The notes: generated by a model from the sequence alone, not told the origin. Positions 1-64,000 are shown, counted from the first letter of the stretch. The stretch is DNA of 64,000 nucleotides from an uncultured Gammaproteobacteria bacterium (GCA_964540055.1 CAZILC010000007.1:1272-65271); one strand, 5' to 3'. A program made the numbers and translations.

Positions 1-488
1 AATTCTAAAAGTCCTGAAAACAGTGCAATAGGATTTAGGGAAAAAAACCTATGAAGATAGGATTTTATACCCAATGTGCGGATACTCATAGAATGTGTCG
101 CGATAAGTGAGATAAGAGCAAATGCGAGCGTAGCGTTTAGATCTGAAGAAAGACTACGAATAACTGGTTGTCCATTTACTGTAATTGCTGTAATTACTGG
201 AATAAGTTCGCTATAATTTGCGACTAAAATGAAAATGAAAAAAGATACGACATAAGGGAATATCTTGGCAGTTTGTTCGCCCGCTGTTGATTCGGTAAGA
301 GACTGAAAATTTTCAACGGCAAGTTCTACGATAGTTTGCAAGAACGTTGGAACAACTGAGGCTTTTTTTTGAATGTAATATACTAATGATAGGACAATGC
401 CGTCAACCAAAAGGGTATCAATAAACGTATTGGTAATTGGAAAATTTCCAATATAGAAAAGAGTTTCTGGCGCGAGAGTTGCTGTCAT
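1..488 (-). CDS. atpB: F0F1 ATP synthase subunit a, N-terminal part (gene runs off left edge)
   Basis: Not in ORF track because it is truncated by the window edge. Manual minus-strand translation from ATG (486-488) stays open to position 1: MTATLAPETLFYIGNFPITNTFIDTLLVDG...FIFILVANYSELIPVITA...RSLSSDLNATLAFALISL. Hydrophobic helices plus the L-IP and SDLN-TLA motifs are typical of subunit a. Confidence 0.7.
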   Translation of the reverse strand, partial: MTATLAPETLFYIGNFPITNTFIDTLLVDGIVLSLVYYIQKKASVVPTFLQTIVELAVENFQSLTESTAGEQTAKIFPYVVSFFIFILVANYSELIPVITAITVNGQPVIRSLSSDLNATLAFALISLIATHSMSIRTLGIKSYLHRFFSLNPIALFSGLLE

Positions 489-493
489 AAACT

Positions 494-517
494 GAAAAAA
501 ACCTGTATCCTACAGGC
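494..517 (-). terminator. Rho-independent terminator-like hairpin after dnaE
   Basis: Minus strand reads CCTGTA-GGA-TACAGG followed by TTTTTTT, directly after the dnaE stop (528-530) and 5 nt before the atpB ATG. Short 6-bp stem. Confidence 0.5.
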
Positions 518-527
518 AAGGTATATT

Positions 528-3500
528 TTAATTTGTATTAGCCTGTAAGTCAATAAGCAGTGTGTCTATCTGAGTCACTTTATCTACAAGTACTGTCGGT
601 TTATCATTTTTTGTATCAAGTTTGCCCTCAAGTACAACGACAGAGTCTTTTATTAGAGTATTTTTATACATATCAAACATTCGTGGGAAAATAACGCTTT
701 CAATTGCTTTTCCTTTTTCATCTGCTAAGGTGAGAAATGCCATCTCAGCACCCTTTTTGGTAAGTATCCGCTTAACATTATCCAAAATTCCACCAACAGT
801 AACTCGGGATCCTTCCATTTGTGATTCTAATTCATCAAAATCAAGTGCTCCAAAAGAGGGGAGATAGGAGAGTTTCTCTAGATGCGGATGCGAAGTGAGA
901 TAAATACCAAGAAATTCTTTTTCAAATTGTAATTTTTCTTCTTCGGTAAAATCATCAATTTCCGTTAGACTAAAATCTATTGCATTGGTACTAACAGTTT
1001 CTGGTTCATCATCAAATAGCGATGCTTGTCCATCGGCTTTATTTTTTTTCATTTGATTTATTTTAATAACAATTTCAGGAAAGGCGACCAGCATTGATGC
1101 GCGGTTACCAAATAGATCCATTGCGCCGGCTTTGATAAGACTTTCCATTGTTTTTTTATTAATTGTTGATAAATTAACCCGCAAACAAAAATCAGTAAAA
1201 CTTGTAAATGGTCTCTCAGTTCTGGCATCAAGAATATTTTGAATAGCTGCTTCTCCAACATTTTTAATAGCTGAAAGTCCAAAACGGATTTTAGTTCGAT
1301 CTTCGATACTAAAATCACTCTGAGATTTATTTATGTCAGGACTCAGAAGCGTTAAATTAAGTCGTTTGCATTCAAGTACAGCTTGTGCAATTTTTTCATT
1401 TTTCGCAGGACCTGAAGTGCCACGGGATTCGGCGGTAAGAAGAGCAGTCATAAATTCAACGGGGAAATTTGCTTTCAGATAAGCAGTCCTGAAAGCAATA
1501 ATCGCGTAACACGCAGCATGGGACTTATTGAAGCCATACCCCGCAAAAGGTGCGATTAATTCAAAGAATTCTTTTGCCCGTTTTTCCGATAGTCCATTTG
1601 CGATGCATCCTTTGATAAATAACTCCTCCTGCTTTTTCATTTCAGCAGGAATTTTCTTACCCATTGCTTTCCGGAATTTATCAGCATCCAGCCACGTGTA
1701 ACCTGCTAATGCAATCGCAGTCAAAAGTACGTCATCCTGATAGGTAAGAACTCCATATGATTGTTTAAGAATATCTTCCAATCGTGGATCAGGATAGGTG
1801 ATAAGGGCGGGATTATGTTTTCTTTTAATAAATTCAGGGATAATTGCCATTGGCCCGGGACGGTATAGTGCGACCATTGCCTGAAGATCAAATATTGTGG
1901 TGGGTTTTAATTCTTTGATGTACCTGCGCATACCTGCAGACTCGAGCTGGAATATACCGGTTGTTTCTCCTTCTGATAATAGCGAGTAGGTTTTTGAGTC
2001 TTCAAGATCAACTTTGTTAAGATCAATTTCCTTTCCCTGGTTTTCTTTAATAAATTTCAAACATTCCTCAATAATGGTTAAATTGCGAAGTCCGAGAAAA
2101 TCCATTTTGAGAAGCCCGACACCATCTTCACCAACGGTATACATATCATATTGGGTAACAATTTTTTCTCCATTCGTTTCTCTTTGAAGCGGTGTATATT
2201 CAGTGAGAGGTTTGTCCGCAATTACAACTCCTGCTGCATGTACTGATGCATGACGCGCAACACCTTCAAGTTTTTTTGCTAGATCCAAAAGACGTTTTGT
2301 TTCCGGCTCAGAGAGATATGCTCTATTCAGATCGGGACTTTGTTGGAGAGCATTTTCAATTGTCATGGAGTGCCCTTGCCAGCCAGGAGGAATCATTTTT
2401 GAAATTCTGTCAGGCGCAGCATATGGCATACCCAGCGCTCGACCAGTATCGCGGACCGATCCACGGGCCTCCATGGTTCCAAAGGTAATAATTTGTGCAA
2501 CTTTATCTTTTCCGTATTTTTGAGTGACATATTGAATAACTTCTTCACGTCTGGTATCGGCAAAATCAAGATCAATATCAGGAGCACTGGGGCGAAGTGG
2601 ATTTAAAAATCTCTCAAATGGAAGCTTGAAAAAGAAAGGATCAGCATCTGTTATTTTGAGACAATAGCCGACAACCGATCCTGCTGCGGAACCACGGCCT
2701 GGACCAACAGCGACGCCATTATCTTTTGCCCAGTTAACGAAATCTGCAACAACGAGAAAATAGGTTTCGTATTTCTTTTTAATAATAACTGAAAGTTCAT
2801 AATCAATCCGTTCTTGAATTTCTGGAGTTATTTCTCCATATCTAAAAATCGCACCATCAAGTACCAGTTTGGTTAAATAATCAGCTGCTGATAAATTATC
2901 CGGAACTTCAAAAATCGGCATATGCCACTTACCAAGCGTTATTTCTACTTTACAACGATCGGCAATTTTATTGGCATTTTCTATCGCTTCTGGTAAATCA
3001 ATAAAGAGTTTTTCCATCTCTTCTGCCGATTTGATATAAAAATCAGGTGATGAAATCATCGAAAGCTTTTTCTTTTTATCATCGATTGTTGTTCCTGTCT
3101 GTACACATAGCAAAATTTCCTGTGCTTCGGCATCATCTTTTCTTGTGTAATGATTATCATTTGTTGCAACAAGCGGCAAGCCGAGTTTTTTGGAAAGTTT
3201 AATCAATTTCTCGTTAACTGGTTCTTGAGGTGGCACGTTGAGATGTTTTTGAATTTCAAGATAAAAATTATCTGGCCCGAAAATTTTGGCAAGTTTTATC
3301 GCACGTTCTTCAGCCAATGCATCTTCGTTTCGCATAAAGGGTTCTGAAACATAGCCGTTGACACATGCACTCAGACAAATTAGCCCTTCATGATATTTCT
3401 CTAGCAGAGGGATATCTGTTCGGGGTTTATAATAATACCCCTCAAGATTGGCTATAGTTACAATTTTCATGAGATTTTTGTACCCTGTTTCATTTTCCGC

Positions 3501-3776
3501 AAGGAGAATGAGATGGTTATAATCTTTATCCTGAGTAGCATCTTTATCAGTGAGCGCACGTTTGGCGACATAGATTTCACATCCTATTATAGGTTTAATT
3601 TCCGCTTCAAGACAGGCTTTATAAAATTTAATAGTGCCGTACATATTGCCATGGTCTGTGATAGCAAGTGCTTTCATACCAAGCTCTTTTGCATAGGCAA
3701 CCATATTTTTTGTTTTTTGTAGACCATCGAGAAGCGAAAATTCAGAATGGTTGTGGAGATGAACGAAATCAGCCAT
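528..3776 (-). CDS. dnaE: DNA polymerase III alpha subunit
   Basis: 1082-aa ORF. N-terminal PHP motif HLHNHSEFSLLDG, polymerase core (GSAAGS, PDIDLDF) and a C-terminal OB-like region. Confidence 0.95.
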   Translation of the reverse strand: MADFVHLHNHSEFSLLDGLQKTKNMVAYAKELGMKALAITDHGNMYGTIKFYKACLEAEIKPIIGCEIYVAKRALTDKDATQDKDYNHLILLAENETGYKNLMKIVTIANLEGYYYKPRTDIPLLEKYHEGLICLSACVNGYVSEPFMRNEDALAEERAIKLAKIFGPDNFYLEIQKHLNVPPQEPVNEKLIKLSKKLGLPLVATNDNHYTRKDDAEAQEILLCVQTGTTIDDKKKKLSMISSPDFYIKSAEEMEKLFIDLPEAIENANKIADRCKVEITLGKWHMPIFEVPDNLSAADYLTKLVLDGAIFRYGEITPEIQERIDYELSVIIKKKYETYFLVVADFVNWAKDNGVAVGPGRGSAAGSVVGYCLKITDADPFFFKLPFERFLNPLRPSAPDIDLDFADTRREEVIQYVTQKYGKDKVAQIITFGTMEARGSVRDTGRALGMPYAAPDRISKMIPPGWQGHSMTIENALQQSPDLNRAYLSEPETKRLLDLAKKLEGVARHASVHAAGVVIADKPLTEYTPLQRETNGEKIVTQYDMYTVGEDGVGLLKMDFLGLRNLTIIEECLKFIKENQGKEIDLNKVDLEDSKTYSLLSEGETTGIFQLESAGMRRYIKELKPTTIFDLQAMVALYRPGPMAIIPEFIKRKHNPALITYPDPRLEDILKQSYGVLTYQDDVLLTAIALAGYTWLDADKFRKAMGKKIPAEMKKQEELFIKGCIANGLSEKRAKEFFELIAPFAGYGFNKSHAACYAIIAFRTAYLKANFPVEFMTALLTAESRGTSGPAKNEKIAQAVLECKRLNLTLLSPDINKSQSDFSIEDRTKIRFGLSAIKNVGEAAIQNILDARTERPFTSFTDFCLRVNLSTINKKTMESLIKAGAMDLFGNRASMLVAFPEIVIKINQMKKNKADGQASLFDDEPETVSTNAIDFSLTEIDDFTEEEKLQFEKEFLGIYLTSHPHLEKLSYLPSFGALDFDELESQMEGSRVTVGGILDNVKRILTKKGAEMAFLTLADEKGKAIESVIFPRMFDMYKNTLIKDSVVVLEGKLDTKNDKPTVLVDKVTQIDTLLIDLQANTN

Positions 3777-3855
3777 TAGCGTACATCTATTATAGATTTT
3801 AAGAAACTGATTGTACAGGGTTGATGTCTTTACGTGCTATATATAATATAACTTA

Positions 3856-4224
3856 ATGAAAGAACGGCCTTTTTTATGTGATGGGTGTCCAATAGCAAAA
3901 GGAAGAGCTAATTTATTGATCACTGAAGCATCGACAGGTGAAAGAACAAGAAAAAGAAAAGAGGATTATTTATTTGGGATAGTCCCTAAACCACAAAGAG
4001 TTGTAATTCTTTACGCGAAAGCTATGGATATGACAACATCTCCAGCAAAAGGTGACAGAGTGAGATATGCAGTTAATCCAGGACTTAGGAAAAGAAAAGG
4101 AATTTTGAATAAAATTTTGCGGTGTAGAGGGCCGGAGAAGGGTTACAATGATTCGCTACGATGCCCTGCAATCACTATCATCCCGCCATCTCGTAAAAGA
4201 AATCCTAATTTTTTCAGTAGTTAG
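3856..4224 (+). CDS. Small very basic Cys-containing hypothetical protein (orphan); coding status uncertain
   Basis: 122-aa ORF, K/R-rich, CDGC near the N-terminus plus a C-x13-C pair near the C-terminus. Promoter-like TTGATG-17-TAATAT ends 6 nt before the ATG. Stop overlaps the gatB stop by 4 nt. No family recognised. Confidence 0.4.
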   Translation: MKERPFLCDGCPIAKGRANLLITEASTGERTRKRKEDYLFGIVPKPQRVVILYAKAMDMTTSPAKGDRVRYAVNPGLRKRKGILNKILRCRGPEKGYNDSLRCPAITIIPPSRKRNPNFFSS

Positions 4225-5564
4225 CTTTTGAGTGTTTTAATTATTTTATTCTTAACCACTTGTGTATCAACTTTCTTGCCGATTTTTCTCATCGTCATTC
4301 CGAGAAGGAACATGAGGGATGCTTCTTTGCCGTTTTTATAATCTGCTACTGCTTTTTCATTATCTTTAATTACGTCATCAATAAATTTCTGCAGTTCTTT
4401 TTCATCTATTGTTGCAACTTGTTTGGAAGCGGTGATTTGTTTCAAAAGTTCTTCAATTGACATTTTCTCATATTCAATTTTTTTATTAATGATCCAGTTG
4501 GCGATTGCTTTGGCATCAAGATTCTCTGGTTTCTTTTTGATTGCCATTTCGAAATAATCAGCAAGAGGTTTTTCTCTCGTTAAAATTTCAGCATCATAGG
4601 TAGATAATGCATATTCTTTTTCAAAACGCGCAATTTTTTTGTCCGGTAATTCTGGCACTTGTACTTTTAGTCTGCCAACTGCGCCTTTTGGCAAATGGAT
4701 TGGTGGGATATCAGGTTCTGGGAAATAACGGTAATCATGAGCTTCTTCTTTGGAACGCTGGGAAAAAGTTTTACCTTTATCTTCATTCCAGCCGCGAGTT
4801 TCCTGAGCGGGAGTTTGACCGGATTCAAGAATTTCTTTTTGTCGTACAATTTCAAAATTAATTGCTTTTTCAACAAATTTGAATGAGTTAATATTTTTTA
4901 CTTCGACTTTGTATTTTGGTAAATCTTTTTCTTGTACATATTGTTTTGTTTTCGGTTTTGTAGTCAGGGAAATATTCGGCTCCAGTCGCATTTCGCCTTT
5001 ATCCATATCGGCATTTGCAACGTCAAGATAGCGAACAATTTGCTGGAGTCTTTCAAGATATTCTTTGACGTCAAGCGCGTTATCAAAATCCGGTTCTGTT
5101 ACGATTTCTACAAGTGGTACACCACTACGATTAAAATCGATAAGACTAACTTTTCTATCCTCAATTTCCTGATGAGAAAGTTTGCCCGTGTCTTCTTCCA
5201 TGTGGACTCTACGGATTCTGATTTTTTTGCCGCTTTTTAATTCTATTAATCCATCTTTACCAAACGGCAGATCATACTGACTTATCTGATAACCTTTTGC
5301 AAGATCCGGATAAAAATAATTTTTTCTATCAAACTTTGAGAATTCGTTTATCTCACAATTTAATGCCAAAGCAATTTTGATGCACCATTCGATTGCAAGT
5401 TTGCTTGGAACCGGCAATGCTCCCGGGAGCCCAAGACATACGGGACACGTATGAGAATTTGGTTCTTTGCCGAAATATTCTGCAGAACAAGAGCAGAACA
5501 TTTTGCTTTTCGTTTTTAATTCCACATGGACTTCAAGTCCGATGATAGGTGTATATGTTTTCAT
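4221..5564 (-). CDS. gatB: Asp/Glu-tRNA amidotransferase subunit B
   Basis: 447 aa. GatB hallmarks: PIIGLEVHVEL, Cys cluster CSC...CPVCLGLPG, C-terminal YqeY-like helical tail. 4-nt overlap with gatA. Confidence 0.95.
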   Translation of the reverse strand: MKTYTPIIGLEVHVELKTKSKMFCSCSAEYFGKEPNSHTCPVCLGLPGALPVPSKLAIEWCIKIALALNCEINEFSKFDRKNYFYPDLAKGYQISQYDLPFGKDGLIELKSGKKIRIRRVHMEEDTGKLSHQEIEDRKVSLIDFNRSGVPLVEIVTEPDFDNALDVKEYLERLQQIVRYLDVANADMDKGEMRLEPNISLTTKPKTKQYVQEKDLPKYKVEVKNINSFKFVEKAINFEIVRQKEILESGQTPAQETRGWNEDKGKTFSQRSKEEAHDYRYFPEPDIPPIHLPKGAVGRLKVQVPELPDKKIARFEKEYALSTYDAEILTREKPLADYFEMAIKKKPENLDAKAIANWIINKKIEYEKMSIEELLKQITASKQVATIDEKELQKFIDDVIKDNEKAVADYKNGKEASLMFLLGMTMRKIGKKVDTQVVKNKIIKTLKS

Positions 5565-6970
5565 ATATTCGGCTTCTTTAAATATAAGGGATTTTCCAAC
5601 TGATATTTATGTGCAATGTTGAGAATTTTTTCTTCTGAGAAATGTGGGCCGATGATTTGAAAACCAATAGGCAAACCTGCTTTTGAAAACCCACACGGCA
5701 TATTGATTCCCGTTAGACCGGCGATTGATGATGGCTCAACCAGCAAATCTGCAAGTTCTCCAAACATTGATTGCCCTTCTGTTGCGCCGATAGGAAGAGC
5801 AGTTGTAGGACTTGTTGGACCAATAATTATATCGACATCTTTAAATGCATTTTTGAAATCTTCAATGATAACCGTTCTAACTTTCAAAGCTTTGTTGTAA
5901 TATTGATCATAATAGCCGGCAGAAAGCGTATATGTCCCCAGCATAACTCTGCGTTTGGCTTCTTCGCCAAAAAAAGAACGGTCATTTGCATAACGAATGC
6001 CATCATATCGGGCAAGATTGGAAGATACTTCGGCGCGCTGAATGATGGTATATACAGCAATTGCGTATTTTGGATGGAACAGATTAATTTTTTTAATTTT
6101 TGCTCCAAGTTTTTCAAATGTTTTTAATGATTCTTCTACTGATTTTTTAACCTCAGGATCTACTCCTTCAAAATAATCATCAGCAACACCAATTGTCAGA
6201 CCTTTAATTTCATTGTTTAAATTTTTTGAATAATCAGGAACTGGATTTGGTCCTGTTGTTGCGTCATGTGGATCTTGTCCTGCCAAAACTTGAAGAATAA
6301 GTGCGCTATCTTCAACAGTTCTGGTGATTGGTCCGGGACTATCAAGAGATGATCCCATCGCAACAACCCCATAGCGACTGACACGACCATACGTTGGTTT
6401 GAGTCCAACAACTCCGCACCAGCTTGCGGGCTGACGAATTGATCCCGCGGTTTCTGAACCAATTGCAGCAAGTGTTTCATCAGCAGCCATCGAAGCAGCT
6501 GCACCACCTGATGAGCCACCAGGTAAATGGTCGGTATTCCAGGGATTACGCGTAGGTCCATAATCTGAAGTCTCTGTTGATGAACCATGAGCCCAAGCGT
6601 CCATATTTGTTTTGCCCAGTAGTACCATCCCGGCATTTTTTAATTTTTCAACGACAGTTGCATCGAAAGGGGGAATGTAATTGTCCAGAACCTTGCTTGA
6701 TGCTGTAGTTCGAATCCCATTTGTTGAGAAATTATCTTTTATTGAAAGTGGAATTCCGACAAGTGGTAAATCAGTGCCTTTTGCAATTTTTTCATCAGCA
6801 GTTTTCGCATTTGCCAGTGCTTCATCTTCAGTTACTGTCACAAAAGCTTTGAGTTTAGTATCTATTTTTTTAATACGTTCTAAATATGCTTTGGTTAACT
6901 CAAGCGAAGAATATTTTTTAGCTTTTAGATCTTTTTTTGCTTGTGTAATTGTTAGTGTTTTGATATCCAT
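5561..6970 (-). CDS. gatA: Asp/Glu-tRNA amidotransferase subunit A
   Basis: 469 aa. Amidase signature region (GGSSGGAAASMAA, GSETAGSIRQPAS) with typical GatA length and ends. Confidence 0.95.
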   Translation of the reverse strand: MDIKTLTITQAKKDLKAKKYSSLELTKAYLERIKKIDTKLKAFVTVTEDEALANAKTADEKIAKGTDLPLVGIPLSIKDNFSTNGIRTTASSKVLDNYIPPFDATVVEKLKNAGMVLLGKTNMDAWAHGSSTETSDYGPTRNPWNTDHLPGGSSGGAAASMAADETLAAIGSETAGSIRQPASWCGVVGLKPTYGRVSRYGVVAMGSSLDSPGPITRTVEDSALILQVLAGQDPHDATTGPNPVPDYSKNLNNEIKGLTIGVADDYFEGVDPEVKKSVEESLKTFEKLGAKIKKINLFHPKYAIAVYTIIQRAEVSSNLARYDGIRYANDRSFFGEEAKRRVMLGTYTLSAGYYDQYYNKALKVRTVIIEDFKNAFKDVDIIIGPTSPTTALPIGATEGQSMFGELADLLVEPSSIAGLTGINMPCGFSKAGLPIGFQIIGPHFSEEKILNIAHKYQLENPLYLKKPNI

Positions 6971-6978
6971 AAACCGTA

Positions 6979-7620
6979 TTATAGATCAGAACTGCCTTTT
7001 TGTCTCGGCTCAAATCCAAAGGTCTCATCGACAATAAATTCTGTACCATCGGAACGCAATGTAATATACCCTGCGTTAACAAATCGTTTATTCTCAAGTT
7101 CTTCATAACTCGCAATACCTAGATGTAAGAGAATAATTCTTAATACTCCACCATGAGTTCCAACTAATATTTTTTTATCCGGATACGCAACTGCCGTTTC
7201 TCGTAAAAATCTGAATACCCTTTGAGCTATTTCTTCATCACTCTCTGCATCTCCTGCAAATTTATACGTTTTCCTGGCTTCATTTTTAAGCTCCATTAAC
7301 AATTTTTGATGAGCCAATACTTTATCTGAGGATTTTTTTTCAAGTGATCCAAATGCGCGTTCACGTAAAGCTTTCGTTGTTTGTACTGCCAGATTGTGTT
7401 CAAGAGATATTATTTCGGCAGTGCGTTTTGCACGTAATAAATCGGATGAAAACGCAAGATCAAAATGCATATCTTTGAATTTAAGAGCTGATTCTTTTGC
7501 CTGTTTTTCTCCTAATGCATTTAGTAATGTATCGTTTTGTCCCTGAACAATTCTGTTTTTGTTCCAATCGGTTTCACCGTGTCGTATCAAATAAAAAGTG
7601 GTCATATTATTCTTCATCAT
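6979..7620 (-). CDS. Histidine phosphatase superfamily (phosphoglycerate-mutase-like) protein
   Basis: 213 aa. The N-terminal LIRHGETDWN catalytic motif and a distal GTHGG histidine are typical of branch 1 histidine phosphatases. Confidence 0.8.
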   Translation of the reverse strand: MMKNNMTTFYLIRHGETDWNKNRIVQGQNDTLLNALGEKQAKESALKFKDMHFDLAFSSDLLRAKRTAEIISLEHNLAVQTTKALRERAFGSLEKKSSDKVLAHQKLLMELKNEARKTYKFAGDAESDEEIAQRVFRFLRETAVAYPDKKILVGTHGGVLRIILLHLGIASYEELENKRFVNAGYITLRSDGTEFIVDETFGFEPRQKGSSDL

Positions 7621-8272
7621 CGATTCCTTTTCTTCGGGTTATGCCGTGTTTTTCGGTAATGATATAAGATTTTCCATCGGTTTCTGCAACGAAATAGCCT
7701 GCGTTTTTAATTGATCCGCCGAGTAATTCATCGTATTTTGCGTATTTCTCATGAATAAGAAATGACCGCATGATATATCCATGACAGACAACAACAACAG
7801 TTTTATTTTTATATGTCTTAATCACATGGGATAAAAACTGCTTAAAACGTTTAACCACATCATATCCGCTTTCGCCATTTTCAAAATATTTGAAAGCGAA
7901 TTTTTCCTGTTCGTTCATCGAATCAAGCGCTTTTTCAATTTCGCGTTTTTGCTCTGCTGACATATGATCACCGAAGAATCTTTCTCGGATCATCTCGTTG
8001 GTGATCACCGGCAAATTATGATCACGAGCAATTATTTCAGCAGTTTCACGGGCTCTTTTCAGATCGGATGAAAGTACTGCGGTAAAATCAATATCTTTTA
8101 ATTTTTGTGCTAAAATATGTGCTTGCTCGCGGCCTTTTTGTGTCAAAGAACTTCCTAATTCTCCAAAATGTGAGGCAGGTTTGTTGGGGTTTTCTCGGGC
8201 GTAGACATTACTTGCTGATTCTCCATGCCGTACGATATAAATTTTTGTAACTTCATGTCCCTTTTTAGTCAT
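7607..8272 (-). CDS. Histidine phosphatase superfamily (phosphoglycerate-mutase-like) protein, tandem paralog
   Basis: 221 aa. IVRHGESASN motif and a distal VCHG histidine. Overlaps both neighbours (14 nt and 8 nt), suggesting translational coupling inside the gat operon. Confidence 0.8.
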   Translation of the reverse strand: MTKKGHEVTKIYIVRHGESASNVYARENPNKPASHFGELGSSLTQKGREQAHILAQKLKDIDFTAVLSSDLKRARETAEIIARDHNLPVITNEMIRERFFGDHMSAEQKREIEKALDSMNEQEKFAFKYFENGESGYDVVKRFKQFLSHVIKTYKNKTVVVVCHGYIMRSFLIHEKYAKYDELLGGSIKNAGYFVAETDGKSYIITEKHGITRRKGIDDEE

Positions 8273-8549
8273 TCTCCAGAATTGCGTTTACAATAAAAAA
8301 TCCATCATGGTGATTCTTTGTGTTAGATAATGCTTGTTTTTGTGTGAGCGAAGGTGAGGTTTTATCTTCTCTTGTTATATTTTCGAGTCCTGAAACATGT
8401 GCTGTCGGCTCAACATTTTTTGTATCAATTTCCTGAAGAATCTCAACATAGCTTAAGGTTTCTGCTAATTGTTTATCAAGTGTAGTTTCTTCAGCTTTGG
8501 TGATGGGGAGATTTGCGAGTTTGGCAATGTGTTTTACATCGAGTTTCAT
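8265..8549 (-). CDS. gatC: Asp/Glu-tRNA amidotransferase subunit C
   Basis: The ORF track starts at 8618, but that overlaps gatD. The internal ATG at 8549 gives a 95-aa protein, MKLDVKHIAKLANLPITKAEE...DTKNVEPT, with typical GatC sequence and size. Confidence 0.85.
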   Translation of the reverse strand: MKLDVKHIAKLANLPITKAEETTLDKQLAETLSYVEILQEIDTKNVEPTAHVSGLENITREDKTSPSLTQKQALSNTKNHHDGFFIVNAILEND

Positions 8550-8556
8550 TGTGTCA

Positions 8557-9342
8557 TTATACTCCAAATCCAAGCCTATTGGCAATTGTTTCTTTTGCTT
8601 TTTTTTCGAGCGAATCATCTAAAAATTCCAGTTTTATTTCTTTTTTATATTTTATTTCAAGAGCTTTCATAATGAGCCAGTCGGCAATTTGAGGATTTTT
8701 TGGTAAGAGTGGGCCGTGTAGGTAACTGCCGATCGCGTTTTTATAGACAACTCCTTCAGTTCCATCTTCACCATTATTGCCAAAGCCTTTGACAACTCTG
8801 GCAAAAGGTTTAGTAGTTGGACCCAAATATGTTCTACCCCCGTGATTTTCAAAACCGACAACTTGTGTAGTTGGTAGTTCGTAGCTGGCGGTTAGATTTT
8901 CAGGTAGTATTTCTTCAACGACATTTCCTATTAATCTATCTTGCTTGGGACCAGGATGACGGGAAAACATATCAAAAATACCAAGCCCCTCAATGCGTTT
9001 ACCTTCCGCTGGTTCATAATAATTTCCCATAAGTTGGGGTGCACCGCAGACAAATAAAGCGGGTTTTTCAGCCTCAATGAGGGATTTAATTGCACGTTTT
9101 TTCTTCATTAAATCTTGCATAACAATTTCTTGTTCGCGATCCTGTGCGCCACCTCCGAAGAGGAGATCAACGTTTACTAGTGATTTGTCACTTGAGTTCG
9201 GGTCGATAGGTAAAATTTCCACTGTAATATCCCGCCATTCGCAGCGTTTCTGCAGAACAAGAATATTTCCTCTATCACCATAGGTACTCATGAGTTGTGG
9301 ATAGAGCCAACCGATGGTTAGTTGCAATTTAGATTTTGTCAT
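8557..9342 (-). CDS. gatD: Lipid II isoglutaminyl synthase, glutaminase subunit (CobQ/GatD-type amidotransferase)
   Basis: 261 aa. Closely follows the GatD pattern known from Staphylococcus (VGFENHGGRTY, GxGNN, YLHGPLLPKN). 4-nt overlap with murT. Confidence 0.85.
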   Translation of the reverse strand: MTKSKLQLTIGWLYPQLMSTYGDRGNILVLQKRCEWRDITVEILPIDPNSSDKSLVNVDLLFGGGAQDREQEIVMQDLMKKKRAIKSLIEAEKPALFVCGAPQLMGNYYEPAEGKRIEGLGIFDMFSRHPGPKQDRLIGNVVEEILPENLTASYELPTTQVVGFENHGGRTYLGPTTKPFARVVKGFGNNGEDGTEGVVYKNAIGSYLHGPLLPKNPQIADWLIMKALEIKYKKEIKLEFLDDSLEKKAKETIANRLGFGV

Positions 9343-10643
9343 AGTATTTTTTTACCAGTTAAAATTTTTCTTACATCAAGCATAGCTGAATAATTGGGTA
9401 GGATATATAACGTTTTGTTTGGTGATAAATTAGCAATTCCTGCATTTACTGCTTCTTTTAAATCTTCAAATGTCTCTGTTTTATTTTCATAATTTTTTAT
9501 CCCTAATTCATATTTCATACGAAGTGCCATATCATACACTCTGTCGCCCGCGACAAGAATTTTTTTAAACGATTGAATTTCAGGTAAATCAGTGTCCCAA
9601 ATCCATGAAATATCATGTCCATCCGGGATTCTGTCATTAAGAACAAGTAATATTGTTTGACCGCGCAGTTCCTGAATTGTCACGTATGATTGATTAAAAC
9701 TGGTGGGATTTTTTGACAGAAAAAGCTGTACTTTTTTGCCTTGATAAGAAATGATTTCCTGTCTGCCAAAAGCTGCAGAAAAGTTGCTGAATGCATCGTT
9801 GATTTCAGTATCACTCAGTCCAATATGTTTTAAAACAAGAACTGCTGCGTTGACATTATATTTATTATAAGTACCAGTGAGGGGATAGAAAGCATTCGTT
9901 GTGATTTCAGTTTTTGGATGTTTTAGTCCGCATTTGTTGCAATGCCAATTGCCTAAATGGGAAAACGTAACCGAATCAAATGTAAGATTATTACCGCATT
10001 TTGGACAAAAGATTGAATCTGCCGAATGCTGTACGGTCCCTTTTTTATTACTTTGGAGGCCAAAATAATGAGCGTTTTGTTTATTTGTTTTTAAGAATTC
10101 GGGTATCGTCGCAATCTGAGGATCATCTGCGTTGAGGATGAGTTTAGTTTTTTCCGGCAGAGTATCGATGGCATTTTTCCATTTTTCTGCGATCGTATGA
10201 ATTTCTCCGTATCTATCCAGCTGATCGCGAAAAAGGTTCAATAATACAAGATAATCCGGTGAAATTTGTTTTAATACTAATGGAAGTACATTCTCATCGA
10301 CCTCAAATATTGCAAAATCTTGAGTGAGTTTACCTTGATTATTGGTGTTCAATAAAATTGTTGAGGCAACTCCATTGAGCAGATTTGCTCCCGATGCGTT
10401 TTGTAAAATACTTTTTCCGTTTGATTCAAGTCCTTTTCTGAGAAGCGCAGATGTCGTGGTTTTTCCATTTGTCCCGGCAACAATAATTATTTTAGTTGGG
10501 GATTGAGAAAGAATTTCTTTAATAAAATTAGGGTTGCCTTTAAGTGCAATATGACCAGGCCACGTAGAACCATTGCCGCGGTTTAATAATTTACTAATTT
10601 TTGAAACTGATTTACCTATGCTAGTTAATGCTATATTTATCAT
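9339..10643 (-). CDS. murT: Lipid II isoglutaminyl synthase, Mur-ligase-like subunit
   Basis: 434 aa. Mur ligase P-loop AGTNGKTTT, NLFRDQLDRYGE, internal Cys4 ribbon CPKCG...CNKCG and a DUF1727-like C-terminus (GRDISW-type motif DGHDISWIWD). Confidence 0.85.
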   Translation of the reverse strand: MINIALTSIGKSVSKISKLLNRGNGSTWPGHIALKGNPNFIKEILSQSPTKIIIVAGTNGKTTTSALLRKGLESNGKSILQNASGANLLNGVASTILLNTNNQGKLTQDFAIFEVDENVLPLVLKQISPDYLVLLNLFRDQLDRYGEIHTIAEKWKNAIDTLPEKTKLILNADDPQIATIPEFLKTNKQNAHYFGLQSNKKGTVQHSADSIFCPKCGNNLTFDSVTFSHLGNWHCNKCGLKHPKTEITTNAFYPLTGTYNKYNVNAAVLVLKHIGLSDTEINDAFSNFSAAFGRQEIISYQGKKVQLFLSKNPTSFNQSYVTIQELRGQTILLVLNDRIPDGHDISWIWDTDLPEIQSFKKILVAGDRVYDMALRMKYELGIKNYENKTETFEDLKEAVNAGIANLSPNKTLYILPNYSAMLDVRKILTGKKIL

Positions 10644-10680
10644 TAATCTATTTTATCAGATCTTGTAGAAGTAAGAAGTC

Positions 10681-10989
10681 TTATCGTCGGCGTCTTGGAG
10701 TAGCTTCCCAACCGATCACATAATTAACAAAGGGAATTTTAGATCTTCTGCTTTTATATCTTTGATCATTTATCTCATCTCTTGTACGATCATATATTTT
10801 ACCTTTCCGTTGTGTTGTGTTGGGTACCATGATTCTAACTCTATCTTCACTAGCTACTTTTAGTGATGAAACATGTATTCCATCCAAATCTCCTCCAAAT
10901 GCATGATCCAGTAACGTTGCTGGCATAATCTCCCTTTTCGGTCCTACAGTAATTCTGTCAAATAGTTTTGGGGTTTCGGTTATTGTCAT
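10681..10989 (-). CDS. Hypothetical protein (orphan), Arg-rich C-terminus
   Basis: 102-aa ORF ending ...WEATPRRRR. Has its own promoter. No family recognised. Confidence 0.55.
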   Translation of the reverse strand: MTITETPKLFDRITVGPKREIMPATLLDHAFGGDLDGIHVSSLKVASEDRVRIMVPNTTQRKGKIYDRTRDEINDQRYKSRRSKIPFVNYVIGWEATPRRRR

Positions 10990-10995
10990 CGCGAA

Positions 10996-11024
10996 AGTAT
11001 AGTTTAAGTAAGGAATTTTTTCAA
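10996..11024 (-). promoter_or_regulatory. Sigma70-like promoter, leaderless-type
   Basis: Minus strand reads TTGAAA-17 nt-TATACT, then 6 nt (ttcgcg) to the ATG at 10989. It sits immediately after the htpX stop. Confidence 0.6.
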
Positions 11025-11029
11025 GAAGA

Positions 11030-11929
11030 TTACATTGATCTCAAAATTTTAACTCGTTCTTCAATCGGAGGATGAGTGGAAAAGAGGTTGGAAACCCAGC
11101 TGCTAAAGCCTTTATCTTTGAATGGGTTGACGATAAAAAGATGTGCTGTTGCATTGCTCGCTGTTCTAAGTGGTCTTGGATCATCGGATATTTTTTCGAG
11201 TGCTCTTGCGAGTCCTTCTGGATAGCGGGTTAAAAGTGCACCTGAAGCATCAGCAAGCAGTTCCCGTTTCCGAGATACTGCAAGTTGAATAAGACTAGCA
11301 ACTATGGGAGCAAGTATTGCTAGAACAATGGCCGCAACCATAAAAATTCCTTCTGCTCTGGCATCTCTTTCATCATTATTTCGAAAGCCTCCCCAGAAAA
11401 GATTGCGCATGAACATATCGGCAAGAAGGGCAATAAATCCAACTAATACCGCAGTAATTGCCATAAGGCGCGTATCATAATTTTTTACATGTGAAAGTTC
11501 ATGTGCGAGTACTCCTTCAAGTTCTGCTTTGTTTAATCTGTCAAGAATACCCGTAGTTGCGGCAACAGCTGCGTGTTTGGGATCGCGTCCCGTTGCGAAA
11601 GCATTTGGGGATGGGTCATTTATTATATACACTCGAGGCATGGGAATGCCATCTCCCATTGCAAGATTTTCAACGATTCTGAATAATTCGGGATTATCTT
11701 TTTTTTCAATTTCCTGTGCCCCTGACGTAGCAAGGACAATTTTATCGGAATAAAAATAGCTGATAAAGCTATAGATGATTGAAAAGATAAATATCCCAAA
11801 TCCAATAGTCGGACCATAACCTGTTGCTCGTCCAAAAATATACGCAACTGTCCAGGCAAAAATTACGAAAAGAGCAATAATCAAATAGCTCTTCCAAATA
11901 TTGGCTGAGATATTTTTATAAATATTCAT
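11030..11929 (-). CDS. htpX: Zn-dependent membrane protease HtpX (M48)
   Basis: 299 aa. N-terminal TM helices, HELSHVKNYD (HExxH) and the usual pairing with LemA. Confidence 0.9.
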   Translation of the reverse strand: MNIYKNISANIWKSYLIIALFVIFAWTVAYIFGRATGYGPTIGFGIFIFSIIYSFISYFYSDKIVLATSGAQEIEKKDNPELFRIVENLAMGDGIPMPRVYIINDPSPNAFATGRDPKHAAVAATTGILDRLNKAELEGVLAHELSHVKNYDTRLMAITAVLVGFIALLADMFMRNLFWGGFRNNDERDARAEGIFMVAAIVLAILAPIVASLIQLAVSRKRELLADASGALLTRYPEGLARALEKISDDPRPLRTASNATAHLFIVNPFKDKGFSSWVSNLFSTHPPIEERVKILRSM

Positions 11930-12474
11930 TAGAACTGTACCTTAACAGGTTTCTTATCTTCTTCACTTGCAGCAAAGAATTCAGCAGGCTGGAAATGGAA
12001 CATACTTGCTATAAAATTCGTCGGTACTGTTTGCAATTTCGTATTATAATCCATGACATTTGAATTATAGAATTGTCTTGAGTACGCAATCTTATTTTCA
12101 GTATCAGAAAGTTCTTCCTGAAGTTCCATAAAATTTTGACTTGCTTTAAGATCCGGATAATTTTCAGCGACTGCAAAAAGTGATTTAAGTGTGCCTGAGA
12201 GAAAATCATTTGCCTCGGCTTTATCTTTTGTAGATTTAGCTGACATGAGACTTGCTCGTGCTTTTGTAACTTCTTCAAAAACATCTTTTTCGTGTTTGGC
12301 ATATCCTTTGACAGTTTCTACCAAATTCGGAATAAGATCTGTTCTTCTTTTGAGCTGTACATCAATTTGACTTGATGCTTCAGAAATTCTTACTCGCGCG
12401 GTTACTAAGCCGTTGTAGGCAAAAAAGAAAAATAAAATTACTGCAGCAATTATTAGTATGACAATAAGTGTCAT
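11929..12474 (-). CDS. lemA: LemA family membrane protein
   Basis: 181 aa. N-terminal TM, then the conserved LemA core ([36 protein letters not shown]). Confidence 0.85.
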
Positions 12475-12477
12475 ATA

Positions 12478-14256
12478 TCATTCACCTCCTTCAAACCAAT
12501 TATTTAGTTCATTATATTCCATTGCATTTAAAATGTCACGTTTGGTAGCCCATCCGCGACGTGCGACTGTTACGCCGTACTGCATCAGATCCATTTGATC
12601 AACCGCGTGGCTGTCAGTATTGATAAAAAGCTTAATTTCACGTTTTACAGCTTCTCGAGTGAGAATATCAGTAAGATCCAAACGTGTCGGCCAAGCATTA
12701 ATTTCAAGTGCTTTATTATTTGCTTTACAAAAATCAAATAATTTATCCCAATCAAGATCTATCGGTGGCCTTTGATTTATCAGTCTTGCACTTGGATGAG
12801 CAAGAATTTTTGCTTTGGGGTGCGATAGACCGTTCAGAACGCGTTTGGTCATTTCGTCACGACTCATTGAAAAAGAACTATGAATAGAAACAATACTTGC
12901 ATCCAGGTAGTCGAATGCACTATCAGGAATGGCTAATTTCCCACTGGCAAGGATATCAGTTTCAAGCAGAGAGAAGATATGAACATTTTTTTTATACTTT
13001 TCTCTGAGTTGTTCAATAAATTTAATCCTTTTTTCAAGTAGACTCAAAATTTCCTTTTCGGAATGTTTACTGGCGCTAGGATTGTGTTCAGAGAATCCCA
13101 GATAGTGGTAACCGAGTTTCAAAGCTTTTTCAATCATTACTTCCATCGAACTTTGTCCGGCATCATGACTTTCTTCAATAGGGAAGCTGGAATGTAAATG
13201 AAAATCTCCTTTTATATCGGATAGTTCTATAATTTGGGGGAGTGCACCTTTTAGTCCCAATTCTATTTCTCCAGTATCTTCGCGCATTTCCGGTGGAACC
13301 CATTGCATGCCAATTGCTTTATAGAAAGATTCCTCAGTTTTATATCGAATGTATTTAGTGTTATCTTCACCTTTTTTCTTTATTCCGAAATCAGAAAGTG
13401 AAAGACCAATTGATAATGCATACTCCCGAAGATGGACGTTATGTGCTTTGCTACCAGTGAAGTGCTGTAGCATTGCTCCAAATCCATCAGGAGGAATGAC
13501 CATAAGATCAACTTGTTTGCCCCCCGATGCGAGAAGTGACGCAGATCTTTCACCTCTTTCAATAATTCGCTCTTTACGGGGAAATGCAATGAAATGATCA
13601 ATTGCCTCTTGTGGATTATTAGTCGCTACAGCAATATCAATATCGCCAATTGTTTCCCGCTTTCGTCTCAGACTCCCCAAAGGTTGAGCCTCAATCACAG
13701 TAGGTGATTTTTTAAGATAAGCGATTAAGATCTCTGCCAGTTCATTCGCGAAAGGGAGCGGCATTCGTGTTGTTTTACCTGTACCGACTTTAAATTCTTC
13801 AATTGCTCGTAGAATATCTGATTGTGATTTTTCGCCAAATCCCGCAAGCGGAGCAATTTTGCCCTCCCGTGCAACTTTTTCTACATCGGCAATTACTGTT
13901 TGGGGATCGTTTAGTTTAAATTCACTGACGAGACGGAATGCTTTTTTGGGTCCCAAACTTGGTATTTCTACAAGAGGAAATACAGACTGCGGAATATCTC
14001 TCATGACGGATTCAAAGTGTTCTACTTTTCCAGTTTTAAATAATTCCTCTAGACGTGATTGAATTGTCGGTCCAACTCCAGGAATTCCTGCCATTTTGTT
14101 TTCTTTGTAGAGATCCTGCAATTCGTGAGGCAAATTTTCAATTGATTCAGCTGCTTTTTCATAGGCAAGAAGTTGGAATCTATATTTTTTTTCATCCTTT
14201 ATTTTGTAGGCAACAGCGATATTATTTAATAGTTTGCTAATTTCTTTATTTGTCAT
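12478..14256 (-). CDS. polX: Family X DNA polymerase with C-terminal PHP domain
   Basis: The ORF track starts at 14304. The ATG at 14256 (MTNKEISKLLNNIAVAY...) matches PolX N-termini. HhH motifs, a GSLRRKRETIGDIDI nucleotidyltransferase motif and a PHP domain (FHLHSS...). Confidence 0.85.
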   Translation of the reverse strand: MTNKEISKLLNNIAVAYKIKDEKKYRFQLLAYEKAAESIENLPHELQDLYKENKMAGIPGVGPTIQSRLEELFKTGKVEHFESVMRDIPQSVFPLVEIPSLGPKKAFRLVSEFKLNDPQTVIADVEKVAREGKIAPLAGFGEKSQSDILRAIEEFKVGTGKTTRMPLPFANELAEILIAYLKKSPTVIEAQPLGSLRRKRETIGDIDIAVATNNPQEAIDHFIAFPRKERIIERGERSASLLASGGKQVDLMVIPPDGFGAMLQHFTGSKAHNVHLREYALSIGLSLSDFGIKKKGEDNTKYIRYKTEESFYKAIGMQWVPPEMREDTGEIELGLKGALPQIIELSDIKGDFHLHSSFPIEESHDAGQSSMEVMIEKALKLGYHYLGFSEHNPSASKHSEKEILSLLEKRIKFIEQLREKYKKNVHIFSLLETDILASGKLAIPDSAFDYLDASIVSIHSSFSMSRDEMTKRVLNGLSHPKAKILAHPSARLINQRPPIDLDWDKLFDFCKANNKALEINAWPTRLDLTDILTREAVKREIKLFINTDSHAVDQMDLMQYGVTVARRGWATKRDILNAMEYNELNNWFEGGE

Positions 14257-14374
14257 ACTGAAGTTTTGCATTCTGAGTGTACCAGAGCATTGACGCACGC
14301 GCAAGATTCCGTTAAAATACAGATTGACTCAAAACTGTTTGAGGTTTTGAATGCTCAGTTTGGTCAAGCAAACT

Positions 14375-14449
14375 GGGGTGGTAGCTCAGTTGGTTTAGAG
14401 CGCCTCCCTGTCACGGAGGAGGTCGCGGGTTCGAGTCCCGTCCATCCCG
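14375..14449 (+). tRNA. tRNA-Asp (anticodon GUC)
   Basis: Manual cloverleaf. Acceptor GGGGTGG/CCATCCC, D-arm GCTC..GAGC, anticodon stem CCTCC/GGAGG with loop CTGTCAC, T-arm GCGGG-TTCGAGT-CCCGT, discriminator G. CCA is not encoded. Confidence 0.9.
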
Positions 14450-14553
14450 CAGTAGATGTAAATATTACAACTATATTATCCTCATCCTTTTAAATTACTC
14501 CTGGTTATTTTAACTATAAGTTAATAATATTGATTTTCATGGTATAATAAGCC

Positions 14554-15594
14554 ATGAGCACCAGTGAAAGAAGAGAAGGCCAACAACCTGAGTCAGAGCC
14601 TACACCAGAAGATCAGTTTAGAGCTTTAACAATTACACATTTTGTCCTCCATGAAAATGCTGGATCTATTGAAGGTGTTTTAGTGAGAACTGAACCAGAG
14701 AATGTTTTAAATAGTATTGTATATCAGCATTTAAAGGCAAATAGTTTGGAACCAAAACAAAAAAGTACTATTCAAACGCAAGTTGAGCAAGATATTGAGA
14801 GTAATGGCTTTCAGGCAGAATATTATCAAACGGCATTAGATACAATATCTATACTTTCAAGTGCAGAAGAAAATCTGTCAATAGTGGACTTAAGTGAAAT
14901 TACCGGGTCTATTCAAATGAGATTGGATGAAGCAAAAGCTGGGGAACCTGAGAAAACAAATCAATTGACTGCAACAAAAAAACCTAAGAGAAGGCAAAGA
15001 CTTGCACATGGTGCGATGATTACTTTGGCTACACTTGGCGGTTTTACAGCAGCATCAGGATTTTCAACTGCTTCTTATGCTCTGATGCAACGAGATCCTT
15101 TACCGGAATATTCATCAGCATCTACGAGAAGTCATGTTTTATCTGAGATTGATTTGGCAATACAGGAACTACGTAAAAAGCCTCCACATCAGGAAACGCA
15201 AGTTAATGGTTTGGGCTTGCAAACAACAGTGACTCATCCTGCAGAGTTGCCTGATACGGGTGCTGCTTGGACTACATTACATAGTGTGCAAAGAGAGTTA
15301 TCAGGAACCGGTCCACAAGTTGTAGGGCAAATTAAAAGAGTTGAAAGAATACTATTTAATCCTAATTATAGCGATCAGAATATTTTTGCGCCTGAAAGAA
15401 ACTTGCTTAGTCAAGTAAGAGGACGAATTCCGGTTCTTGCAAATAGAGAAGTTTCCCGTGAGAATGCCAGGGATACGGCAATTCTTAAAGGAGGTTTAAT
15501 TGGATTAGGTACGGGCGCAATCTTTGTTGGCTCTGCAGGCGCATTATATGAAGTAAAGAGAAGAACCGGAAGAAGGCCAAGAGCGAAGCGGTAA
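14554..15594 (+). CDS. Hypothetical membrane protein (orphan)
   Basis: 346 aa. Acidic N-terminus, predicted TM around AMITLATLGGFTAASGF, a second TM near the C-terminus, then an Arg-rich tail RRTGRRPRAKR. Extended -10 TGgTATAAT ends 5 nt before the ATG. Confidence 0.6.
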   Translation: MSTSERREGQQPESEPTPEDQFRALTITHFVLHENAGSIEGVLVRTEPENVLNSIVYQHLKANSLEPKQKSTIQTQVEQDIESNGFQAEYYQTALDTISILSSAEENLSIVDLSEITGSIQMRLDEAKAGEPEKTNQLTATKKPKRRQRLAHGAMITLATLGGFTAASGFSTASYALMQRDPLPEYSSASTRSHVLSEIDLAIQELRKKPPHQETQVNGLGLQTTVTHPAELPDTGAAWTTLHSVQRELSGTGPQVVGQIKRVERILFNPNYSDQNIFAPERNLLSQVRGRIPVLANREVSRENARDTAILKGGLIGLGTGAIFVGSAGALYEVKRRTGRRPRAKR

Positions 15595-15673
15595 ATTGTT
15601 ATAGGTTGAATTATCTCCTTAAGTGTAGTATACTTCTGGCTACCTCATTTTCTGCCCCAAAGAAAGGTTAACA

Positions 15674-16633
15674 ATGGCTAAAAAGACAGCGAAGAAAACA
15701 AAAATTGAAACAGAGGAAAATGCTTCAAAAGGGACAGGCTTTTTTGAATATCTCCGATTTGGCGAATCTTATACTAGTTTAATTTTGGGAATCATTGTCG
15801 TTATTATCGCAACTGCATTGTTGCTTTCTTTTGTCCATAATAAAGATGCAGGGAATGTAAATACACCAATTACACAACAAACACAAAATACTGTACAAGT
15901 ATCACAGAAAGTAAATAATCTTGCGCAGAAAGCTCCGGATACTTCCACTGAAAATGTGATTACCCCTGTGCCAACCGAAACAGAAGCACCAACACAAGTA
16001 CCAACAGCAACACCAAAACCGACTGTTGCTCCAAAACCAAAAGCAACAGTAGCACCTACGGCAAAACCTACACAAGCTGTTAAAAAAATTGCAAAAGTTA
16101 ACCCAACCTTAAAGCCAACTGTAAAACCAACGAGTAAACCAGTTCCAACGATTACCGAAAAAAAGGTAGTCAAAATTCAAGTGACTCCAACGCCTCAAAT
16201 TACCAATGGTAAAAATCAAAATGTGTGGATAGTGCAAAAAAATGAATCACTGTGGATAATTGCTGAAAAAAAGTATACAAGTGGGTATAATTGGGTAGAT
16301 ATCGCCAAAGCAAATGATCTTGCTGATCCTAGTGATATTCATGTTGGTGATAAATTAGTATTACCAAAAGTCACTCCAGGTCCGTCGACAATAGCCACGA
16401 GTCAACCCACAGTGACTACAAATGATGAACAAAATTCCTCAACCAAACAAACGCAAAATGCGAATGCAATTACTGGATCTACATATACAGTAGTCCATGG
16501 TGATACGTTGTGGAATATTGCGGTGAGGGCGTATGGTGATGGGTATAAATGGACGAATATTGCCAGTGCAAATAATTTGGTTAATCCTGGATTAATTCAT
16601 TCAGGGAATGTCCTCACGATTCCTCGGAACTAA
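15674..16633 (+). CDS. Membrane-anchored protein with two LysM (peptidoglycan-binding) domains
   Basis: 319 aa. N-terminal TM and a Pro/Thr/Lys-rich linker. Two LysM repeats (VQKNESLWIIAEKKY...VGDKLVLP and VVHGDTLWNIAVRAY...SGNVLTIP). Confidence 0.8.
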   Translation: MAKKTAKKTKIETEENASKGTGFFEYLRFGESYTSLILGIIVVIIATALLLSFVHNKDAGNVNTPITQQTQNTVQVSQKVNNLAQKAPDTSTENVITPVPTETEAPTQVPTATPKPTVAPKPKATVAPTAKPTQAVKKIAKVNPTLKPTVKPTSKPVPTITEKKVVKIQVTPTPQITNGKNQNVWIVQKNESLWIIAEKKYTSGYNWVDIAKANDLADPSDIHVGDKLVLPKVTPGPSTIATSQPTVTTNDEQNSSTKQTQNANAITGSTYTVVHGDTLWNIAVRAYGDGYKWTNIASANNLVNPGLIHSGNVLTIPRN

Positions 16634-16710
16634 AATTTTTTTACGCCGCGCGTAGTAATGTTGATTAGATGTTTTTATTTAATTGTATTTTTGCTATTAT
16701 TGCTGGTATT

Positions 16711-16782
16711 GCGGGCGTAGTTCACCGGTAGAATGTCTCCTTCCCAAGGAGAAGGCAGTGGGTCCGACTCCCATCGCCCGCT
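16711..16782 (+). tRNA. tRNA-Gly (anticodon CCC)
   Basis: Manual cloverleaf. Acceptor GCGGGCG/CGCCCGC, anticodon stem TCTCC/GGAGA with loop TTCCCAA, T-arm GTGGG-TCCGACT-CCCAT, discriminator T. CCA is not encoded. Confidence 0.85.
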
Positions 16783-16797
16783 CAGGAGTTTTTCATT

Positions 16798-17223
16798 ATG
16801 CTTATAAGAAAAGCTGTTGAGTCAGATTACGATCAGTTAATGTCTCTTTATAATGATTTTGTGGGTGAAGATAGATATTCACATCACGACAATGATTCTT
16901 TTAAAAAAGTTATCCATAGTAAAAGCAATTATATTTATGTTGCTGAAGAAGAAAACCAACTTATCGGTTTTATTGCTTTCTCAGTGAGAAACGTAGTACG
17001 TTATCCAAAACCAATTGCCGAGCTTGATGAATTGTATATCGATCCGACACATCGAAAGAAAGGAATCGGCAAAGCTTTAATGAAAACTATTGAAGAAAAA
17101 GCACAAGAACTGGACTGTTATCGGATTTATATTGAGACTAATTATAGATTTAAAGATGCTCACGCATTTTATGAAGCAATCGGTTATACCAATTACGGCT
17201 ATCACTTCATCAAAAATCTTTAA
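16798..17223 (+). CDS. GNAT family N-acetyltransferase
   Basis: 141 aa. Acetyl-CoA-binding motif A (LYIDPTHRKKGIGKALM) and GNAT-typical size. AGGAG Shine-Dalgarno 9 nt upstream. Confidence 0.8.
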   Translation: MLIRKAVESDYDQLMSLYNDFVGEDRYSHHDNDSFKKVIHSKSNYIYVAEEENQLIGFIAFSVRNVVRYPKPIAELDELYIDPTHRKKGIGKALMKTIEEKAQELDCYRIYIETNYRFKDAHAFYEAIGYTNYGYHFIKNL

Positions 17224-17244
17224 GATTTTTGCTACAATAATGCT

Positions 17245-18561
17245 ATGTTGCTTCCCACAATTCTGAAATATTCACTCATTAATAAGTCTCATACAAAATT
17301 GTCAAAAGAGCAGATAAAAGAAATGCAGCTTAAGAAATTCTTAAGACTTGTGGCCTATGTTGCTGATCATTCACCCTATTATCGGGAAATAATTATCAAA
17401 AACAACATTGATGTAAAAAATTGTACACCAGAAGATTTTCCCGAATTAACAAAAGAAACTGTCATTGAAAGATTTGATGATATTGTCACTGATAAACATA
17501 TCACCAAAGAGGAGATTTCTGCTTTTCTTGTTCGCTCAAAAAATCCACTAGAACTTTTTTTTGGAAAATATTATGTCGTTCATAGTTCGGGTTCATCGGG
17601 AACTGTTGGATATTTTATCTATAATGAAAATGAACTAGCACGCGGTCTGGCTCATTTTTCGCGAATTAAAAAACTTTCTTTTTTGCAAAGATTTGCCTTT
17701 GTAGGTGCCACAAAAGGACATTTTGCAGGAATAACAATGGTGAGTAGTGCAAAAAAGTTACCCTTTATATATAGTGCAGTTGAGACATATGACATTAATA
17801 TGCCATTTTCAGATATCATTACTGGTTTGCAAAAATTTCAGCCGACTTCAATAAGTGGATATGCCTATGCACTTAAAAAAATTGCAGAAGCTCAAAAAGA
17901 GGGGAAAATTCATATTAATCCTGAAGTTATCCAGTCAAGTGGAGAAGCAATTAGTTCTTCCGATCAGGAATTTATCGAAAGTGTCTTTAAAATTCCCCTT
18001 ATCAATGTCTATGCTGCAACTGAAAATTTTATTATGGGTATTGGTAAGAAAACTTTTGGCGGGATGTATTTGATGGAAGATGATCTTATTTTTGAGATAC
18101 TACCAACCCATACAAATGTTACAAATCTTTTTAACTATACATTGCCTTTGATTAGATATAAGATGCAGGATAAGCTTGAAAAAATGTCAGATCCTCATCC
18201 AATCTTACCTTTTACCAAAGTCAAAACACTTGTTGGAAGAAAAGAAAATTTACCTTATTTTATTAATGATAAAGGTGAAGAGGATTTTCTTAGTCATTCG
18301 TACATAATAGAATTTTATGTACCGCATGTAGACTCGTTTCAAATGCATCTTCATGATAAAAATTCATTTACCTTTCAGGTTGTCTTAGAGAAAGGATTGG
18401 ATACTGCAACGAAACAGAGAACTTTACATGAAATAAGAGAAAAATTACAAGCAATTTTGCAGGAAAAACAAATGACAAAAGTTGTTTTTACAGTCGAAGT
18501 TGTTGATCATTTATGGGTTGATCCTAAGACGGGAAAATTTAAATTGATCGTTACGAAATAA
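17245..18561 (+). CDS. Adenylate-forming enzyme, phenylacetate-CoA ligase / F390 synthetase (PaaK/CapK-like) family
   Basis: 438 aa. N-terminal helical region with the PYYRE motif and AMP-binding P-loop-like HSSGSSGTVGY. Size and layout match the PaaK-type family. Confidence 0.65.
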   Translation: MLLPTILKYSLINKSHTKLSKEQIKEMQLKKFLRLVAYVADHSPYYREIIIKNNIDVKNCTPEDFPELTKETVIERFDDIVTDKHITKEEISAFLVRSKNPLELFFGKYYVVHSSGSSGTVGYFIYNENELARGLAHFSRIKKLSFLQRFAFVGATKGHFAGITMVSSAKKLPFIYSAVETYDINMPFSDIITGLQKFQPTSISGYAYALKKIAEAQKEGKIHINPEVIQSSGEAISSSDQEFIESVFKIPLINVYAATENFIMGIGKKTFGGMYLMEDDLIFEILPTHTNVTNLFNYTLPLIRYKMQDKLEKMSDPHPILPFTKVKTLVGRKENLPYFINDKGEEDFLSHSYIIEFYVPHVDSFQMHLHDKNSFTFQVVLEKGLDTATKQRTLHEIREKLQAILQEKQMTKVVFTVEVVDHLWVDPKTGKFKLIVTK

Positions 18562-18564
18562 AGT

Positions 18565-19440
18565 ATGGTGATTGTATATGCGCTGTGTTTGGTAATTCTT
18601 TTTATACTTTTGAGCGTTTTTCTTTATTGCTGGTATAGAATTCACACGTCAATTTGTACGCATAATGCGGAAAGTAAAAAAACACCAAAAGATTACGGAC
18701 TACCGTTTGAAACAAGATATATCCGAACCTCTGACGGATTAAAGCTCTCTACCTGGTATATTCCTGTCAAAAAACCGAAAGCAATCGTTATTCTGGTCCA
18801 CGGATATGCGCCTCTGGATGGCGGACGGCCGTTGATGCTCTATAACGCGGAATTCTTGCATAATGCAGGCTATACGTCTTTGATGGTTAATCTGCGTGCA
18901 ACAGGTGAGAGTGAAGGAAATAAAAGTACTTTCGGAGTTACTGAGTGGAAAGATGTTGAGGCAGCTTATGAATATGTAAAAACACTTCCCGAAAGTAAAG
19001 ATAAGAAAATAGTACTCTTTGGTGGATCTATGGGAGCAGCAACGGTCCTAAATACTGTTGGAAAATTACAAATCGGAGATATAGTGATCGCTGCTGTTCC
19101 ATATGCGAGTTTGGCATCACTCTATCGATTTCGTTTGAAACAGGAGAAACTACCCCGGTTTTTGCTTCCTTTAGTGCTCTTGGCAGCGGCTTTTGAACTT
19201 GGAAAGTCGAGTATTCATTTCAATCCTGAGCGTTTCATAACAGAAATTCATAAACCCATTTTTATTATTTCAGCAACACGTGATGATACGGTGCATAGTC
19301 AGGACGCGATTAAATTATTTGAAAAAGCAAATAACCCAAAATTGCTCTGGGAAGCAGACTCGGGGCATCTGGTGGATAAAGATCAGCCTGAGGAATTAAA
19401 GAAAAGAGTCTTGGCGTTTTTGGGAAAATATTTAGATTAG
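18565..19440 (+). CDS. Alpha/beta hydrolase, N-terminal membrane anchor
   Basis: 291 aa. N-terminal TM, oxyanion HG (LVHGY), nucleophile elbow GGSMGA, later Asp (TRDD) and His (SGHL) in catalytic-triad order. Confidence 0.75.
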   Translation: MVIVYALCLVILFILLSVFLYCWYRIHTSICTHNAESKKTPKDYGLPFETRYIRTSDGLKLSTWYIPVKKPKAIVILVHGYAPLDGGRPLMLYNAEFLHNAGYTSLMVNLRATGESEGNKSTFGVTEWKDVEAAYEYVKTLPESKDKKIVLFGGSMGAATVLNTVGKLQIGDIVIAAVPYASLASLYRFRLKQEKLPRFLLPLVLLAAAFELGKSSIHFNPERFITEIHKPIFIISATRDDTVHSQDAIKLFEKANNPKLLWEADSGHLVDKDQPEELKKRVLAFLGKYLD

Positions 19441-19465
19441 TTGATTCTATTTGAAATGTATTCAG

Positions 19466-19494
19466 TTGAATTGTCATAGAGAATATCCTATAAT
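19466..19494 (+). promoter_or_regulatory. Sigma70-like promoter, leaderless-type
   Basis: TTGAAT-17 nt-TATAAT, then 8 nt to the ATG at 19503. Confidence 0.6.
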
Positions 19495-19502
19495 GCACAA
19501 GC

Positions 19503-20237
19503 ATGGAAGAATATACTCCCTATACCTATATTGTAAACGATGGACGGCCGGATCGTGAAGCAACTTTGCTCAGAGGTTATGGTGCATCCGCAATTAATCA
19601 ATATCTCAGTGATACAACTTTGACCGATGCTGAACGCAGTAATCTTCAACAGCTAGGAAGTTCGCTTAAAAAATTGAATCGAAATCAGGGACTTTACTAT
19701 GTTACTAATGATGTGGAATTTCACTCGATGTCCAATAGTTATACACCATTAGGACACGTAGATGCTATCTCTAATGCATATATAAAATTTTGGGATCCAG
19801 AAGCAGAAGAACCAAATGATTCATTATTAATTCGTGTTAAGAATCCTGATACAATTTATGAGCCAGATATTAGCCTTGCTTTTAGGCATACTACTCTTGA
19901 TCCTGAAATGAGAGTAGCAAAACTTCGCAGTATTTTTTGGCAACATGAAAGAAGAGACATAAAACCTTCCATAGAAATTGCATTAGTAAAAAAAGATGAT
20001 AAATCTATTAACAAGCATGCGGCAAGAATTAGATGGGAATGGGATTGTTGGAATGGCGAACATGGTAAAGTTGTTACCAGAGGATTTGTTCAGGGAGACA
20101 CTATTGGTTCAAGAGGACGAGTTCAAGGACGTAATGATATAATTCCCGATAAAATTCCTGGTATCCGAAATCAAGATATACCAATAGTTACATTTATAAA
20201 TATGCGAAGTGCAGTGATTTGGCAGGCGGCAAGTTAA
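19503..20237 (+). CDS. Hypothetical protein (orphan)
   Basis: 244-aa ORF with a consensus promoter directly upstream. No family recognised. Confidence 0.6.
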   Translation: MEEYTPYTYIVNDGRPDREATLLRGYGASAINQYLSDTTLTDAERSNLQQLGSSLKKLNRNQGLYYVTNDVEFHSMSNSYTPLGHVDAISNAYIKFWDPEAEEPNDSLLIRVKNPDTIYEPDISLAFRHTTLDPEMRVAKLRSIFWQHERRDIKPSIEIALVKKDDKSINKHAARIRWEWDCWNGEHGKVVTRGFVQGDTIGSRGRVQGRNDIIPDKIPGIRNQDIPIVTFINMRSAVIWQAAS

Positions 20238-20283
20238 ATAGCAGGGTTATTGACTTAATTAGTTTGATTTGGTAACATAAATC

Positions 20284-21951
20284 GTGCCCGATAGAAAATC
20301 GCAATCAGGTAAAACAAAATACATATTCGTCTCCGGTGGAGTCATCTCCGGCATCGGTAAAGGTCTCACCTCCGCATCAATCGCATTTCTTCTCAAACAA
20401 GCAGGCTATAGAGTCGCTCCTATTAAATTTGAAAACTATCTCAATTTGGACGCAGGTACCATTAATCCCATTGAGCATGGTGATCCGTTCCTTTGTGAGG
20501 ATGGAACCGAGGGCGATATGGATATCGGAACGTACGAAAAATTCCTCGATGAAGACATGGGGAGAGATAACTTTGTAACTATTGGAAGAATTTATCAGAC
20601 GGTTATCGATAGAGAAAGGCGATTTGAATATCAAGGTGAGGATGTTGAGGCGATTCCGCATATAACCGATGAGATCATAAGCCGCATTAAAAGTTTGGGC
20701 CAAAAGAAAAAAGCGGATATTGTTTTGATCGAACTAGGAGGAACAGTCGGTGAGTATCAAAACGTTTTATACTACGAAGCATCCCGTATCATGACGCTTA
20801 AAAATCCGGGTGATGTGTTACATATTCATGTAAGTTATGTACCGACGCCGCATCATCTTGGAGAACCCAAGACCAAACCGACGCAGCTGTCTGTCAAAAC
20901 GCTTAATGGTATGGGAATTCAGCCGGATTTCATCATTGCAAGGTCTGAAAAAAAGCTTGATCAGCGAAGAAAAGACCGTTTCGCGCTTTTCTGTAATATG
21001 CATCCTGAGGATATTATTACCAATCCTGATTTGGATACGGTGTACGAAATTCCACTCGTTCTGCATGAACAGGGTTTGGTAAATCGAATTTTGACGAAGT
21101 TCAATATGCCGATTCGCGAACCCAAACTTGCTGATTGGAGAAAATTTGTCGAGAAAGTAAAAGCGCCAAAGAAGAAAACACTCAATATCGCGATAATCGG
21201 AAAATATTTCGGGACAGGGGAGTATCAATTAAGAGATTCGTACGCCGCACTCTTTGATGCGCTGGATCATGCAGGATGGGCGCACAATGTGGCAATAAAA
21301 ACGCATTGGATAAATGCAGAAAAAATCACTCCTGAGACGGCCAGAGAAATTATCGGCAGACCTGACGGGTTGATAGTTCCAATTGGTTGGGGTGAGAGAG
21401 GTGCAGAAGGAATGATTGCTGCAGCGGATTATGCCAGAGAATATAAGATCCCATACTTGGGTTTGTGTTACGGCATGCAGCTTGCCTGTGTTGCTTTTGC
21501 GAGATCAGTTCTCGGATTGAAAGATGCAAATTCTGCGGAAAACGCACCCAAAGGGAAAAATCCGGTCATTTATCTGATTCCGTCTCAAAAAGCGATTATG
21601 AAACGCCGTGCATATGGCGGGACGATGCGGCTTGGCGGTTGGGAGGCAATTGTCAAAAAAGATACCAAAGCATTTGAGCTGTACAAAAAATATAAAGAAT
21701 TGCTCAATGAGAAAGGCCTGACCTCTGAAAGACATCGCCATAGATATGAGTTTAACAACAAGTATGCGGCTGAGTTTGAAAAAGCAGGTTTGGTAATTAG
21801 TGCTAGATCTGTTGAAGAGGGGTTAGTCGAAATCATAGAAGTTCCCGATCACCCATTCTATATGGGTACACAAGGTCATCCAGAATACAAGAGTAGACCG
21901 CTACGTCCTCACCCAATCTTTCAAGGCTTCATTGAAGCGTGTGCAAAGTAG
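20284..21951 (+). CDS. pyrG: CTP synthase
   Basis: 555 aa. KYIFVSGGVISGIGKG N-terminal synthetase motif and a C-terminal class I glutaminase (GLCYGMQ, HRHRYE). GTG start lies 5 nt after TTGACT-17-TAACAT. Confidence 0.95.
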   Translation: MPDRKSQSGKTKYIFVSGGVISGIGKGLTSASIAFLLKQAGYRVAPIKFENYLNLDAGTINPIEHGDPFLCEDGTEGDMDIGTYEKFLDEDMGRDNFVTIGRIYQTVIDRERRFEYQGEDVEAIPHITDEIISRIKSLGQKKKADIVLIELGGTVGEYQNVLYYEASRIMTLKNPGDVLHIHVSYVPTPHHLGEPKTKPTQLSVKTLNGMGIQPDFIIARSEKKLDQRRKDRFALFCNMHPEDIITNPDLDTVYEIPLVLHEQGLVNRILTKFNMPIREPKLADWRKFVEKVKAPKKKTLNIAIIGKYFGTGEYQLRDSYAALFDALDHAGWAHNVAIKTHWINAEKITPETAREIIGRPDGLIVPIGWGERGAEGMIAAADYAREYKIPYLGLCYGMQLACVAFARSVLGLKDANSAENAPKGKNPVIYLIPSQKAIMKRRAYGGTMRLGGWEAIVKKDTKAFELYKKYKELLNEKGLTSERHRHRYEFNNKYAAEFEKAGLVISARSVEEGLVEIIEVPDHPFYMGTQGHPEYKSRPLRPHPIFQGFIEACAK

Positions 21952-22653
21952 TTAAGCAGCAGGTGCATCCAGCCATTTAATGAAGTGAACGTTCTCTGAT
22001 CTTCGTCTTTGACCCGTTCTATCTGGTTCGTATGGTTTGAGGTCCCATTCATTTCTACCCTCATAGTATCTTGCCCATCCTGGCTGTTCTCCAAGCCACT
22101 CCGTAATTTCCCTTGGCGGATTTTTTACATGTAGTGCACCATATTCAACTCCGGGTACGCTAGTTGCCAGACGAGCAGCTCCTTCAAAAAAAGATGCTAC
22201 CAAACCAGTATCTATTCGATGTCCTAAATTACTATCTACTTCAATTTCCAAATGCGGTTCAAACTCTCCATGATCTTTAGGACTATGAACAATGATTGTT
22301 GTTGAAGAAGGCCCGCCAGTTTCGGTTCCTGAGCTATATGGAGTTGCAGGCTCAATCTCGATTGCGGGAGTCATTGAGGTTGTTAAATGCGTTGGCCGGC
22401 TAGCACCAAGTCTTTTTTTTGCCATGACAAACATAATTGGTTGATCTACTGATCCCAATAAATTTGTTGATCCGATATCGTTTTGTCCTGAGGGGGATCT
22501 AAGATTCCCACCACCTGCACGTAATGACTCGAGAAAAGCATACAATTCTCTTTGCAAATAAAGTCCTGATGTAACCGGCTCACTACTAACAGTTCTTGCG
22601 AGTGCTGCACCTGGTTCTACTATTCCATGGAGTTCTGGTCCGCCTTTTGGCAT
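21952..22653 (-). CDS. Hypothetical protein (orphan)
   Basis: 233-aa ORF, G/P/A/R-rich relative to its neighbours. Its stop codon abuts the pyrG stop with zero gap. Own promoter. No family recognised. Confidence 0.6.
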   Translation of the reverse strand: MPKGGPELHGIVEPGAALARTVSSEPVTSGLYLQRELYAFLESLRAGGGNLRSPSGQNDIGSTNLLGSVDQPIMFVMAKKRLGASRPTHLTTSMTPAIEIEPATPYSSGTETGGPSSTTIIVHSPKDHGEFEPHLEIEVDSNLGHRIDTGLVASFFEGAARLATSVPGVEYGALHVKNPPREITEWLGEQPGWARYYEGRNEWDLKPYEPDRTGQRRRSENVHFIKWLDAPAA

Positions 22654-22662
22654 ATTTCTCTT

Positions 22663-22701
22663 AATATATCATACTGATACATTATATTCAATTAATATAT
22701 T
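22663..22701. promoter_or_regulatory. Back-to-back divergent promoters in a 53-bp intergenic region
   Basis: Minus strand: TTGAAT(22686-22691)-17-TATATT(22663-22668), then 9 nt to the ATG at 22653. Plus strand: TATATT (22696-22701), then 5 nt to the ATG at 22707. Confidence 0.5.
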
Positions 22702-22706
22702 CTGTA

Positions 22707-23369
22707 ATGTCAATAAAGTTGTATACTACAGCTATGGCTGGTGGCGTGGAGGCTGGTCGGGGGCAGGCTGGAGAGAGGCCTGGTGAAGTTCGGTTTATGG
22801 GGCCGGTTATTTTGGTTCCAGGACAAAATTTTTATAATCAACCTCCTTTTATCGGAGAAATCGGACGCGTTGTAGGTAGTTCCAGAATGAATCCGGTTCG
22901 TTTTACAACGGCAGTATCACATCTTGTACAACCTGGAGTATCAGAATATCCTCAGACCTTAGCAGCGCGGGTGAAAGGCGCTCGTAATCACACAGCAGTA
23001 CGATTATTATTTTCTGGAAATCCCGGTAACGCAAGAGAATGCGATATGCTCATTGATCTTTTACGAGGTTTGTCAGGCTTTTCTCATTGGGAAGAATATA
23101 TTAAGGCAAAAATGGATCACTATATTTATAGACCAAGTGGGCAACATCATGAAAGTGCGAAATTACGAAAATATCCTCCTTCCTTTTTTGCCTGGGCTGA
23201 AGAGCTTCAGAGAAGAACGGGAGTATTGGATAGAGGTGCATCTATTGAAGCAATCGGTGATGTGTTCCCACAACAACTTAGAGGTGCAAAATTAGGTGAA
23301 GTTCTCCCGCAAGGCAAGAGAACAGTTCATAGAGTTTGGGTGTTTAGAAAAGCCGGAGAAGTCGGGTAA
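22707..23369 (+). CDS. Hypothetical protein (orphan)
   Basis: 220-aa ORF divergent from 21952-22653. No family recognised. Confidence 0.6.
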   Translation: MSIKLYTTAMAGGVEAGRGQAGERPGEVRFMGPVILVPGQNFYNQPPFIGEIGRVVGSSRMNPVRFTTAVSHLVQPGVSEYPQTLAARVKGARNHTAVRLLFSGNPGNARECDMLIDLLRGLSGFSHWEEYIKAKMDHYIYRPSGQHHESAKLRKYPPSFFAWAEELQRRTGVLDRGASIEAIGDVFPQQLRGAKLGEVLPQGKRTVHRVWVFRKAGEVG

Positions 23370-23370
23370 T

Positions 23371-23399
23371 TTGACAATATTCATTGTTTTTAGTATGTT
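23371..23399 (+). promoter_or_regulatory. Sigma70-like promoter, leaderless-type
   Basis: TTGACA-17 nt-TATGTT, then 6 nt to the ATG at 23406. Confidence 0.55.
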
Positions 23400-23405
23400 C
23401 ATTTT

Positions 23406-23777
23406 ATGGAAATGCTATTGGAAGTTATAAATGTTCCTGTCTCGGATGTAGACAGGGCAATAGAATTTTATGTTGAAAAAGTAGGATTTCATCTCGATGG
23501 TGATTGGAAAATGGGAGACAAACGGTATGTGCAGCTGACTCCTGTTGGTTCGGGATGTTCTATTGCAATCGGCGATGGGATTACGAAAGCAAAGCCGGGC
23601 TCGATTGATAGTCTGTTATTGGTCGTAAAAGATATTCATAAGGCACACGATGCACTAACAAAAAAAAATGTGAAGGTAACTGATGTTGAGAAAATGCCTT
23701 GGGGAGCTTGGCATGTTTACTTTAGTGATCCTGACGGTAATAAATGGCAGATCCAACAAAAGCCAGATAGACCATAA
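23406..23777 (+). CDS. VOC (glyoxalase/bleomycin-resistance/dioxygenase) family protein
   Basis: 123 aa. Paired beta-alpha-beta-beta-beta module pattern (VSDVDRAIEFYVEKVGF..., FSDPDGNKWQI). Confidence 0.75.
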   Translation: MEMLLEVINVPVSDVDRAIEFYVEKVGFHLDGDWKMGDKRYVQLTPVGSGCSIAIGDGITKAKPGSIDSLLLVVKDIHKAHDALTKKNVKVTDVEKMPWGAWHVYFSDPDGNKWQIQQKPDRP

Positions 23778-23826
23778 GATGGCCACCTCTTGTTTATCGC
23801 ACCGATTTTTTATATAATATAACCCT

Positions 23827-24111
23827 ATGTTGCAATCTGTTACATTTGTACCTGGCGATATCGTCAAAGTACACCAGAGAATCCAGGAAGGGGATAAGAC
23901 CCGTATTCAGGTTTTCAAAGGTGTAGTTCTTCAGATCCGCGGTCGTGGCGTTAACAAAATGTTTACCGTGCAGAAGATGGTAGGACAGATCTCAGTAGAA
24001 CGCATCTGGCCGGTCAATTCACCAAATATTGAAAAAGTAGATATCGAAGCACATTCCAAAAAAAGAATTCGAAGAGCAAAACTCAACTACCTCAAAGTCG
24101 CAAAAGTATAA
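23827..24111 (+). CDS. rplS: 50S ribosomal protein L19
   Basis: 94 aa. FVPGDIVKVHQRIQEGDKTRIQVFKGVVLQIRGRG...FTVQK...GVERIWPVNSP is the L19 core. Somewhat short at the N-terminus. Confidence 0.85.
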   Translation: MLQSVTFVPGDIVKVHQRIQEGDKTRIQVFKGVVLQIRGRGVNKMFTVQKMVGQISVERIWPVNSPNIEKVDIEAHSKKRIRRAKLNYLKVAKV

Positions 24112-24116
24112 AATTT

Positions 24117-25004
24117 TTATTGCACCACAATTAATGGAGCTTGCGGAGCCTTAAATATTTGATGATTTGCCAAAGTCTTTCCTTCAAACCTTCCAGCTTC
24201 GATAGTTGTTACTCTTCTCAATCCAAAATCAGTTTGAATAGCTCTATGAGCGTGTTCAATTCCTTGACGTCTTTGCGGGATAAAAAAGTCTGTAATAGTG
24301 TCATCTACCATGCTGCCTTGATTAACAGAATAAATTCCGTAGGGTGAAAGCATTCCAGCCATTCGTGTAATATCCGATTCAGGTATATAACTATGAGTGG
24401 AGACAGAGTATTTTTCATTAAGAAAATCAACATTTCCATTTAAATCCACCTGTGTTCTATTTGGAAGTGTAATCGTTTGCCTATGCAAGTTTCCGAATCG
24501 TCCATTAATAAAATGGATCGAATCACGAGCTGCATCAAGCTCTGAACTAATTCTATTAAGATCATATCTAACGGGTGAATTACCTCGAAGCCGCATAAGT
24601 CTGTGTGTACCAATTTGTTCTTCAGGCGTTGCCATGAGATTTGATACTACAAACGCAATACGACTATCTTCAACTTCTTGTTGCATTGTCATAGCTAATC
24701 GACTAAAAGTATTGCCTGCACCTCCGCCAACATCGAATATGATAACAGGAGAATCGGGTTTGGATTTTAACAATTGTTGAGCTGTATCATAGAGAAAGAC
24801 TTCATAGCCTGAAAGTGTGACTAAGCCGCTTCTTCTTGTGGAGACTTCACGTATAGGATGATAACCCGATATGACATTATCTTCAGCCTGATTATAACTA
24901 CCCAGACTAAATATTTTTCTTTCGCCACGTCTTCTGGCCAAACGTTCACGCTCAAGTTGTTTATATGCTCTATCTCTAAATTGTGGTGCAAGCTCGACAG
25001 CCAT
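24117..25004 (-). CDS. Class I SAM-dependent methyltransferase-like protein (orphan)
   Basis: The ORF-track start (25010) is TTG inside the promoter spacer. ATG at 25004 gives 295 aa. Motif I is VIIFDVGGGAGN. No closer family recognised. Confidence 0.6.
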   Translation of the reverse strand: MAVELAPQFRDRAYKQLERERLARRRGERKIFSLGSYNQAEDNVISGYHPIREVSTRRSGLVTLSGYEVFLYDTAQQLLKSKPDSPVIIFDVGGGAGNTFSRLAMTMQQEVEDSRIAFVVSNLMATPEEQIGTHRLMRLRGNSPVRYDLNRISSELDAARDSIHFINGRFGNLHRQTITLPNRTQVDLNGNVDFLNEKYSVSTHSYIPESDITRMAGMLSPYGIYSVNQGSMVDDTITDFFIPQRRQGIEHAHRAIQTDFGLRRVTTIEAGRFEGKTLANHQIFKAPQAPLIVVQ

Positions 25005-25010
25005 TGGCAA

Positions 25011-25038
25011 AGTATAGCAAAAAATAAATAAAAATCAA
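25011..25038 (-). promoter_or_regulatory. Sigma70-like promoter, leaderless-type
   Basis: Minus strand reads TTGATT-16 nt-TATACT, then 6 nt (ttgcca) to the ATG at 25004. Confidence 0.55.
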
Positions 25039-25051
25039 CTATTATAGGATA

Positions 25052-26056
25052 TTACGAAAAATATTGCAGAGTTTGTTTTAACTCATTTAAAGATGTTGCT
25101 TCCATTAATTTCTCTCTAAAATTTGCTGCTTCCGGGAAGTTTTGGATGTAGGTTTTGGCGAATTTTTTTAAGAGAGCGAAATGTTTGGTACCGTGCCAGC
25201 CTACTTTTTTTTCATTCACAGTTATATCCTCTTTGCCATCAAGACTCCATTGTTTTTCGAAAAGTGCAATGTGATGCAGAAAAAGACTGATTCTTTGTTC
25301 AATGGTTATTGTTCGCAGATCAATTTTGTCATTAAATAGCCACGGATTTGAGAAAATTCCCCGACCGATCATAAAGCCGTCGCAGCCATACTGCTTAAAT
25401 TTTTGATTAATTTCATCCCGTGATGTGATATCGCCGTTGCCAACAATAAGCGTTTCGGGAGCTAATTGATCTCGCAATTTCATAATTTGCTCCATTTTTT
25501 CCCAATGAGCGGGGACTTGTGAAAGCTCTTTTACTGTTCGGAGATGAAGTGTGAGTACGGAAATGTTTTGTTGGAGAAGAAATGAAATCCATTCTTCTAT
25601 GGTTTCTTTTTCAAATCCTATTCTTGTTTTGACACTTACTGGTAAATCGCCAGCACCTTCAATTGTTGCTTGAATTATTTCAGCAGCGAGTTTTGGTGTG
25701 CGAATCAAACCTGAGCATGCACCTCGATTTGTAACTTCTCTGACAGGACAGCCCATGTTGATATCAATGCCGGCAAATCCTCGAGTTTGCAGATCTTTTG
25801 CCACTTCGTAGAAATGTTCCGGTATTGTTCCCCAGATTTGCGCCACAACTGGTTTTTGTTCTTCGGTTAGGATTAGCCGCTCGGCAACTTTTTCTTTGCC
25901 TTTTGATACTAATCCATCCGTCATGGTAAATTCAGTGAAAAGCACATCGGGCTTGCCGATTTCTGTCACGATTTGACGGAATACGACATCAGTAACACCA
26001 TCCAATGGTGCCAGAACAGTAAACGGCTTTGGTAGATCTTTCCAGAAATTCTTCAT
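25052..26056 (-). CDS. dus: tRNA-dihydrouridine synthase
   Basis: 334 aa. LAPLDGVTDVVFRQ, DINMGCP and the TIM-barrel FMN-binding pattern of the Dus family. Confidence 0.85.
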   Translation of the reverse strand: MKNFWKDLPKPFTVLAPLDGVTDVVFRQIVTEIGKPDVLFTEFTMTDGLVSKGKEKVAERLILTEEQKPVVAQIWGTIPEHFYEVAKDLQTRGFAGIDINMGCPVREVTNRGACSGLIRTPKLAAEIIQATIEGAGDLPVSVKTRIGFEKETIEEWISFLLQQNISVLTLHLRTVKELSQVPAHWEKMEQIMKLRDQLAPETLIVGNGDITSRDEINQKFKQYGCDGFMIGRGIFSNPWLFNDKIDLRTITIEQRISLFLHHIALFEKQWSLDGKEDITVNEKKVGWHGTKHFALLKKFAKTYIQNFPEAANFREKLMEATSLNELKQTLQYFS

Positions 26057-26093
26057 AAGGCCCTATTATAGCAGGATATGGTATTATCGAGAA

Positions 26094-26888
26094 ATGATTG
26101 ATCAGTTTACGTTAAAGCTAATTTTATCGTTTGTTATTGGCGGCGGTTACGCGATACTTGCAACGGTGTGTGCTGACAAACTCGGGACGAAAATCGGCGG
26201 TTTAATTACAGGTTTGCCTTCAACAGTTCTGTTTGGACTTTTATTTATCGCGTGGACTCAGAATACTCAGGCGGCAGTGGAAGCGACTACTCTTCTTCCA
26301 GCAACCATCGGAGCCTCGTGCTTCTTTTTGATATCGTATGTCTATTTCCTTCGGTATTCAATTTGGTTGTCCCTCCTTATGGCATATATTGTTTGGGGTG
26401 TAATAACTTATGCTTTGCTTGTAGTGCATCTTACTAATTTTATTGTTGCGATCGTCTTATTTTGTATTAGTTTTTTCATTGCTTATATCGTCATTGTTAA
26501 AAAAATAAAACCCGCATCTGCAAAAGGAAGACCTGTTCAGTATACTTTTCCTTTGTTACTTTTTAGAGGTATACTGACAGGAACGGTTATCGCGTTTTCG
26601 GTATATATCGCAAAAATTGGAGGTCCTGTCATTGGCGGCGTATTCACTACGTTTCCCGCGATGATTTCCAGTGTGCTAGTAATTAATTACCTCTCACACG
26701 GACCTGCTTTTTCATTGGGAGTGGCAAAGAGTACACTTTTTGCGTGGATAAGTACAACTATTTATGTGATTATTGCTTATTACACAATGATTCCTCTGGG
26801 ATTGCTCGGGGGAACTTTAGTTGCTCTGGCAGCATGCTATATTAGCGCATATTTTCTATTAATTTATATTCTTCCAAAACATTCCTAA
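26094..26888 (+). CDS. Polytopic membrane protein with internal duplication (DUF3147-like halves)
   Basis: 264 aa with about 8 hydrophobic helices. The two halves share a G-x-GG(L/V)-TG/TT-P pattern (KIGGLITGLPS / PVIGGVFTTFPA). Extended -10 TGgTATTAT ends 6 nt before the ATG. Confidence 0.6.
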   Translation: MIDQFTLKLILSFVIGGGYAILATVCADKLGTKIGGLITGLPSTVLFGLLFIAWTQNTQAAVEATTLLPATIGASCFFLISYVYFLRYSIWLSLLMAYIVWGVITYALLVVHLTNFIVAIVLFCISFFIAYIVIVKKIKPASAKGRPVQYTFPLLLFRGILTGTVIAFSVYIAKIGGPVIGGVFTTFPAMISSVLVINYLSHGPAFSLGVAKSTLFAWISTTIYVIIAYYTMIPLGLLGGTLVALAACYISAYFLLIYILPKHS

Positions 26889-26916
26889 ATAACAATAGAT
26901 GAGCTATACTGATTGA

Positions 26917-27297
26917 GTGAAGAGAAATAATCTTGATCAGGGGAATCGTGGAGAGCAATTTGCTGTTGAATATTTGGTGAGTCATGGTTTTCAGATTGTC
27001 GAGCGGAATTTCCGGATTCGGGGAGGCGAGATTGATATTATTGCGAAAGAGACAGATCCACGAACTGAAGAGAAAACCCTTGTTTTTCTTGAAGTAAAAA
27101 CCAGATCATCGGGTGATTATGGAACGCCTCTTGAAGCGATTGGGTATTACAAATTGAGAACGTTAATTAAGGCAACGCAGTTTTATAAAATGAAACATCC
27201 CGGACTTCCTGATCTCATGCGAATTGATGCTGTTTTTGTACTCATAAATGATGAAGGACAGCTCATGGATATCGAGCTTGTGAAAAATATCAGTTAG
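26917..27297 (+). CDS. yraN: YraN family (UPF0102) endonuclease-like protein
   Basis: 126 aa. GEQFAVEYLVSHGFQIVERNFR..GEIDIIA...LVFLEVKTR core. GTG start 6 nt after TATACT. Confidence 0.8.
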   Translation: MKRNNLDQGNRGEQFAVEYLVSHGFQIVERNFRIRGGEIDIIAKETDPRTEEKTLVFLEVKTRSSGDYGTPLEAIGYYKLRTLIKATQFYKMKHPGLPDLMRIDAVFVLINDEGQLMDIELVKNIS

Positions 27298-27317
27298 GCG
27301 TATAATTAATTCTTACA

Positions 27318-28724
27318 ATGAAAATGAAACCAGTAAAAATTGTCGCCACAATCGGACCTGCGACGCATACTGAAGAAAATCTGTATGAACTAGCAAAAGC
27401 AGGTGTTGATGTTTTCCGCATTAATTTTTCCCACGCAACCCCTGAAGAAGCAACTGATCGCATCACTTGGATACGAAACGCGGAGAAGAAGTTGGGCAGA
27501 CCACTCGCAGTCATGGGAGATCTTCCGGGTCCCAAAATCCGCATCAGTAATGTAAAACCGGATACGATTCTGGAAAAAGGTCAAAAATTTGTCGTTTCTA
27601 AAAATATTCAAGTGGGTGATAAAAATGGATGTGGAGTTAATCAACCATCAATTCTAGATAACATTAGCGAAGGCGCAGAAGTGTATATCGATGATGGGAC
27701 AATAAAATTAGTCGTAGATAAAAAAATCGATGATGGCATCGAAACGACTGTTGCAGTCGGAGGACTGCTCAAGCCTCGTAAAGGTTTTTCGGCTGAGGGT
27801 TTGACACTCGCACTGCATGAAGTTACCGATCAGGATAAAAAGGCAATTGAGCTTATTGTCGCATTGAAAGCTGACGCGATTGCTGTTTCTTTCGTCCAGA
27901 CAGCACAAGATGTCAAAAATGTCCGGGATTTGCTTCCAAATGATTCCCGTATTATGCTGATTGCCAAAATGGAAACGGCAAAGTGTGTCGAAAATGCTGA
28001 GGAAATTGTTGAAGAAGCAGACGGTATTATGGTAGCACGTGGGGATTTGGGTCTGTCTATCCCGATTGCAAAAGTCCCACTCATCCAAAAGAAATTGATT
28101 GATCTTTGTGTCCGCAATGCCAAACCGGTCATCACCGCAACTCAAATGCTAGAATCCATGGTCTCAAAACCCATACCGACCCGTGCAGAAGTTGCCGATG
28201 TAGCAAATGCAATTCTTGATCGGTCTGATGCTATCATGCTTTCAGCTGAGACTGCTGAGGGTAAATTCCCGGTTGATACTGTTGAAATGATGGTAAAAAT
28301 TATTGAAGAAGTGGTTGGAAGCGTTTCAGTTTACGAATATAAAGAACGGAAAACTATCAGTAACGCGATTACTGATTCTGTGGGAACGATAGGTGATTTG
28401 ATTGATGGTAAATTAATTATTGCTTTTACCGATTCAGGTAAAACGGCGAGAAAAATTTCAAGGCATCGTCATCCGCAAGCAATTATTGCTCTTTCGCCCA
28501 GTAATTCCACGATTAGAAGGTTGAATTTTTCTTGGGGAGTTCATCCGCAAAAAATTGAGAATATTAATAATTTTGAAGAAATGCTTGCGGAGGCAAAAAA
28601 AATTGCAAAAAATAATCCTGTTGAGCCGCTTGTTGAAGGAGATAAATATGTCATCTCTGCTGGCATGCCCTTCGGTGAAACAGGCACCACCAATATGATC
28701 CTCGTGCAGAAAGTGAAAAATTAG
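27318..28724 (+). CDS. pyk: Pyruvate kinase
   Basis: 468 aa. KIVATIGPA, FRINFSHA, MVARGDLG and ATQMLESM motifs. Confidence 0.95.
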   Translation: MKMKPVKIVATIGPATHTEENLYELAKAGVDVFRINFSHATPEEATDRITWIRNAEKKLGRPLAVMGDLPGPKIRISNVKPDTILEKGQKFVVSKNIQVGDKNGCGVNQPSILDNISEGAEVYIDDGTIKLVVDKKIDDGIETTVAVGGLLKPRKGFSAEGLTLALHEVTDQDKKAIELIVALKADAIAVSFVQTAQDVKNVRDLLPNDSRIMLIAKMETAKCVENAEEIVEEADGIMVARGDLGLSIPIAKVPLIQKKLIDLCVRNAKPVITATQMLESMVSKPIPTRAEVADVANAILDRSDAIMLSAETAEGKFPVDTVEMMVKIIEEVVGSVSVYEYKERKTISNAITDSVGTIGDLIDGKLIIAFTDSGKTARKISRHRHPQAIIALSPSNSTIRRLNFSWGVHPQKIENINNFEEMLAEAKKIAKNNPVEPLVEGDKYVISAGMPFGETGTTNMILVQKVKN

Positions 28725-28784
28725 GAGTATTACCCTAACTTAAATATAACAAAAAACCTCAAGTGTGATATACTATAAGTCAAT

Positions 28785-29609
28785 ATGGTCGAGCGTCGAG
28801 GCGGCATCCCTGATACAGAACATGTCCTAACCCCAACAGCAGTTCCCTTTAGAGAAGCGTGTTATTTATTTTTTGATGCTGTTACACCTGCAGATGTGGC
28901 AAGCAGCTTTAGTGGCGTGCTCGATATGAAGATAGACCCAACTTCAACCTATTACTCAGATGTACAAGACTTCATAAGTTACCGAGTCAGAATACCCCCT
29001 CCACAAACAACTTTACATGTTGGTGCATTGACTCATGAGCTATTACAAATGCAGCATCCTGCTCTTTGGCTCAAATTATTTAGAAAAACACGAAAGAGAG
29101 AGAGTGGTGGTGCAATTGATGCTAAATTAAAAGAAGCCTTTCCTGCCAGTGTTAGACAAGTACCTCTTTTAGATATTGCTGCCGAAAAACTTGCTACACA
29201 AAACCTTCGTATTTTTGGTCAGACTGTTCTTGAGCTTGGACTTTCTGCAGTTTATGGACCTAATTTCCCCAAAGCTATACCTGAGAGTGCAAAATATGCA
29301 AGAGATGGAAGTATTGCCAGACGATATGAGGCAGTACTTGAAGCAAGTAAACCGTTTGAAGCTCCAGCATCCTCTGCACAAGAAGTTGTAACAAGACTTC
29401 AACAACTTTTCCCTCCAAATCCTATATCTGTACCTACCTCGGCGTTAAATGCAATTCGTGGAAAACGCGCTTTTGATGGACCTGTTCATCTTTGTCCTGC
29501 ACCCGGGTTAACAAGGATGCTTTTTGATGAGTATGGGAAAAAATTACTTCAAGTACCTTATCAGCAAAGATTGGTAAGATCACTCCAGGGAGGTCTGCGC
29601 TCGCGGTAA
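28785..29609 (+). CDS. Hypothetical protein (orphan)
   Basis: 274-aa ORF. Extended -10 TGaTATACT lies 10 nt upstream. C-terminus is ...GGLRSR. No family recognised. Confidence 0.6.
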   Translation: MVERRGGIPDTEHVLTPTAVPFREACYLFFDAVTPADVASSFSGVLDMKIDPTSTYYSDVQDFISYRVRIPPPQTTLHVGALTHELLQMQHPALWLKLFRKTRKRESGGAIDAKLKEAFPASVRQVPLLDIAAEKLATQNLRIFGQTVLELGLSAVYGPNFPKAIPESAKYARDGSIARRYEAVLEASKPFEAPASSAQEVVTRLQQLFPPNPISVPTSALNAIRGKRAFDGPVHLCPAPGLTRMLFDEYGKKLLQVPYQQRLVRSLQGGLRSR

Positions 29610-29636
29610 ATATTTTTTTAGTAACTGGATAGGAAA

Positions 29637-31631
29637 TTATTTATTTTGTACTCGTTTGATTTGATCTCGGATAGCAATTGCTGTTTCAAAATCTAGTTTT
29701 TCCGCAGCCACTTTCATTTCTTTTCTCAACATTTTCAAAGCCTTATCCCGTTCATCTGGTAACAAAACTTCTTTTTTGGCGAACTGCATGATACCCTCAA
29801 GTTCTGGTTTTTCTTCAATTGGTTGCTGTTCAACGAGTTTGGACCTAATTGCTTTTTGGATCGTTTGGGGCGTGATGCCGTGTTTTTCATTGTATTCTAT
29901 TTGAATTTTGCGTCGGCGTTCGCCTTCGCCAATTGCAGCTTTCATACTGTCAGTCATCCTGTCTGCATACATAATGACTTTGGCATCGACATTGCGGGCC
30001 GCGCGTCCCATGGTTTGAATGAGCGATGTTCTGGATCTGAGAAATCCTTCTTTGTCTGCATCAAGAATCGCAACAAGTGAGACTTCAGGCAGATCCAAGC
30101 CTTCACGTAACAAGTTTATCCCTACAACAACATCAACTTCACCAAGCCGCAAACTGTCGAGCACATCTTGCCTATTTAACGTTTCAATGTCCGAATGGAG
30201 GTACTCAACTTTGATCTCATGTTCTTGCAGATAACTTGTCAACTCTTCGGCCATGCGTTTGGTAAGCGTTGTCACAAGAACTCGCTGTTTCTTCTCAACG
30301 CGTTTTTTGATTTCTCCCATGAGATCATCAATCTGGCCGGCACTGGGTTTGACTTCTACCACAGGATCAATGAGTCCAGTAGGACGAATAAGTTGCTCAA
30401 CGACTCCTTTTTCGGTTTCTTTCGCAAGCGAGACTTCATATTCATCAGGTGTTGCCGAGACGTACACGATTTGATTGGTTTTTCGCATGAACTCTTCAAA
30501 TTTTAACGGCCGGTTATCAAGAGCTGATGGAAGGCGAAAACCGTAATCGATCAGTGTGCGTTTTCTTGCCTGGTCGCCGTTATACATACCACGAAGCTGT
30601 GGGAGCGTGATATGTGATTCATCAACAATCAAAAGCCAATCATCAGACGCTGCGTCAAAATAATCGATAAGGGTATAGGGAGGTGAGCCTGGTGGGCGTT
30701 TGTCAAAATAGATTGAATAGTTCTCAATACCATTGACGTATCCGACTTCTTTGATCATTTCCAGATCATAACTCGTTCTTTGGGCAAGCCGTTGCGCTTC
30801 GAGTAATTTGTTTTCACTTCTGAATTTTTTGACTTGGGCTTCCAGATCATGATTAATTGCCTCAAATGCATCATGATAGCCGCGTGGATCGGTCATATAG
30901 TGTTTGGCTGGATAAATGACTGTTGCATCCAAATCCTGAGTTTTTTCGCCAGTGAGTGGATCAAATTCATACAAATTGGTCACAACTCCTTCGGCTTCGA
31001 TTCGGATTCCATTATCAATGTAGGCTGGGAAAAGATCGATATTGTTTCCTCGAACTCTGAATGTTCCCCGGCGGAATTCATAATCGTTACGGTCATACTG
31101 CAAATCGGTGAGTCGGATCAGAATATCTTTCTGGCTGATCTTGACGCCGCGTTTGAGCTCCAGCACAAATTTTCCATATTCAACAGGAGATCCGAGATTG
31201 TAAATACAGGAGACCGATGCGACCACTACTACATCTTTTCGCGTGAGGAGATTGGTTGTTGCTGCGAGGCGGAGTTTGTCTATTTCTTCATTGATTTCTG
31301 ATTCTTTTTCGATATACGTATCACTTGATGGAACATAAGCTTCAGGTTGATAATAATCGTAGTACGAAACAAAATACGAGACTGCATTTTCAGGGAAGAA
31401 ATCTCTAAACTCCTGATAGAGCTGTCCTGCAAGCGTTTTGTTGTGCGAAATGATGAGTGTGGGTTTTTGGATATTTCTGATTACATTTGCCATCGTGAAA
31501 GTTTTTCCACTACCTGTGACACCAAGGAGGACCTGGTGTTTGGCATCTTGTTTTAAATTTTCAGTTAATTGTTCAATTGCCCTTGGCTGGTCTCCGGTGG
31601 GTTTGAAATCTGATTTCAGGTGAAATTTCAT
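29637..31631 (-). CDS. uvrB: Excinuclease ABC subunit B
   Basis: The ORF track starts at 31658. ATG at 31631 (MKFHLKSDFKPTGDQPRAI...) matches UvrB N-termini and lies 7 nt after extended -10 TGtTACAAT. Helicase motifs GVTGSGKT and DESH, plus a C-terminal UVR domain. Confidence 0.95.
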   Translation of the reverse strand: MKFHLKSDFKPTGDQPRAIEQLTENLKQDAKHQVLLGVTGSGKTFTMANVIRNIQKPTLIISHNKTLAGQLYQEFRDFFPENAVSYFVSYYDYYQPEAYVPSSDTYIEKESEINEEIDKLRLAATTNLLTRKDVVVVASVSCIYNLGSPVEYGKFVLELKRGVKISQKDILIRLTDLQYDRNDYEFRRGTFRVRGNNIDLFPAYIDNGIRIEAEGVVTNLYEFDPLTGEKTQDLDATVIYPAKHYMTDPRGYHDAFEAINHDLEAQVKKFRSENKLLEAQRLAQRTSYDLEMIKEVGYVNGIENYSIYFDKRPPGSPPYTLIDYFDAASDDWLLIVDESHITLPQLRGMYNGDQARKRTLIDYGFRLPSALDNRPLKFEEFMRKTNQIVYVSATPDEYEVSLAKETEKGVVEQLIRPTGLIDPVVEVKPSAGQIDDLMGEIKKRVEKKQRVLVTTLTKRMAEELTSYLQEHEIKVEYLHSDIETLNRQDVLDSLRLGEVDVVVGINLLREGLDLPEVSLVAILDADKEGFLRSRTSLIQTMGRAARNVDAKVIMYADRMTDSMKAAIGEGERRRKIQIEYNEKHGITPQTIQKAIRSKLVEQQPIEEKPELEGIMQFAKKEVLLPDERDKALKMLRKEMKVAAEKLDFETAIAIRDQIKRVQNK

Positions 31632-31663
31632 GCCATCTATTGTAACACAGATGCACAAGAAGT

Positions 31664-32122
31664 TTAACTTAATTTACTAACTACTGCTCTTCTTCTATCC
31701 ATCTTGTTGCGAACCAACGCAACAGCGGAGTTGATTCTGTTTAGATCAACTTCATTTAATCTATTATTCAGAGGCAAATTATCACATGCATTTGCCATTG
31801 CTATAAACGTGTCTCTCAGAAAAGTTTCACAGGTTGTAGTAGGGACAAAATGCAAAACATGCATTCTTACAACCGTATTAAAAGAAGCAGGGTGAGTAGC
31901 ATTTTCTAAAATTTGAGGATATATTTGAGTAATTTCGTGCACTTTAGATAACATTTGTGTTCTCCAAAGTTCATGTAAAAATGGTATGGTAAGTCCCGGC
32001 TGATTTTGTAGATAATCTGCCATTTGCCGTGCACTGGCACCCGCGATCATTTTCTGTTCCGAAGGTTGTGGAAAAAAGGTAAAATTAGGTTGGCTAAAAC
32101 TTTCAAATTCTCTACGTGCCAT
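31664..32122 (-). CDS. Hypothetical protein (orphan)
   Basis: 152-aa ORF between ribH and uvrB with its own consensus promoter. No family recognised. Confidence 0.55.
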   Translation of the reverse strand: MARREFESFSQPNFTFFPQPSEQKMIAGASARQMADYLQNQPGLTIPFLHELWRTQMLSKVHEITQIYPQILENATHPASFNTVVRMHVLHFVPTTTCETFLRDTFIAMANACDNLPLNNRLNEVDLNRINSAVALVRNKMDRRRAVVSKLS

Positions 32123-32131
32123 AGAGCGAAC

Positions 32132-32160
32132 ATTTTAGCCTTTTTTATTGGATAAGTCAA
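32132..32160 (-). promoter_or_regulatory. Sigma70-like promoter, leaderless-type
   Basis: Minus strand reads TTGACT-17 nt-TAAAAT, then 9 nt to the ATG at 32122. Confidence 0.6.
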
Positions 32161-32186
32161 ACTATAGGTTTAATATTAGTTTGCGT

Positions 32187-32675
32187 TTACTTAATAATTT
32201 GCTTGAGGGTGAAGATTGTTTGGAGCACTGCATTTGCAGCTTCGATTCCTTTGTTGTATTCGTTTTGACTGGCGCGTTCTTCTGCGTGTTTGATGTCAGA
32301 TACAGCGAGGATTTCAAATGCGATTGGCATGTGATTATCGATAGAGAGGGACATAAGAGCACTTGTTACTTCATTAGCGATTAATTCGAAATGAAAAGTT
32401 GCCCCTTTGACGATAACGCCAAGTGCGATAATGCCGTCATATTTTGCTTTTTTTGATTCGGCGATTTTCTGAACAAGTAATGGTATTTCCCATGAACCGG
32501 GGACTCTATAGGTGTGTATATTCTTGTCCAGCACTCCAGCTGTTTGCAATGTACTTCTTGAACATGTTTCCAAATTGTCAACGAAATGTTCATGATAATT
32601 GGTGCGGACGATGGCGATTTTGAGTTTTTTGGCGAATTTTTTATCAAAGGCTGCTGCTTTTTGATTGATGAGCAT
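32187..32675 (-). CDS. ribH: 6,7-dimethyl-8-ribityllumazine synthase
   Basis: 162 aa. VPGSWEIP, and a GVIVKG...HFE region typical of lumazine synthase. Starts 2 nt after the ribE stop. Confidence 0.9.
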   Translation of the reverse strand: MLINQKAAAFDKKFAKKLKIAIVRTNYHEHFVDNLETCSRSTLQTAGVLDKNIHTYRVPGSWEIPLLVQKIAESKKAKYDGIIALGVIVKGATFHFELIANEVTSALMSLSIDNHMPIAFEILAVSDIKHAEERASQNEYNKGIEAANAVLQTIFTLKQIIK

Positions 32676-32676
32676 A

Positions 32677-33258
32677 TTATTTCAATCTTAGTTGATTTTC
32701 TATGTATTTTGCAAGTACATCAACTTCCAGATTTACAAAGTCGCCAACTTGGGCCTGATGAAGCATTGTCTGTTCCCACGTGTGGGGGATGATGCCGACA
32801 GTAAATTCGTCAGTTGTTACCGAAATTATGGTAAGCGATATTCCATTAATACTTATTGATCCTTTATCCACAAGATATTTTTTCAAGCTTTTAGGAAAAG
32901 AAAATGCAAAAAGATAACTGTTTCCTTTTTTGACAATTGATATGATTTTGCTAGTGCCATCAATATGTCCTTGAACGATATGTCCCGAAAGCAAAGTTTC
33001 CGCAGTCGCAGGGAGTTCAAGATTTACTTTGTCTTCAGGGTTAAGGTACTGAATATTCGTTTTCATTGCTGTTTCGGGCATAAAATCAATGGTAAATGTG
33101 GACTTGTCTTTCGCAACAACAGTTAAACAAATGCCATTCACGGCGATACTTGTGCCTAGTGAAAGTTTTTTGAGTAAGTCAGAGGAAGTTTTGATTTGTA
33201 GATTACTTGCTGTTTTTTCTTTGACAGTTCCAAGGTCTGTGATGATGCCGGTGAACAT
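32677..33258 (-). CDS. ribE: Riboflavin synthase alpha chain
   Basis: The ORF track starts at 33327. ATG at 33258 (MFTGIITDLGTV...) is the canonical riboflavin synthase N-terminus and lies 6 nt after extended -10 TGtTACAAT (33265-33273). Two lumazine-binding repeats. Confidence 0.9.
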   Translation of the reverse strand: MFTGIITDLGTVKEKTASNLQIKTSSDLLKKLSLGTSIAVNGICLTVVAKDKSTFTIDFMPETAMKTNIQYLNPEDKVNLELPATAETLLSGHIVQGHIDGTSKIISIVKKGNSYLFAFSFPKSLKKYLVDKGSISINGISLTIISVTTDEFTVGIIPHTWEQTMLHQAQVGDFVNLEVDVLAKYIENQLRLK

Positions 33259-33320
33259 ACTTGCATTGTAACACATTTTTAAAAAGTCGGGTTTGATATT
33301 GTCTGTAGTAGTTAGCATTA

Positions 33321-33350
33321 TTGACAAAAATATACGAAATATCGTATATT
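33321..33350 (+). promoter_or_regulatory. Promoter-like element with an embedded perfect palindrome (candidate LexA operator 1)
   Basis: TTGACA (33321-33326)-18 nt-TATATT (33345-33350). The spacer and -10 contain ATATACGA-aata-TCGTATAT (33330-33349), an 8-bp perfect inverted repeat. It lies between divergent ribE and lexA. Confidence 0.45.
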
Positions 33351-33374
33351 TTTTAGTAATACTTATTGATTAAT

Positions 33375-33389
33375 TGTCATCCTGACAGG
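33375..33389 (+). promoter_or_regulatory. Second palindrome upstream of lexA (candidate LexA operator 2)
   Basis: TGTCA-tcc-TGACA, overlapping CCTGACAGG. It overlaps a -35-like TTGTCA (33374-33379) that sits 17 nt from TAATAA (33397-33402), 11 nt before the lexA ATG. Confidence 0.4.
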
Positions 33390-33413
33390 TTTAAATTAAT
33401 AACGTATCTGTCT

Positions 33414-34040
33414 ATGCCCGGAGTACTATATAAAAAAGAAAGAGAAACACTAGAATTTCTCGTCCAGTTTCAAAACAAACATGGCTATGCGCCAACTCTT
33501 CGTGAGATAGCAAATGCCACCAATCATCGGAGTGTCTCTACTATCCATGTCATCCTTCGCAATCTTGTCGATAAAGGTTACCTGCAAAAAGTCGACGGCA
33601 ATGCCCGCGTTCTTCGAATCAAAGATCAGAGCATCGTTGCCACTTTCATGGGCGTCCAACCATCTGTAGAGTTACCGTTGATGGGATATATTGCCGCCGG
33701 AAAACCACTGGAACCGCATGTTGATCCGAACGCGACATTTCAAGTTTCAGCGTCCATGCTTTCGGGTTCAAAAACTTCGTATGTCTTGCAAGTAAAAGGG
33801 GAGTCAATGATTGAAGATGGGATTTTTGATGGAGATTTCGTTGTCATTGAAAAAGTAAATGTGGCAAATAATGGTGAGATAGTCGTTGCTTTGGTAGATG
33901 ATAATCTCGCAACATTAAAACGCTTTTACAAAGAAGGTGGCAAAGTCGTCCTCAAACCCGCAAATGCCTCAATGTCACCGATTTATCCCAATACGATCAA
34001 GATACAGGGGAAAGTGGTGGGATTGGTGAGAAGATATTAG
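33414..34040 (+). CDS. lexA: LexA repressor (S24 autopeptidase)
   Basis: The ORF-track start (33366) is TTG. ATG at 33414 gives MPGVLYKKERETLEFL...GYAPTLREIA (winged-helix N-domain). The C-domain has a GESM serine and a downstream Lys (ATLKRF). Confidence 0.9.
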   Translation: MPGVLYKKERETLEFLVQFQNKHGYAPTLREIANATNHRSVSTIHVILRNLVDKGYLQKVDGNARVLRIKDQSIVATFMGVQPSVELPLMGYIAAGKPLEPHVDPNATFQVSASMLSGSKTSYVLQVKGESMIEDGIFDGDFVVIEKVNVANNGEIVVALVDDNLATLKRFYKEGGKVVLKPANASMSPIYPNTIKIQGKVVGLVRRY

Positions 34041-34857
34041 CATCAAAAAGAACAGGAGATTCATCATATTTAAACGGATCTACCCATACAAGTGTACCAT
34101 CTACTCTTTGGACAAAATTATCTGGTCGTAATAAATGTAATTCTGATCCAATTCGGGTAAATGCGTCTTGGTAAATATTATTCCATAAATCATTTTGTTG
34201 TGATTGTATAAATTCTTCAATTATTTCAGCTATGGGCTTAATTTTTTGTAATAAATAGGCTCCATCCGGTTTGACACCTTCTATATATTCTGTACAGGAC
34301 ATCTGACCGGATGCAAACATAAAAGTTGGCATTTCAATTTGTGCTTGACTGAGTATTTTATCCAAATCAGCAGCCAGAGTTTGTGATTGAAGCATTTCGT
34401 TAATGTATGGTTGCCTGAAATTTTTATGTCTTGCTTCAACCGTAGCTGGTGTTTTGATCATATATTTTTTATCATTAGTTTCTAATAAGAAAAGCTTTGA
34501 TTGTGCATGAGCATGACTTCTTACTCTTTTCATTGACCTATTATTTCCTAAATCAATTTCTCTATTTGATGCAGCATTTTGCAATACATATACACCGTGT
34601 TCAATATTATCTATAATATTTGGGTTTTGACCCAAAAACGTATCGCCTTTTTTTGAGACGAGAAGAGCAGCTCTTGTTTCATTACCCGCTCTATCAAGAT
34701 AACTTTTGGTGTGCGAAACAATTAAACGATTGCCAAATTTATCTCTTTTTTTACCATCCGGATGATCCTCTTTTGTTACAACATGTCTTACAGGGGCATC
34801 AGGACGAATTAGCCACGGAATTGTATTACTAAATCTTTCTGGACCAGCTTTAACCAT
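33997..34857 (-). CDS. Protein-kinase-like fold / phosphotransferase (APH, fructosamine-kinase-like) protein (orphan)
   Basis: The ORF-track start (34905) is TTG. ATG at 34857 lies 7 nt after a consensus promoter. Candidate motifs: YMIKTP (Lys), TEYIEG (hinge), LLRPDNF (catalytic loop), VWVDPF (metal-binding Asp). The 3' end overlaps the lexA 3' end by 44 nt. Confidence 0.5.
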   Translation of the reverse strand: MVKAGPERFSNTIPWLIRPDAPVRHVVTKEDHPDGKKRDKFGNRLIVSHTKSYLDRAGNETRAALLVSKKGDTFLGQNPNIIDNIEHGVYVLQNAASNREIDLGNNRSMKRVRSHAHAQSKLFLLETNDKKYMIKTPATVEARHKNFRQPYINEMLQSQTLAADLDKILSQAQIEMPTFMFASGQMSCTEYIEGVKPDGAYLLQKIKPIAEIIEEFIQSQQNDLWNNIYQDAFTRIGSELHLLRPDNFVQRVDGTLVWVDPFKYDESPVLFDANIFSPIPPLSPVS

Positions 34858-34864
34858 GGGTGGA

Positions 34865-34893
34865 ATTATATCCAAAAACCTATAGTAAGTCAA
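34865..34893 (-). promoter_or_regulatory. Sigma70-like promoter, leaderless-type
   Basis: Minus strand reads TTGACT-17 nt-TATAAT, then 7 nt (tccaccc) to the ATG at 34857. Confidence 0.6.
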
Positions 34894-34914
34894 CGAAGTA
34901 AGCAAACTATTTCT

Positions 34915-35538
34915 TTATCGTAATGATGAAATAATTCCATAATGCTCATAATTTTCGGGGTCATCATCCACGTCAAGCCTTGTATAAGGAATAGCCTCAG
35001 CTACAAAAATTCTTTCAGCAGCCATCATTGTTGTTGCATCAGAGGTAATAAGGAGATGCCCATCAGTATCAAGAACATCCTTTGCTACTCTAATGAGTCT
35101 CCGGTCTAATTGTTTTATCGGATCAGGATCAAGGAAAAATGCCGCAATTAAATCAGCTTTTTTTCCTCTTCGTTTCATATCTTCAAGAAAATCAATACCG
35201 TCTCCTGTATAAATCTGATGAGGAGGTAATATACCGAATTCCGACATTTTATCAGTTCTATGTGGCATTCTTTCAAGTGCTACAACTGATCCTTGATTCA
35301 TTCGAGCAAGCTGCACCAAAGGGATAGTAGAAATTCCATCACCCGCTCCAAAATCAATAATTCTTTTTTTATGTGACAAAATTACACCATTTTGTGAGGC
35401 AGCTGTTAGATAATCAACAGCGTTTTTCGCAAACCATTGCGTACGTCTATCATATTTTCCCACAAGTGAAACACTTGCTAGATCAAGTGAAAATTCTGGT
35501 TGTGGTAAGCCAAATCTGGCTTCATTCATTCCAGGCAT
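34915..35538 (-). CDS. SAM-dependent methyltransferase-like protein with DPPY-like motif (orphan)
   Basis: The ORF-track ATG at 35544 abuts the -10 box. ATG at 35538 (MPGMNEARFG...) lies 6 nt downstream. Motif I is RIIDFGAGDG, with an acidic VVALE. Motif IV-like DLIAAFFLDPDP resembles the (D/N)PP(Y/F) of amino-group methyltransferases such as RsmD/HemK. Confidence 0.55.
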   Translation of the reverse strand: MPGMNEARFGLPQPEFSLDLASVSLVGKYDRRTQWFAKNAVDYLTAASQNGVILSHKKRIIDFGAGDGISTIPLVQLARMNQGSVVALERMPHRTDKMSEFGILPPHQIYTGDGIDFLEDMKRRGKKADLIAAFFLDPDPIKQLDRRLIRVAKDVLDTDGHLLITSDATTMMAAERIFVAEAIPYTRLDVDDDPENYEHYGIISSLR

Positions 35539-35544
35539 ATTCAT

Positions 35545-35573
35545 ATTATAGGTTATATTTAATTGTAAATCAA
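35545..35573 (-). promoter_or_regulatory. Sigma70-like promoter, leaderless-type
   Basis: Minus strand reads TTGATT-17 nt-TATAAT, immediately followed by ATGAATATG. The second ATG (35538) is at the 6-nt distance seen elsewhere in the window. Confidence 0.6.
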
Positions 35574-35627
35574 CTTCTTCCTTAAAGCTAATTTTGAATT
35601 TATATATATCTGGTGTATAATAGTTTC

Positions 35628-36335
35628 ATGGGAATACTATATCTTGTGCCGACGCCGATAGGAAACCTTTCGGATATAACACTTAGAAGTTTGCGGACAT
35701 TGTTTAACGTTGATGTAATTGCATGTGAAGATACCCGCCGTACAGGTTTGCTCCTAGAAAAATTACTTAGTGAATTTTCCACAAATCCGGAAGACAAAAG
35801 AAAAGCGAAGCTACTTTCGTATTATGATCAAGTGGAATTGCAAAGAATTCCTGAGATTCTTACATTACTCAAAGCAGGAAAAGATATTGCTTTGGTTTCA
35901 GATGCAGGAACACCGGCGGTCTCAGATCCTGGATTCAAGCTTGTGCGAGAATGCATCAAGGAAGGCTTGCGTGTCGAATCATTGCCCGGTGCTTCATCAG
36001 TACTTACTGCATTGACAGTATCAGGTTTGCCTACAGATAAATTCTTATTCGTCGGCTATCCTCCGCATAAACCAGGGCATCGAATGGATTTTTTTAAAAA
36101 CATTAAGACAAGCTTGGAATCAATTACTTCAACAATAATATTCTTTGAAGCTCCTCATAAATTGTTGACTACATTATCAGATTTACAATCAGTGTTTGGT
36201 GATATAGACATTGTCATTGCTCGAGAGCTCACAAAAATGTATGAAGAGGTGAGAAGAGAAAAAATTTCAGATTCGCTCAAACATTTCAAAAAAACTCCTC
36301 CCAAAGGTGAATTTGTACTTCTTTTTCATCTGTAA
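35628..36335 (+). CDS. rsmI: 16S rRNA (cytidine1402-2'-O)-methyltransferase
   Basis: The ORF-track start (35613) is GTG inside the promoter. ATG at 35628 (MGILYLVPTPIGNLSDITLR...CEDTR) is the canonical RsmI N-terminus, 6 nt after TATAAT (35616-35621). Confidence 0.9.
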   Translation: MGILYLVPTPIGNLSDITLRSLRTLFNVDVIACEDTRRTGLLLEKLLSEFSTNPEDKRKAKLLSYYDQVELQRIPEILTLLKAGKDIALVSDAGTPAVSDPGFKLVRECIKEGLRVESLPGASSVLTALTVSGLPTDKFLFVGYPPHKPGHRMDFFKNIKTSLESITSTIIFFEAPHKLLTTLSDLQSVFGDIDIVIARELTKMYEEVRREKISDSLKHFKKTPPKGEFVLLFHL

Positions 36336-36393
36336 TGGGTTATAATACAAATCTGTTTGTCTTGTCCTGCCAATCTAAATAATTTATCACTAT

Positions 36394-37032
36394 ATGACCG
36401 CAGAAGTTGATAAATACAAAATTATTCTTGTTTCTGGATTTGATAATAATACAGATTTAGTTAGAAATGCACATGATGCAGCTGAATCGGCTTGGAATAA
36501 ATTAGGGATAGAAACTATTAGAATTGATCCTGATTATCCTAATGGAAGTTTAGACGAAGCAGTTGCAAAAATTAAAGCAGAAACTCAGGATGCTGTTGAT
36601 AATGGTTATAAAGTTACCAAAGTCGGTACCAGTGCAGGTGGTACTTTATTAACTGCAGAGAGGATCTTATCCAATGATCTTACTTCAAAAGCTGTTACTA
36701 TATGTTCAAGAACAGATCTGGAAAGTCCGCCTTCTGGTATTCCAGGCATAGTGTATCCAACAAGGGATGAGCTTTCAGTAAAAAGTCCAATGCTTGTTGC
36801 AGCAGCAGGATACGTACATGCTAATATGAATGCATATCGATTTACGGATACAAATACATTATGTATTACTGGAATGGGGAATGATGAATTAGTTCCGCCA
36901 AAATCAAGTATATTGCCCGGTGCACAAGTTTTCCATCTGGAGAGCGTTAAAGGACATAGGAAAATAATTGGTGCTGTGTTATATTTATCCCAACACACTG
37001 GAAGAATTGGGACATTTGCAAAAGCCGCTTAA
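36394..37032 (+). CDS. Alpha/beta-hydrolase-like protein (orphan)
   Basis: 212 aa. Ordered candidate triad: KIILVSGF (oxyanion region), VGTSAGG (GxSxG), GNDELVP (Asp), KGHRK (His). No closer family recognised. Confidence 0.5.
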   Translation: MTAEVDKYKIILVSGFDNNTDLVRNAHDAAESAWNKLGIETIRIDPDYPNGSLDEAVAKIKAETQDAVDNGYKVTKVGTSAGGTLLTAERILSNDLTSKAVTICSRTDLESPPSGIPGIVYPTRDELSVKSPMLVAAAGYVHANMNAYRFTDTNTLCITGMGNDELVPPKSSILPGAQVFHLESVKGHRKIIGAVLYLSQHTGRIGTFAKAA

Positions 37033-37100
37033 ACTAATATATTTAACACATTTGACTTCATATTAAAATTATAGGATAATGTCTCCCTTAATTTGAATTT

Positions 37101-37685
37101 ATGCCAAAAAAAGATCTCGTACCAGCATTATATGTTGCTTCTGATGGAGTATTTACCTTTGAAAACCAAGGGCGATGGGATTTATTGGGTTATGACATAC
37201 AAAGCCATAAAGCAAGAGAAGAAGCACTTGGGGATCCAAGGACAATTGCTACTGTTAAAAAATGGGTAAATGATCAATTGGGGAAAAATGAGGAAGCAGT
37301 TGTTATAGGAGCGAGGGAAGGTGGATATGCTGCTGTGAGGGCAGCAAGTGACCCTCGGGTAACTGCTGTAACTATCTATACTTCTTTTGACCCTGATGAT
37401 CCTCAAAATTCTTATAATGGAAAACTTGCAATGAAAGATATTATAGAGACGGCAAAGAGTAAACCTGGTATTGACGCAACAAATGTTATAACTTTAACAA
37501 ATGCAAATGCTTCATTTAGGCAAACATTGCCTGAAGGCTTTGTAGGTTCTACTGAACATAGATTAACCCCAGGATGGCAGGTTAGTACCGGACAATTAGT
37601 TCAAGTCGTATGGCATAAGCCCGTACTTGTTACTTTCATTGACCAAAACAGGCAGAAAAGAGGGATGCGAATGAGAAGAGGCTAA
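37101..37685 (+). CDS. Hypothetical protein (orphan), Arg-rich C-terminus
   Basis: 194 aa. VVIGAREGGYAA resembles a nucleophile elbow with Arg in place of Ser. Ends RQKRGMRMRRG. Promoter TTGACT-17-GATAAT lies 21 nt upstream. Stop overlaps the convergent gene by 4 nt. Confidence 0.5.
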   Translation: MPKKDLVPALYVASDGVFTFENQGRWDLLGYDIQSHKAREEALGDPRTIATVKKWVNDQLGKNEEAVVIGAREGGYAAVRAASDPRVTAVTIYTSFDPDDPQNSYNGKLAMKDIIETAKSKPGIDATNVITLTNANASFRQTLPEGFVGSTEHRLTPGWQVSTGQLVQVVWHKPVLVTFIDQNRQKRGMRMRRG

Positions 37686-38308
37686 ACTGTCAACTCGTGG
37701 TGGTTGCGGATTTCTTTGTGGGTTATTTCTCCGACTTCATTTATTTCATACAGATAAATTTCACCCGGTGCGATCTGCACATCACTGATGTCATCATCTG
37801 CGACATCTTCTAAAAATTTCACCAAGGCTCTGAGATTGTTTCCGGATCCAGCAATAATGATATTTTTGCTTGCTTTCAATTCAGGGAGGATTGCTGATTC
37901 ATAATATGGTATTTCGCGATCATAGACTTGTTTGAGTGATTCACCATTTGGTACGGGATACTCCCAACCGCGGCGGAGTTTTAAAAACTCGGCATCGCCT
38001 AATTTCTTTTTCACTTCCCATTTATTTTTTGCCGTAAAATCGCCATAATCCCGTTCTTTAAGTGCATTACTTACGGTAACTTTTATATTTGGCTGATTTA
38101 TTGTTTGGAGAATAATATCAAGCGTTTCTTTGTGTCTAGATAAATCGGAGATAAATCCTTCATCAAATTTGATGTCTTTGAGGTGTTCACCTGCTTCTTT
38201 TGCGTCTGCTTTGCCTTTATCGGTGAGTTCCGGATCATCCCAACCAGCCCAGAGTCCTTTTTCATTGTATGCTGATGTGCCGTGACGAACGAGTGCGAGA
38301 TATGCCAT
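37682..38308 (-). CDS. Histidine phosphatase family, 2,3-bisphosphoglycerate-dependent phosphoglycerate mutase-like
   Basis: 208 aa. LVRHGTSAYNEKGLWAGWDDPELT is close to the dPGM N-terminus. The distal His is not obvious, so activity and specificity are uncertain. Confidence 0.7.
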   Translation of the reverse strand: MAYLALVRHGTSAYNEKGLWAGWDDPELTDKGKADAKEAGEHLKDIKFDEGFISDLSRHKETLDIILQTINQPNIKVTVSNALKERDYGDFTAKNKWEVKKKLGDAEFLKLRRGWEYPVPNGESLKQVYDREIPYYESAILPELKASKNIIIAGSGNNLRALVKFLEDVADDDISDVQIAPGEIYLYEINEVGEITHKEIRNHHELTV

Positions 38309-38404
38309 AGATTTGTAGTAAGTATAAAGTATTACGTAGTTAGTATCAAGAAGAGTTTGAGACTATGAGTTTTTAATATTCAATCATTATGGTAAAATCC
38401 GTCC

Positions 38405-39211
38405 ATGCCGAAATTTGAAAGAGGATATGTGTCTCTCAGTCAAATTGATGGATTTGAACTTACTCAAGGGAGAGGGAGAGGAAAAAGATCGTTAATGATC
38501 ATTTCCAATATTCCAGATTATGAAATTGCGCCTGGAGTGGATATCAAAGACTCTATTAGAATAAAGCCGAAAAAAATTTTTCAATTAATGAGGGCTGGAG
38601 CTATGAGGAAGTTAACTATACTGGGAAGTGAAGGAAAATCTTCACAATATATGCCCGAAATTGCAGGCGAACCAGGTAGTGATGGAAGCGCATTAGCTGG
38701 AATGAAAGTGACAGAACAGATTGCTCCTGCTGCCAGCATTTATAGCATAGGAGATGAAAGTTTATTCCGACCCTTGTTTGATTCAACGGTTAGTGTTAAT
38801 TTAACAAAAATAAATGAGACGCTTTCTCCAAAAGGAGAACTACGGTCACCCGGGAGCTGGGCAAGAGAATTCAATCGGGCCATTAAGGATGGGCTTAGAA
38901 AAGTTGCATTAAAAAATGTTTTGCCTCATGGAAATATAGATGGAATGAGTAAAACGTTCGTTGATTTGTTTCAGGGTACCTGTGTGGCATTTGCAGGAAT
39001 AGCAACGATATCAGGGCCGGCTTCATTAAGAGAATATCTTACCTTATATGGGTTTGTTAATTTATTAACGACATGGGGTTTAATTACTGCAGACAGATCA
39101 CTTTCAAATACAGAAGCTGAAAAACCACGATTTTCTATCTTGCCGGGTAATCAACCTGAACGGGTTGGTATAATTTATGCTAGATCAAAGATAGGAAAAA
39201 TTGCAAAGTAG
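38405..39211 (+). CDS. Hypothetical protein (orphan)
   Basis: 268-aa ORF. Extended -10 TGgTAAAAT ends 6 nt before the ATG. C-terminal hydrophobic segments (VAFAGIATISG, LYGFVNLLTTWGLI). No family recognised. Confidence 0.6.
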   Translation: MPKFERGYVSLSQIDGFELTQGRGRGKRSLMIISNIPDYEIAPGVDIKDSIRIKPKKIFQLMRAGAMRKLTILGSEGKSSQYMPEIAGEPGSDGSALAGMKVTEQIAPAASIYSIGDESLFRPLFDSTVSVNLTKINETLSPKGELRSPGSWAREFNRAIKDGLRKVALKNVLPHGNIDGMSKTFVDLFQGTCVAFAGIATISGPASLREYLTLYGFVNLLTTWGLITADRSLSNTEAEKPRFSILPGNQPERVGIIYARSKIGKIAK

Positions 39212-39226
39212 CTTCAAAATGTACGA

Positions 39227-40420
39227 TTAATTGATTAGCCCTCCTTGATAAATCTCTCCTTTTCCGCCGTGAACAGTTATAATGTGGCCGTTTCGGAAGA
39301 TTTTGGTTGCGTTTTTGATGTTACTCACTGCAGGGATTCCCTGGCGTCTGAGTAAGGTTATTGTTTCTAGATGTGGGTGATTTTCGATGATAATTCCTCT
39401 AATTTTTTTGAGTTTCTCAAGTTGTTTAGTATTTAAATCCGGCATAACAACGACTGCGTGTGCTGAAAGAGGCGGATAACCTGTTTGATTGGATAGGATT
39501 GTTATCGTACCTGTCCCAATTGCAGGAGTAAGGCCTTTGCCTCGGGCGATGGGGAGTTTGGTTTGCTTTTGGGGTTTGGAAACTGGTAAATCTGAGATAG
39601 GTGAGATCGATTGAATATAGAGTGTGTTATCTTTAAGTACCCAGGAAATTTCTTGTGGATGATACAGATGTTCATCGACGCGTCTTGCCAATTTCGCAAT
39701 CGCAAGGATTTCTTCAAGTGTTAATTTATCAGAAAAATCCTTGTGTTTGAGCTTACGGTCGATGATCGTTAAATTCTTTTTTGACAGGATATATTCATCT
39801 TGCTCATGCGGATATTCGGTGACAATTACTAACTTATCTTTCGCGTGAGAACCGGGCTCAATGGTGAAAATCTTACCGGTTTTATCACCTTGTAGTTTTT
39901 TTCTGACAATAATTTCTGCTTTGGTATCAAAGTGATTGATATTTGCATGATGTCTGTGCCACATAGCATTTCCTGAATACATTTCAGACCACAAATTGAT
40001 AATCTCAGAAATAAGTCCTGCTTCAGAAGTGATCGTTTTTTTAGCATGTTTTCGGCTGTTTTTTCCGGTTTCATGCATTTCCATAGTCACGTCAGTTCCA
40101 AGGCGGAAATAAAAATCTTCCAATTCATCATATAAGTCATTGGAAAAAAGAGCCTGACGAAATAATTGTTTAATATGATGCTCTATCTGCATCAAGGAAT
40201 CAGATCTTTCAAAAGAAACAGTCGATAATAATTGTTTTATCTTGTGATCAAGCATGTTATCCAGCAGAAATGCTTGATACGCGTGAGGAGTAATTACGAA
40301 CCCCGGAACCAGCGGAAATTTTGCCTGCAGCATTCGGGCGCTTTGTTTGCTGTGAGGACTAAAATGTTCGGATTCCGAATCAATATCGGAAAGCCACATA
40401 ACTGAGCGGACAGAACTCAT
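39227..40420 (-). CDS. PEP/pyruvate-binding (PPDK_N-like ATP-grasp) plus PEP-utilizer mobile domain protein, no C-terminal TIM barrel
   Basis: 397 aa. N-terminus like PEP synthase/PPDK nucleotide-binding domains (FPLVPGFVITPHAY). C-terminus like the swivelling phosphohistidine domain (…RGIIIENHPHLETITLLRRQGIPAV…), but the canonical TSHAAI motif is not conserved. TATAAT ends 6 nt before the ATG. Confidence 0.65.
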   Translation of the reverse strand: MSSVRSVMWLSDIDSESEHFSPHSKQSARMLQAKFPLVPGFVITPHAYQAFLLDNMLDHKIKQLLSTVSFERSDSLMQIEHHIKQLFRQALFSNDLYDELEDFYFRLGTDVTMEMHETGKNSRKHAKKTITSEAGLISEIINLWSEMYSGNAMWHRHHANINHFDTKAEIIVRKKLQGDKTGKIFTIEPGSHAKDKLVIVTEYPHEQDEYILSKKNLTIIDRKLKHKDFSDKLTLEEILAIAKLARRVDEHLYHPQEISWVLKDNTLYIQSISPISDLPVSKPQKQTKLPIARGKGLTPAIGTGTITILSNQTGYPPLSAHAVVVMPDLNTKQLEKLKKIRGIIIENHPHLETITLLRRQGIPAVSNIKNATKIFRNGHIITVHGGKGEIYQGGLIN

Positions 40421-40474
40421 AGATTTATTATAATATATTTTGTTAGTTTGATTCTACCCTAATGCTGAGTCGGA

Positions 40475-40503
40475 TTGACAAGCTGGTAAAATCTTCGTAT
40501 AGT
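40475..40503 (+). promoter_or_regulatory. Sigma70-like promoter of the HPt-REC-pil operon
   Basis: TTGACA-17 nt-TATAGT, then 11 nt to the ATG at 40515. Confidence 0.6.
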
Positions 40504-40514
40504 AATGGTATCTT

Positions 40515-40916
40515 ATGCCATTAGTTCAGGAGGATCAACAGAAATACAAATCTCTGTATCTTCAAACTTCCCGCCAGCTTATTTTAGAACTAAAAGACAA
40601 TCTTACTAAATTGAGTTCGGGACAAGCATCAGAAGACATTTTGGATGATTCACATCGAACATTTCATTCTCTAAAAGGTCAAAGTGAAATGATGGAATTT
40701 CACGCAATTGGTACCTTATCTAGACTTTTGGAATATACCTTTGCTGCTAAAAAAGAAGGAAATCTGGATTTCACTAATGAAATTATAAAAAAAATGCAAG
40801 ATTCAGTTACAGCAATTGAAACGTGTCTTTTAGAAATTGAAAAAAATAATAAAGAAAGTGATTTGTCACAAGTTACCGAAGAAATGAAAAGTTTGGTTCC
40901 AAATGTAGAGATATAA
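40515..40916 (+). CDS. Stand-alone histidine phosphotransfer (HPt) domain protein
   Basis: 133 aa, all-helical. Phosphorylatable His in the classic context RTFHSLKGQSEMMEF (HxxKG). Confidence 0.75.
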   Translation: MPLVQEDQQKYKSLYLQTSRQLILELKDNLTKLSSGQASEDILDDSHRTFHSLKGQSEMMEFHAIGTLSRLLEYTFAAKKEGNLDFTNEIIKKMQDSVTAIETCLLEIEKNNKESDLSQVTEEMKSLVPNVEI

Positions 40917-40917
40917 T

Positions 40918-41283
40918 ATGAAATTATTACTTGTTGAAGACGATACATTTTTTCGAGAGTTCTATTCTTCAAAATTGAAGGAAAAGGGAATTGATGTTGT
41001 CACTGCGGAAAATGGGGAAGAGGGATTGGCACAATTACAGAAATTCGCGCCTGATCTAATTCTTTTGGATATCATCATGCCAAAGAAAGATGGATTTGAA
41101 GTGTTGACTGAGATGGGGAAAATGCAGTTATTGCCAAAAATTCCGGTGCTTGTCTTCTCAACGCTTGGTCAGGATAAAGATGTGGAAAAAGCACGAACTC
41201 TTGGCGCGCGTGGATATATCAATAAAAGTTTCTTCGATTTTGATAAGCTTTATGCCAGGATTCTCGAACTAGGTAAAAAATAA
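40918..41283 (+). CDS. Single-domain response regulator (CheY-like receiver)
   Basis: 121 aa. LLVEDD, phospho-acceptor region LILLDIIMPKKDG, conserved Ser/Thr and Lys (GYINKS). Starts 1 nt after the HPt stop. Confidence 0.9.
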   Translation: MKLLLVEDDTFFREFYSSKLKEKGIDVVTAENGEEGLAQLQKFAPDLILLDIIMPKKDGFEVLTEMGKMQLLPKIPVLVFSTLGQDKDVEKARTLGARGYINKSFFDFDKLYARILELGKK

Positions 41284-41360
41284 AAAGCCTCTTGCAGTGT
41301 GCCTCATATTGTGCAGTATAATAGATCCAGACGTTGTTTTAACGTTTCATAATCCTGCCT

Positions 41361-43046
41361 ATGTTGATAACGGATGAAGATATACAAAAGCTGCTTTTGA
41401 ATGTCAAAGTTGTTGATCAGAAGAAAATCGCTGAAGTTCTCGATTACGCAAAAAATTCCGATCTCAGCTTTCGGGATGCGTTAATTGAAAAAGATATTAT
41501 TACCGATGAAAATTTGGGCGTCCTCATAGCTGATGCGAGGAAAATTCCTTTTGTCGTCCTCTCAAAAATTTCGATTCCTGAAGAAGCATTCCGGATCATT
41601 CCGGAACGCCTTGCCCGTAAATACAAAGCAATTCCTTTTGCTCGTGACAAAAATGGGATAAAGGTTGCAATGAGTGATCCCACCAATGTATTGATCCCCG
41701 AGATGATTGCTCGTAAAACCGGTCAAAAAGTTTTTGCTTATCTTGCAACGGATCGGGATATTACCAATAAATTATTTCTCTATCGAAGAGACTTGCAAAA
41801 AACGTTTGATTCACTCGTTTCAGAGCAAGTAAGAAGTACTGGCAGAGTCTCCTCAATTGAAGCGCCAATCGCCAAAATTGTGCAACTTATCATTCAATAT
41901 GGATATCAAGACAGAGCTTCTGATATTCATATCGAGCCCGAAGAAAAAGATATGCTAGTGCGTTTCCGGGTTGATGGCATCCTGCATGATGTCTTGTTTC
42001 TCCCTGTCAAACTGCACGAACAGATCTCAACCCGTATTAAAGTTCTTTCAAGTCTTCGAACCGATGAACATATGTCACCCCAGGATGGGAAAATGCGTAT
42101 TGCGCTTGATGAAGAAAACTTGGATATCCGTGTTTCAATACTCCCAGTGCTTTATGGAGAAAAAATCGTCTTGCGTCTTCTTGCATCACACAACAGGCAG
42201 TTTTCTCTCACTGATTTGGGCATGACTGATAAAGATCTGCAAAAAGTGACAAATGCGTTTAAGAAATCCTTTGGCATGATTCTTTCAACAGGTCCAACAG
42301 GCTCTGGTAAATCCACGTCTATTTATTCAGTTTTAAAGATTATCAATACACGCGATAAAAATATTACGACAATTGAGGATCCGGTAGAGTACCGGCTTAA
42401 AGGCATAAATCAGATTCAGGTTAATGCGAAAACTAATTTAACGTTTGCCTCAGGTCTTCGTTCGATATTGCGTCAGGATCCAAACGTCATTCTCGTTGGA
42501 GAAATCCGAGATTCAGAAACAGCAGGAATTGCTGTTAACGCCGCACTGACGGGCCATTTGGTTCTTTCTACGCTTCACACAAATGATGCAGCCGGAGCAC
42601 TGCCACGTCTCACGGATATGAATGTAGAACCGTTTCTTGTCGCATCAACTGTCAATGTCATTATTGGGCAGAGGCTTGTGCGTAAGATCTGTGAGATGTG
42701 TAAATCGTCTCAGGATATTTCAATGGATCAGCTTATGCAAAATCTGCCTGCCGAAATGGTCAAGAAATATTTTGGCGTCAAAAAAGATGCAAGAGTATAT
42801 GTCGGTAAAGGCTGTGAAGTATGTCATTTTACCGGCTATTCCGGGCGTCTTGGTATTTTTGAAGTACTAGAAGTGACCAACAATATTAAAAAAATAATAT
42901 CTGAAAAAAATGACGCGGATGCGATTATCCAGCAAGCAGTTGCTGATGGCATGGATACCATGCTTGATGACGGATTGGGCAAAGTGATAAAAGGCGTCAC
43001 GACAATTGAAGAAGTTCTCAGAGTCACAAAGATCGAGGCATTATAG
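41361..43046 (+). CDS. pilB: Type IV pilus assembly ATPase (GspE/PilB family)
   Basis: 561 aa. N-terminal T2SS-E N-domain, Walker A GPTGSGKST, Asp/His boxes and a tetra-Cys motif (CEMC...CEVC). Confidence 0.9.
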   Translation: MLITDEDIQKLLLNVKVVDQKKIAEVLDYAKNSDLSFRDALIEKDIITDENLGVLIADARKIPFVVLSKISIPEEAFRIIPERLARKYKAIPFARDKNGIKVAMSDPTNVLIPEMIARKTGQKVFAYLATDRDITNKLFLYRRDLQKTFDSLVSEQVRSTGRVSSIEAPIAKIVQLIIQYGYQDRASDIHIEPEEKDMLVRFRVDGILHDVLFLPVKLHEQISTRIKVLSSLRTDEHMSPQDGKMRIALDEENLDIRVSILPVLYGEKIVLRLLASHNRQFSLTDLGMTDKDLQKVTNAFKKSFGMILSTGPTGSGKSTSIYSVLKIINTRDKNITTIEDPVEYRLKGINQIQVNAKTNLTFASGLRSILRQDPNVILVGEIRDSETAGIAVNAALTGHLVLSTLHTNDAAGALPRLTDMNVEPFLVASTVNVIIGQRLVRKICEMCKSSQDISMDQLMQNLPAEMVKKYFGVKKDARVYVGKGCEVCHFTGYSGRLGIFEVLEVTNNIKKIISEKNDADAIIQQAVADGMDTMLDDGLGKVIKGVTTIEEVLRVTKIEAL

Positions 43047-43048
43047 TT

Positions 43049-44146
43049 ATGAAACCAACAGTTCCCGCCAAACCCGTTCCGAAAGTTGTCAAGGTAGTTT
43101 ATAACACTACCATGTCCGCCAACGACAAAATAGCCCTCGTCAGCAATCTTCACACAATGCTTTCGTCCGGCATTCCGATCCTTGAAACGGTTGATTCACT
43201 TCTTGAAGATTCCAAAGGAGGAATGAAAAAACTGCTAGAAACAATGCGTCAGGATCTTCAGCAAGGACAACATCTGTACATAACATTCGGCAAATTTCCC
43301 AGAATCTTTGATAAAGTGACGATCAGTATCATTAAAGCTTCTGAGGAATCAGGAACACTTGATACTGCACTTGAAGATTTGCAGGCCAATATCCGTAAGG
43401 AAATTGAATTTAATGATAAAATCCGTGGCGCGCTTATTTACCCGGTATTTATTGTCTTCGTTTTCGCTCTCGTTATGATAGTTATTTTAGTCGTCGTTAT
43501 TCCAAGGATTGCAACCGTGTTTACTTCTTTGAATGTTACCCTTCCGTTGCCGACTAAAATTATGATTTTTATGTCAAATACACTTTTGCATTTTTGGTTC
43601 CTAATTTTACTTGTTGTTGCAGGTATCGGAGCAGGAATTTTCTATCTGGCCAGACAATACAGACTTGAATTTGTCCGCGCCATGACATCCTTGCCAGTTG
43701 TTTCATTACTTACACAACAAATTGATTTGACGCGATTTACCAGGAGTTTGTATTTGCTGTTAACTGCGGGTTTGCCGATAACGACTGCGTTGGAATTGAC
43801 TCAGGATGTGGTTATCAAGAAAAGTGTCAGTAATGCTATCAAGCACGCGAAAAATTATGTCTACAGCGGTAAAAAATTCTCCGAAGGTCTTAAAGATAGC
43901 AAAGGCGTTATCCCTCCGATCATGATCAAAATCATTGAAGCAGGGGAGCGAAGCGGATCTTTGGATAAATCTATGCTTGATGTTTCCGAATATCTTGATT
44001 ATCAAGTTTCTCAAACACTCAAAATGCTGACTGCTCTTATTGAACCGATCATGCTTGTCGGCGTTGGTATACTCGTAGGTGGCATGATGATGTCAATTAT
44101 TGCACCAATTTATCAGCTTATCGGTCAAGTCGGAGCGACACATTAA
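43049..44146 (+). CDS. pilC: Type IV pilus platform protein (GspF/PilC family)
   Basis: 365 aa. Two T2SS-F repeats with three TM segments. Starts 2 nt after pilB. Confidence 0.9.
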   Translation: MKPTVPAKPVPKVVKVVYNTTMSANDKIALVSNLHTMLSSGIPILETVDSLLEDSKGGMKKLLETMRQDLQQGQHLYITFGKFPRIFDKVTISIIKASEESGTLDTALEDLQANIRKEIEFNDKIRGALIYPVFIVFVFALVMIVILVVVIPRIATVFTSLNVTLPLPTKIMIFMSNTLLHFWFLILLVVAGIGAGIFYLARQYRLEFVRAMTSLPVVSLLTQQIDLTRFTRSLYLLLTAGLPITTALELTQDVVIKKSVSNAIKHAKNYVYSGKKFSEGLKDSKGVIPPIMIKIIEAGERSGSLDKSMLDVSEYLDYQVSQTLKMLTALIEPIMLVGVGILVGGMMMSIIAPIYQLIGQVGATH

Positions 44147-44169
44147 TGTTTATACATGAAAAATGAGAG

Positions 44170-44652
44170 ATGAGAAGTTTAAATTTGAAATTTCAAAAAG
44201 GTTTTACCGCAATTGAAGTCATTCTTGTTATAGGAATGCTTTTTATTCTTCTTGGGTTGATCTCTGTTAATTTATTTAAATTTCAAAATAAATCGCAGCT
44301 CTCAGCAATAGTTGGAAGTTTTCTTGCTGATTATAAAGAACAGCAAGTCAAGGCAATGTCAGGAGATAGTGAAAGCACCGGGATTGTTGCGAAATACGGC
44401 ATACATTTTGAAGCTTCAAGCTATACAGAATTTCGAAATGCTTATGGAACAAGTAATTTTACCGTTAGTTTGCCAACTGGTACGCAATTTAGCACTACCT
44501 TTCCAAGTTCACAAGTTGTCCTCCAAGCGGGAAGCGGGGAAGTTGAAAATTTTACCTCTGGTCAAAATACAATAACGATAACTGACACGGCCGATGGCGC
44601 TTCGAAAACAATAACGATAAATAGATATGGAGTAGTGACAAGCGTTAATTAA
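44170..44652 (+). CDS. Prepilin-type N-terminal cleavage/methylation domain protein (minor pilin)
   Basis: 160 aa. Class III signal MRSLNLKFQKG|FTAIEVILVIGMLFILLG with Glu at +5. Confidence 0.8.
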   Translation: MRSLNLKFQKGFTAIEVILVIGMLFILLGLISVNLFKFQNKSQLSAIVGSFLADYKEQQVKAMSGDSESTGIVAKYGIHFEASSYTEFRNAYGTSNFTVSLPTGTQFSTTFPSSQVVLQAGSGEVENFTSGQNTITITDTADGASKTITINRYGVVTSVN

Positions 44653-44660
44653 TAAGAGTC

Positions 44661-46667
44661 ATGAGTATTAAAAGTATCAGAAGCTTACAGTTTAAGTTTA
44701 AAATCTTTAAAAAAGAGAAAGGTCAGATGTTGGTTGAGCTGGTGATGGCGATTGGTATATCGGCAATTATTTTGCCTGCGCTTCTGACTGGATTGGTTGC
44801 TTCACGTCAAAGTAGACCACAACAGCAACAAAATTTACAGGCAACAGAGCTTTTTAAAGAAACGGTAAATGCATTACAACAAGTTAAAAATAATAGTTGG
44901 ACATCTTTTGCCGTTAATGGTACCTTTCATCCAGTAATATCAACCAGCCAATGGTCACTTGCATCGGGATCTGCAACCACAAATGGATTTACTCAAAGTA
45001 TAGTAATTTCTGATGTCAATAGAGATGCAAATGGCGTAATAACAACCTCGGGTGGTACGCTGGATCCTTCAACAAAAAAAGCCGTTATTACCATTTCCTG
45101 GACGCAGCCAAATGCTTCATCGATGACCGGGACATTGTATCTCACCAGAATAACCAATTTCACTTACACTGAAACTACAACAACAGATTTTAATAAAGGT
45201 ATTGCAAGCTCGACCAATATTGTCGCGACTGCTCCAAGCGGTACTCCCAGTGATGGGCAAGTACAGCTTGGTGCTGGAGGAGCAGGCGGAGACTGGTGTC
45301 AGCCGCAAAGTAATATCCTCAAGACCTTTGATCTGCCGGGGAGTGGTGTAGTTCAAAATATATACGCTACATCCAGTGCCTCAAGATATGCCTATGCGTA
45401 TACAACGACCGGTGGTAATGCATCAGGTGATGCGGTTGATGGCATAACTGTAGATAATAGTACCAGTCCGCCAACTGTTACAAATCCTTCAAGCAACAAT
45501 GAGGCAAAAGCTTATGGTATTTATGTTGATAATAGTAACAATTATGTTTATTTCAATGAGAATAATTCTCCAAATCACACCGTAAGGATTGCGAATGCAA
45601 GTAATTTATCTGCTGCTGGGTTTTTTGATGTCAGTCACACAACAGCTTCAAGTGTTTTTGTATCTGGTACAAAAGGTTATACCGTTGCAGGAAGTACGCT
45701 TTATGTATTTAGTGTTTCACCTTTAATTGGAGGAGGGCAGGCTCAACTTGGAAGTATTGCGCTTGATGGCACAGGAAATAAAGTTGTCGTTGTCGGAAAC
45801 AATGCTTATGTAGCCACATCAAATACCACAAAACAATTGGATATCATCAATGTCACAAATCCTGCCAGTATGTCCAAAACGAGTATCAATCTCGGAAATG
45901 GTGCTGGAGCAACGGATGTTTTTGTGAATGGATCTCAGACATTTGCGTATGTTGTCACCTCCTATGTTGCTGGTCAAAATGATTTCTTTATCGTTAGTTT
46001 GCCAAGCGGAAGTCCTCTGTATGGATATCAAACCCAAGGTGGCATGAGCCCGAATGCTCTTGAAATAGTGACTGGTAACAGAGCAATTATCGTCGGATCA
46101 GGTGGCACCTTGTATCAAGTATTTAATATAGCCAATCCCGCAGCAGCCGCGTATTGTGGGGGTATGAGTCCGGCCGGTGCTACAACAGTCAGAGCCGTAG
46201 CACCGATTTATCAAGGAGGACTCGCGTATTCGTATATACTCACTGATAATTCAGGAGCAGAATTTCAAATTGTCCAGGGCGGAGCAGGAGGAACATACTC
46301 ATCCAGTGGAACATTTGTTTCTCAAACTTATGATGCAGGATCGGATGTCGCATATAACCGTTTTATCGCCAATGTCACGCAGCCTGCTGCGACAAGCATA
46401 TCCGCGCAAGTTGCAGTTGCGCCATCAATCAGCAACAGTTGCACGGGTGTCAGTAATTTTACTTTTATCGGACCAAATGGATCAACGGCTGCTAGTGATG
46501 TCTATTCCGTAGGTGGTACTCAAATTACCGGATTGATTCCTCTTAAAACAGTAAGCCCCTATTATCAAAATCCAAAGCAATGTTTCCGATATAAATTTTA
46601 TTTTTCAAGCAATGACCAAACGCAAACGCCCGAGTTATATGATTTCAATGTGAATTATTCGAATTGA
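44661..46667 (+). CDS. Giant pilin-like protein with predicted beta-propeller (LVIVD-like repeats)
   Basis: 668 aa. N-terminal pilin-like KEKG|QMLVELVMAIGISAIILPALL (Glu at +5). The central region has repeats of the form GN-AYVAT...LDIINVTNPASM / FAYVVTS...FFIVSL. Confidence 0.7.
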   Translation: MSIKSIRSLQFKFKIFKKEKGQMLVELVMAIGISAIILPALLTGLVASRQSRPQQQQNLQATELFKETVNALQQVKNNSWTSFAVNGTFHPVISTSQWSLASGSATTNGFTQSIVISDVNRDANGVITTSGGTLDPSTKKAVITISWTQPNASSMTGTLYLTRITNFTYTETTTTDFNKGIASSTNIVATAPSGTPSDGQVQLGAGGAGGDWCQPQSNILKTFDLPGSGVVQNIYATSSASRYAYAYTTTGGNASGDAVDGITVDNSTSPPTVTNPSSNNEAKAYGIYVDNSNNYVYFNENNSPNHTVRIANASNLSAAGFFDVSHTTASSVFVSGTKGYTVAGSTLYVFSVSPLIGGGQAQLGSIALDGTGNKVVVVGNNAYVATSNTTKQLDIINVTNPASMSKTSINLGNGAGATDVFVNGSQTFAYVVTSYVAGQNDFFIVSLPSGSPLYGYQTQGGMSPNALEIVTGNRAIIVGSGGTLYQVFNIANPAAAAYCGGMSPAGATTVRAVAPIYQGGLAYSYILTDNSGAEFQIVQGGAGGTYSSSGTFVSQTYDAGSDVAYNRFIANVTQPAATSISAQVAVAPSISNSCTGVSNFTFIGPNGSTAASDVYSVGGTQITGLIPLKTVSPYYQNPKQCFRYKFYFSSNDQTQTPELYDFNVNYSN

Positions 46668-46673
46668 GAAAAT

Positions 46674-47189
46674 ATGTTTAGCAATAAGTTTTTACTCAAA
46701 CAAAAAGGATATACGTTAATTGAACTTGTCATTTATATCGGCATTTTGGCGATTCTTTTGGGTGTTTTAAGCTCAATTTTTACATCAATTGTCGATGTAC
46801 AACTTGAATCTTCCGCTACATCAAGTGTTAATCAGGATGGCCGTTATTTGTTATCGAAGTTAGTTTATGATGTCAAAAATGCCAGCGCTATTGTCGTCCC
46901 ATCAACGCCCGGCACCTCATCAAGTACTTTGCAATTGACAATAAATTCTATAAACTATACTTACAGCGTCAACGGAAGTAGTAATTTGCAAGTTGTAAAT
47001 GGAACTACCGGTGAAACAAATGTGCTGAATAGTTATGACACGTCAGTTTCAGGATTGACGTTTTTGCATATTGGAAATGGTGGAAGTTCTGACAATGTCA
47101 GAGTTTCATTTACCGTAACAGGGAAAACAATTGAAAGAAACGGAGTGCATGAAACGAAAAGCTTTCAAACAACGCTTGGAAGCCAGTAA
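46674..47189 (+). CDS. Prepilin-type N-terminal cleavage/methylation domain protein (minor pilin)
   Basis: 171 aa. Class III signal LKQKG|YTLIELVIYIGILAILLG. Confidence 0.8.
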   Translation: MFSNKFLLKQKGYTLIELVIYIGILAILLGVLSSIFTSIVDVQLESSATSSVNQDGRYLLSKLVYDVKNASAIVVPSTPGTSSSTLQLTINSINYTYSVNGSSNLQVVNGTTGETNVLNSYDTSVSGLTFLHIGNGGSSDNVRVSFTVTGKTIERNGVHETKSFQTTLGSQ

Positions 47190-47206
47190 GGACAGGAGGT
47201 TTAGAG

Positions 47207-47605
47207 ATGAAAATTAAGTTTTCCCAGCGCGGTCAGGCGCTTATAACACTATTATTTTTTACTATTATCGGAGTAACCATTACATCAACAGCTGTTGCGA
47301 TGATTCTGGTTAATTCACTAAGCGGATCCAAGCAGCAGCAAGGGGAGATAGCTTATGAAATCGCTCAAAGTGGCGCGGAAAATGCGCTCATTCGGCTATT
47401 AAGAAATCCGAGTTATACGAGTGAAACATTGCCTGTTGGAAGCGGGACAGCGACAATTACGGTGACCGGAAGCGGTACAAGTGGTGATCCATATATTATA
47501 TTGTCAAAAGGAACAACGGGTATTTTTATTCGAGAAGTACAAGTAACGGCGACCTATCAAAGTAATTTATTGACGGTTGTCTCTAGAAAGGAAGTATATA
47601 ATTAA
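47207..47605 (+). CDS. Pilin-like protein lacking Glu+5 (PilX-like minor pilin)
   Basis: 132 aa. SQRG|QALITLLFFTIIGVTITS hydrophobic N-terminus. Strong Shine-Dalgarno AGGAGG 7 nt upstream. Confidence 0.6.
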   Translation: MKIKFSQRGQALITLLFFTIIGVTITSTAVAMILVNSLSGSKQQQGEIAYEIAQSGAENALIRLLRNPSYTSETLPVGSGTATITVTGSGTSGDPYIILSKGTTGIFIREVQVTATYQSNLLTVVSRKEVYN

Positions 47606-48744
47606 TGACTGAGAAGGCAAGTGTTATTTTTATTCAAAAGGATAAATTCCAGTTTTTTTCACCTGTTACTGGCAAGGTATTTGAATTCCGTTTTGCATCT
47701 GAAATGGTCCGGGATCTTGATGTGATAAATGCGGAGCTTTTAGAGAGTCAGATAAAAGTATTTGTCACCAATGGAAAAATTTCTCCAGGTAATCTTATCT
47801 TTGCCCTCGCGGAAAATGCTTATTTCGCCAAAGATTTTGTTCAGCCCGCGCCTGTCAAAGGTACTGCATCGCAGCCAGCCGTAAATCCTGAAATATTTCA
47901 AAAGCAGGCCGATGAATTCATCGAGCATGTGCCTTTTGATAATGTAGTCAGTAAAACGATTCCACTTAAGGACGGGATAAAAGTTGTCGCGACAAATAAA
48001 GATTTTTATGAAGCAGTCGCAATTTCATTTGAGCATCTGGGTTTCACTATTGAAAGTGTGCTGCCTGGATTGGTTCTGGGCAATGGATTGAGCCAACGCC
48101 CGGTCATGGATCCGCCAATGGCCAATTTAATTTTGCAAAAAGTGAATACGCTCAGGCAATATAATTTGCTCAACCAACAAGTCTATACTCCACTCGTCAA
48201 GCAGGAGACTGAAGAAGTCGACGAAGTAGAGATTGAAAGTAAAGATCCAAAAAAAGCAAATAAAAAAAGTATCTACGCACTCATAGGAATTGCACCTGTT
48301 GTGATTGGCTTATTTGTAGTTTTGTATATGCAAATGACCGCGCCTCCTCCAAAATGGAAAACGGAAGCAAATCCGACGGGTCCTGCCGTTAAAAATACTG
48401 CAGTACCTACTGTGCAAGTTACAGCTTTACCAAATAGTACTTCAGCATCTGCGTCAGGTAGTCTGCAGACACAAACTTTGACGGTCCAGATTGCCAGTAC
48501 AGCAACTTCGGCTAGTATTGCACAGAAATTACTTGGACAGCTTGATACTTTAAAATTCAAAAGCGTGAGTTTGCAATCCCAAAGTACCGTCTCAAGCGGC
48601 TCAACTCTCGTTTCGTTTGCACCAACTGTCACACCTGATGTTCGAAATGCAGTTCTGGCCTATATCAAACAATCCGAGACAAATGTCATCGTCCAGGACA
48701 AGCAGCTCGGGACTTTTGATATCTCAATTGTATTGGGACAGTGA
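47605..48744 (+). CDS. Pilus-locus bitopic membrane protein (PilM/PilN-like N-part, LytR_C-like C-part)
   Basis: 379 aa. Cytoplasmic N-domain with a PilM-like segment (GIKVVATNKDFYEAVAISFEHLGFTIESVLPG), one TM (IYALIGIAPVVIGLFVVLY) and an S/T/A/P-rich linker. The C-terminal ~90 aa resemble a LytR_C fold. Start overlaps the upstream stop (ATGA-type). Confidence 0.45.
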   Translation: MTEKASVIFIQKDKFQFFSPVTGKVFEFRFASEMVRDLDVINAELLESQIKVFVTNGKISPGNLIFALAENAYFAKDFVQPAPVKGTASQPAVNPEIFQKQADEFIEHVPFDNVVSKTIPLKDGIKVVATNKDFYEAVAISFEHLGFTIESVLPGLVLGNGLSQRPVMDPPMANLILQKVNTLRQYNLLNQQVYTPLVKQETEEVDEVEIESKDPKKANKKSIYALIGIAPVVIGLFVVLYMQMTAPPPKWKTEANPTGPAVKNTAVPTVQVTALPNSTSASASGSLQTQTLTVQIASTATSASIAQKLLGQLDTLKFKSVSLQSQSTVSSGSTLVSFAPTVTPDVRNAVLAYIKQSETNVIVQDKQLGTFDISIVLGQ

Positions 48745-48779
48745 TCTCATCCATTCGTATTTTTTCTAATTTTGCTCTA

Positions 48780-48809
48780 TTGACAGAGGATGAGTATCTC
48801 AGATAAGAT
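48780..48809 (+). promoter_or_regulatory. Pilin promoter, copy 1
   Basis: TTGACA-18 nt-TAAGAT, then an 18-nt leader to the ATG at 48828. Same architecture as copy 2. Confidence 0.6.
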
Positions 48810-49016
48810 TTATTTAGATTTAAAAATATGACTGCCAAAATGTTTAAAAGTCCAAAAGGTTTCACACTCATCGAGTTACTCGTAGTTATCGGTATCCTCG
48901 CAATCCTTCTCGCTATTACCCTTATCGCTATCAATCCAGCGCGACAATTCGGTCAAGCAAATGACACAAAGAGACGAAGTGATATTAATGCAATCTTGAA
49001 TGCTATTGGCCAATAT
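48780..49016 (+). repeat. Duplicated pilin 5' block, copy 1 (promoter + 5' UTR + first 63 codons)
   Basis: Aligns base-for-base with 50790-51026. In the 189 coding nt I count 14 differences, all at third codon positions, and the 63 aa are identical. Confidence 0.9.
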
Positions 49017-49307
49017 ACAGCTTCAAATACAGGTAATCTTCCTCCAGAAATCCAAACTTTAAAGACAACTAGTCCAGGAGTTGCAACAATGTTGAACGAC
49101 ACGAATTTTCCTAATCTTTGCGGTCAGCTAGTACCGACATATATTCCAGCTCTTCCAACAGATCCATCTTTGAACACTCAAGCAGGTATCTCATCTTGTG
49201 CAGGTACTTGGGGTAATACTGACTATCAAATTTCAGTAGATGCAAATGGAAGAATAACAGTTACTGCACCAACTGCATATCAAGGGCCCATTACAGTTAC
49301 CAGATAA
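48828..49307 (+). CDS. Major type IV pilin (PulG/ComGC-like), paralog 1
   Basis: 159 aa. MTAKMFKSPKG|FTLIELLVVIGILAILLAITLIAINPARQFGQANDTKRRSDINAILNAIGQY. C-terminal Cys pair (NLC...SSC). Own promoter and strong terminator. Confidence 0.9.
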   Translation: MTAKMFKSPKGFTLIELLVVIGILAILLAITLIAINPARQFGQANDTKRRSDINAILNAIGQYTASNTGNLPPEIQTLKTTSPGVATMLNDTNFPNLCGQLVPTYIPALPTDPSLNTQAGISSCAGTWGNTDYQISVDANGRITVTAPTAYQGPITVTR

Positions 49308-49333
49308 GAGTTAATGATTGCAAAAAAACGAAG

Positions 49334-49354
49334 CCACCGAAAGGTGGTTTTTTT
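49334..49354 (+). terminator. Rho-independent terminator
   Basis: CCACC-GAAA-GGTGG followed by TTTTTTT. The same hairpin sequence follows pilin paralog 2. Confidence 0.8.
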
Positions 49355-49372
49355 GTATAATAGAGTAACTAT

Positions 49373-50254
49373 ATGAATATAAATCAATTACATAAAATAA
49401 AATGGGAAGACTCAATTTGGTTTTCGGATGTTGATGATACACTCATTACTACCGCTGACAGTTCAATCCCTGCATCTATCGGTATTAAAGATGTTTTTAC
49501 GGCCCGATTCGGAAGTAGTACTGGCGAACAAGTGCAAAAGGAATTTATATCTATATTTTCTACAATGCTTTCAGTTCATCGTGGAAGAGAATCGACGCAA
49601 GAATATCACGCACTGCTTCGTGAAATTGAAAATTATCAAAAAGATTATCCACCAGAATACGGAAAGCCGAAGAAATGGAGTAGAGAGATCTTTTTGGCAA
49701 TTGCGGCAAAGCGATTAAGCGTTCCCGTTTCTACGGAACTACTGAGCGAAGCGATAGATGCTTACTGGATGCAGCTGACGCAGATTGCTGATATTATTCC
49801 AGGGGTTCATGAATTGGTAGCAGAAATCACAAAGCATAAAAGGCCATTGTATTTGGTAACAGGGAGTGATGCTCGACTTACGCTGGATAAGGATGGAAAT
49901 TTTACCTATGATCCAGCTTTTTCCGAGGCATTTAAACGTGAAAGAGTAGCATATCTAAGACAGCGCGGTTTACACTTCAACCTTGTTTCGATCGGAGATC
50001 CGGAAGACAAGCCGCATCGGGATTTTTTTGAGAAAGCTGTCCGAATGGCTGAAAGTGACCTAGGTAAAAAAATAAACTTATCAAATGCTATTATCTTCGG
50101 TGATTCCTTTGCTGCAGATCTGCAGACACCCAAAGATCATATGGGATTTGGTTTGGTGGTTTTATACCAAGAAGGCAAAAAAGATACAGAAATTATCGAT
50201 GAACATCAGATTACTACCGGAAACATTGCAACAATCACCGAATATTTAGATTAA
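49373..50254 (+). CDS. HAD superfamily hydrolase
   Basis: 293 aa. Motif I FSDVDDTLITT (DxDxT), motif II VTGSD, motif IV GDSFAADL. Confidence 0.75.
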   Translation: MNINQLHKIKWEDSIWFSDVDDTLITTADSSIPASIGIKDVFTARFGSSTGEQVQKEFISIFSTMLSVHRGRESTQEYHALLREIENYQKDYPPEYGKPKKWSREIFLAIAAKRLSVPVSTELLSEAIDAYWMQLTQIADIIPGVHELVAEITKHKRPLYLVTGSDARLTLDKDGNFTYDPAFSEAFKRERVAYLRQRGLHFNLVSIGDPEDKPHRDFFEKAVRMAESDLGKKINLSNAIIFGDSFAADLQTPKDHMGFGLVVLYQEGKKDTEIIDEHQITTGNIATITEYLD

Positions 50255-50277
50255 TAAATGTAAATCTATCTGAGAAA

Positions 50278-50547
50278 TTATTTCTTTTTCTTCTTTGCTT
50301 TTGAGGATTTAGAGGCTTTTGATACTTTTGCCGGTTCGTCGTGTTTGGTTTGTCCTGTGAGATAGAGAAGTCCTACGAGGAAACCTCCTCCGACTATTGC
50401 GAAAAGTACATAGTTTCGAAGTGCATTCGGATCATCTTGAAAAGCTGCTTGATTGGTCCAAAATTTATAGAAAATCACAAAAGCTATCGCCAGAATAAGA
50501 AGGCCTGCAATTGCTTTTGCGTTATTTACATGATGTGGTTTTGCCAT
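50278..50547 (-). CDS. Small two-TM membrane protein with poly-Lys C-terminus
   Basis: 89 aa. Two hydrophobic helices, then KVSKASKSSKAKKKKK. No family recognised. Confidence 0.5.
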   Translation of the reverse strand: MAKPHHVNNAKAIAGLLILAIAFVIFYKFWTNQAAFQDDPNALRNYVLFAIVGGGFLVGLLYLTGQTKHDEPAKVSKASKSSKAKKKKK

Positions 50548-50789
50548 ACAATAATATTAAGACAGATCGATTAGTAGAGTGTCAAGAGATCAAAGTAGAA
50601 CAGATTATAAAATTTACAACTTTCAATGAATGATTCATTTATTCAATGTTTGAAACATTTTTTCATCGGAAATTGATCTGTCTGTCGGCAGATAGGTTGA
50701 AAATTGAAAATTATGTCATTGAAAGATTGTATTGTAGAGTTAATACTACATTGATACTTTTGATATCCTTTTTCTTACAACCAAACTAC

Positions 50790-50819
50790 TTGACAACAGT
50801 TGAGTAAGTTCGCTAAGAT
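50790..50819 (+). promoter_or_regulatory. Pilin promoter, copy 2
   Basis: TTGACA-18 nt-TAAGAT, then an 18-nt leader to the ATG at 50838. Confidence 0.6.
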
Positions 50820-51026
50820 TTATGTAGATTAAAAAATATGACTGCCAAAATGTTTAAAAGTCCAAAAGGTTTCACACTTATCGAATTACTCGTTGTTATC
50901 GGTATCCTCGCAATTCTTCTTGCTATTACCCTTATCGCTATCAATCCAGCACGCCAATTTGGTCAGGCAAATGACACAAAGAGACGAAGTGACATTAATG
51001 CGATTTTGAATGCGATTGGCCAATAC
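50790..51026 (+). repeat. Duplicated pilin 5' block, copy 2
   Basis: See copy 1 (48780-49016). Confidence 0.9.
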
Positions 51027-51299
51027 GCGGCATCAAATTCAGGAAATATTCCTACACAAATTACAACTACTGCTACTGATCTTAGTAGTACGACTGCCTT
51101 AGCGCCACTGTGTGCATTATTAGTTCCAACGTATCTCCCAGCACTTCCTGTAGATCCAGCAGGGAACAATCAAGCTGGTGTTGATCAAGCAGGATGTGCA
51201 GGAGCATGGGATACACAATATTCTATCGTTAAAGATGCAAATAACAGAATAACAGTATCTGCTACTGGGTACTCTGGAGCAATTAGTGTTACCAGATAA
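50838..51299 (+). CDS. Major type IV pilin (PulG/ComGC-like), paralog 2
   Basis: 153 aa. The first 63 aa are identical to paralog 1. It diverges afterwards but keeps LVPTY(I/L)PALP-DP and the Cys pair, and ends ISVTR (paralog 1 ends ITVTR). Confidence 0.9.
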   Translation: MTAKMFKSPKGFTLIELLVVIGILAILLAITLIAINPARQFGQANDTKRRSDINAILNAIGQYAASNSGNIPTQITTTATDLSSTTALAPLCALLVPTYLPALPVDPAGNNQAGVDQAGCAGAWDTQYSIVKDANNRITVSATGYSGAISVTR

Positions 51300-51325
51300 A
51301 AATTCGATACTTATAATCTATTAGA

Positions 51326-51345
51326 CCACCGAAAGGTGGTTTTTT
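51326..51345 (+). terminator. Rho-independent terminator
   Basis: CCACC-GAAA-GGTGG followed by TTTTTT. Identical hairpin to 49334-49347. Confidence 0.8.
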
Positions 51346-51384
51346 GTTTGGATTATCAATATAATTTTAGTATACTAAGTACAT

Positions 51385-51765
51385 ATGGCAAAAATTCTCC
51401 TTGCAGAAGACGATCAATTTATCCGGGATATTTACACGGAAGTTCTTAAAAGTGCAGGTTTTGATACCACAACTGCAATTGATGGACAAGACGCACTCAC
51501 CAAAATCAAAAAAGGTGGATGGGACGCGGTGCTTATTGATAATGTAATGCCGGTGATGACAGGTGTTGAAGTGTTAAAGTCTCTCAAAAAAGAAGAAATT
51601 CATATCTTAGCGAAATATATAATTCTTATGACCAATACTGAAGAAACGCATGAATTGGGTGATATTACTGGAATGTACGATAATTATGTGCTCAAAAGTG
51701 CTATAACACCTGCAGATCTTATCGCAAGAATTAAAAAAGGACTTGAGAAGGTAGAAACAAAATAG
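51385..51765 (+). CDS. Single-domain response regulator (CheY-like receiver)
   Basis: 126 aa. ILLAEDD, acceptor region AVLIDNVMPVMTG, conserved Thr (LMTN) and Lys (YVLKS). Confidence 0.85.
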   Translation: MAKILLAEDDQFIRDIYTEVLKSAGFDTTTAIDGQDALTKIKKGGWDAVLIDNVMPVMTGVEVLKSLKKEEIHILAKYIILMTNTEETHELGDITGMYDNYVLKSAITPADLIARIKKGLEKVETK

Positions 51766-51766
51766 T

Positions 51767-52822
51767 TTATTTCTTCTTAACGGGTTCGGCCAATTGGTTT
51801 TTGAACCAATCCACATCCGGATTTGTGGCAGGATTCTGTTCGTATGCGAGTCCGAGATAAAGTGTTAAAAAACTTCCATATAAAAGTACTTCCAAAAAAT
51901 CATCATATAACGATTGTCCACTCGTGGTGAATTCATGAACAGGATATTTGTACTTTTGTACAACTTGCATAGTTAATTCGACACGCTTTCTGATTTTTTC
52001 TGAATAATTAGGAGAATCGATCACGATAAAATGTAAAGGAGCGTTTGTGGGGAACTGCAAACCTTCCATTAAATGATGGTTGAGATCAGGGATAAGGTAA
52101 AAGGCTGAAAAAGTCTTACTCGTTTCATTGAACTGGTTACGCAGTATCTGTGCGTTGCCTGAGAGATGTTCGGCTGAAAAAACTATTGGAATTTGATTAA
52201 TGAATAGTTCGTGATCAGTGAGCGCTTGCTGTTTGATATCGGCAAACTTTTCCTTCATTCTAGTAATAGCCTGGGTAATTTCCTCTTCTTCAATATCAAT
52301 TACATTGGTTTTGTTGAGAATCCCCATTAAGCCCAGGATGGAATACCCTGTACCAAGACGTGGGACATTACCACTGTTTAATTTGCCGTCAAAGATATAT
52401 GCAGGTACGTTATTATCCTTCGCAAATTCAGCTAAAGGGCCGCCTTTAGTCAGAACAATCATCTTGGCTTTTTTCGCTTTTGCCTCTTCAGCACAAGAAA
52501 GTACTTCCTCTGTTGTGCCTGAATAGCTTGTTAAAACAACCAAAGTATTATCATCGACATAATCGGGAAGATAATAGTCCTGGATGACTTCTGTTGGGAA
52601 TTGGATTTCAGTACCCAGTATAGATTTTAGAACATAAAATCCATATCCTGAAGCACCCATTCCACAAAAAACTACTTTTTTGATATTTTCAATTTTGGGG
52701 ACATCAAGCTTATTAACTTGATCCCATGCAGCTTCACATTGATCCAGCAGTTTCTCAATAGTTCCGACAGTATCTACGGGATCAAGCTTTTTAATTTTTT
52801 CTGTATCGTTAAGATCTAACAT
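51767..52822 (-). CDS. Bifunctional phosphoglucose/phosphomannose isomerase (SIS domain type)
   Basis: 351 aa. SIS motifs CGMGASGYG and TSYSGTTEE, with the C-terminal region typical of the archaeal/bacterial PGI-PMI family. Confidence 0.75.
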   Translation of the reverse strand: MLDLNDTEKIKKLDPVDTVGTIEKLLDQCEAAWDQVNKLDVPKIENIKKVVFCGMGASGYGFYVLKSILGTEIQFPTEVIQDYYLPDYVDDNTLVVLTSYSGTTEEVLSCAEEAKAKKAKMIVLTKGGPLAEFAKDNNVPAYIFDGKLNSGNVPRLGTGYSILGLMGILNKTNVIDIEEEEITQAITRMKEKFADIKQQALTDHELFINQIPIVFSAEHLSGNAQILRNQFNETSKTFSAFYLIPDLNHHLMEGLQFPTNAPLHFIVIDSPNYSEKIRKRVELTMQVVQKYKYPVHEFTTSGQSLYDDFLEVLLYGSFLTLYLGLAYEQNPATNPDVDWFKNQLAEPVKKK

Positions 52823-52878
52823 AGAAGAATACAGTTTATTGTAACTTATTTTTAGTCTCTCTTCAACCTGTGAAACAA

Positions 52879-54096
52879 TTATTTTTTAGGCACAATGAGC
52901 CGGTACAAAACAGAATCATTTACGCTTTCAATTTCATATGAACAGTCGGCAAAAACCACGACACTTTTTCCTTGCGCAAGCGAAAGAGAAGTTTCTTCAG
53001 ATGTAATGGTGGATGAACCTTTTACTGCTAAGATAATTTCCGCAGAAGTTGAAGTATTTTTATATGTTTCATGATCATTAAGTGCAATTTTACTTATCAG
53101 ATATTCATCAGCGGGTACAGGATAAGAAGTTTCATTGCCATTTTTATCGCCATCAAGAACATGGGGAATTTGTGCTTCAAAAATGGTAAATTTCAGAAAG
53201 CCTTCGATATCTATAGGTTTGTTCGTTGCACCGATCCGAGCAATATTGTCCGAGTTTTGCATAATTTCAATATATTGTCCTTCGAGAAATGCATGGAGTA
53301 CGCCAGCTGCTTCAAAAATAGATTGACCAGGTTTTAAATGCACAAGGTTTAAAAAATAAATAGAAAATAGTCCTCGGTCAAATTTGCCTTCATGCATATC
53401 GAAATCCTTTACAGCTTTGGCCGCCCAATAATCATGGGACTCTTTTTTTAGTTTTCCTTCTTCAAATAATGGGACAATTCGTTTTACCAATGGTTCAAAC
53501 ATCATACTTACTTCTTGATCTGTCATTTCTTGCAAAACATGGATATAAAGTTTCTTATAATCGCCATTTTCAAAGTAGGGAATGAGTGGTCTGAATTCCT
53601 CTATCTCATTCAAACGAGCCAACAGTTCGTTTTCGGATGTAAAACCATAAAGGGAATAGAAGTCACTGATAGCAACAGGCATTTCTGTTTTCGAGTTAGC
53701 ATCCTTATATGTCCTTTTCAGCTCAGTTGCGGGTATTCCGGTTTTTTCTTCTTCTGCAAAACCTTCAATTGCCTGCTGTTTATTCGGATGGACTTGTACA
53801 GAAAGCATTTTTTTAGCTTCACATAATTTAAAAAGATAAGGAAGTTCTCCGAATGTACGTTTGACTTCCTCACCGAGGACACGTTCCGGATCTTCATTAA
53901 TTATTTCCTCAAGCGTTTTCTCTTCTCCATCGATTTGAACGATTGAAGGACCTCTTTTATGCGCTCCAATCCAGTATTCTGCATAGGGAGTTCCGGGTTC
54001 AGCTTCAAAACCTAGGGTTTGCGGTATCAATTTATTGCCGCCCCAATCATAAGGACTTGAGAAAATCTTTCCGGTAATGGGGTAAATTTTTTGCAT
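52879..54096 (-). CDS. manA: Mannose-6-phosphate isomerase, type I-like
   Basis: The ORF-track start (54105) is TTG. ATG at 54096 lies 8 nt after TATAAT. Cupin metal motifs LSVQVHPNK and GVLHAFLEG. Confidence 0.7.
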   Translation of the reverse strand: MQKIYPITGKIFSSPYDWGGNKLIPQTLGFEAEPGTPYAEYWIGAHKRGPSIVQIDGEEKTLEEIINEDPERVLGEEVKRTFGELPYLFKLCEAKKMLSVQVHPNKQQAIEGFAEEEKTGIPATELKRTYKDANSKTEMPVAISDFYSLYGFTSENELLARLNEIEEFRPLIPYFENGDYKKLYIHVLQEMTDQEVSMMFEPLVKRIVPLFEEGKLKKESHDYWAAKAVKDFDMHEGKFDRGLFSIYFLNLVHLKPGQSIFEAAGVLHAFLEGQYIEIMQNSDNIARIGATNKPIDIEGFLKFTIFEAQIPHVLDGDKNGNETSYPVPADEYLISKIALNDHETYKNTSTSAEIILAVKGSSTITSEETSLSLAQGKSVVVFADCSYEIESVNDSVLYRLIVPKK

Positions 54097-54122
54097 TGGA
54101 AGCAATTATATGATTAATTATA

Positions 54123-54881
54123 TCACTTACTGTTAATAATAGTGAGGACCTCGTCATGTAAATAGCCATTAGTTGAAAGAAGTTGTTTTGTCTCAAGATT
54201 CCAAGGATTTCCTTTAAAGTCGGTGATTTTGCCTCCGGCTTCGGGGATGATGCAAATGAATGGGGCATAGTCCCAAGGGGTGCCGTAAGAATCGATATTG
54301 ACGTCCATTCTGCCGGCTGAGAGTAATGAAAGAGCATACGCGTGTTCGTAGGATCTGAGGATAACCTCGGCATCTAATAATTTAAGAATTGGTTGTTTGT
54401 CCTTAAAACGGTTAATACTGCCAAAACTTCCGAACGACTGAGCAACTGTTTTGGTTTCAGAAACTTTTATTTTTTCACCATTGAGATACGCGCCTATTCC
54501 TTTCTCAGCGACAACAAGCATATTCTGTGTTGGAATATAATCCAAACCCAAGGTTATTTCACCATTTTGATAATGCGCAATGAGAATTGACCATTGCGTG
54601 ATACCATGTGCAAATACTCGTGTTCCATCAATCGGATCAATAATCCATAAATCATTGCCTTTACTGTCACCACCGCTTTCTTCAGCTAGAAATTTTGCTT
54701 TTGGGATATTTTGTAAAATATGTTTTTTTATCGCGTTTTCAACAAGTGGATCTGCTGTAGTTAAAAGACTGTTATCATGTTTTTTTTCGATGGTAAATTC
54801 TTTAAGAAAATAATTGAGGGCAATTTCTCCTCCGATTTTTGCGGCGTCAATTGCGGTTTGCAGATCTTTTGAAGTATGCAT
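54123..54881 (-). CDS. Inositol monophosphatase / FBPase family phosphatase
   Basis: 252 aa. Metal-binding motifs LAEESG, WIIDPIDGT and WDYAP. Confidence 0.85.
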   Translation of the reverse strand: MHTSKDLQTAIDAAKIGGEIALNYFLKEFTIEKKHDNSLLTTADPLVENAIKKHILQNIPKAKFLAEESGGDSKGNDLWIIDPIDGTRVFAHGITQWSILIAHYQNGEITLGLDYIPTQNMLVVAEKGIGAYLNGEKIKVSETKTVAQSFGSFGSINRFKDKQPILKLLDAEVILRSYEHAYALSLLSAGRMDVNIDSYGTPWDYAPFICIIPEAGGKITDFKGNPWNLETKQLLSTNGYLHDEVLTIINSK

Positions 54882-56272
54882 TATTCCTTTGCAAGTCCTT
54901 GGATGAATGATTTGAGCTCGTCGCGTTTTGCTTCCATTTCGTCTTCTTTAAAACTTTCTACATTGAGTCTAAGAAGTGGTTCGGTATTTGATGTCCTGAC
55001 ATTAAATCTCCAAGTAGGGTAGGAAATCGAAACTCCATCAAGCGTTAGCAGCTCGCCATCTTTATATTTTTCTTTCAATGCATCAAGAATTTCCGGCGCA
55101 TTCGTTACTCGGTAATTAAATTCACCTGATTCAAAACTCCTCTGCACATCTTTTACAATTTCTGAAAGTGGTTTGCCCTCACGGGTGAGGACTTTAAGCA
55201 CACTGACCAGAACAGAAAGCTGCGATTCGGCATTTCCTGTAGATCTGAAGTAAAAATGTCCTGAAGATTCACCAGCAAACGGACCACCGGTTTTATTCAT
55301 CGCTTCTGTGATAAAGGCATGTCCAATTTTTGTTTTTTCAAGTTTGCCACCGTTTTCCTCGATAATTTTTGTAGACCCCAAAAGATAGCGCACATCTACA
55401 TATATTGTCTGTCCGGGATGATCTTTAAGAAGTTCGCGGGCAACAAGTGCGGTAATATTAGTCGCGGGGACAATTTGGCCTTTTTCATCAACGAAATACA
55501 ATCTGTCTCCATCGCCATCAGGAGCGAGGCCAAAATCCGCTTTTTCTTCTAGAACACGAGCTTGCAAATCTTTGAGATTGTCAAAATCCAGAGGGTCCGG
55601 TGCATGAACAGGGAAACTTCCGTCCAATTCGAAATTCATTTTTATAAGATCCGCAGGTACTTTTTTGAAAAGGGCTTCAATATATTGAGCGCCCATGGCG
55701 TTTGCCGGGTCTGCAACGATTTTGAATTTTTTAATATCAGGATTTTCAAAAATCTTTAGCGCATTATCTACTTCATCTTCAAGTATTCCGGTTTTTGGTG
55801 TAATAGATCCTTCTGTTGAAGGCGTAAAATCAACTCCTGCAATTGACATATTTTTAATGTCTTCCATGCCAGTTGGTTTGCCGATTTTAATCAGACCATC
55901 AGGTGAATATTTCACAAATTTCATGCCGTTATATTCTTTAGGATTGTGAGACGCGGTAATTTGGATTCCGCAATCGTAGGCATAATGAAAAACCGTGAAG
56001 TAAAAAGATGGAGTTGAAAGTTGTCCGGCATCAATAATTTGTGCGCCCATTGAGAGAAGTGTCTTTTTCGCCTTTGCGAATAATTGCGGACCAGAAAGGC
56101 GCATGTCGTATGCGAGAACAATTGTAGGTTTTTCTTTACCAATACTTTCGTAGAAAAATTTATAAATTGCTCGAATGATGGGGACGATATTATCTTCGTT
56201 GAGTTGATCGGGGTAAATGCCGCGGATGTCGTAAGCTTTAAAGATCTTCGGATCAATGTCGTTCATGTTCAT
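54881..56272 (-). CDS. Phosphomannomutase/phosphoglucomutase
   Basis: 463 aa. Active-site TASHNP, metal loop PDGDGDR and sugar-binding GESSGH. The stop shares 1 nt with the next start. Confidence 0.9.
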   Translation of the reverse strand: MNMNDIDPKIFKAYDIRGIYPDQLNEDNIVPIIRAIYKFFYESIGKEKPTIVLAYDMRLSGPQLFAKAKKTLLSMGAQIIDAGQLSTPSFYFTVFHYAYDCGIQITASHNPKEYNGMKFVKYSPDGLIKIGKPTGMEDIKNMSIAGVDFTPSTEGSITPKTGILEDEVDNALKIFENPDIKKFKIVADPANAMGAQYIEALFKKVPADLIKMNFELDGSFPVHAPDPLDFDNLKDLQARVLEEKADFGLAPDGDGDRLYFVDEKGQIVPATNITALVARELLKDHPGQTIYVDVRYLLGSTKIIEENGGKLEKTKIGHAFITEAMNKTGGPFAGESSGHFYFRSTGNAESQLSVLVSVLKVLTREGKPLSEIVKDVQRSFESGEFNYRVTNAPEILDALKEKYKDGELLTLDGVSISYPTWRFNVRTSNTEPLLRLNVESFKEDEMEAKRDELKSFIQGLAKE

Positions 56273-56275
56273 ATT

Positions 56276-56971
56276 TTAAACGCCCAGCAGAAAGAAGTCA
56301 ATTGTATTGATTAGGGGTTGTGTAAGCGTTCCGGTTTTCTGGGCTGTTTCAATGTTGAATAGCTGTTCGTAGAGCTGTAAGAGATGCGGCAGGGGAAAGC
56401 TTTTTGCCTGCTTTTCAAGTTTGCCTTGCTGCCAGGGTTGTATTCGTTTTACTTCATCAATTTTTTCCGATTCAGTGTTGTTTGATAAAGCTAACAATAT
56501 GCGAAATTGGCGAACTAACATAAAGAAAACCATTTCGGTTTCGGTTGTCGTGACAGTTTCGTGGAACAGTTTAATAAGCAATTTGCTATTACCGGGTTGC
56601 AGTGCATCAAGAAGCTGAAAAAGCGTTTGGGGAAGTTTAAAGATTCTCACATTAGCGTGTTTTAATTCATTGAGAGTACTTCTCTCCAATTCTTTATTTT
56701 CCCAAAAAACAATAGTATTTTCAGTGGAGTTTTTCTCAATATAGGAAAGAATAGCTTTATAATCACCATTTTTTTTCTTTTTCGTGAGGTACTGTTCAAT
56801 AAAAACATATTTGGTTTCACCAAACAATCCGCCTCCTTCAAAAAGCTGTGTTAAATCTGTTAAATTTATTTGGTCTGCATCAAGCAATATAGCATCAGCA
56901 TATTTGATCTTCTCAGACAGAAAAGATTTTCGTGATTGTGCAGTATCAGAACCGTGGATTATGGTAAGCAT
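56276..56971 (-). CDS. holA: DNA polymerase III delta subunit-like
   Basis: 231 aa. The N-terminal IHGSD... region and helical C-half resemble short HolA proteins. Weak, based on pattern only. Confidence 0.5.
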   Translation of the reverse strand: MLTIIHGSDTAQSRKSFLSEKIKYADAILLDADQINLTDLTQLFEGGGLFGETKYVFIEQYLTKKKKNGDYKAILSYIEKNSTENTIVFWENKELERSTLNELKHANVRIFKLPQTLFQLLDALQPGNSKLLIKLFHETVTTTETEMVFFMLVRQFRILLALSNNTESEKIDEVKRIQPWQQGKLEKQAKSFPLPHLLQLYEQLFNIETAQKTGTLTQPLINTIDFFLLGV

Positions 56972-56977
56972 GGTAAA

Positions 56978-57358
56978 TTATACTTCGGTTTTCTTTTTAT
57001 ACTCTTTGAATAACTGATTTGCAAGGGAATTGATATTTCTGCTTCTTGTTCTGTGGGGGAGAAGGGCGCCTGAAAAATTTTTGGGAATGTGGAGGAGTTC
57101 ATGGATGAGTACTTTCTTCTTTTTGTCATCATCGAGTTTGTCGTAATGCTGGGATAAGACTTCAATGACATATGCCGGTTCCACAGACAGGGCTCGCTGG
57201 AAAATTTTTGGGAAAGACCACGTTCGTGCATAAGCACGAGTTTTGGATCCTTTTGTCCGGTAGCAGTAAATCCGGTCAAGATTGATATGAGGAAGGTCCA
57301 GGTGTTTTACAATATCTTGTAAATCAGTTTTAATATCTGTTGCATCCTGCCAATCCAT
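56978..57358 (-). CDS. Predicted small zinc metallopeptidase (HExxH)
   Basis: 126 aa. A single VLIHELLHIP motif. Resembles SprT/Wss1-like or archaeal-type predicted metallopeptidases. Family assignment uncertain. Confidence 0.5.
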   Translation of the reverse strand: MDWQDATDIKTDLQDIVKHLDLPHINLDRIYCYRTKGSKTRAYARTWSFPKIFQRALSVEPAYVIEVLSQHYDKLDDDKKKKVLIHELLHIPKNFSGALLPHRTRSRNINSLANQLFKEYKKKTEV

Positions 57359-57359
57359 C

Positions 57360-58517
57360 TTACCTTTTGACGAAAAAATTAACTAGGTTCTCAAGTGTCA
57401 AAGCTAATGAAAAATGATGTTGAAGCGGTTGGAGTTTTTCAATATTTTTAGTGGCAATTGCTATTTCTTTTGGATGAACTGCAGCTGCCAGAACCTGATG
57501 TGTTGGTAAGCTTGGTACACCTTTCACTTTTGACAGATTATAAATGTAGGCATATTGTTTTGTTTTATATCCTGATCCGGTTATAAATGAAAATTGTGTA
57601 AAGGGGCCGTACGATGCCTGGAGAAGAAATGGTGTTATAGCGACAATACTGGGATCATTCCAAATTGTTTTTAGAGTCTGGTCATAATAGGTGACTCTTG
57701 TATCCTCAGAAACTGATTGGGATGACCAACCTGTTTCGGTAATAAATACGGGGAGCGTTTTATTACTCATTGAGCGAATGAGATTACGCTCTTGCAGAAA
57801 ACTTCCAACACCCATGCTGCTGGTAACATTGGGAGCCTGGGAAAAACCAGGATTTGGATAGGAATGACTGCTCATGCCGTCGATCTGATTAAAGATTCCC
57901 GGGACTGCTTGATTCATTGCACGAAGATAATTATATTCGTCAATGTATATATTCCCTTGATCGGGCGCTGCATTATCCATCCCCGCACTGATGATAAAAA
58001 AGTCAGGACTCGTGGATTTAAAAATGGTAACTGCGAAATTTAACAAATGAGCGTATGCCGCGGGATCAGCTGCACCTCCCCATTCATCGGCTCGGTTAAC
58101 TTCATTATAAACGATGATGTAACGGTTTTTGGTTGGCCACTCAAGTGAGTTTAAAAATATAGCAGCATCGACAATATCGCTTTCGTTTGGTGTTCTCCAC
58201 ACGAGTTTATTGAGAGAATCATTTTCTGTTGCAAGGCGTATTATCGGGATGAGGTGATATCTTTTGCAGTTATCCATAAATTGCTGCCATTTTGAGATAT
58301 TTTCATCACCTGACTGGATAGGAATAGTAACATATCCCCAATCTCCGCCGTGATTGACTAGCTGGGCAGCAGCGCTAACTTCTGATGGATCCAGAATATG
58401 GACACCTATTTTATTATTGGCAACTGCGAGTGGATTTTCTGCGGCGGATGCGGGTTTGATCCAGAAAAAAAAGACAACAAAAAACATTAGCAGCAATATG
58501 ACACGAGATTTGAGCAT
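57360..58517 (-). CDS. Secreted glycoside hydrolase-like protein (clan GH-A TIM barrel)
   Basis: 385 aa. Signal peptide (LLLMFFVVFFFWIKPASA|AE), candidate acid/base in VYNEVN and nucleophile in FITETGW. Confidence 0.55.
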   Translation of the reverse strand: MLKSRVILLLMFFVVFFFWIKPASAAENPLAVANNKIGVHILDPSEVSAAAQLVNHGGDWGYVTIPIQSGDENISKWQQFMDNCKRYHLIPIIRLATENDSLNKLVWRTPNESDIVDAAIFLNSLEWPTKNRYIIVYNEVNRADEWGGAADPAAYAHLLNFAVTIFKSTSPDFFIISAGMDNAAPDQGNIYIDEYNYLRAMNQAVPGIFNQIDGMSSHSYPNPGFSQAPNVTSSMGVGSFLQERNLIRSMSNKTLPVFITETGWSSQSVSEDTRVTYYDQTLKTIWNDPSIVAITPFLLQASYGPFTQFSFITGSGYKTKQYAYIYNLSKVKGVPSLPTHQVLAAAVHPKEIAIATKNIEKLQPLQHHFSLALTLENLVNFFVKR

Positions 58518-58644
58518 TTATTTAACTATAACGAATAGGATCAATTTACGCAAGCTAAGCAATGATTTTCCAATAGTATTGAAACTGATCATTAACTATT
58601 TATAATTGCCCTATTAGCTGTATAATAAGTACAGATTTTCAAAT

Positions 58645-61438
<2,794 letters not shown>

Positions 61439-61480
61439 AGGTATATTATAGTTGATGAGAAAGGGAGTTTCAATCTTTGA

Positions 61481-62014
61481 TTAGACTGGAAAACGGTTTT
61501 TGTTTGATAATCCTATTATTTTTTTTACCCGCGCAAAGCGAATGTACGGGCCCATATGTTTTTTAAACACTTTCGTAGCTTCATTTTCAGCCCTCAAGTC
61601 ATTAATCCAGTACTCATAGGGATCGACATTTTCTGCAATTGAAATTATGGCTGGAAATATGAGAGATCTGGCAGTTTGTAAATATTGATTATATACGATA
61701 TTACTGCCCTTCCGTAATTCCTGAGTCACTTGAGAATCATCAGTTACAGCGAGTATAAAGCCGTGTCTGCGAATTGATCTTTTCTGCCGGGACGTAAAAC
61801 CTTGTTTGATATTGCTCAAATTTCCTTGATCGTACGCATCGATAAATTTTTGATTAACATCTGCATCAGATTCTGCTTTAATAAGCCGTAGCCTCATCGC
61901 AATAAATCTCGGGTGATCCGGTAGCCAATTGCCTCCCAGGAAAAAGTGTAAATATGCCTTTGCATCGGCATAGGGATCAGGAGCCTGCGTTTCACCATGT
62001 TCTTTTCCTCTCAT
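61481..62014 (-). CDS. Hypothetical protein (orphan)
   Basis: 177-aa ORF. Extended -10 TGgTATCAT ends 6 nt before the ATG. No family recognised. Confidence 0.55.
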   Translation of the reverse strand: MRGKEHGETQAPDPYADAKAYLHFFLGGNWLPDHPRFIAMRLRLIKAESDADVNQKFIDAYDQGNLSNIKQGFTSRQKRSIRRHGFILAVTDDSQVTQELRKGSNIVYNQYLQTARSLIFPAIISIAENVDPYEYWINDLRAENEATKVFKKHMGPYIRFARVKKIIGLSNKNRFPV

Positions 62015-62078
62015 GAGTGTATGATACCAAAATTGCCTATAACTTGATTGCTATATCTCAAATAGATAAAATAATATA

Positions 62079-62663
62079 ATGCCTATTCTCACGTACAATG
62101 CCGGCTGGATGCTATATAATATTTTTCTAGCTTTATTAGCATTAGGATTCGGCTATTTCTTCATAATCAGTAAATATAAGTTTGCTAAATATCTCTCTGG
62201 CATTTTGTGGCTATTATTTCTTCCTAATACTATTTATATATTTACCGACCTTGTTCATCTTATTGATCAATGGGCAATAGTTGACTGGGATATTAAGATA
62301 GTTCTGGTACTACAATATTTGGTATTCCAAATTGTGGGATTTGTAACATTTGCTTTCAGTATGTACCCATTTGAAAAAATTATTCTGACATGGAAATATT
62401 TCAGATCCAGAAAAATATTGGTGCTCATACTATTTAATTTTTTTATTGCTTTTGGCATGGTGCTTGGGAGAGTGGAAAGAATTAATTCGTGGGAAGTTTT
62501 TACCGATCCCGTAAAGGTGCTACGATCAGGTTTGCACGTCTTTAATTCACTGGATTTATTTGGTCTGATGCTTTTATTTGGTATACTTTGCAATTGTTTT
62601 TATTTCCTCGTCAGGAAAAAGGTTATTAAAATTTCAGATAAACTTACGCAAGTATTGGATTGA
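62079..62663 (+). CDS. DUF1361-like polytopic membrane protein
   Basis: 194 aa with about 5 TM helices. The LFLPNTIYIFTDLVHL motif matches my memory of the DUF1361 FLPNAPY-TD-HL signature. Confidence 0.55.
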   Translation: MPILTYNAGWMLYNIFLALLALGFGYFFIISKYKFAKYLSGILWLLFLPNTIYIFTDLVHLIDQWAIVDWDIKIVLVLQYLVFQIVGFVTFAFSMYPFEKIILTWKYFRSRKILVLILFNFFIAFGMVLGRVERINSWEVFTDPVKVLRSGLHVFNSLDLFGLMLLFGILCNCFYFLVRKKVIKISDKLTQVLD

Positions 62664-62709
62664 CAAATTCTTTTGTATGTTTTTAAATTAAATTAGGCGG
62701 TATTTCATT

Positions 62710-63729
62710 ATGCAGACTCGAAAACGCGCAAAATCGGCGACATTCGGTAAAAAACCGAAAGAAAAAGAAGAGAAAGAAATAAAACCAGTCGAGGAAGAAA
62801 CAGCTGTTCATACATCAGCAAGTTCACATGAACCGGTTGAGGCTGAAGAGAAAAAATCTGAGGAAAAAGCAGAGGACATCGAGCTTTCTACAACATTGCC
62901 GCATGATGATACTGAAGAAAAGGGATCTCATGAGGTTACACCGGCTGATGATTTCGTCATAGATACATCACCTTCAACCGCGACACCCACAACTGAAACA
63001 ACCCCAGATGAACCAAAAGAGACTGAAAAAGAAGCAAAACCTGAAGAAGTTACCACACATGAGCTATCTCAACCGATTGAATCAGCTCCGACAACCACAC
63101 CTGAACAGAAAGAGGTTCAAGAACCTGAGCTATCACCAACTCCGCCTGCAAGCGCGTTTACTATTCAATCCGATGAGCAACCGGAACAAGATGCTCCGAG
63201 TAGTAATGATGGAGCAGTAGAGTCGCCAACTGAAAAGAAACATTTTGGTTTGTATTTTATTGTTGTTGCTTTTCTCTCATTTGTTCTCGGCCTTGGAGCT
63301 ATGGCTGGTGCAAGCTATTTTGGTCTGGTCAATGTTAATTTCTCAAAATTACCAGCGGTACCCGGACTTCTTGGGCAAAAGCCGACTCCCACAGCTGTGC
63401 CTCCCACAGCCATACCTACCCAAAAACCTGTTGATTTAACAGCATTTACGATTGCAGTATTCAATGGAAGCGGAATAAGTGGAAAAGCTGCTGATGTTAA
63501 AACCTCATTAACTACGGCTGGATTTACCGTATCCACAACAGGTAATGCCGATAAAAGTACGTATACAAAGACTGAAATTTCCGCAAAAAAGACAGTTAAT
63601 CATGAATTCTTAACCAAGCTTGAGGATGAACTGAATAAAACGTATGATGTAGATACAACAGTTGCGACAAGTCCAGATAGTGATAAAACTGACGTAACCG
63701 TCACACTGGGCTCAAATACCTCTAAATAA
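62710..63729 (+). CDS. Membrane protein with acidic low-complexity N-region and LytR_C domain
   Basis: 339 aa. E/P/T-rich cytoplasmic region, one TM (FGLYFIVVAFLSFVLGLGAMAGA) and a C-terminal LytR_C-like domain (FTIAVFNGSGISGKAADVKTSLTTAGFTV). Confidence 0.7.
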   Translation: MQTRKRAKSATFGKKPKEKEEKEIKPVEEETAVHTSASSHEPVEAEEKKSEEKAEDIELSTTLPHDDTEEKGSHEVTPADDFVIDTSPSTATPTTETTPDEPKETEKEAKPEEVTTHELSQPIESAPTTTPEQKEVQEPELSPTPPASAFTIQSDEQPEQDAPSSNDGAVESPTEKKHFGLYFIVVAFLSFVLGLGAMAGASYFGLVNVNFSKLPAVPGLLGQKPTPTAVPPTAIPTQKPVDLTAFTIAVFNGSGISGKAADVKTSLTTAGFTVSTTGNADKSTYTKTEISAKKTVNHEFLTKLEDELNKTYDVDTTVATSPDSDKTDVTVTLGSNTSK

Positions 63730-63731
63730 TC

Positions 63732-63971
63732 TTAGGCAATTGCGTTTCCGAAGGTAAATATCCGGCGAAGATCATTTGTATCGTATACATCCAAACCCAT
63801 AGAATAAACTCGTGTATATCCTTCAATGTTTCGGACGATAAGCAAGTTACAATTATACGCTGAATCGTGGGCCTCAGAATATTCCACGTGAGGTGGCAAG
63901 GTCAAAAGCAACTGTAAGTCGTGCTTCGGAAATTCTTTTACTTTAACGAAAACTTTTTTTGGTGTAAACAT
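63732..63971 (-). CDS. Hypothetical small protein (orphan)
   Basis: 79-aa ORF. TATAAT lies 13 nt upstream of the ATG. Stop is 2 nt from the convergent gene's stop. No family recognised. Confidence 0.4.
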   Translation of the reverse strand: MFTPKKVFVKVKEFPKHDLQLLLTLPPHVEYSEAHDSAYNCNLLIVRNIEGYTRVYSMGLDVYDTNDLRRIFTFGNAIA

Positions 63972-64000
63972 AAAAGTAGTGGATATTATATCCTATAATA

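Follow-up and report, generated by a model that had tools for sequence, protein, structure and literature searches.

Among the systems described so far, the closest is group C of the GeneMarkS-2 classification (Mycobacterium tuberculosis, Streptomyces, Corynebacterium), in which a Pribnow box (TANNNT) is located 6-8 nt before operon-first genes and a dual start model is used (PMC6028130). Group C genomes with genetic code 11 are reported to be almost all high-GC, and for low-GC Mycoplasma genomes of the same group (code 4) 30-60% leaderless transcripts have been predicted (bioRxiv 10.1101/2022.07.25.500264). In Deinococcus deserti, 167 of 262 mapped genes are leaderless (as quoted in PMC6028130). 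In archaea of group D (Haloferax, Sulfolobus), leaderless first cistrons are the default, Shine-Dalgarno (SD) sequences are little used and overlaps often couple the internal cistrons. Bacteroidetes (group B) combine low SD use with an AT-rich motif near the start.

In this study, we analyzed a window of 64,000 nucleotides (the whole stretch of DNA under study) together with 80 independent loci from Levybacteria/Microgenomates species comprising 767 transcription-unit heads. For taxonomic placement of the window, pyrG was used as single conserved marker. Its closest homologues, from 80 species representatives, are 72-87% identical. Among their titles, Levyibacteriota, Roizmanbacteria, Daviesbacteria, Microgenomates and Patescibacteria are informative, while several others are evident placeholders or mislabels. 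By this marker, the organism appears to be an uncultured ultra-small Levybacteria/Microgenomates bacterium of the Candidate Phyla Radiation (CPR). The GC content is 38% in the window genome and 35-42% in the lineage, and TGA is a stop codon in the window (long ORFs under table 11). We know of no cultured members of this lineage, and no description of a leaderless architecture for Levybacteria/Microgenomates was found in the literature. To keep the window gene list blind to promoters, the first ATG of each long ORF was taken as start, which is crude (68 genes, 48 unit heads). A TANNNT hexamer matching TATAAT in at least 5 of 6 positions was counted as strong -10, any TANNNT as a laxer class, and dinucleotide-preserving shuffles of the upstream regions served as background for the head counts.

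The architecture found is of a known kind, that of group C, and involves no new mechanism; new is the lineage, a low-GC CPR one. As in group C, a -10 box lies about 6-8 nt before the starts of first genes, in the window and in the 80 loci, and the start is an ATG or GTG at the putative 5′ end. However, group C Actinobacteria are high-GC and have a bare TANNNT as -10, whereas here the -10 is close to the consensus TATAAT and often accompanied by TGn and -35 elements, and the other genes rely on SD far less. Low GC and a reduced genome are shared with the Mycoplasma group C genomes, but Mollicutes use code 4. The leaderless majority of D. deserti (Deinococcus-Thermus) resembles the roughly 50-65% of window heads estimated to be leaderless, although that organism belongs to another, high-GC phylum and was mapped experimentally, while the present case is read from sequence. 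The archaeal group D traits all seem to apply here as well, but with bacterial sigma-70 -35 and -10 elements in place of a TATA/BRE box about 22-26 nt upstream.

The first-pass annotation had listed 25 genes with 5-9 nt (mode 6) between -10 hexamer and start codon. All 25 motifs, including -35 boxes and spacers of 16-17, were read back from the window exactly as given, and the distances held at every gene. In the lines below, the number between two hexamers is the spacer, and the distance is that from the hexamer to the start codon.

3844-3858, plus strand: TTGATG-17-TAATAT, 6 nt, ATG 3856
10641-10655, minus strand: murT, TGaTAAAAT, 6 nt, ATG 10643; strong -10 in 9/16 orthologues
10987-11001, minus strand: TTGAAA-17-TATACT, 6 nt, ATG 10989
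14543-14556, plus strand: TGgTATAAT, 5 nt, ATG 14554
19489-19505, plus strand: TTGAAT-17-TATAAT, 8 nt, ATG 19503
20250-20286, plus strand: pyrG, TTGACT-17-TGgTAACAT-AAATC-GTG 20284; full arrangement in 60/77 orthologues
22651-22668, minus strand: TTGAAT-17-TGaTATATT, 9 nt, ATG 22653
22696-22709, plus strand: TATATT, 5 nt, ATG 22707; divergent from 22653 across a gap of 53 nt
23394-23408, plus strand: TTGACA-17-TATGTT, 6 nt, ATG 23406
25002-25016, minus strand: TTGATT-16-TGcTATACT, 6 nt, ATG 25004
26054-26070, minus strand: dus, TGcTATAAT, 8 nt, ATG 26056; orthologues 3/3
26082-26096, plus strand: TGgTATTAT, 6 nt, ATG 26094; divergent from dus, 37 nt between start codons
26905-26919, plus strand: UPF0102/yraN, TATACT, 6 nt, GTG 26917
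31629-31644, minus strand: uvrB, TGtTACAAT, 7 nt, ATG 31631; TGnTAnAAT in 24/24 orthologues
32120-32137, minus strand: TTGACT-17-TAAAAT, 9 nt, ATG 32122
33256-33270, minus strand: ribE, TGtTACAAT, 6 nt, ATG 33258; start at MFTG of solved homologues
34855-34870, minus strand: TTGACT-17-TATAAT, 7 nt, ATG 34857; 11/12 match
35536-35550, minus strand: TTGATT-17-TATAAT, 6 nt, ATG 35538
35616-35630, plus strand: rsmI, TTGAAT-16-TATAAT, 6 nt, ATG 35628; strong in 11/17 orthologues
38393-38407, plus strand: TGgTAAAAT, 6 nt, ATG 38405
40418-40432, minus strand: TATAAT, 6 nt, ATG 40420
54094-54110, minus strand: manA, TATAAT, 8 nt, ATG 54096; second hexamer TGaTATAAT 20 nt upstream
61436-61450, minus strand: pfkB, TTGAAA-17-TATAAT, 6 nt, ATG 61438
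62012-62026, minus strand: TGgTATCAT, 6 nt, ATG 62014
62067-62081, plus strand: TTGATT-17-TAAAAT, 6 nt, ATG 62079

This list is a lower bound, as six more starts have the hexamer at 5-9 nt and six further heads, near-leaderless ones, at 10-12 nt. At gatA, the hexamer contains the TAA stop codon of the preceding gene and for this reason is a possible operon-internal promoter.

6968-6983, minus strand: gatA, TATAAT, 7 nt, ATG 6970
17233-17247, plus strand: TGcTACAAT, 6 nt, ATG 17245; 21-nt gap
23813-23829, plus strand: rplS (ribosomal protein L19), TATAAT, 8 nt, ATG 23827
51371-51387, plus strand: response regulator, TATACT, 8 nt, ATG 51385
56969-56982, minus strand: TATAAT, 5 nt, ATG 56971; 6-nt gap, upstream stop inside the hexamer
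58515-58530, minus strand: TATAGT, 7 nt, ATG 58517
3774-3794, minus strand: near-leaderless dnaE, TATAAT, 12 nt, ATG 3776
27301-27320, plus strand: near-leaderless pyruvate kinase, TTGTGA-17-TATAAT, 11 nt, ATG 27318
28769-28787, plus strand: near-leaderless, TGaTATACT, 10 nt, ATG 28785
38306-38326, minus strand: near-leaderless, TTGATA-17-TATACT, 12 nt, ATG 38308
40498-40517, plus strand: near-leaderless, TTGACA-17-TATAGT, 11 nt, ATG 40515
49356-49375, plus strand: near-leaderless, TATAAT, 11 nt, ATG 49373

Hexamers at 8-12 nt could yield leaders of 1-6 nt instead of strictly leaderless mRNAs. Some heads are not leaderless: at about eight the -10 hexamer stands 15-20 nt upstream and short leaders without SD are therefore expected, and the lexA leader probably has about 55 nt. 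An Rfam search of the 64 kb gave no riboswitch or leader RNA.

The offset profile of strong -10 hexamers in the window has its peak at 6 nt (12 of the 68 genes, with about one gene at each other offset). At 5-9 nt, 24/48 window heads carry a strong hexamer and 35/48 any TANNNT, compared with 3.8±2.0 (z=10) and 11.2±2.8 in the shuffles. The 80 related loci behave alike, with 221/767 heads against 38.8±6 after shuffling (z=30) and 117, 56 and 51 occurrences at 6, 7 and 8 nt against about 9 per other offset. The shares of crude heads with the motif in the relatives, 28% (strong) to 49% (TANNNT), are minimum values, the starts having been called blindly; shares of this size still permit a sizeable class of leadered or otherwise initiated units. 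Deep in-frame internal ATGs are preceded by the motif in only 1.5-2.5% of cases (2.5% in the window). A generic promoter scan at lax threshold gave no overall enrichment over shuffles (66 vs 57±7), and the Y-1/R+1 start-site rule does not discriminate, since all starts commonly have a pyrimidine at -1. The spacing agrees with the canonical distance from a -10 box to the transcription start site and supports initiation of transcription on the start codon or no more than about 3 nt away from it.

On this evidence, most units are likely to be headed by a sigma-70-type promoter abutting the start codon and to produce leaderless, SD-less mRNAs, with internal cistrons translated mostly by coupling. 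At a unit head, a housekeeping sigma-70-type promoter would combine a TTGACA-like -35 and/or TGn with a TATAAT-like -10, leaving 5-9 nt (mode 6) between the latter and the start codon. As RNA polymerase initiates about 7 nt past the -10, the transcript would have the A of the ATG as its first base or start no more than 1-3 nt before it, and the mRNA would lack both 5′-UTR and SD. Translation would follow the leaderless route, in which ribosome and initiator tRNA bind the 5′-terminal AUG. In the compact operons, later cistrons would be served mostly by translational coupling (stop/start overlaps such as ATGA, or 1-8-nt gaps), with help from a weak SD at only about one gene in five. The mRNA 5′ ends and the mode of ribosome loading are what we infer here from hexamer positions and their statistics, promoter anatomy, start-codon specificity, SD depletion and conservation.

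Operon-internal genes had been said to carry SD sequences, and AGGAGG before 47207 and AGGAG before 16798 are indeed present, but a 5-mer SD core occurs at only about 20-25% of internal genes (coding-sequence controls 9%), with GGAGG/AGGTGA as peak. Two internal genes with SD are:

47189-47209, plus strand: AGGAGG 7-9 nt before ATG 47207
12472-12492, minus strand: LemA, GGAGGTGA before ATG 12474

Most internal genes have neither -10 nor SD, and many overlap the upstream stop (ATGA). The SD core is found at 12-15% of heads without -10 hexamer and at 0-3% of leaderless-type genes vs 9% in the coding-sequence control, i.e. SD complementarity at the latter is below background. In no class do more than 25% of genes have an SD, whereas in SD-led genomes (group A) it stands 5-10 nt before most genes. 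The Bacillus anthracis plasmid pXO1 (30-35% GC) gave the picture of group A in the same pipeline: a -10 peak was absent, and SD 4-mers peaked strongly, with 86 occurrences at offsets 6-11 among 106 genes.

The motif is found at 28-60% of divergent or well-separated heads but only at 9-10% of genes located ≤15 nt behind a same-strand neighbor. This distribution bears on the strongest alternative, in which leaderless mRNAs are made while expression comes mostly from longer read-through or upstream transcripts, leaderless initiation being auxiliary. Many same-strand genes with a promoter of their own indeed follow the previous gene at a distance of 20-60 nt, and no recognisable terminator separates the two; such genes may also be expressed from read-through mRNAs, in which they are internal and have no SD. 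Internal genes are evidently translated without SD. Divergent heads, however, are unreachable by same-strand read-through, yet the motif is commonest there of all classes (strong in 12/20 in the window), and the promoters are conserved under selection; we consider this alternative unlikely. Divergent start codons are only 37-96 nt apart, which leaves no room for two promoters and two leaders.

The anatomy of the motif is that of a promoter. A TGn extended -10 precedes 40% of the hexamers vs 5.5% of hexamers in coding sequences (p=2e-51), and hexamer-aligned sequences show T-n-T-G-n upstream. They also show a -35 TTG at spacers of 17 bp (59 observed, 4.7 expected), 18 bp (27) and 16 bp (12), with no TTG enrichment at other spacers. 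TGn or the -35 TTG accompanies 69-73% of hexamers. By all appearances, these hexamers are real sigma-70 promoter elements and, as in group C, they are located mostly at operon heads. In a Bacteroidetes-like reading, the mRNAs are leadered and the hexamer acts at the RNA level, as a non-SD signal for ribosome binding or translation enhancement. In its favor, SD sequences are rare in this lineage, which calls for another initiation signal, and a minority of tightly linked internal genes (23) also have the hexamer at 5-7 nt. About half of these 23, however, carry TG or a -35 and look like embedded promoters, and TGn or TTG at 16-18 bp is meaningful only on DNA, for RNA polymerase. Furthermore, the group B motif is no promoter and precedes all genes, first and internal (PMC6028130), whereas here the hexamer is head-specific, 3-6 times commoner at unit heads than at internal genes, where it is depleted. 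Such an RNA signal is thus very improbable.

Leaderless translation requires an AUG or GUG at the 5′ end, and the full promoter at 5-9 nt is indeed found at 212 of 1730 ATG, 13 of 656 GTG (mostly pyrG) and 3 of 1013 TTG candidates. Real promoters could nevertheless precede wrongly annotated starts, with translation from a downstream codon on leadered mRNAs. Starts were called by simple rules, and taking the longest ORF gives a clearly or probably wrong start at a few genes (gatC 8618, lexA 33366 and polX 14304); it also makes ribE too long by 23 codons, uvrB by 9 and rsmI by 5, and others likewise. The promoter-proximal start had been reported to coincide with the homology-supported one at four genes. 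This agreement is exact for ribE (MFTG is residue 1 of solved riboflavin synthases), lies within 2 residues of the N-terminus of solved homologues for uvrB and was also obtained for rsmI, but homology is compatible with either of two starts of manA. For pyrG, an in-frame TAA stands one codon upstream of the GTG and no alternative start precedes the conserved core, so that this gene cannot start elsewhere. The arrangement is kept in orthologues of 50-87% protein identity. In orthologues, the ATG is a conserved column at which the conservation of the coding sequence sets in, while the 6-nt discriminator varies. The uvrB motif lies 6-9 nt before the ATG in every orthologue despite diverged flanking DNA. 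With promoters phased to the ATG at 1-nt precision, systematic misannotation of the starts has very little to recommend it. At pyrG, discriminator and start have the consensus AAATC-GTGCC (nnATC-GTG-C in 60/77 species) and could, more speculatively, form a CTP/GTP-sensitive start-site switch, in which the 5′ end falls exactly at GUG or not and the mRNA is translatable or not.

Chance occurrence of TA-rich hexamers beside start codons might be suggested by 38% GC and short spacers, and about 23% of upstream regions have a TANNNT at 5-9 nt after shuffling. The offset and shuffle tests nevertheless refute this reading, which is practically negligible given the z values, a peak sharp at single-nucleotide resolution, co-occurring TG and -35, conservation in orthologues and the missing peak in the even more AT-rich, SD-using pXO1.

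Leaderless first cistrons were proposed as the default of this organism, and hexamer position, TGn/-35 elements, head bias, SD depletion, conservation and the pXO1 control all favor that view. The surprise for specialists should be moderate, because GeneMarkS-2-type tools already model the architecture and no new mechanism is involved. Bacterial leaderless architecture would thereby be extended beyond high-GC Actinobacteria/Deinococcus and code-4 Mollicutes. In practice, SD-centred start calling in CPR metagenome-assembled genomes will misplace starts, and a '-10 at 6 nt' rule can deliver starts and promoters together for such a lineage. Metatranscriptomes for groundwater and soil already exist and make a direct test possible. 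The lineage is known for reduced ribosomes (short bS1, missing bL9/uL30; PMC9297842), and the result points to leaderless initiation together with coupling, SD being little used, as its normal mode of translation. More tentatively, and with the odds somewhat against it, Levybacteria, possibly Microgenomates/CPR, may follow an essentially archaeal-style regime in a bacterial setting, in which at least 60% of units are leaderless, SD is almost unused even at internal cistrons, these are translated by coupling and leaderless initiation is the main pathway of reduced ribosomes; if true, no earlier lineage of this kind would be known among low-GC bacteria with the standard code.

For the analysis of promoter position, a strong -10 element was defined as TANNNT with at least five of six matches to TATAAT, the offset as the number of nucleotides from the hexamer end to the start codon, and a start as leaderless-type if a sigma-70 -10 element ended 5–9 nt before it. 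The first-pass annotation had listed 25 such starts; when the 50 nt upstream of each were re-read, all hexamers, -35 boxes, spacers and hexamer-to-start distances proved to be as described there. In addition, genes were called blind to the promoter rule, by picking ORFs greedily for length and starting each at its first ATG. In these calls, strong -10 hexamers showed a spike at offset 6 (12 of 68 window genes, compared with about one at other offsets). Transcription-unit heads were defined as genes that are divergent or separated by more than 15 nt from a preceding gene on the same strand. A strong -10 lay 5–9 nt upstream of 24 of the 48 window heads, versus 3.8 ± 2.0 in dinucleotide-preserving shuffles (z = 10), and any TANNNT upstream of 35 of the 48, versus 11.2 ± 2.8; at in-frame ATGs deep within genes the motif rate was 2.5%. 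Leaderless-type heads thereby amount to about 65% in the window (TANNNT, shuffle background subtracted) or 50% (strong motif). The list of 25 is a lower bound, as at least six more cases at 5–9 nt were found, together with six heads whose hexamer lies 10–12 nt upstream, so that their leaders would be a few nucleotides long. Two other approaches were set aside. A generic promoter scan with a 9/12 threshold yielded 66 sites in total, not above the 57 ± 7 of shuffled sequence, while among its top-scoring sites only, 8 of 14 end 6–12 nt before a start. T or C at position -1 as a signature of the transcription start site (TSS) was found in 80% of the leaderless class, yet also in 69–73% of the others, and is not discriminating.

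The analysis was repeated with 80 loci from related Levybacteria and Microgenomates, all from different species (1.18 Mb, 1053 usable genes). Strong hexamers occurred 117, 56 and 51 times at offsets 6, 7 and 8, versus about nine times at others, and 221 of 767 heads carried the motif, versus 38.8 ± 6 in shuffles (z = 30). The blind estimate of 28–49% of heads in these relatives is a lower bound, because starts were not curated. The signal was present in every identity tier and also in loci titled Roizmanbacteria and Microgenomates. As negative control, 150 kb of Bacillus anthracis pXO1 (30–35% GC) were run through the identical pipeline, giving no -10 peak at 5–9 nt (0–1 per offset) and instead a Shine-Dalgarno (SD) peak, with 86 occurrences of SD 4-mers at offsets 6–11 over 106 genes. 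Judged by the shuffles, the 80 loci and pXO1, the distances differ from those of a TA-rich background; the first-pass annotation had named the lack of such a difference as speaking against its reading.

An AT-rich hexamer close to a start codon can be read in two ways, which GeneMarkS-2 separates as group C, a start-adjacent promoter with leaderless transcripts, and group B, an AT-rich non-SD ribosome binding site before all genes (PMC6028130). Alignment on the hexamer revealed T-n-T-G-n upstream. The TG of an extended -10 was present at 40% of sites, versus 5.5% for the same hexamers within coding sequence (p = 2e-51), and a TTG was found at spacer 17 in 59 cases, with 4.7 expected, at spacer 18 in 27 and at spacer 16 in 12, and nowhere else; TG and/or -35 TTG occurred at 69–73% of sites. 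The motif was present at 28–60% of heads versus only 9–10% of genes at most 15 nt behind a same-strand neighbour. About half of these motif-bearing, tightly linked genes also have TG or a -35, and they look like cases of promoters embedded in the 3' end of the upstream gene. De novo k-mer enrichment gave TATAA, TAATA, TGCTA and TGGTA for heads, and GGTGA, AGGTG and GGAGG for internal genes. Because of the upstream TG and -35 elements, the specificity for heads and the different k-mers of heads and internal genes, a promoter is favoured over a ribosome binding site.

Some promoters are arranged very compactly. At 6978–6983 and 56977–56982, the TAA stop of the upstream gene lies within the TATAAT of the putative promoter of the next gene (gaps of 8 and 6 nt), and the same design is found again in related loci, one example being caATTGc-N17-gcTATAATaccctcATG in L009, L017, L024 and L056. 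The divergent starts 26056/26094 are only 37 nt apart and 22653/22707 only 53 nt, with promoters overlapping back-to-back; both promoters of the former pair are of the extended -10 type (TGn) without a usable -35.

For SD use, which was also computed in 4-mer and energy versions, the 5-mer core was found in 0–3% of genes with a -10 at 5–9 nt, below the 9% at random coding positions, in 12–15% of heads without a -10 and in 21–25% of tightly linked internal genes. The direction of the earlier statement that operon-internal genes carry SD sequences was therefore right, but it was overstated, as most internal genes have none. At same-strand junctions, the 4-nt ATGA overlap was the most frequent arrangement (64 cases) and gaps of 1–8 nt came next, which points to translational coupling. 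A canonical anti-SD was assumed because the sequences examined include no 16S 3' end, and the enrichment of GGAGG/AGGTGA at internal genes is consistent with it. Across the Levybacteria loci, GGTGA/AGGTG is as enriched at these genes as GGAGG, and is complementary to ...UCACCUCC. Loss of the anti-SD has been described only in some Parcubacteria (PMC9297842).

Start codons were examined with regard to full promoters, i.e. a strong -10 plus TG or a -35. An in-frame ATG followed 5–9 nt after a full promoter 212 times (12% of candidate ATGs), a GTG 13 times (2%, mostly pyrG) and a TTG three times (0.3%, background). Leaderless mRNAs need a 5'-terminal AUG, and the preference for ATG fits this need. 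According to the first-pass annotation, the promoter rule picks the homology-supported start of ribE, uvrB, rsmI and manA. For ribE, the MFTG of solved riboflavin synthases falls exactly at ATG 33258, 23 codons into the longest ORF; N-termini of uvrB homologues are at most 2 residues away from ATG 31631, and the RsmI core starts at ATG 35628. Homology is compatible with ATG 54096 of manA, but does not discriminate it from TTG 54105. In pyrG, an in-frame TAA lies one codon before GTG 20284, and there is no other start ahead of the conserved KYIFVSGG core.

Mapping of window starts onto orthologues showed that the arrangement is conserved. For uvrB, 24 species have a start codon where homology places it, and TGnTAnAAT lies 6–9 nt upstream in 24/24, while the remaining upstream DNA and the discriminator (-10 to start) have diverged. 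Conservation was similar for rsmI (11/17), murT (9/16) and dus (3/3); tightly linked internal genes did not follow this pattern. For pyrG (20250–20290), TTGAC-N16-18-TGn-TANNNT-nnATC-GTG is kept in 60/77 species. Here, conservation extends far past the -35 and -10, with the discriminator consensus AAATC; all 60 matching orthologues have nnATC and 59 of them start with GTG, unusual for a leaderless gene, with a C following the start. Nucleotide-sensing initiation is known for E. coli pyrC and B. subtilis pyrG. We speculate that the choice of start site (C or G) in pyrG might be CTP/GTP-sensitive and might thereby control if the GUG forms the very 5' end of the transcript.

Several window genes deviate from the leaderless pattern, and a genuine SD is present in two or three (12474, 47207, 16798). 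The features concerned are:
48780–48830 and 50790–50840: regions of two pilin paralogues (N_methyl motif), which both begin with ATGACTGCC
16711–16800: region of tRNA-Gly(CCC) and, 14 nt after it, ATG 16798 of a GNAT acetyltransferase gene
33321 and 33350: TTGACA and TATATT (spacer 18) of the lexA promoter
33330–33349: perfect palindrome ATATACGAAATATCGTATAT overlapping the lexA promoter
33414: ATG, probable lexA start (MPGVLYKKERETLEF)

About eight heads have the hexamer 15–20 nt upstream without SD, including the pilin paralogues, which share TTGACA-18-TAAGAT-18-ATG with near-identical 18-nt spacers. By this spacing, the paralogues would have short leaders and form a class separate from most heads, which are leaderless. 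The GNAT gene, with AGGAG immediately 3' of the tRNA and no promoter-like hexamer before its start, is probably co-transcribed with tRNA-Gly(CCC). For lexA, ATG 33414 and not TTG 33366 is probably the start; it would then lie about 55 nt from the promoter, without SD, and lexA would be an exception that has a leader. The palindrome, a candidate LexA operator, occurs only once in the window and is nearly unchanged in two related loci (L048:16460, L068:9871).

The window is very compact (38% GC, about 72 genes). An Rfam scan of the 64 kb detected two tRNAs and no other family, hence no leader RNAs or riboswitches. Pfam agrees with the gene names assigned earlier (murT, pyrG, dus, UPF0102/yraN, uvrB, ribE, rsmI, manA, pfkB) and adds dnaE, gatCAB, rplS and pyruvate kinase as housekeeping genes, and a type IV pilus operon. 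A PF18894 ('putative phage metallopeptidase') gene (56978–57358) lies within a housekeeping operon, adjoining a DNA polymerase III delta-like gene. Three ORF calls are likely artefacts of the ORF track: a 75-aa ORF (14266–14493) overlapping tRNA-Asp (14375–14450); gatC from 8618, which overlaps its neighbour by 62 nt (8557–8618), matches Pfam only from residue 39 and probably starts further downstream; and the unsupported TTG start 14304 of a PolX-like gene, shared by 0 orthologues. CTP synthase (pyrG) is 72–87% identical to that of 80 species-representative genomes, whose informative titles are Candidatus Levyibacteriota, Roizmanbacteria, Daviesbacteria, Microgenomates and Patescibacteria; therefore, the organism belongs to the Microgenomates (CPR) and is Levybacteria-like. 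Near-identical Levybacteria pyrG also occurs in many public genomes titled Saccharimonadales, Sulfotelmatobacter, Methylomirabilota, Limnocylindrales and 'uncultured Gammaproteobacteria' (loci L002, L004, L008, L011, L028 and others), evidently placeholder or wrong taxonomy labels.

Taken as a whole, the data are probably best explained by sigma-70 promoters abutting the start codon and yielding leaderless mRNAs. Sequence anatomy, statistics, specificity and conservation are direct results, and 5' ends and the route of initiation are inferred from the DNA. Transcription would start at the A of the ATG, the hexamer would occupy positions -12 to -7, ribosomes would load through the 5'-terminal AUG, and downstream cistrons would be translated by coupling. 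Even jointly, the four alternatives are rather improbable: a non-SD signal acting on the RNA, chance, wrongly called starts, and expression mainly by read-through.

The architecture corresponds to group C, for which Actinobacteria and Deinococcus-Thermus provide the best-known examples (PMC6028130). Group C genomes with code 11 are almost all high-GC, and the low-GC cases are code-4 Mycoplasma (preprint, bioRxiv 10.1101/2022.07.25.500264), whereas the CPR lineage described here has 35–42% GC and the standard code and is thus an unusual host. A full-text search, of incomplete coverage, found no literature linking leaderless transcription or SD usage with CPR, Patescibacteria, Microgenomates or Saccharibacteria. 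Mechanistically, the leaderless architecture is nothing new, and annotation pipelines may be assigning such genomes to this class already without any remark on it. The finding is solid and useful for annotation, and yields a testable statement on translation initiation in the reduced ribosomes of CPR bacteria.
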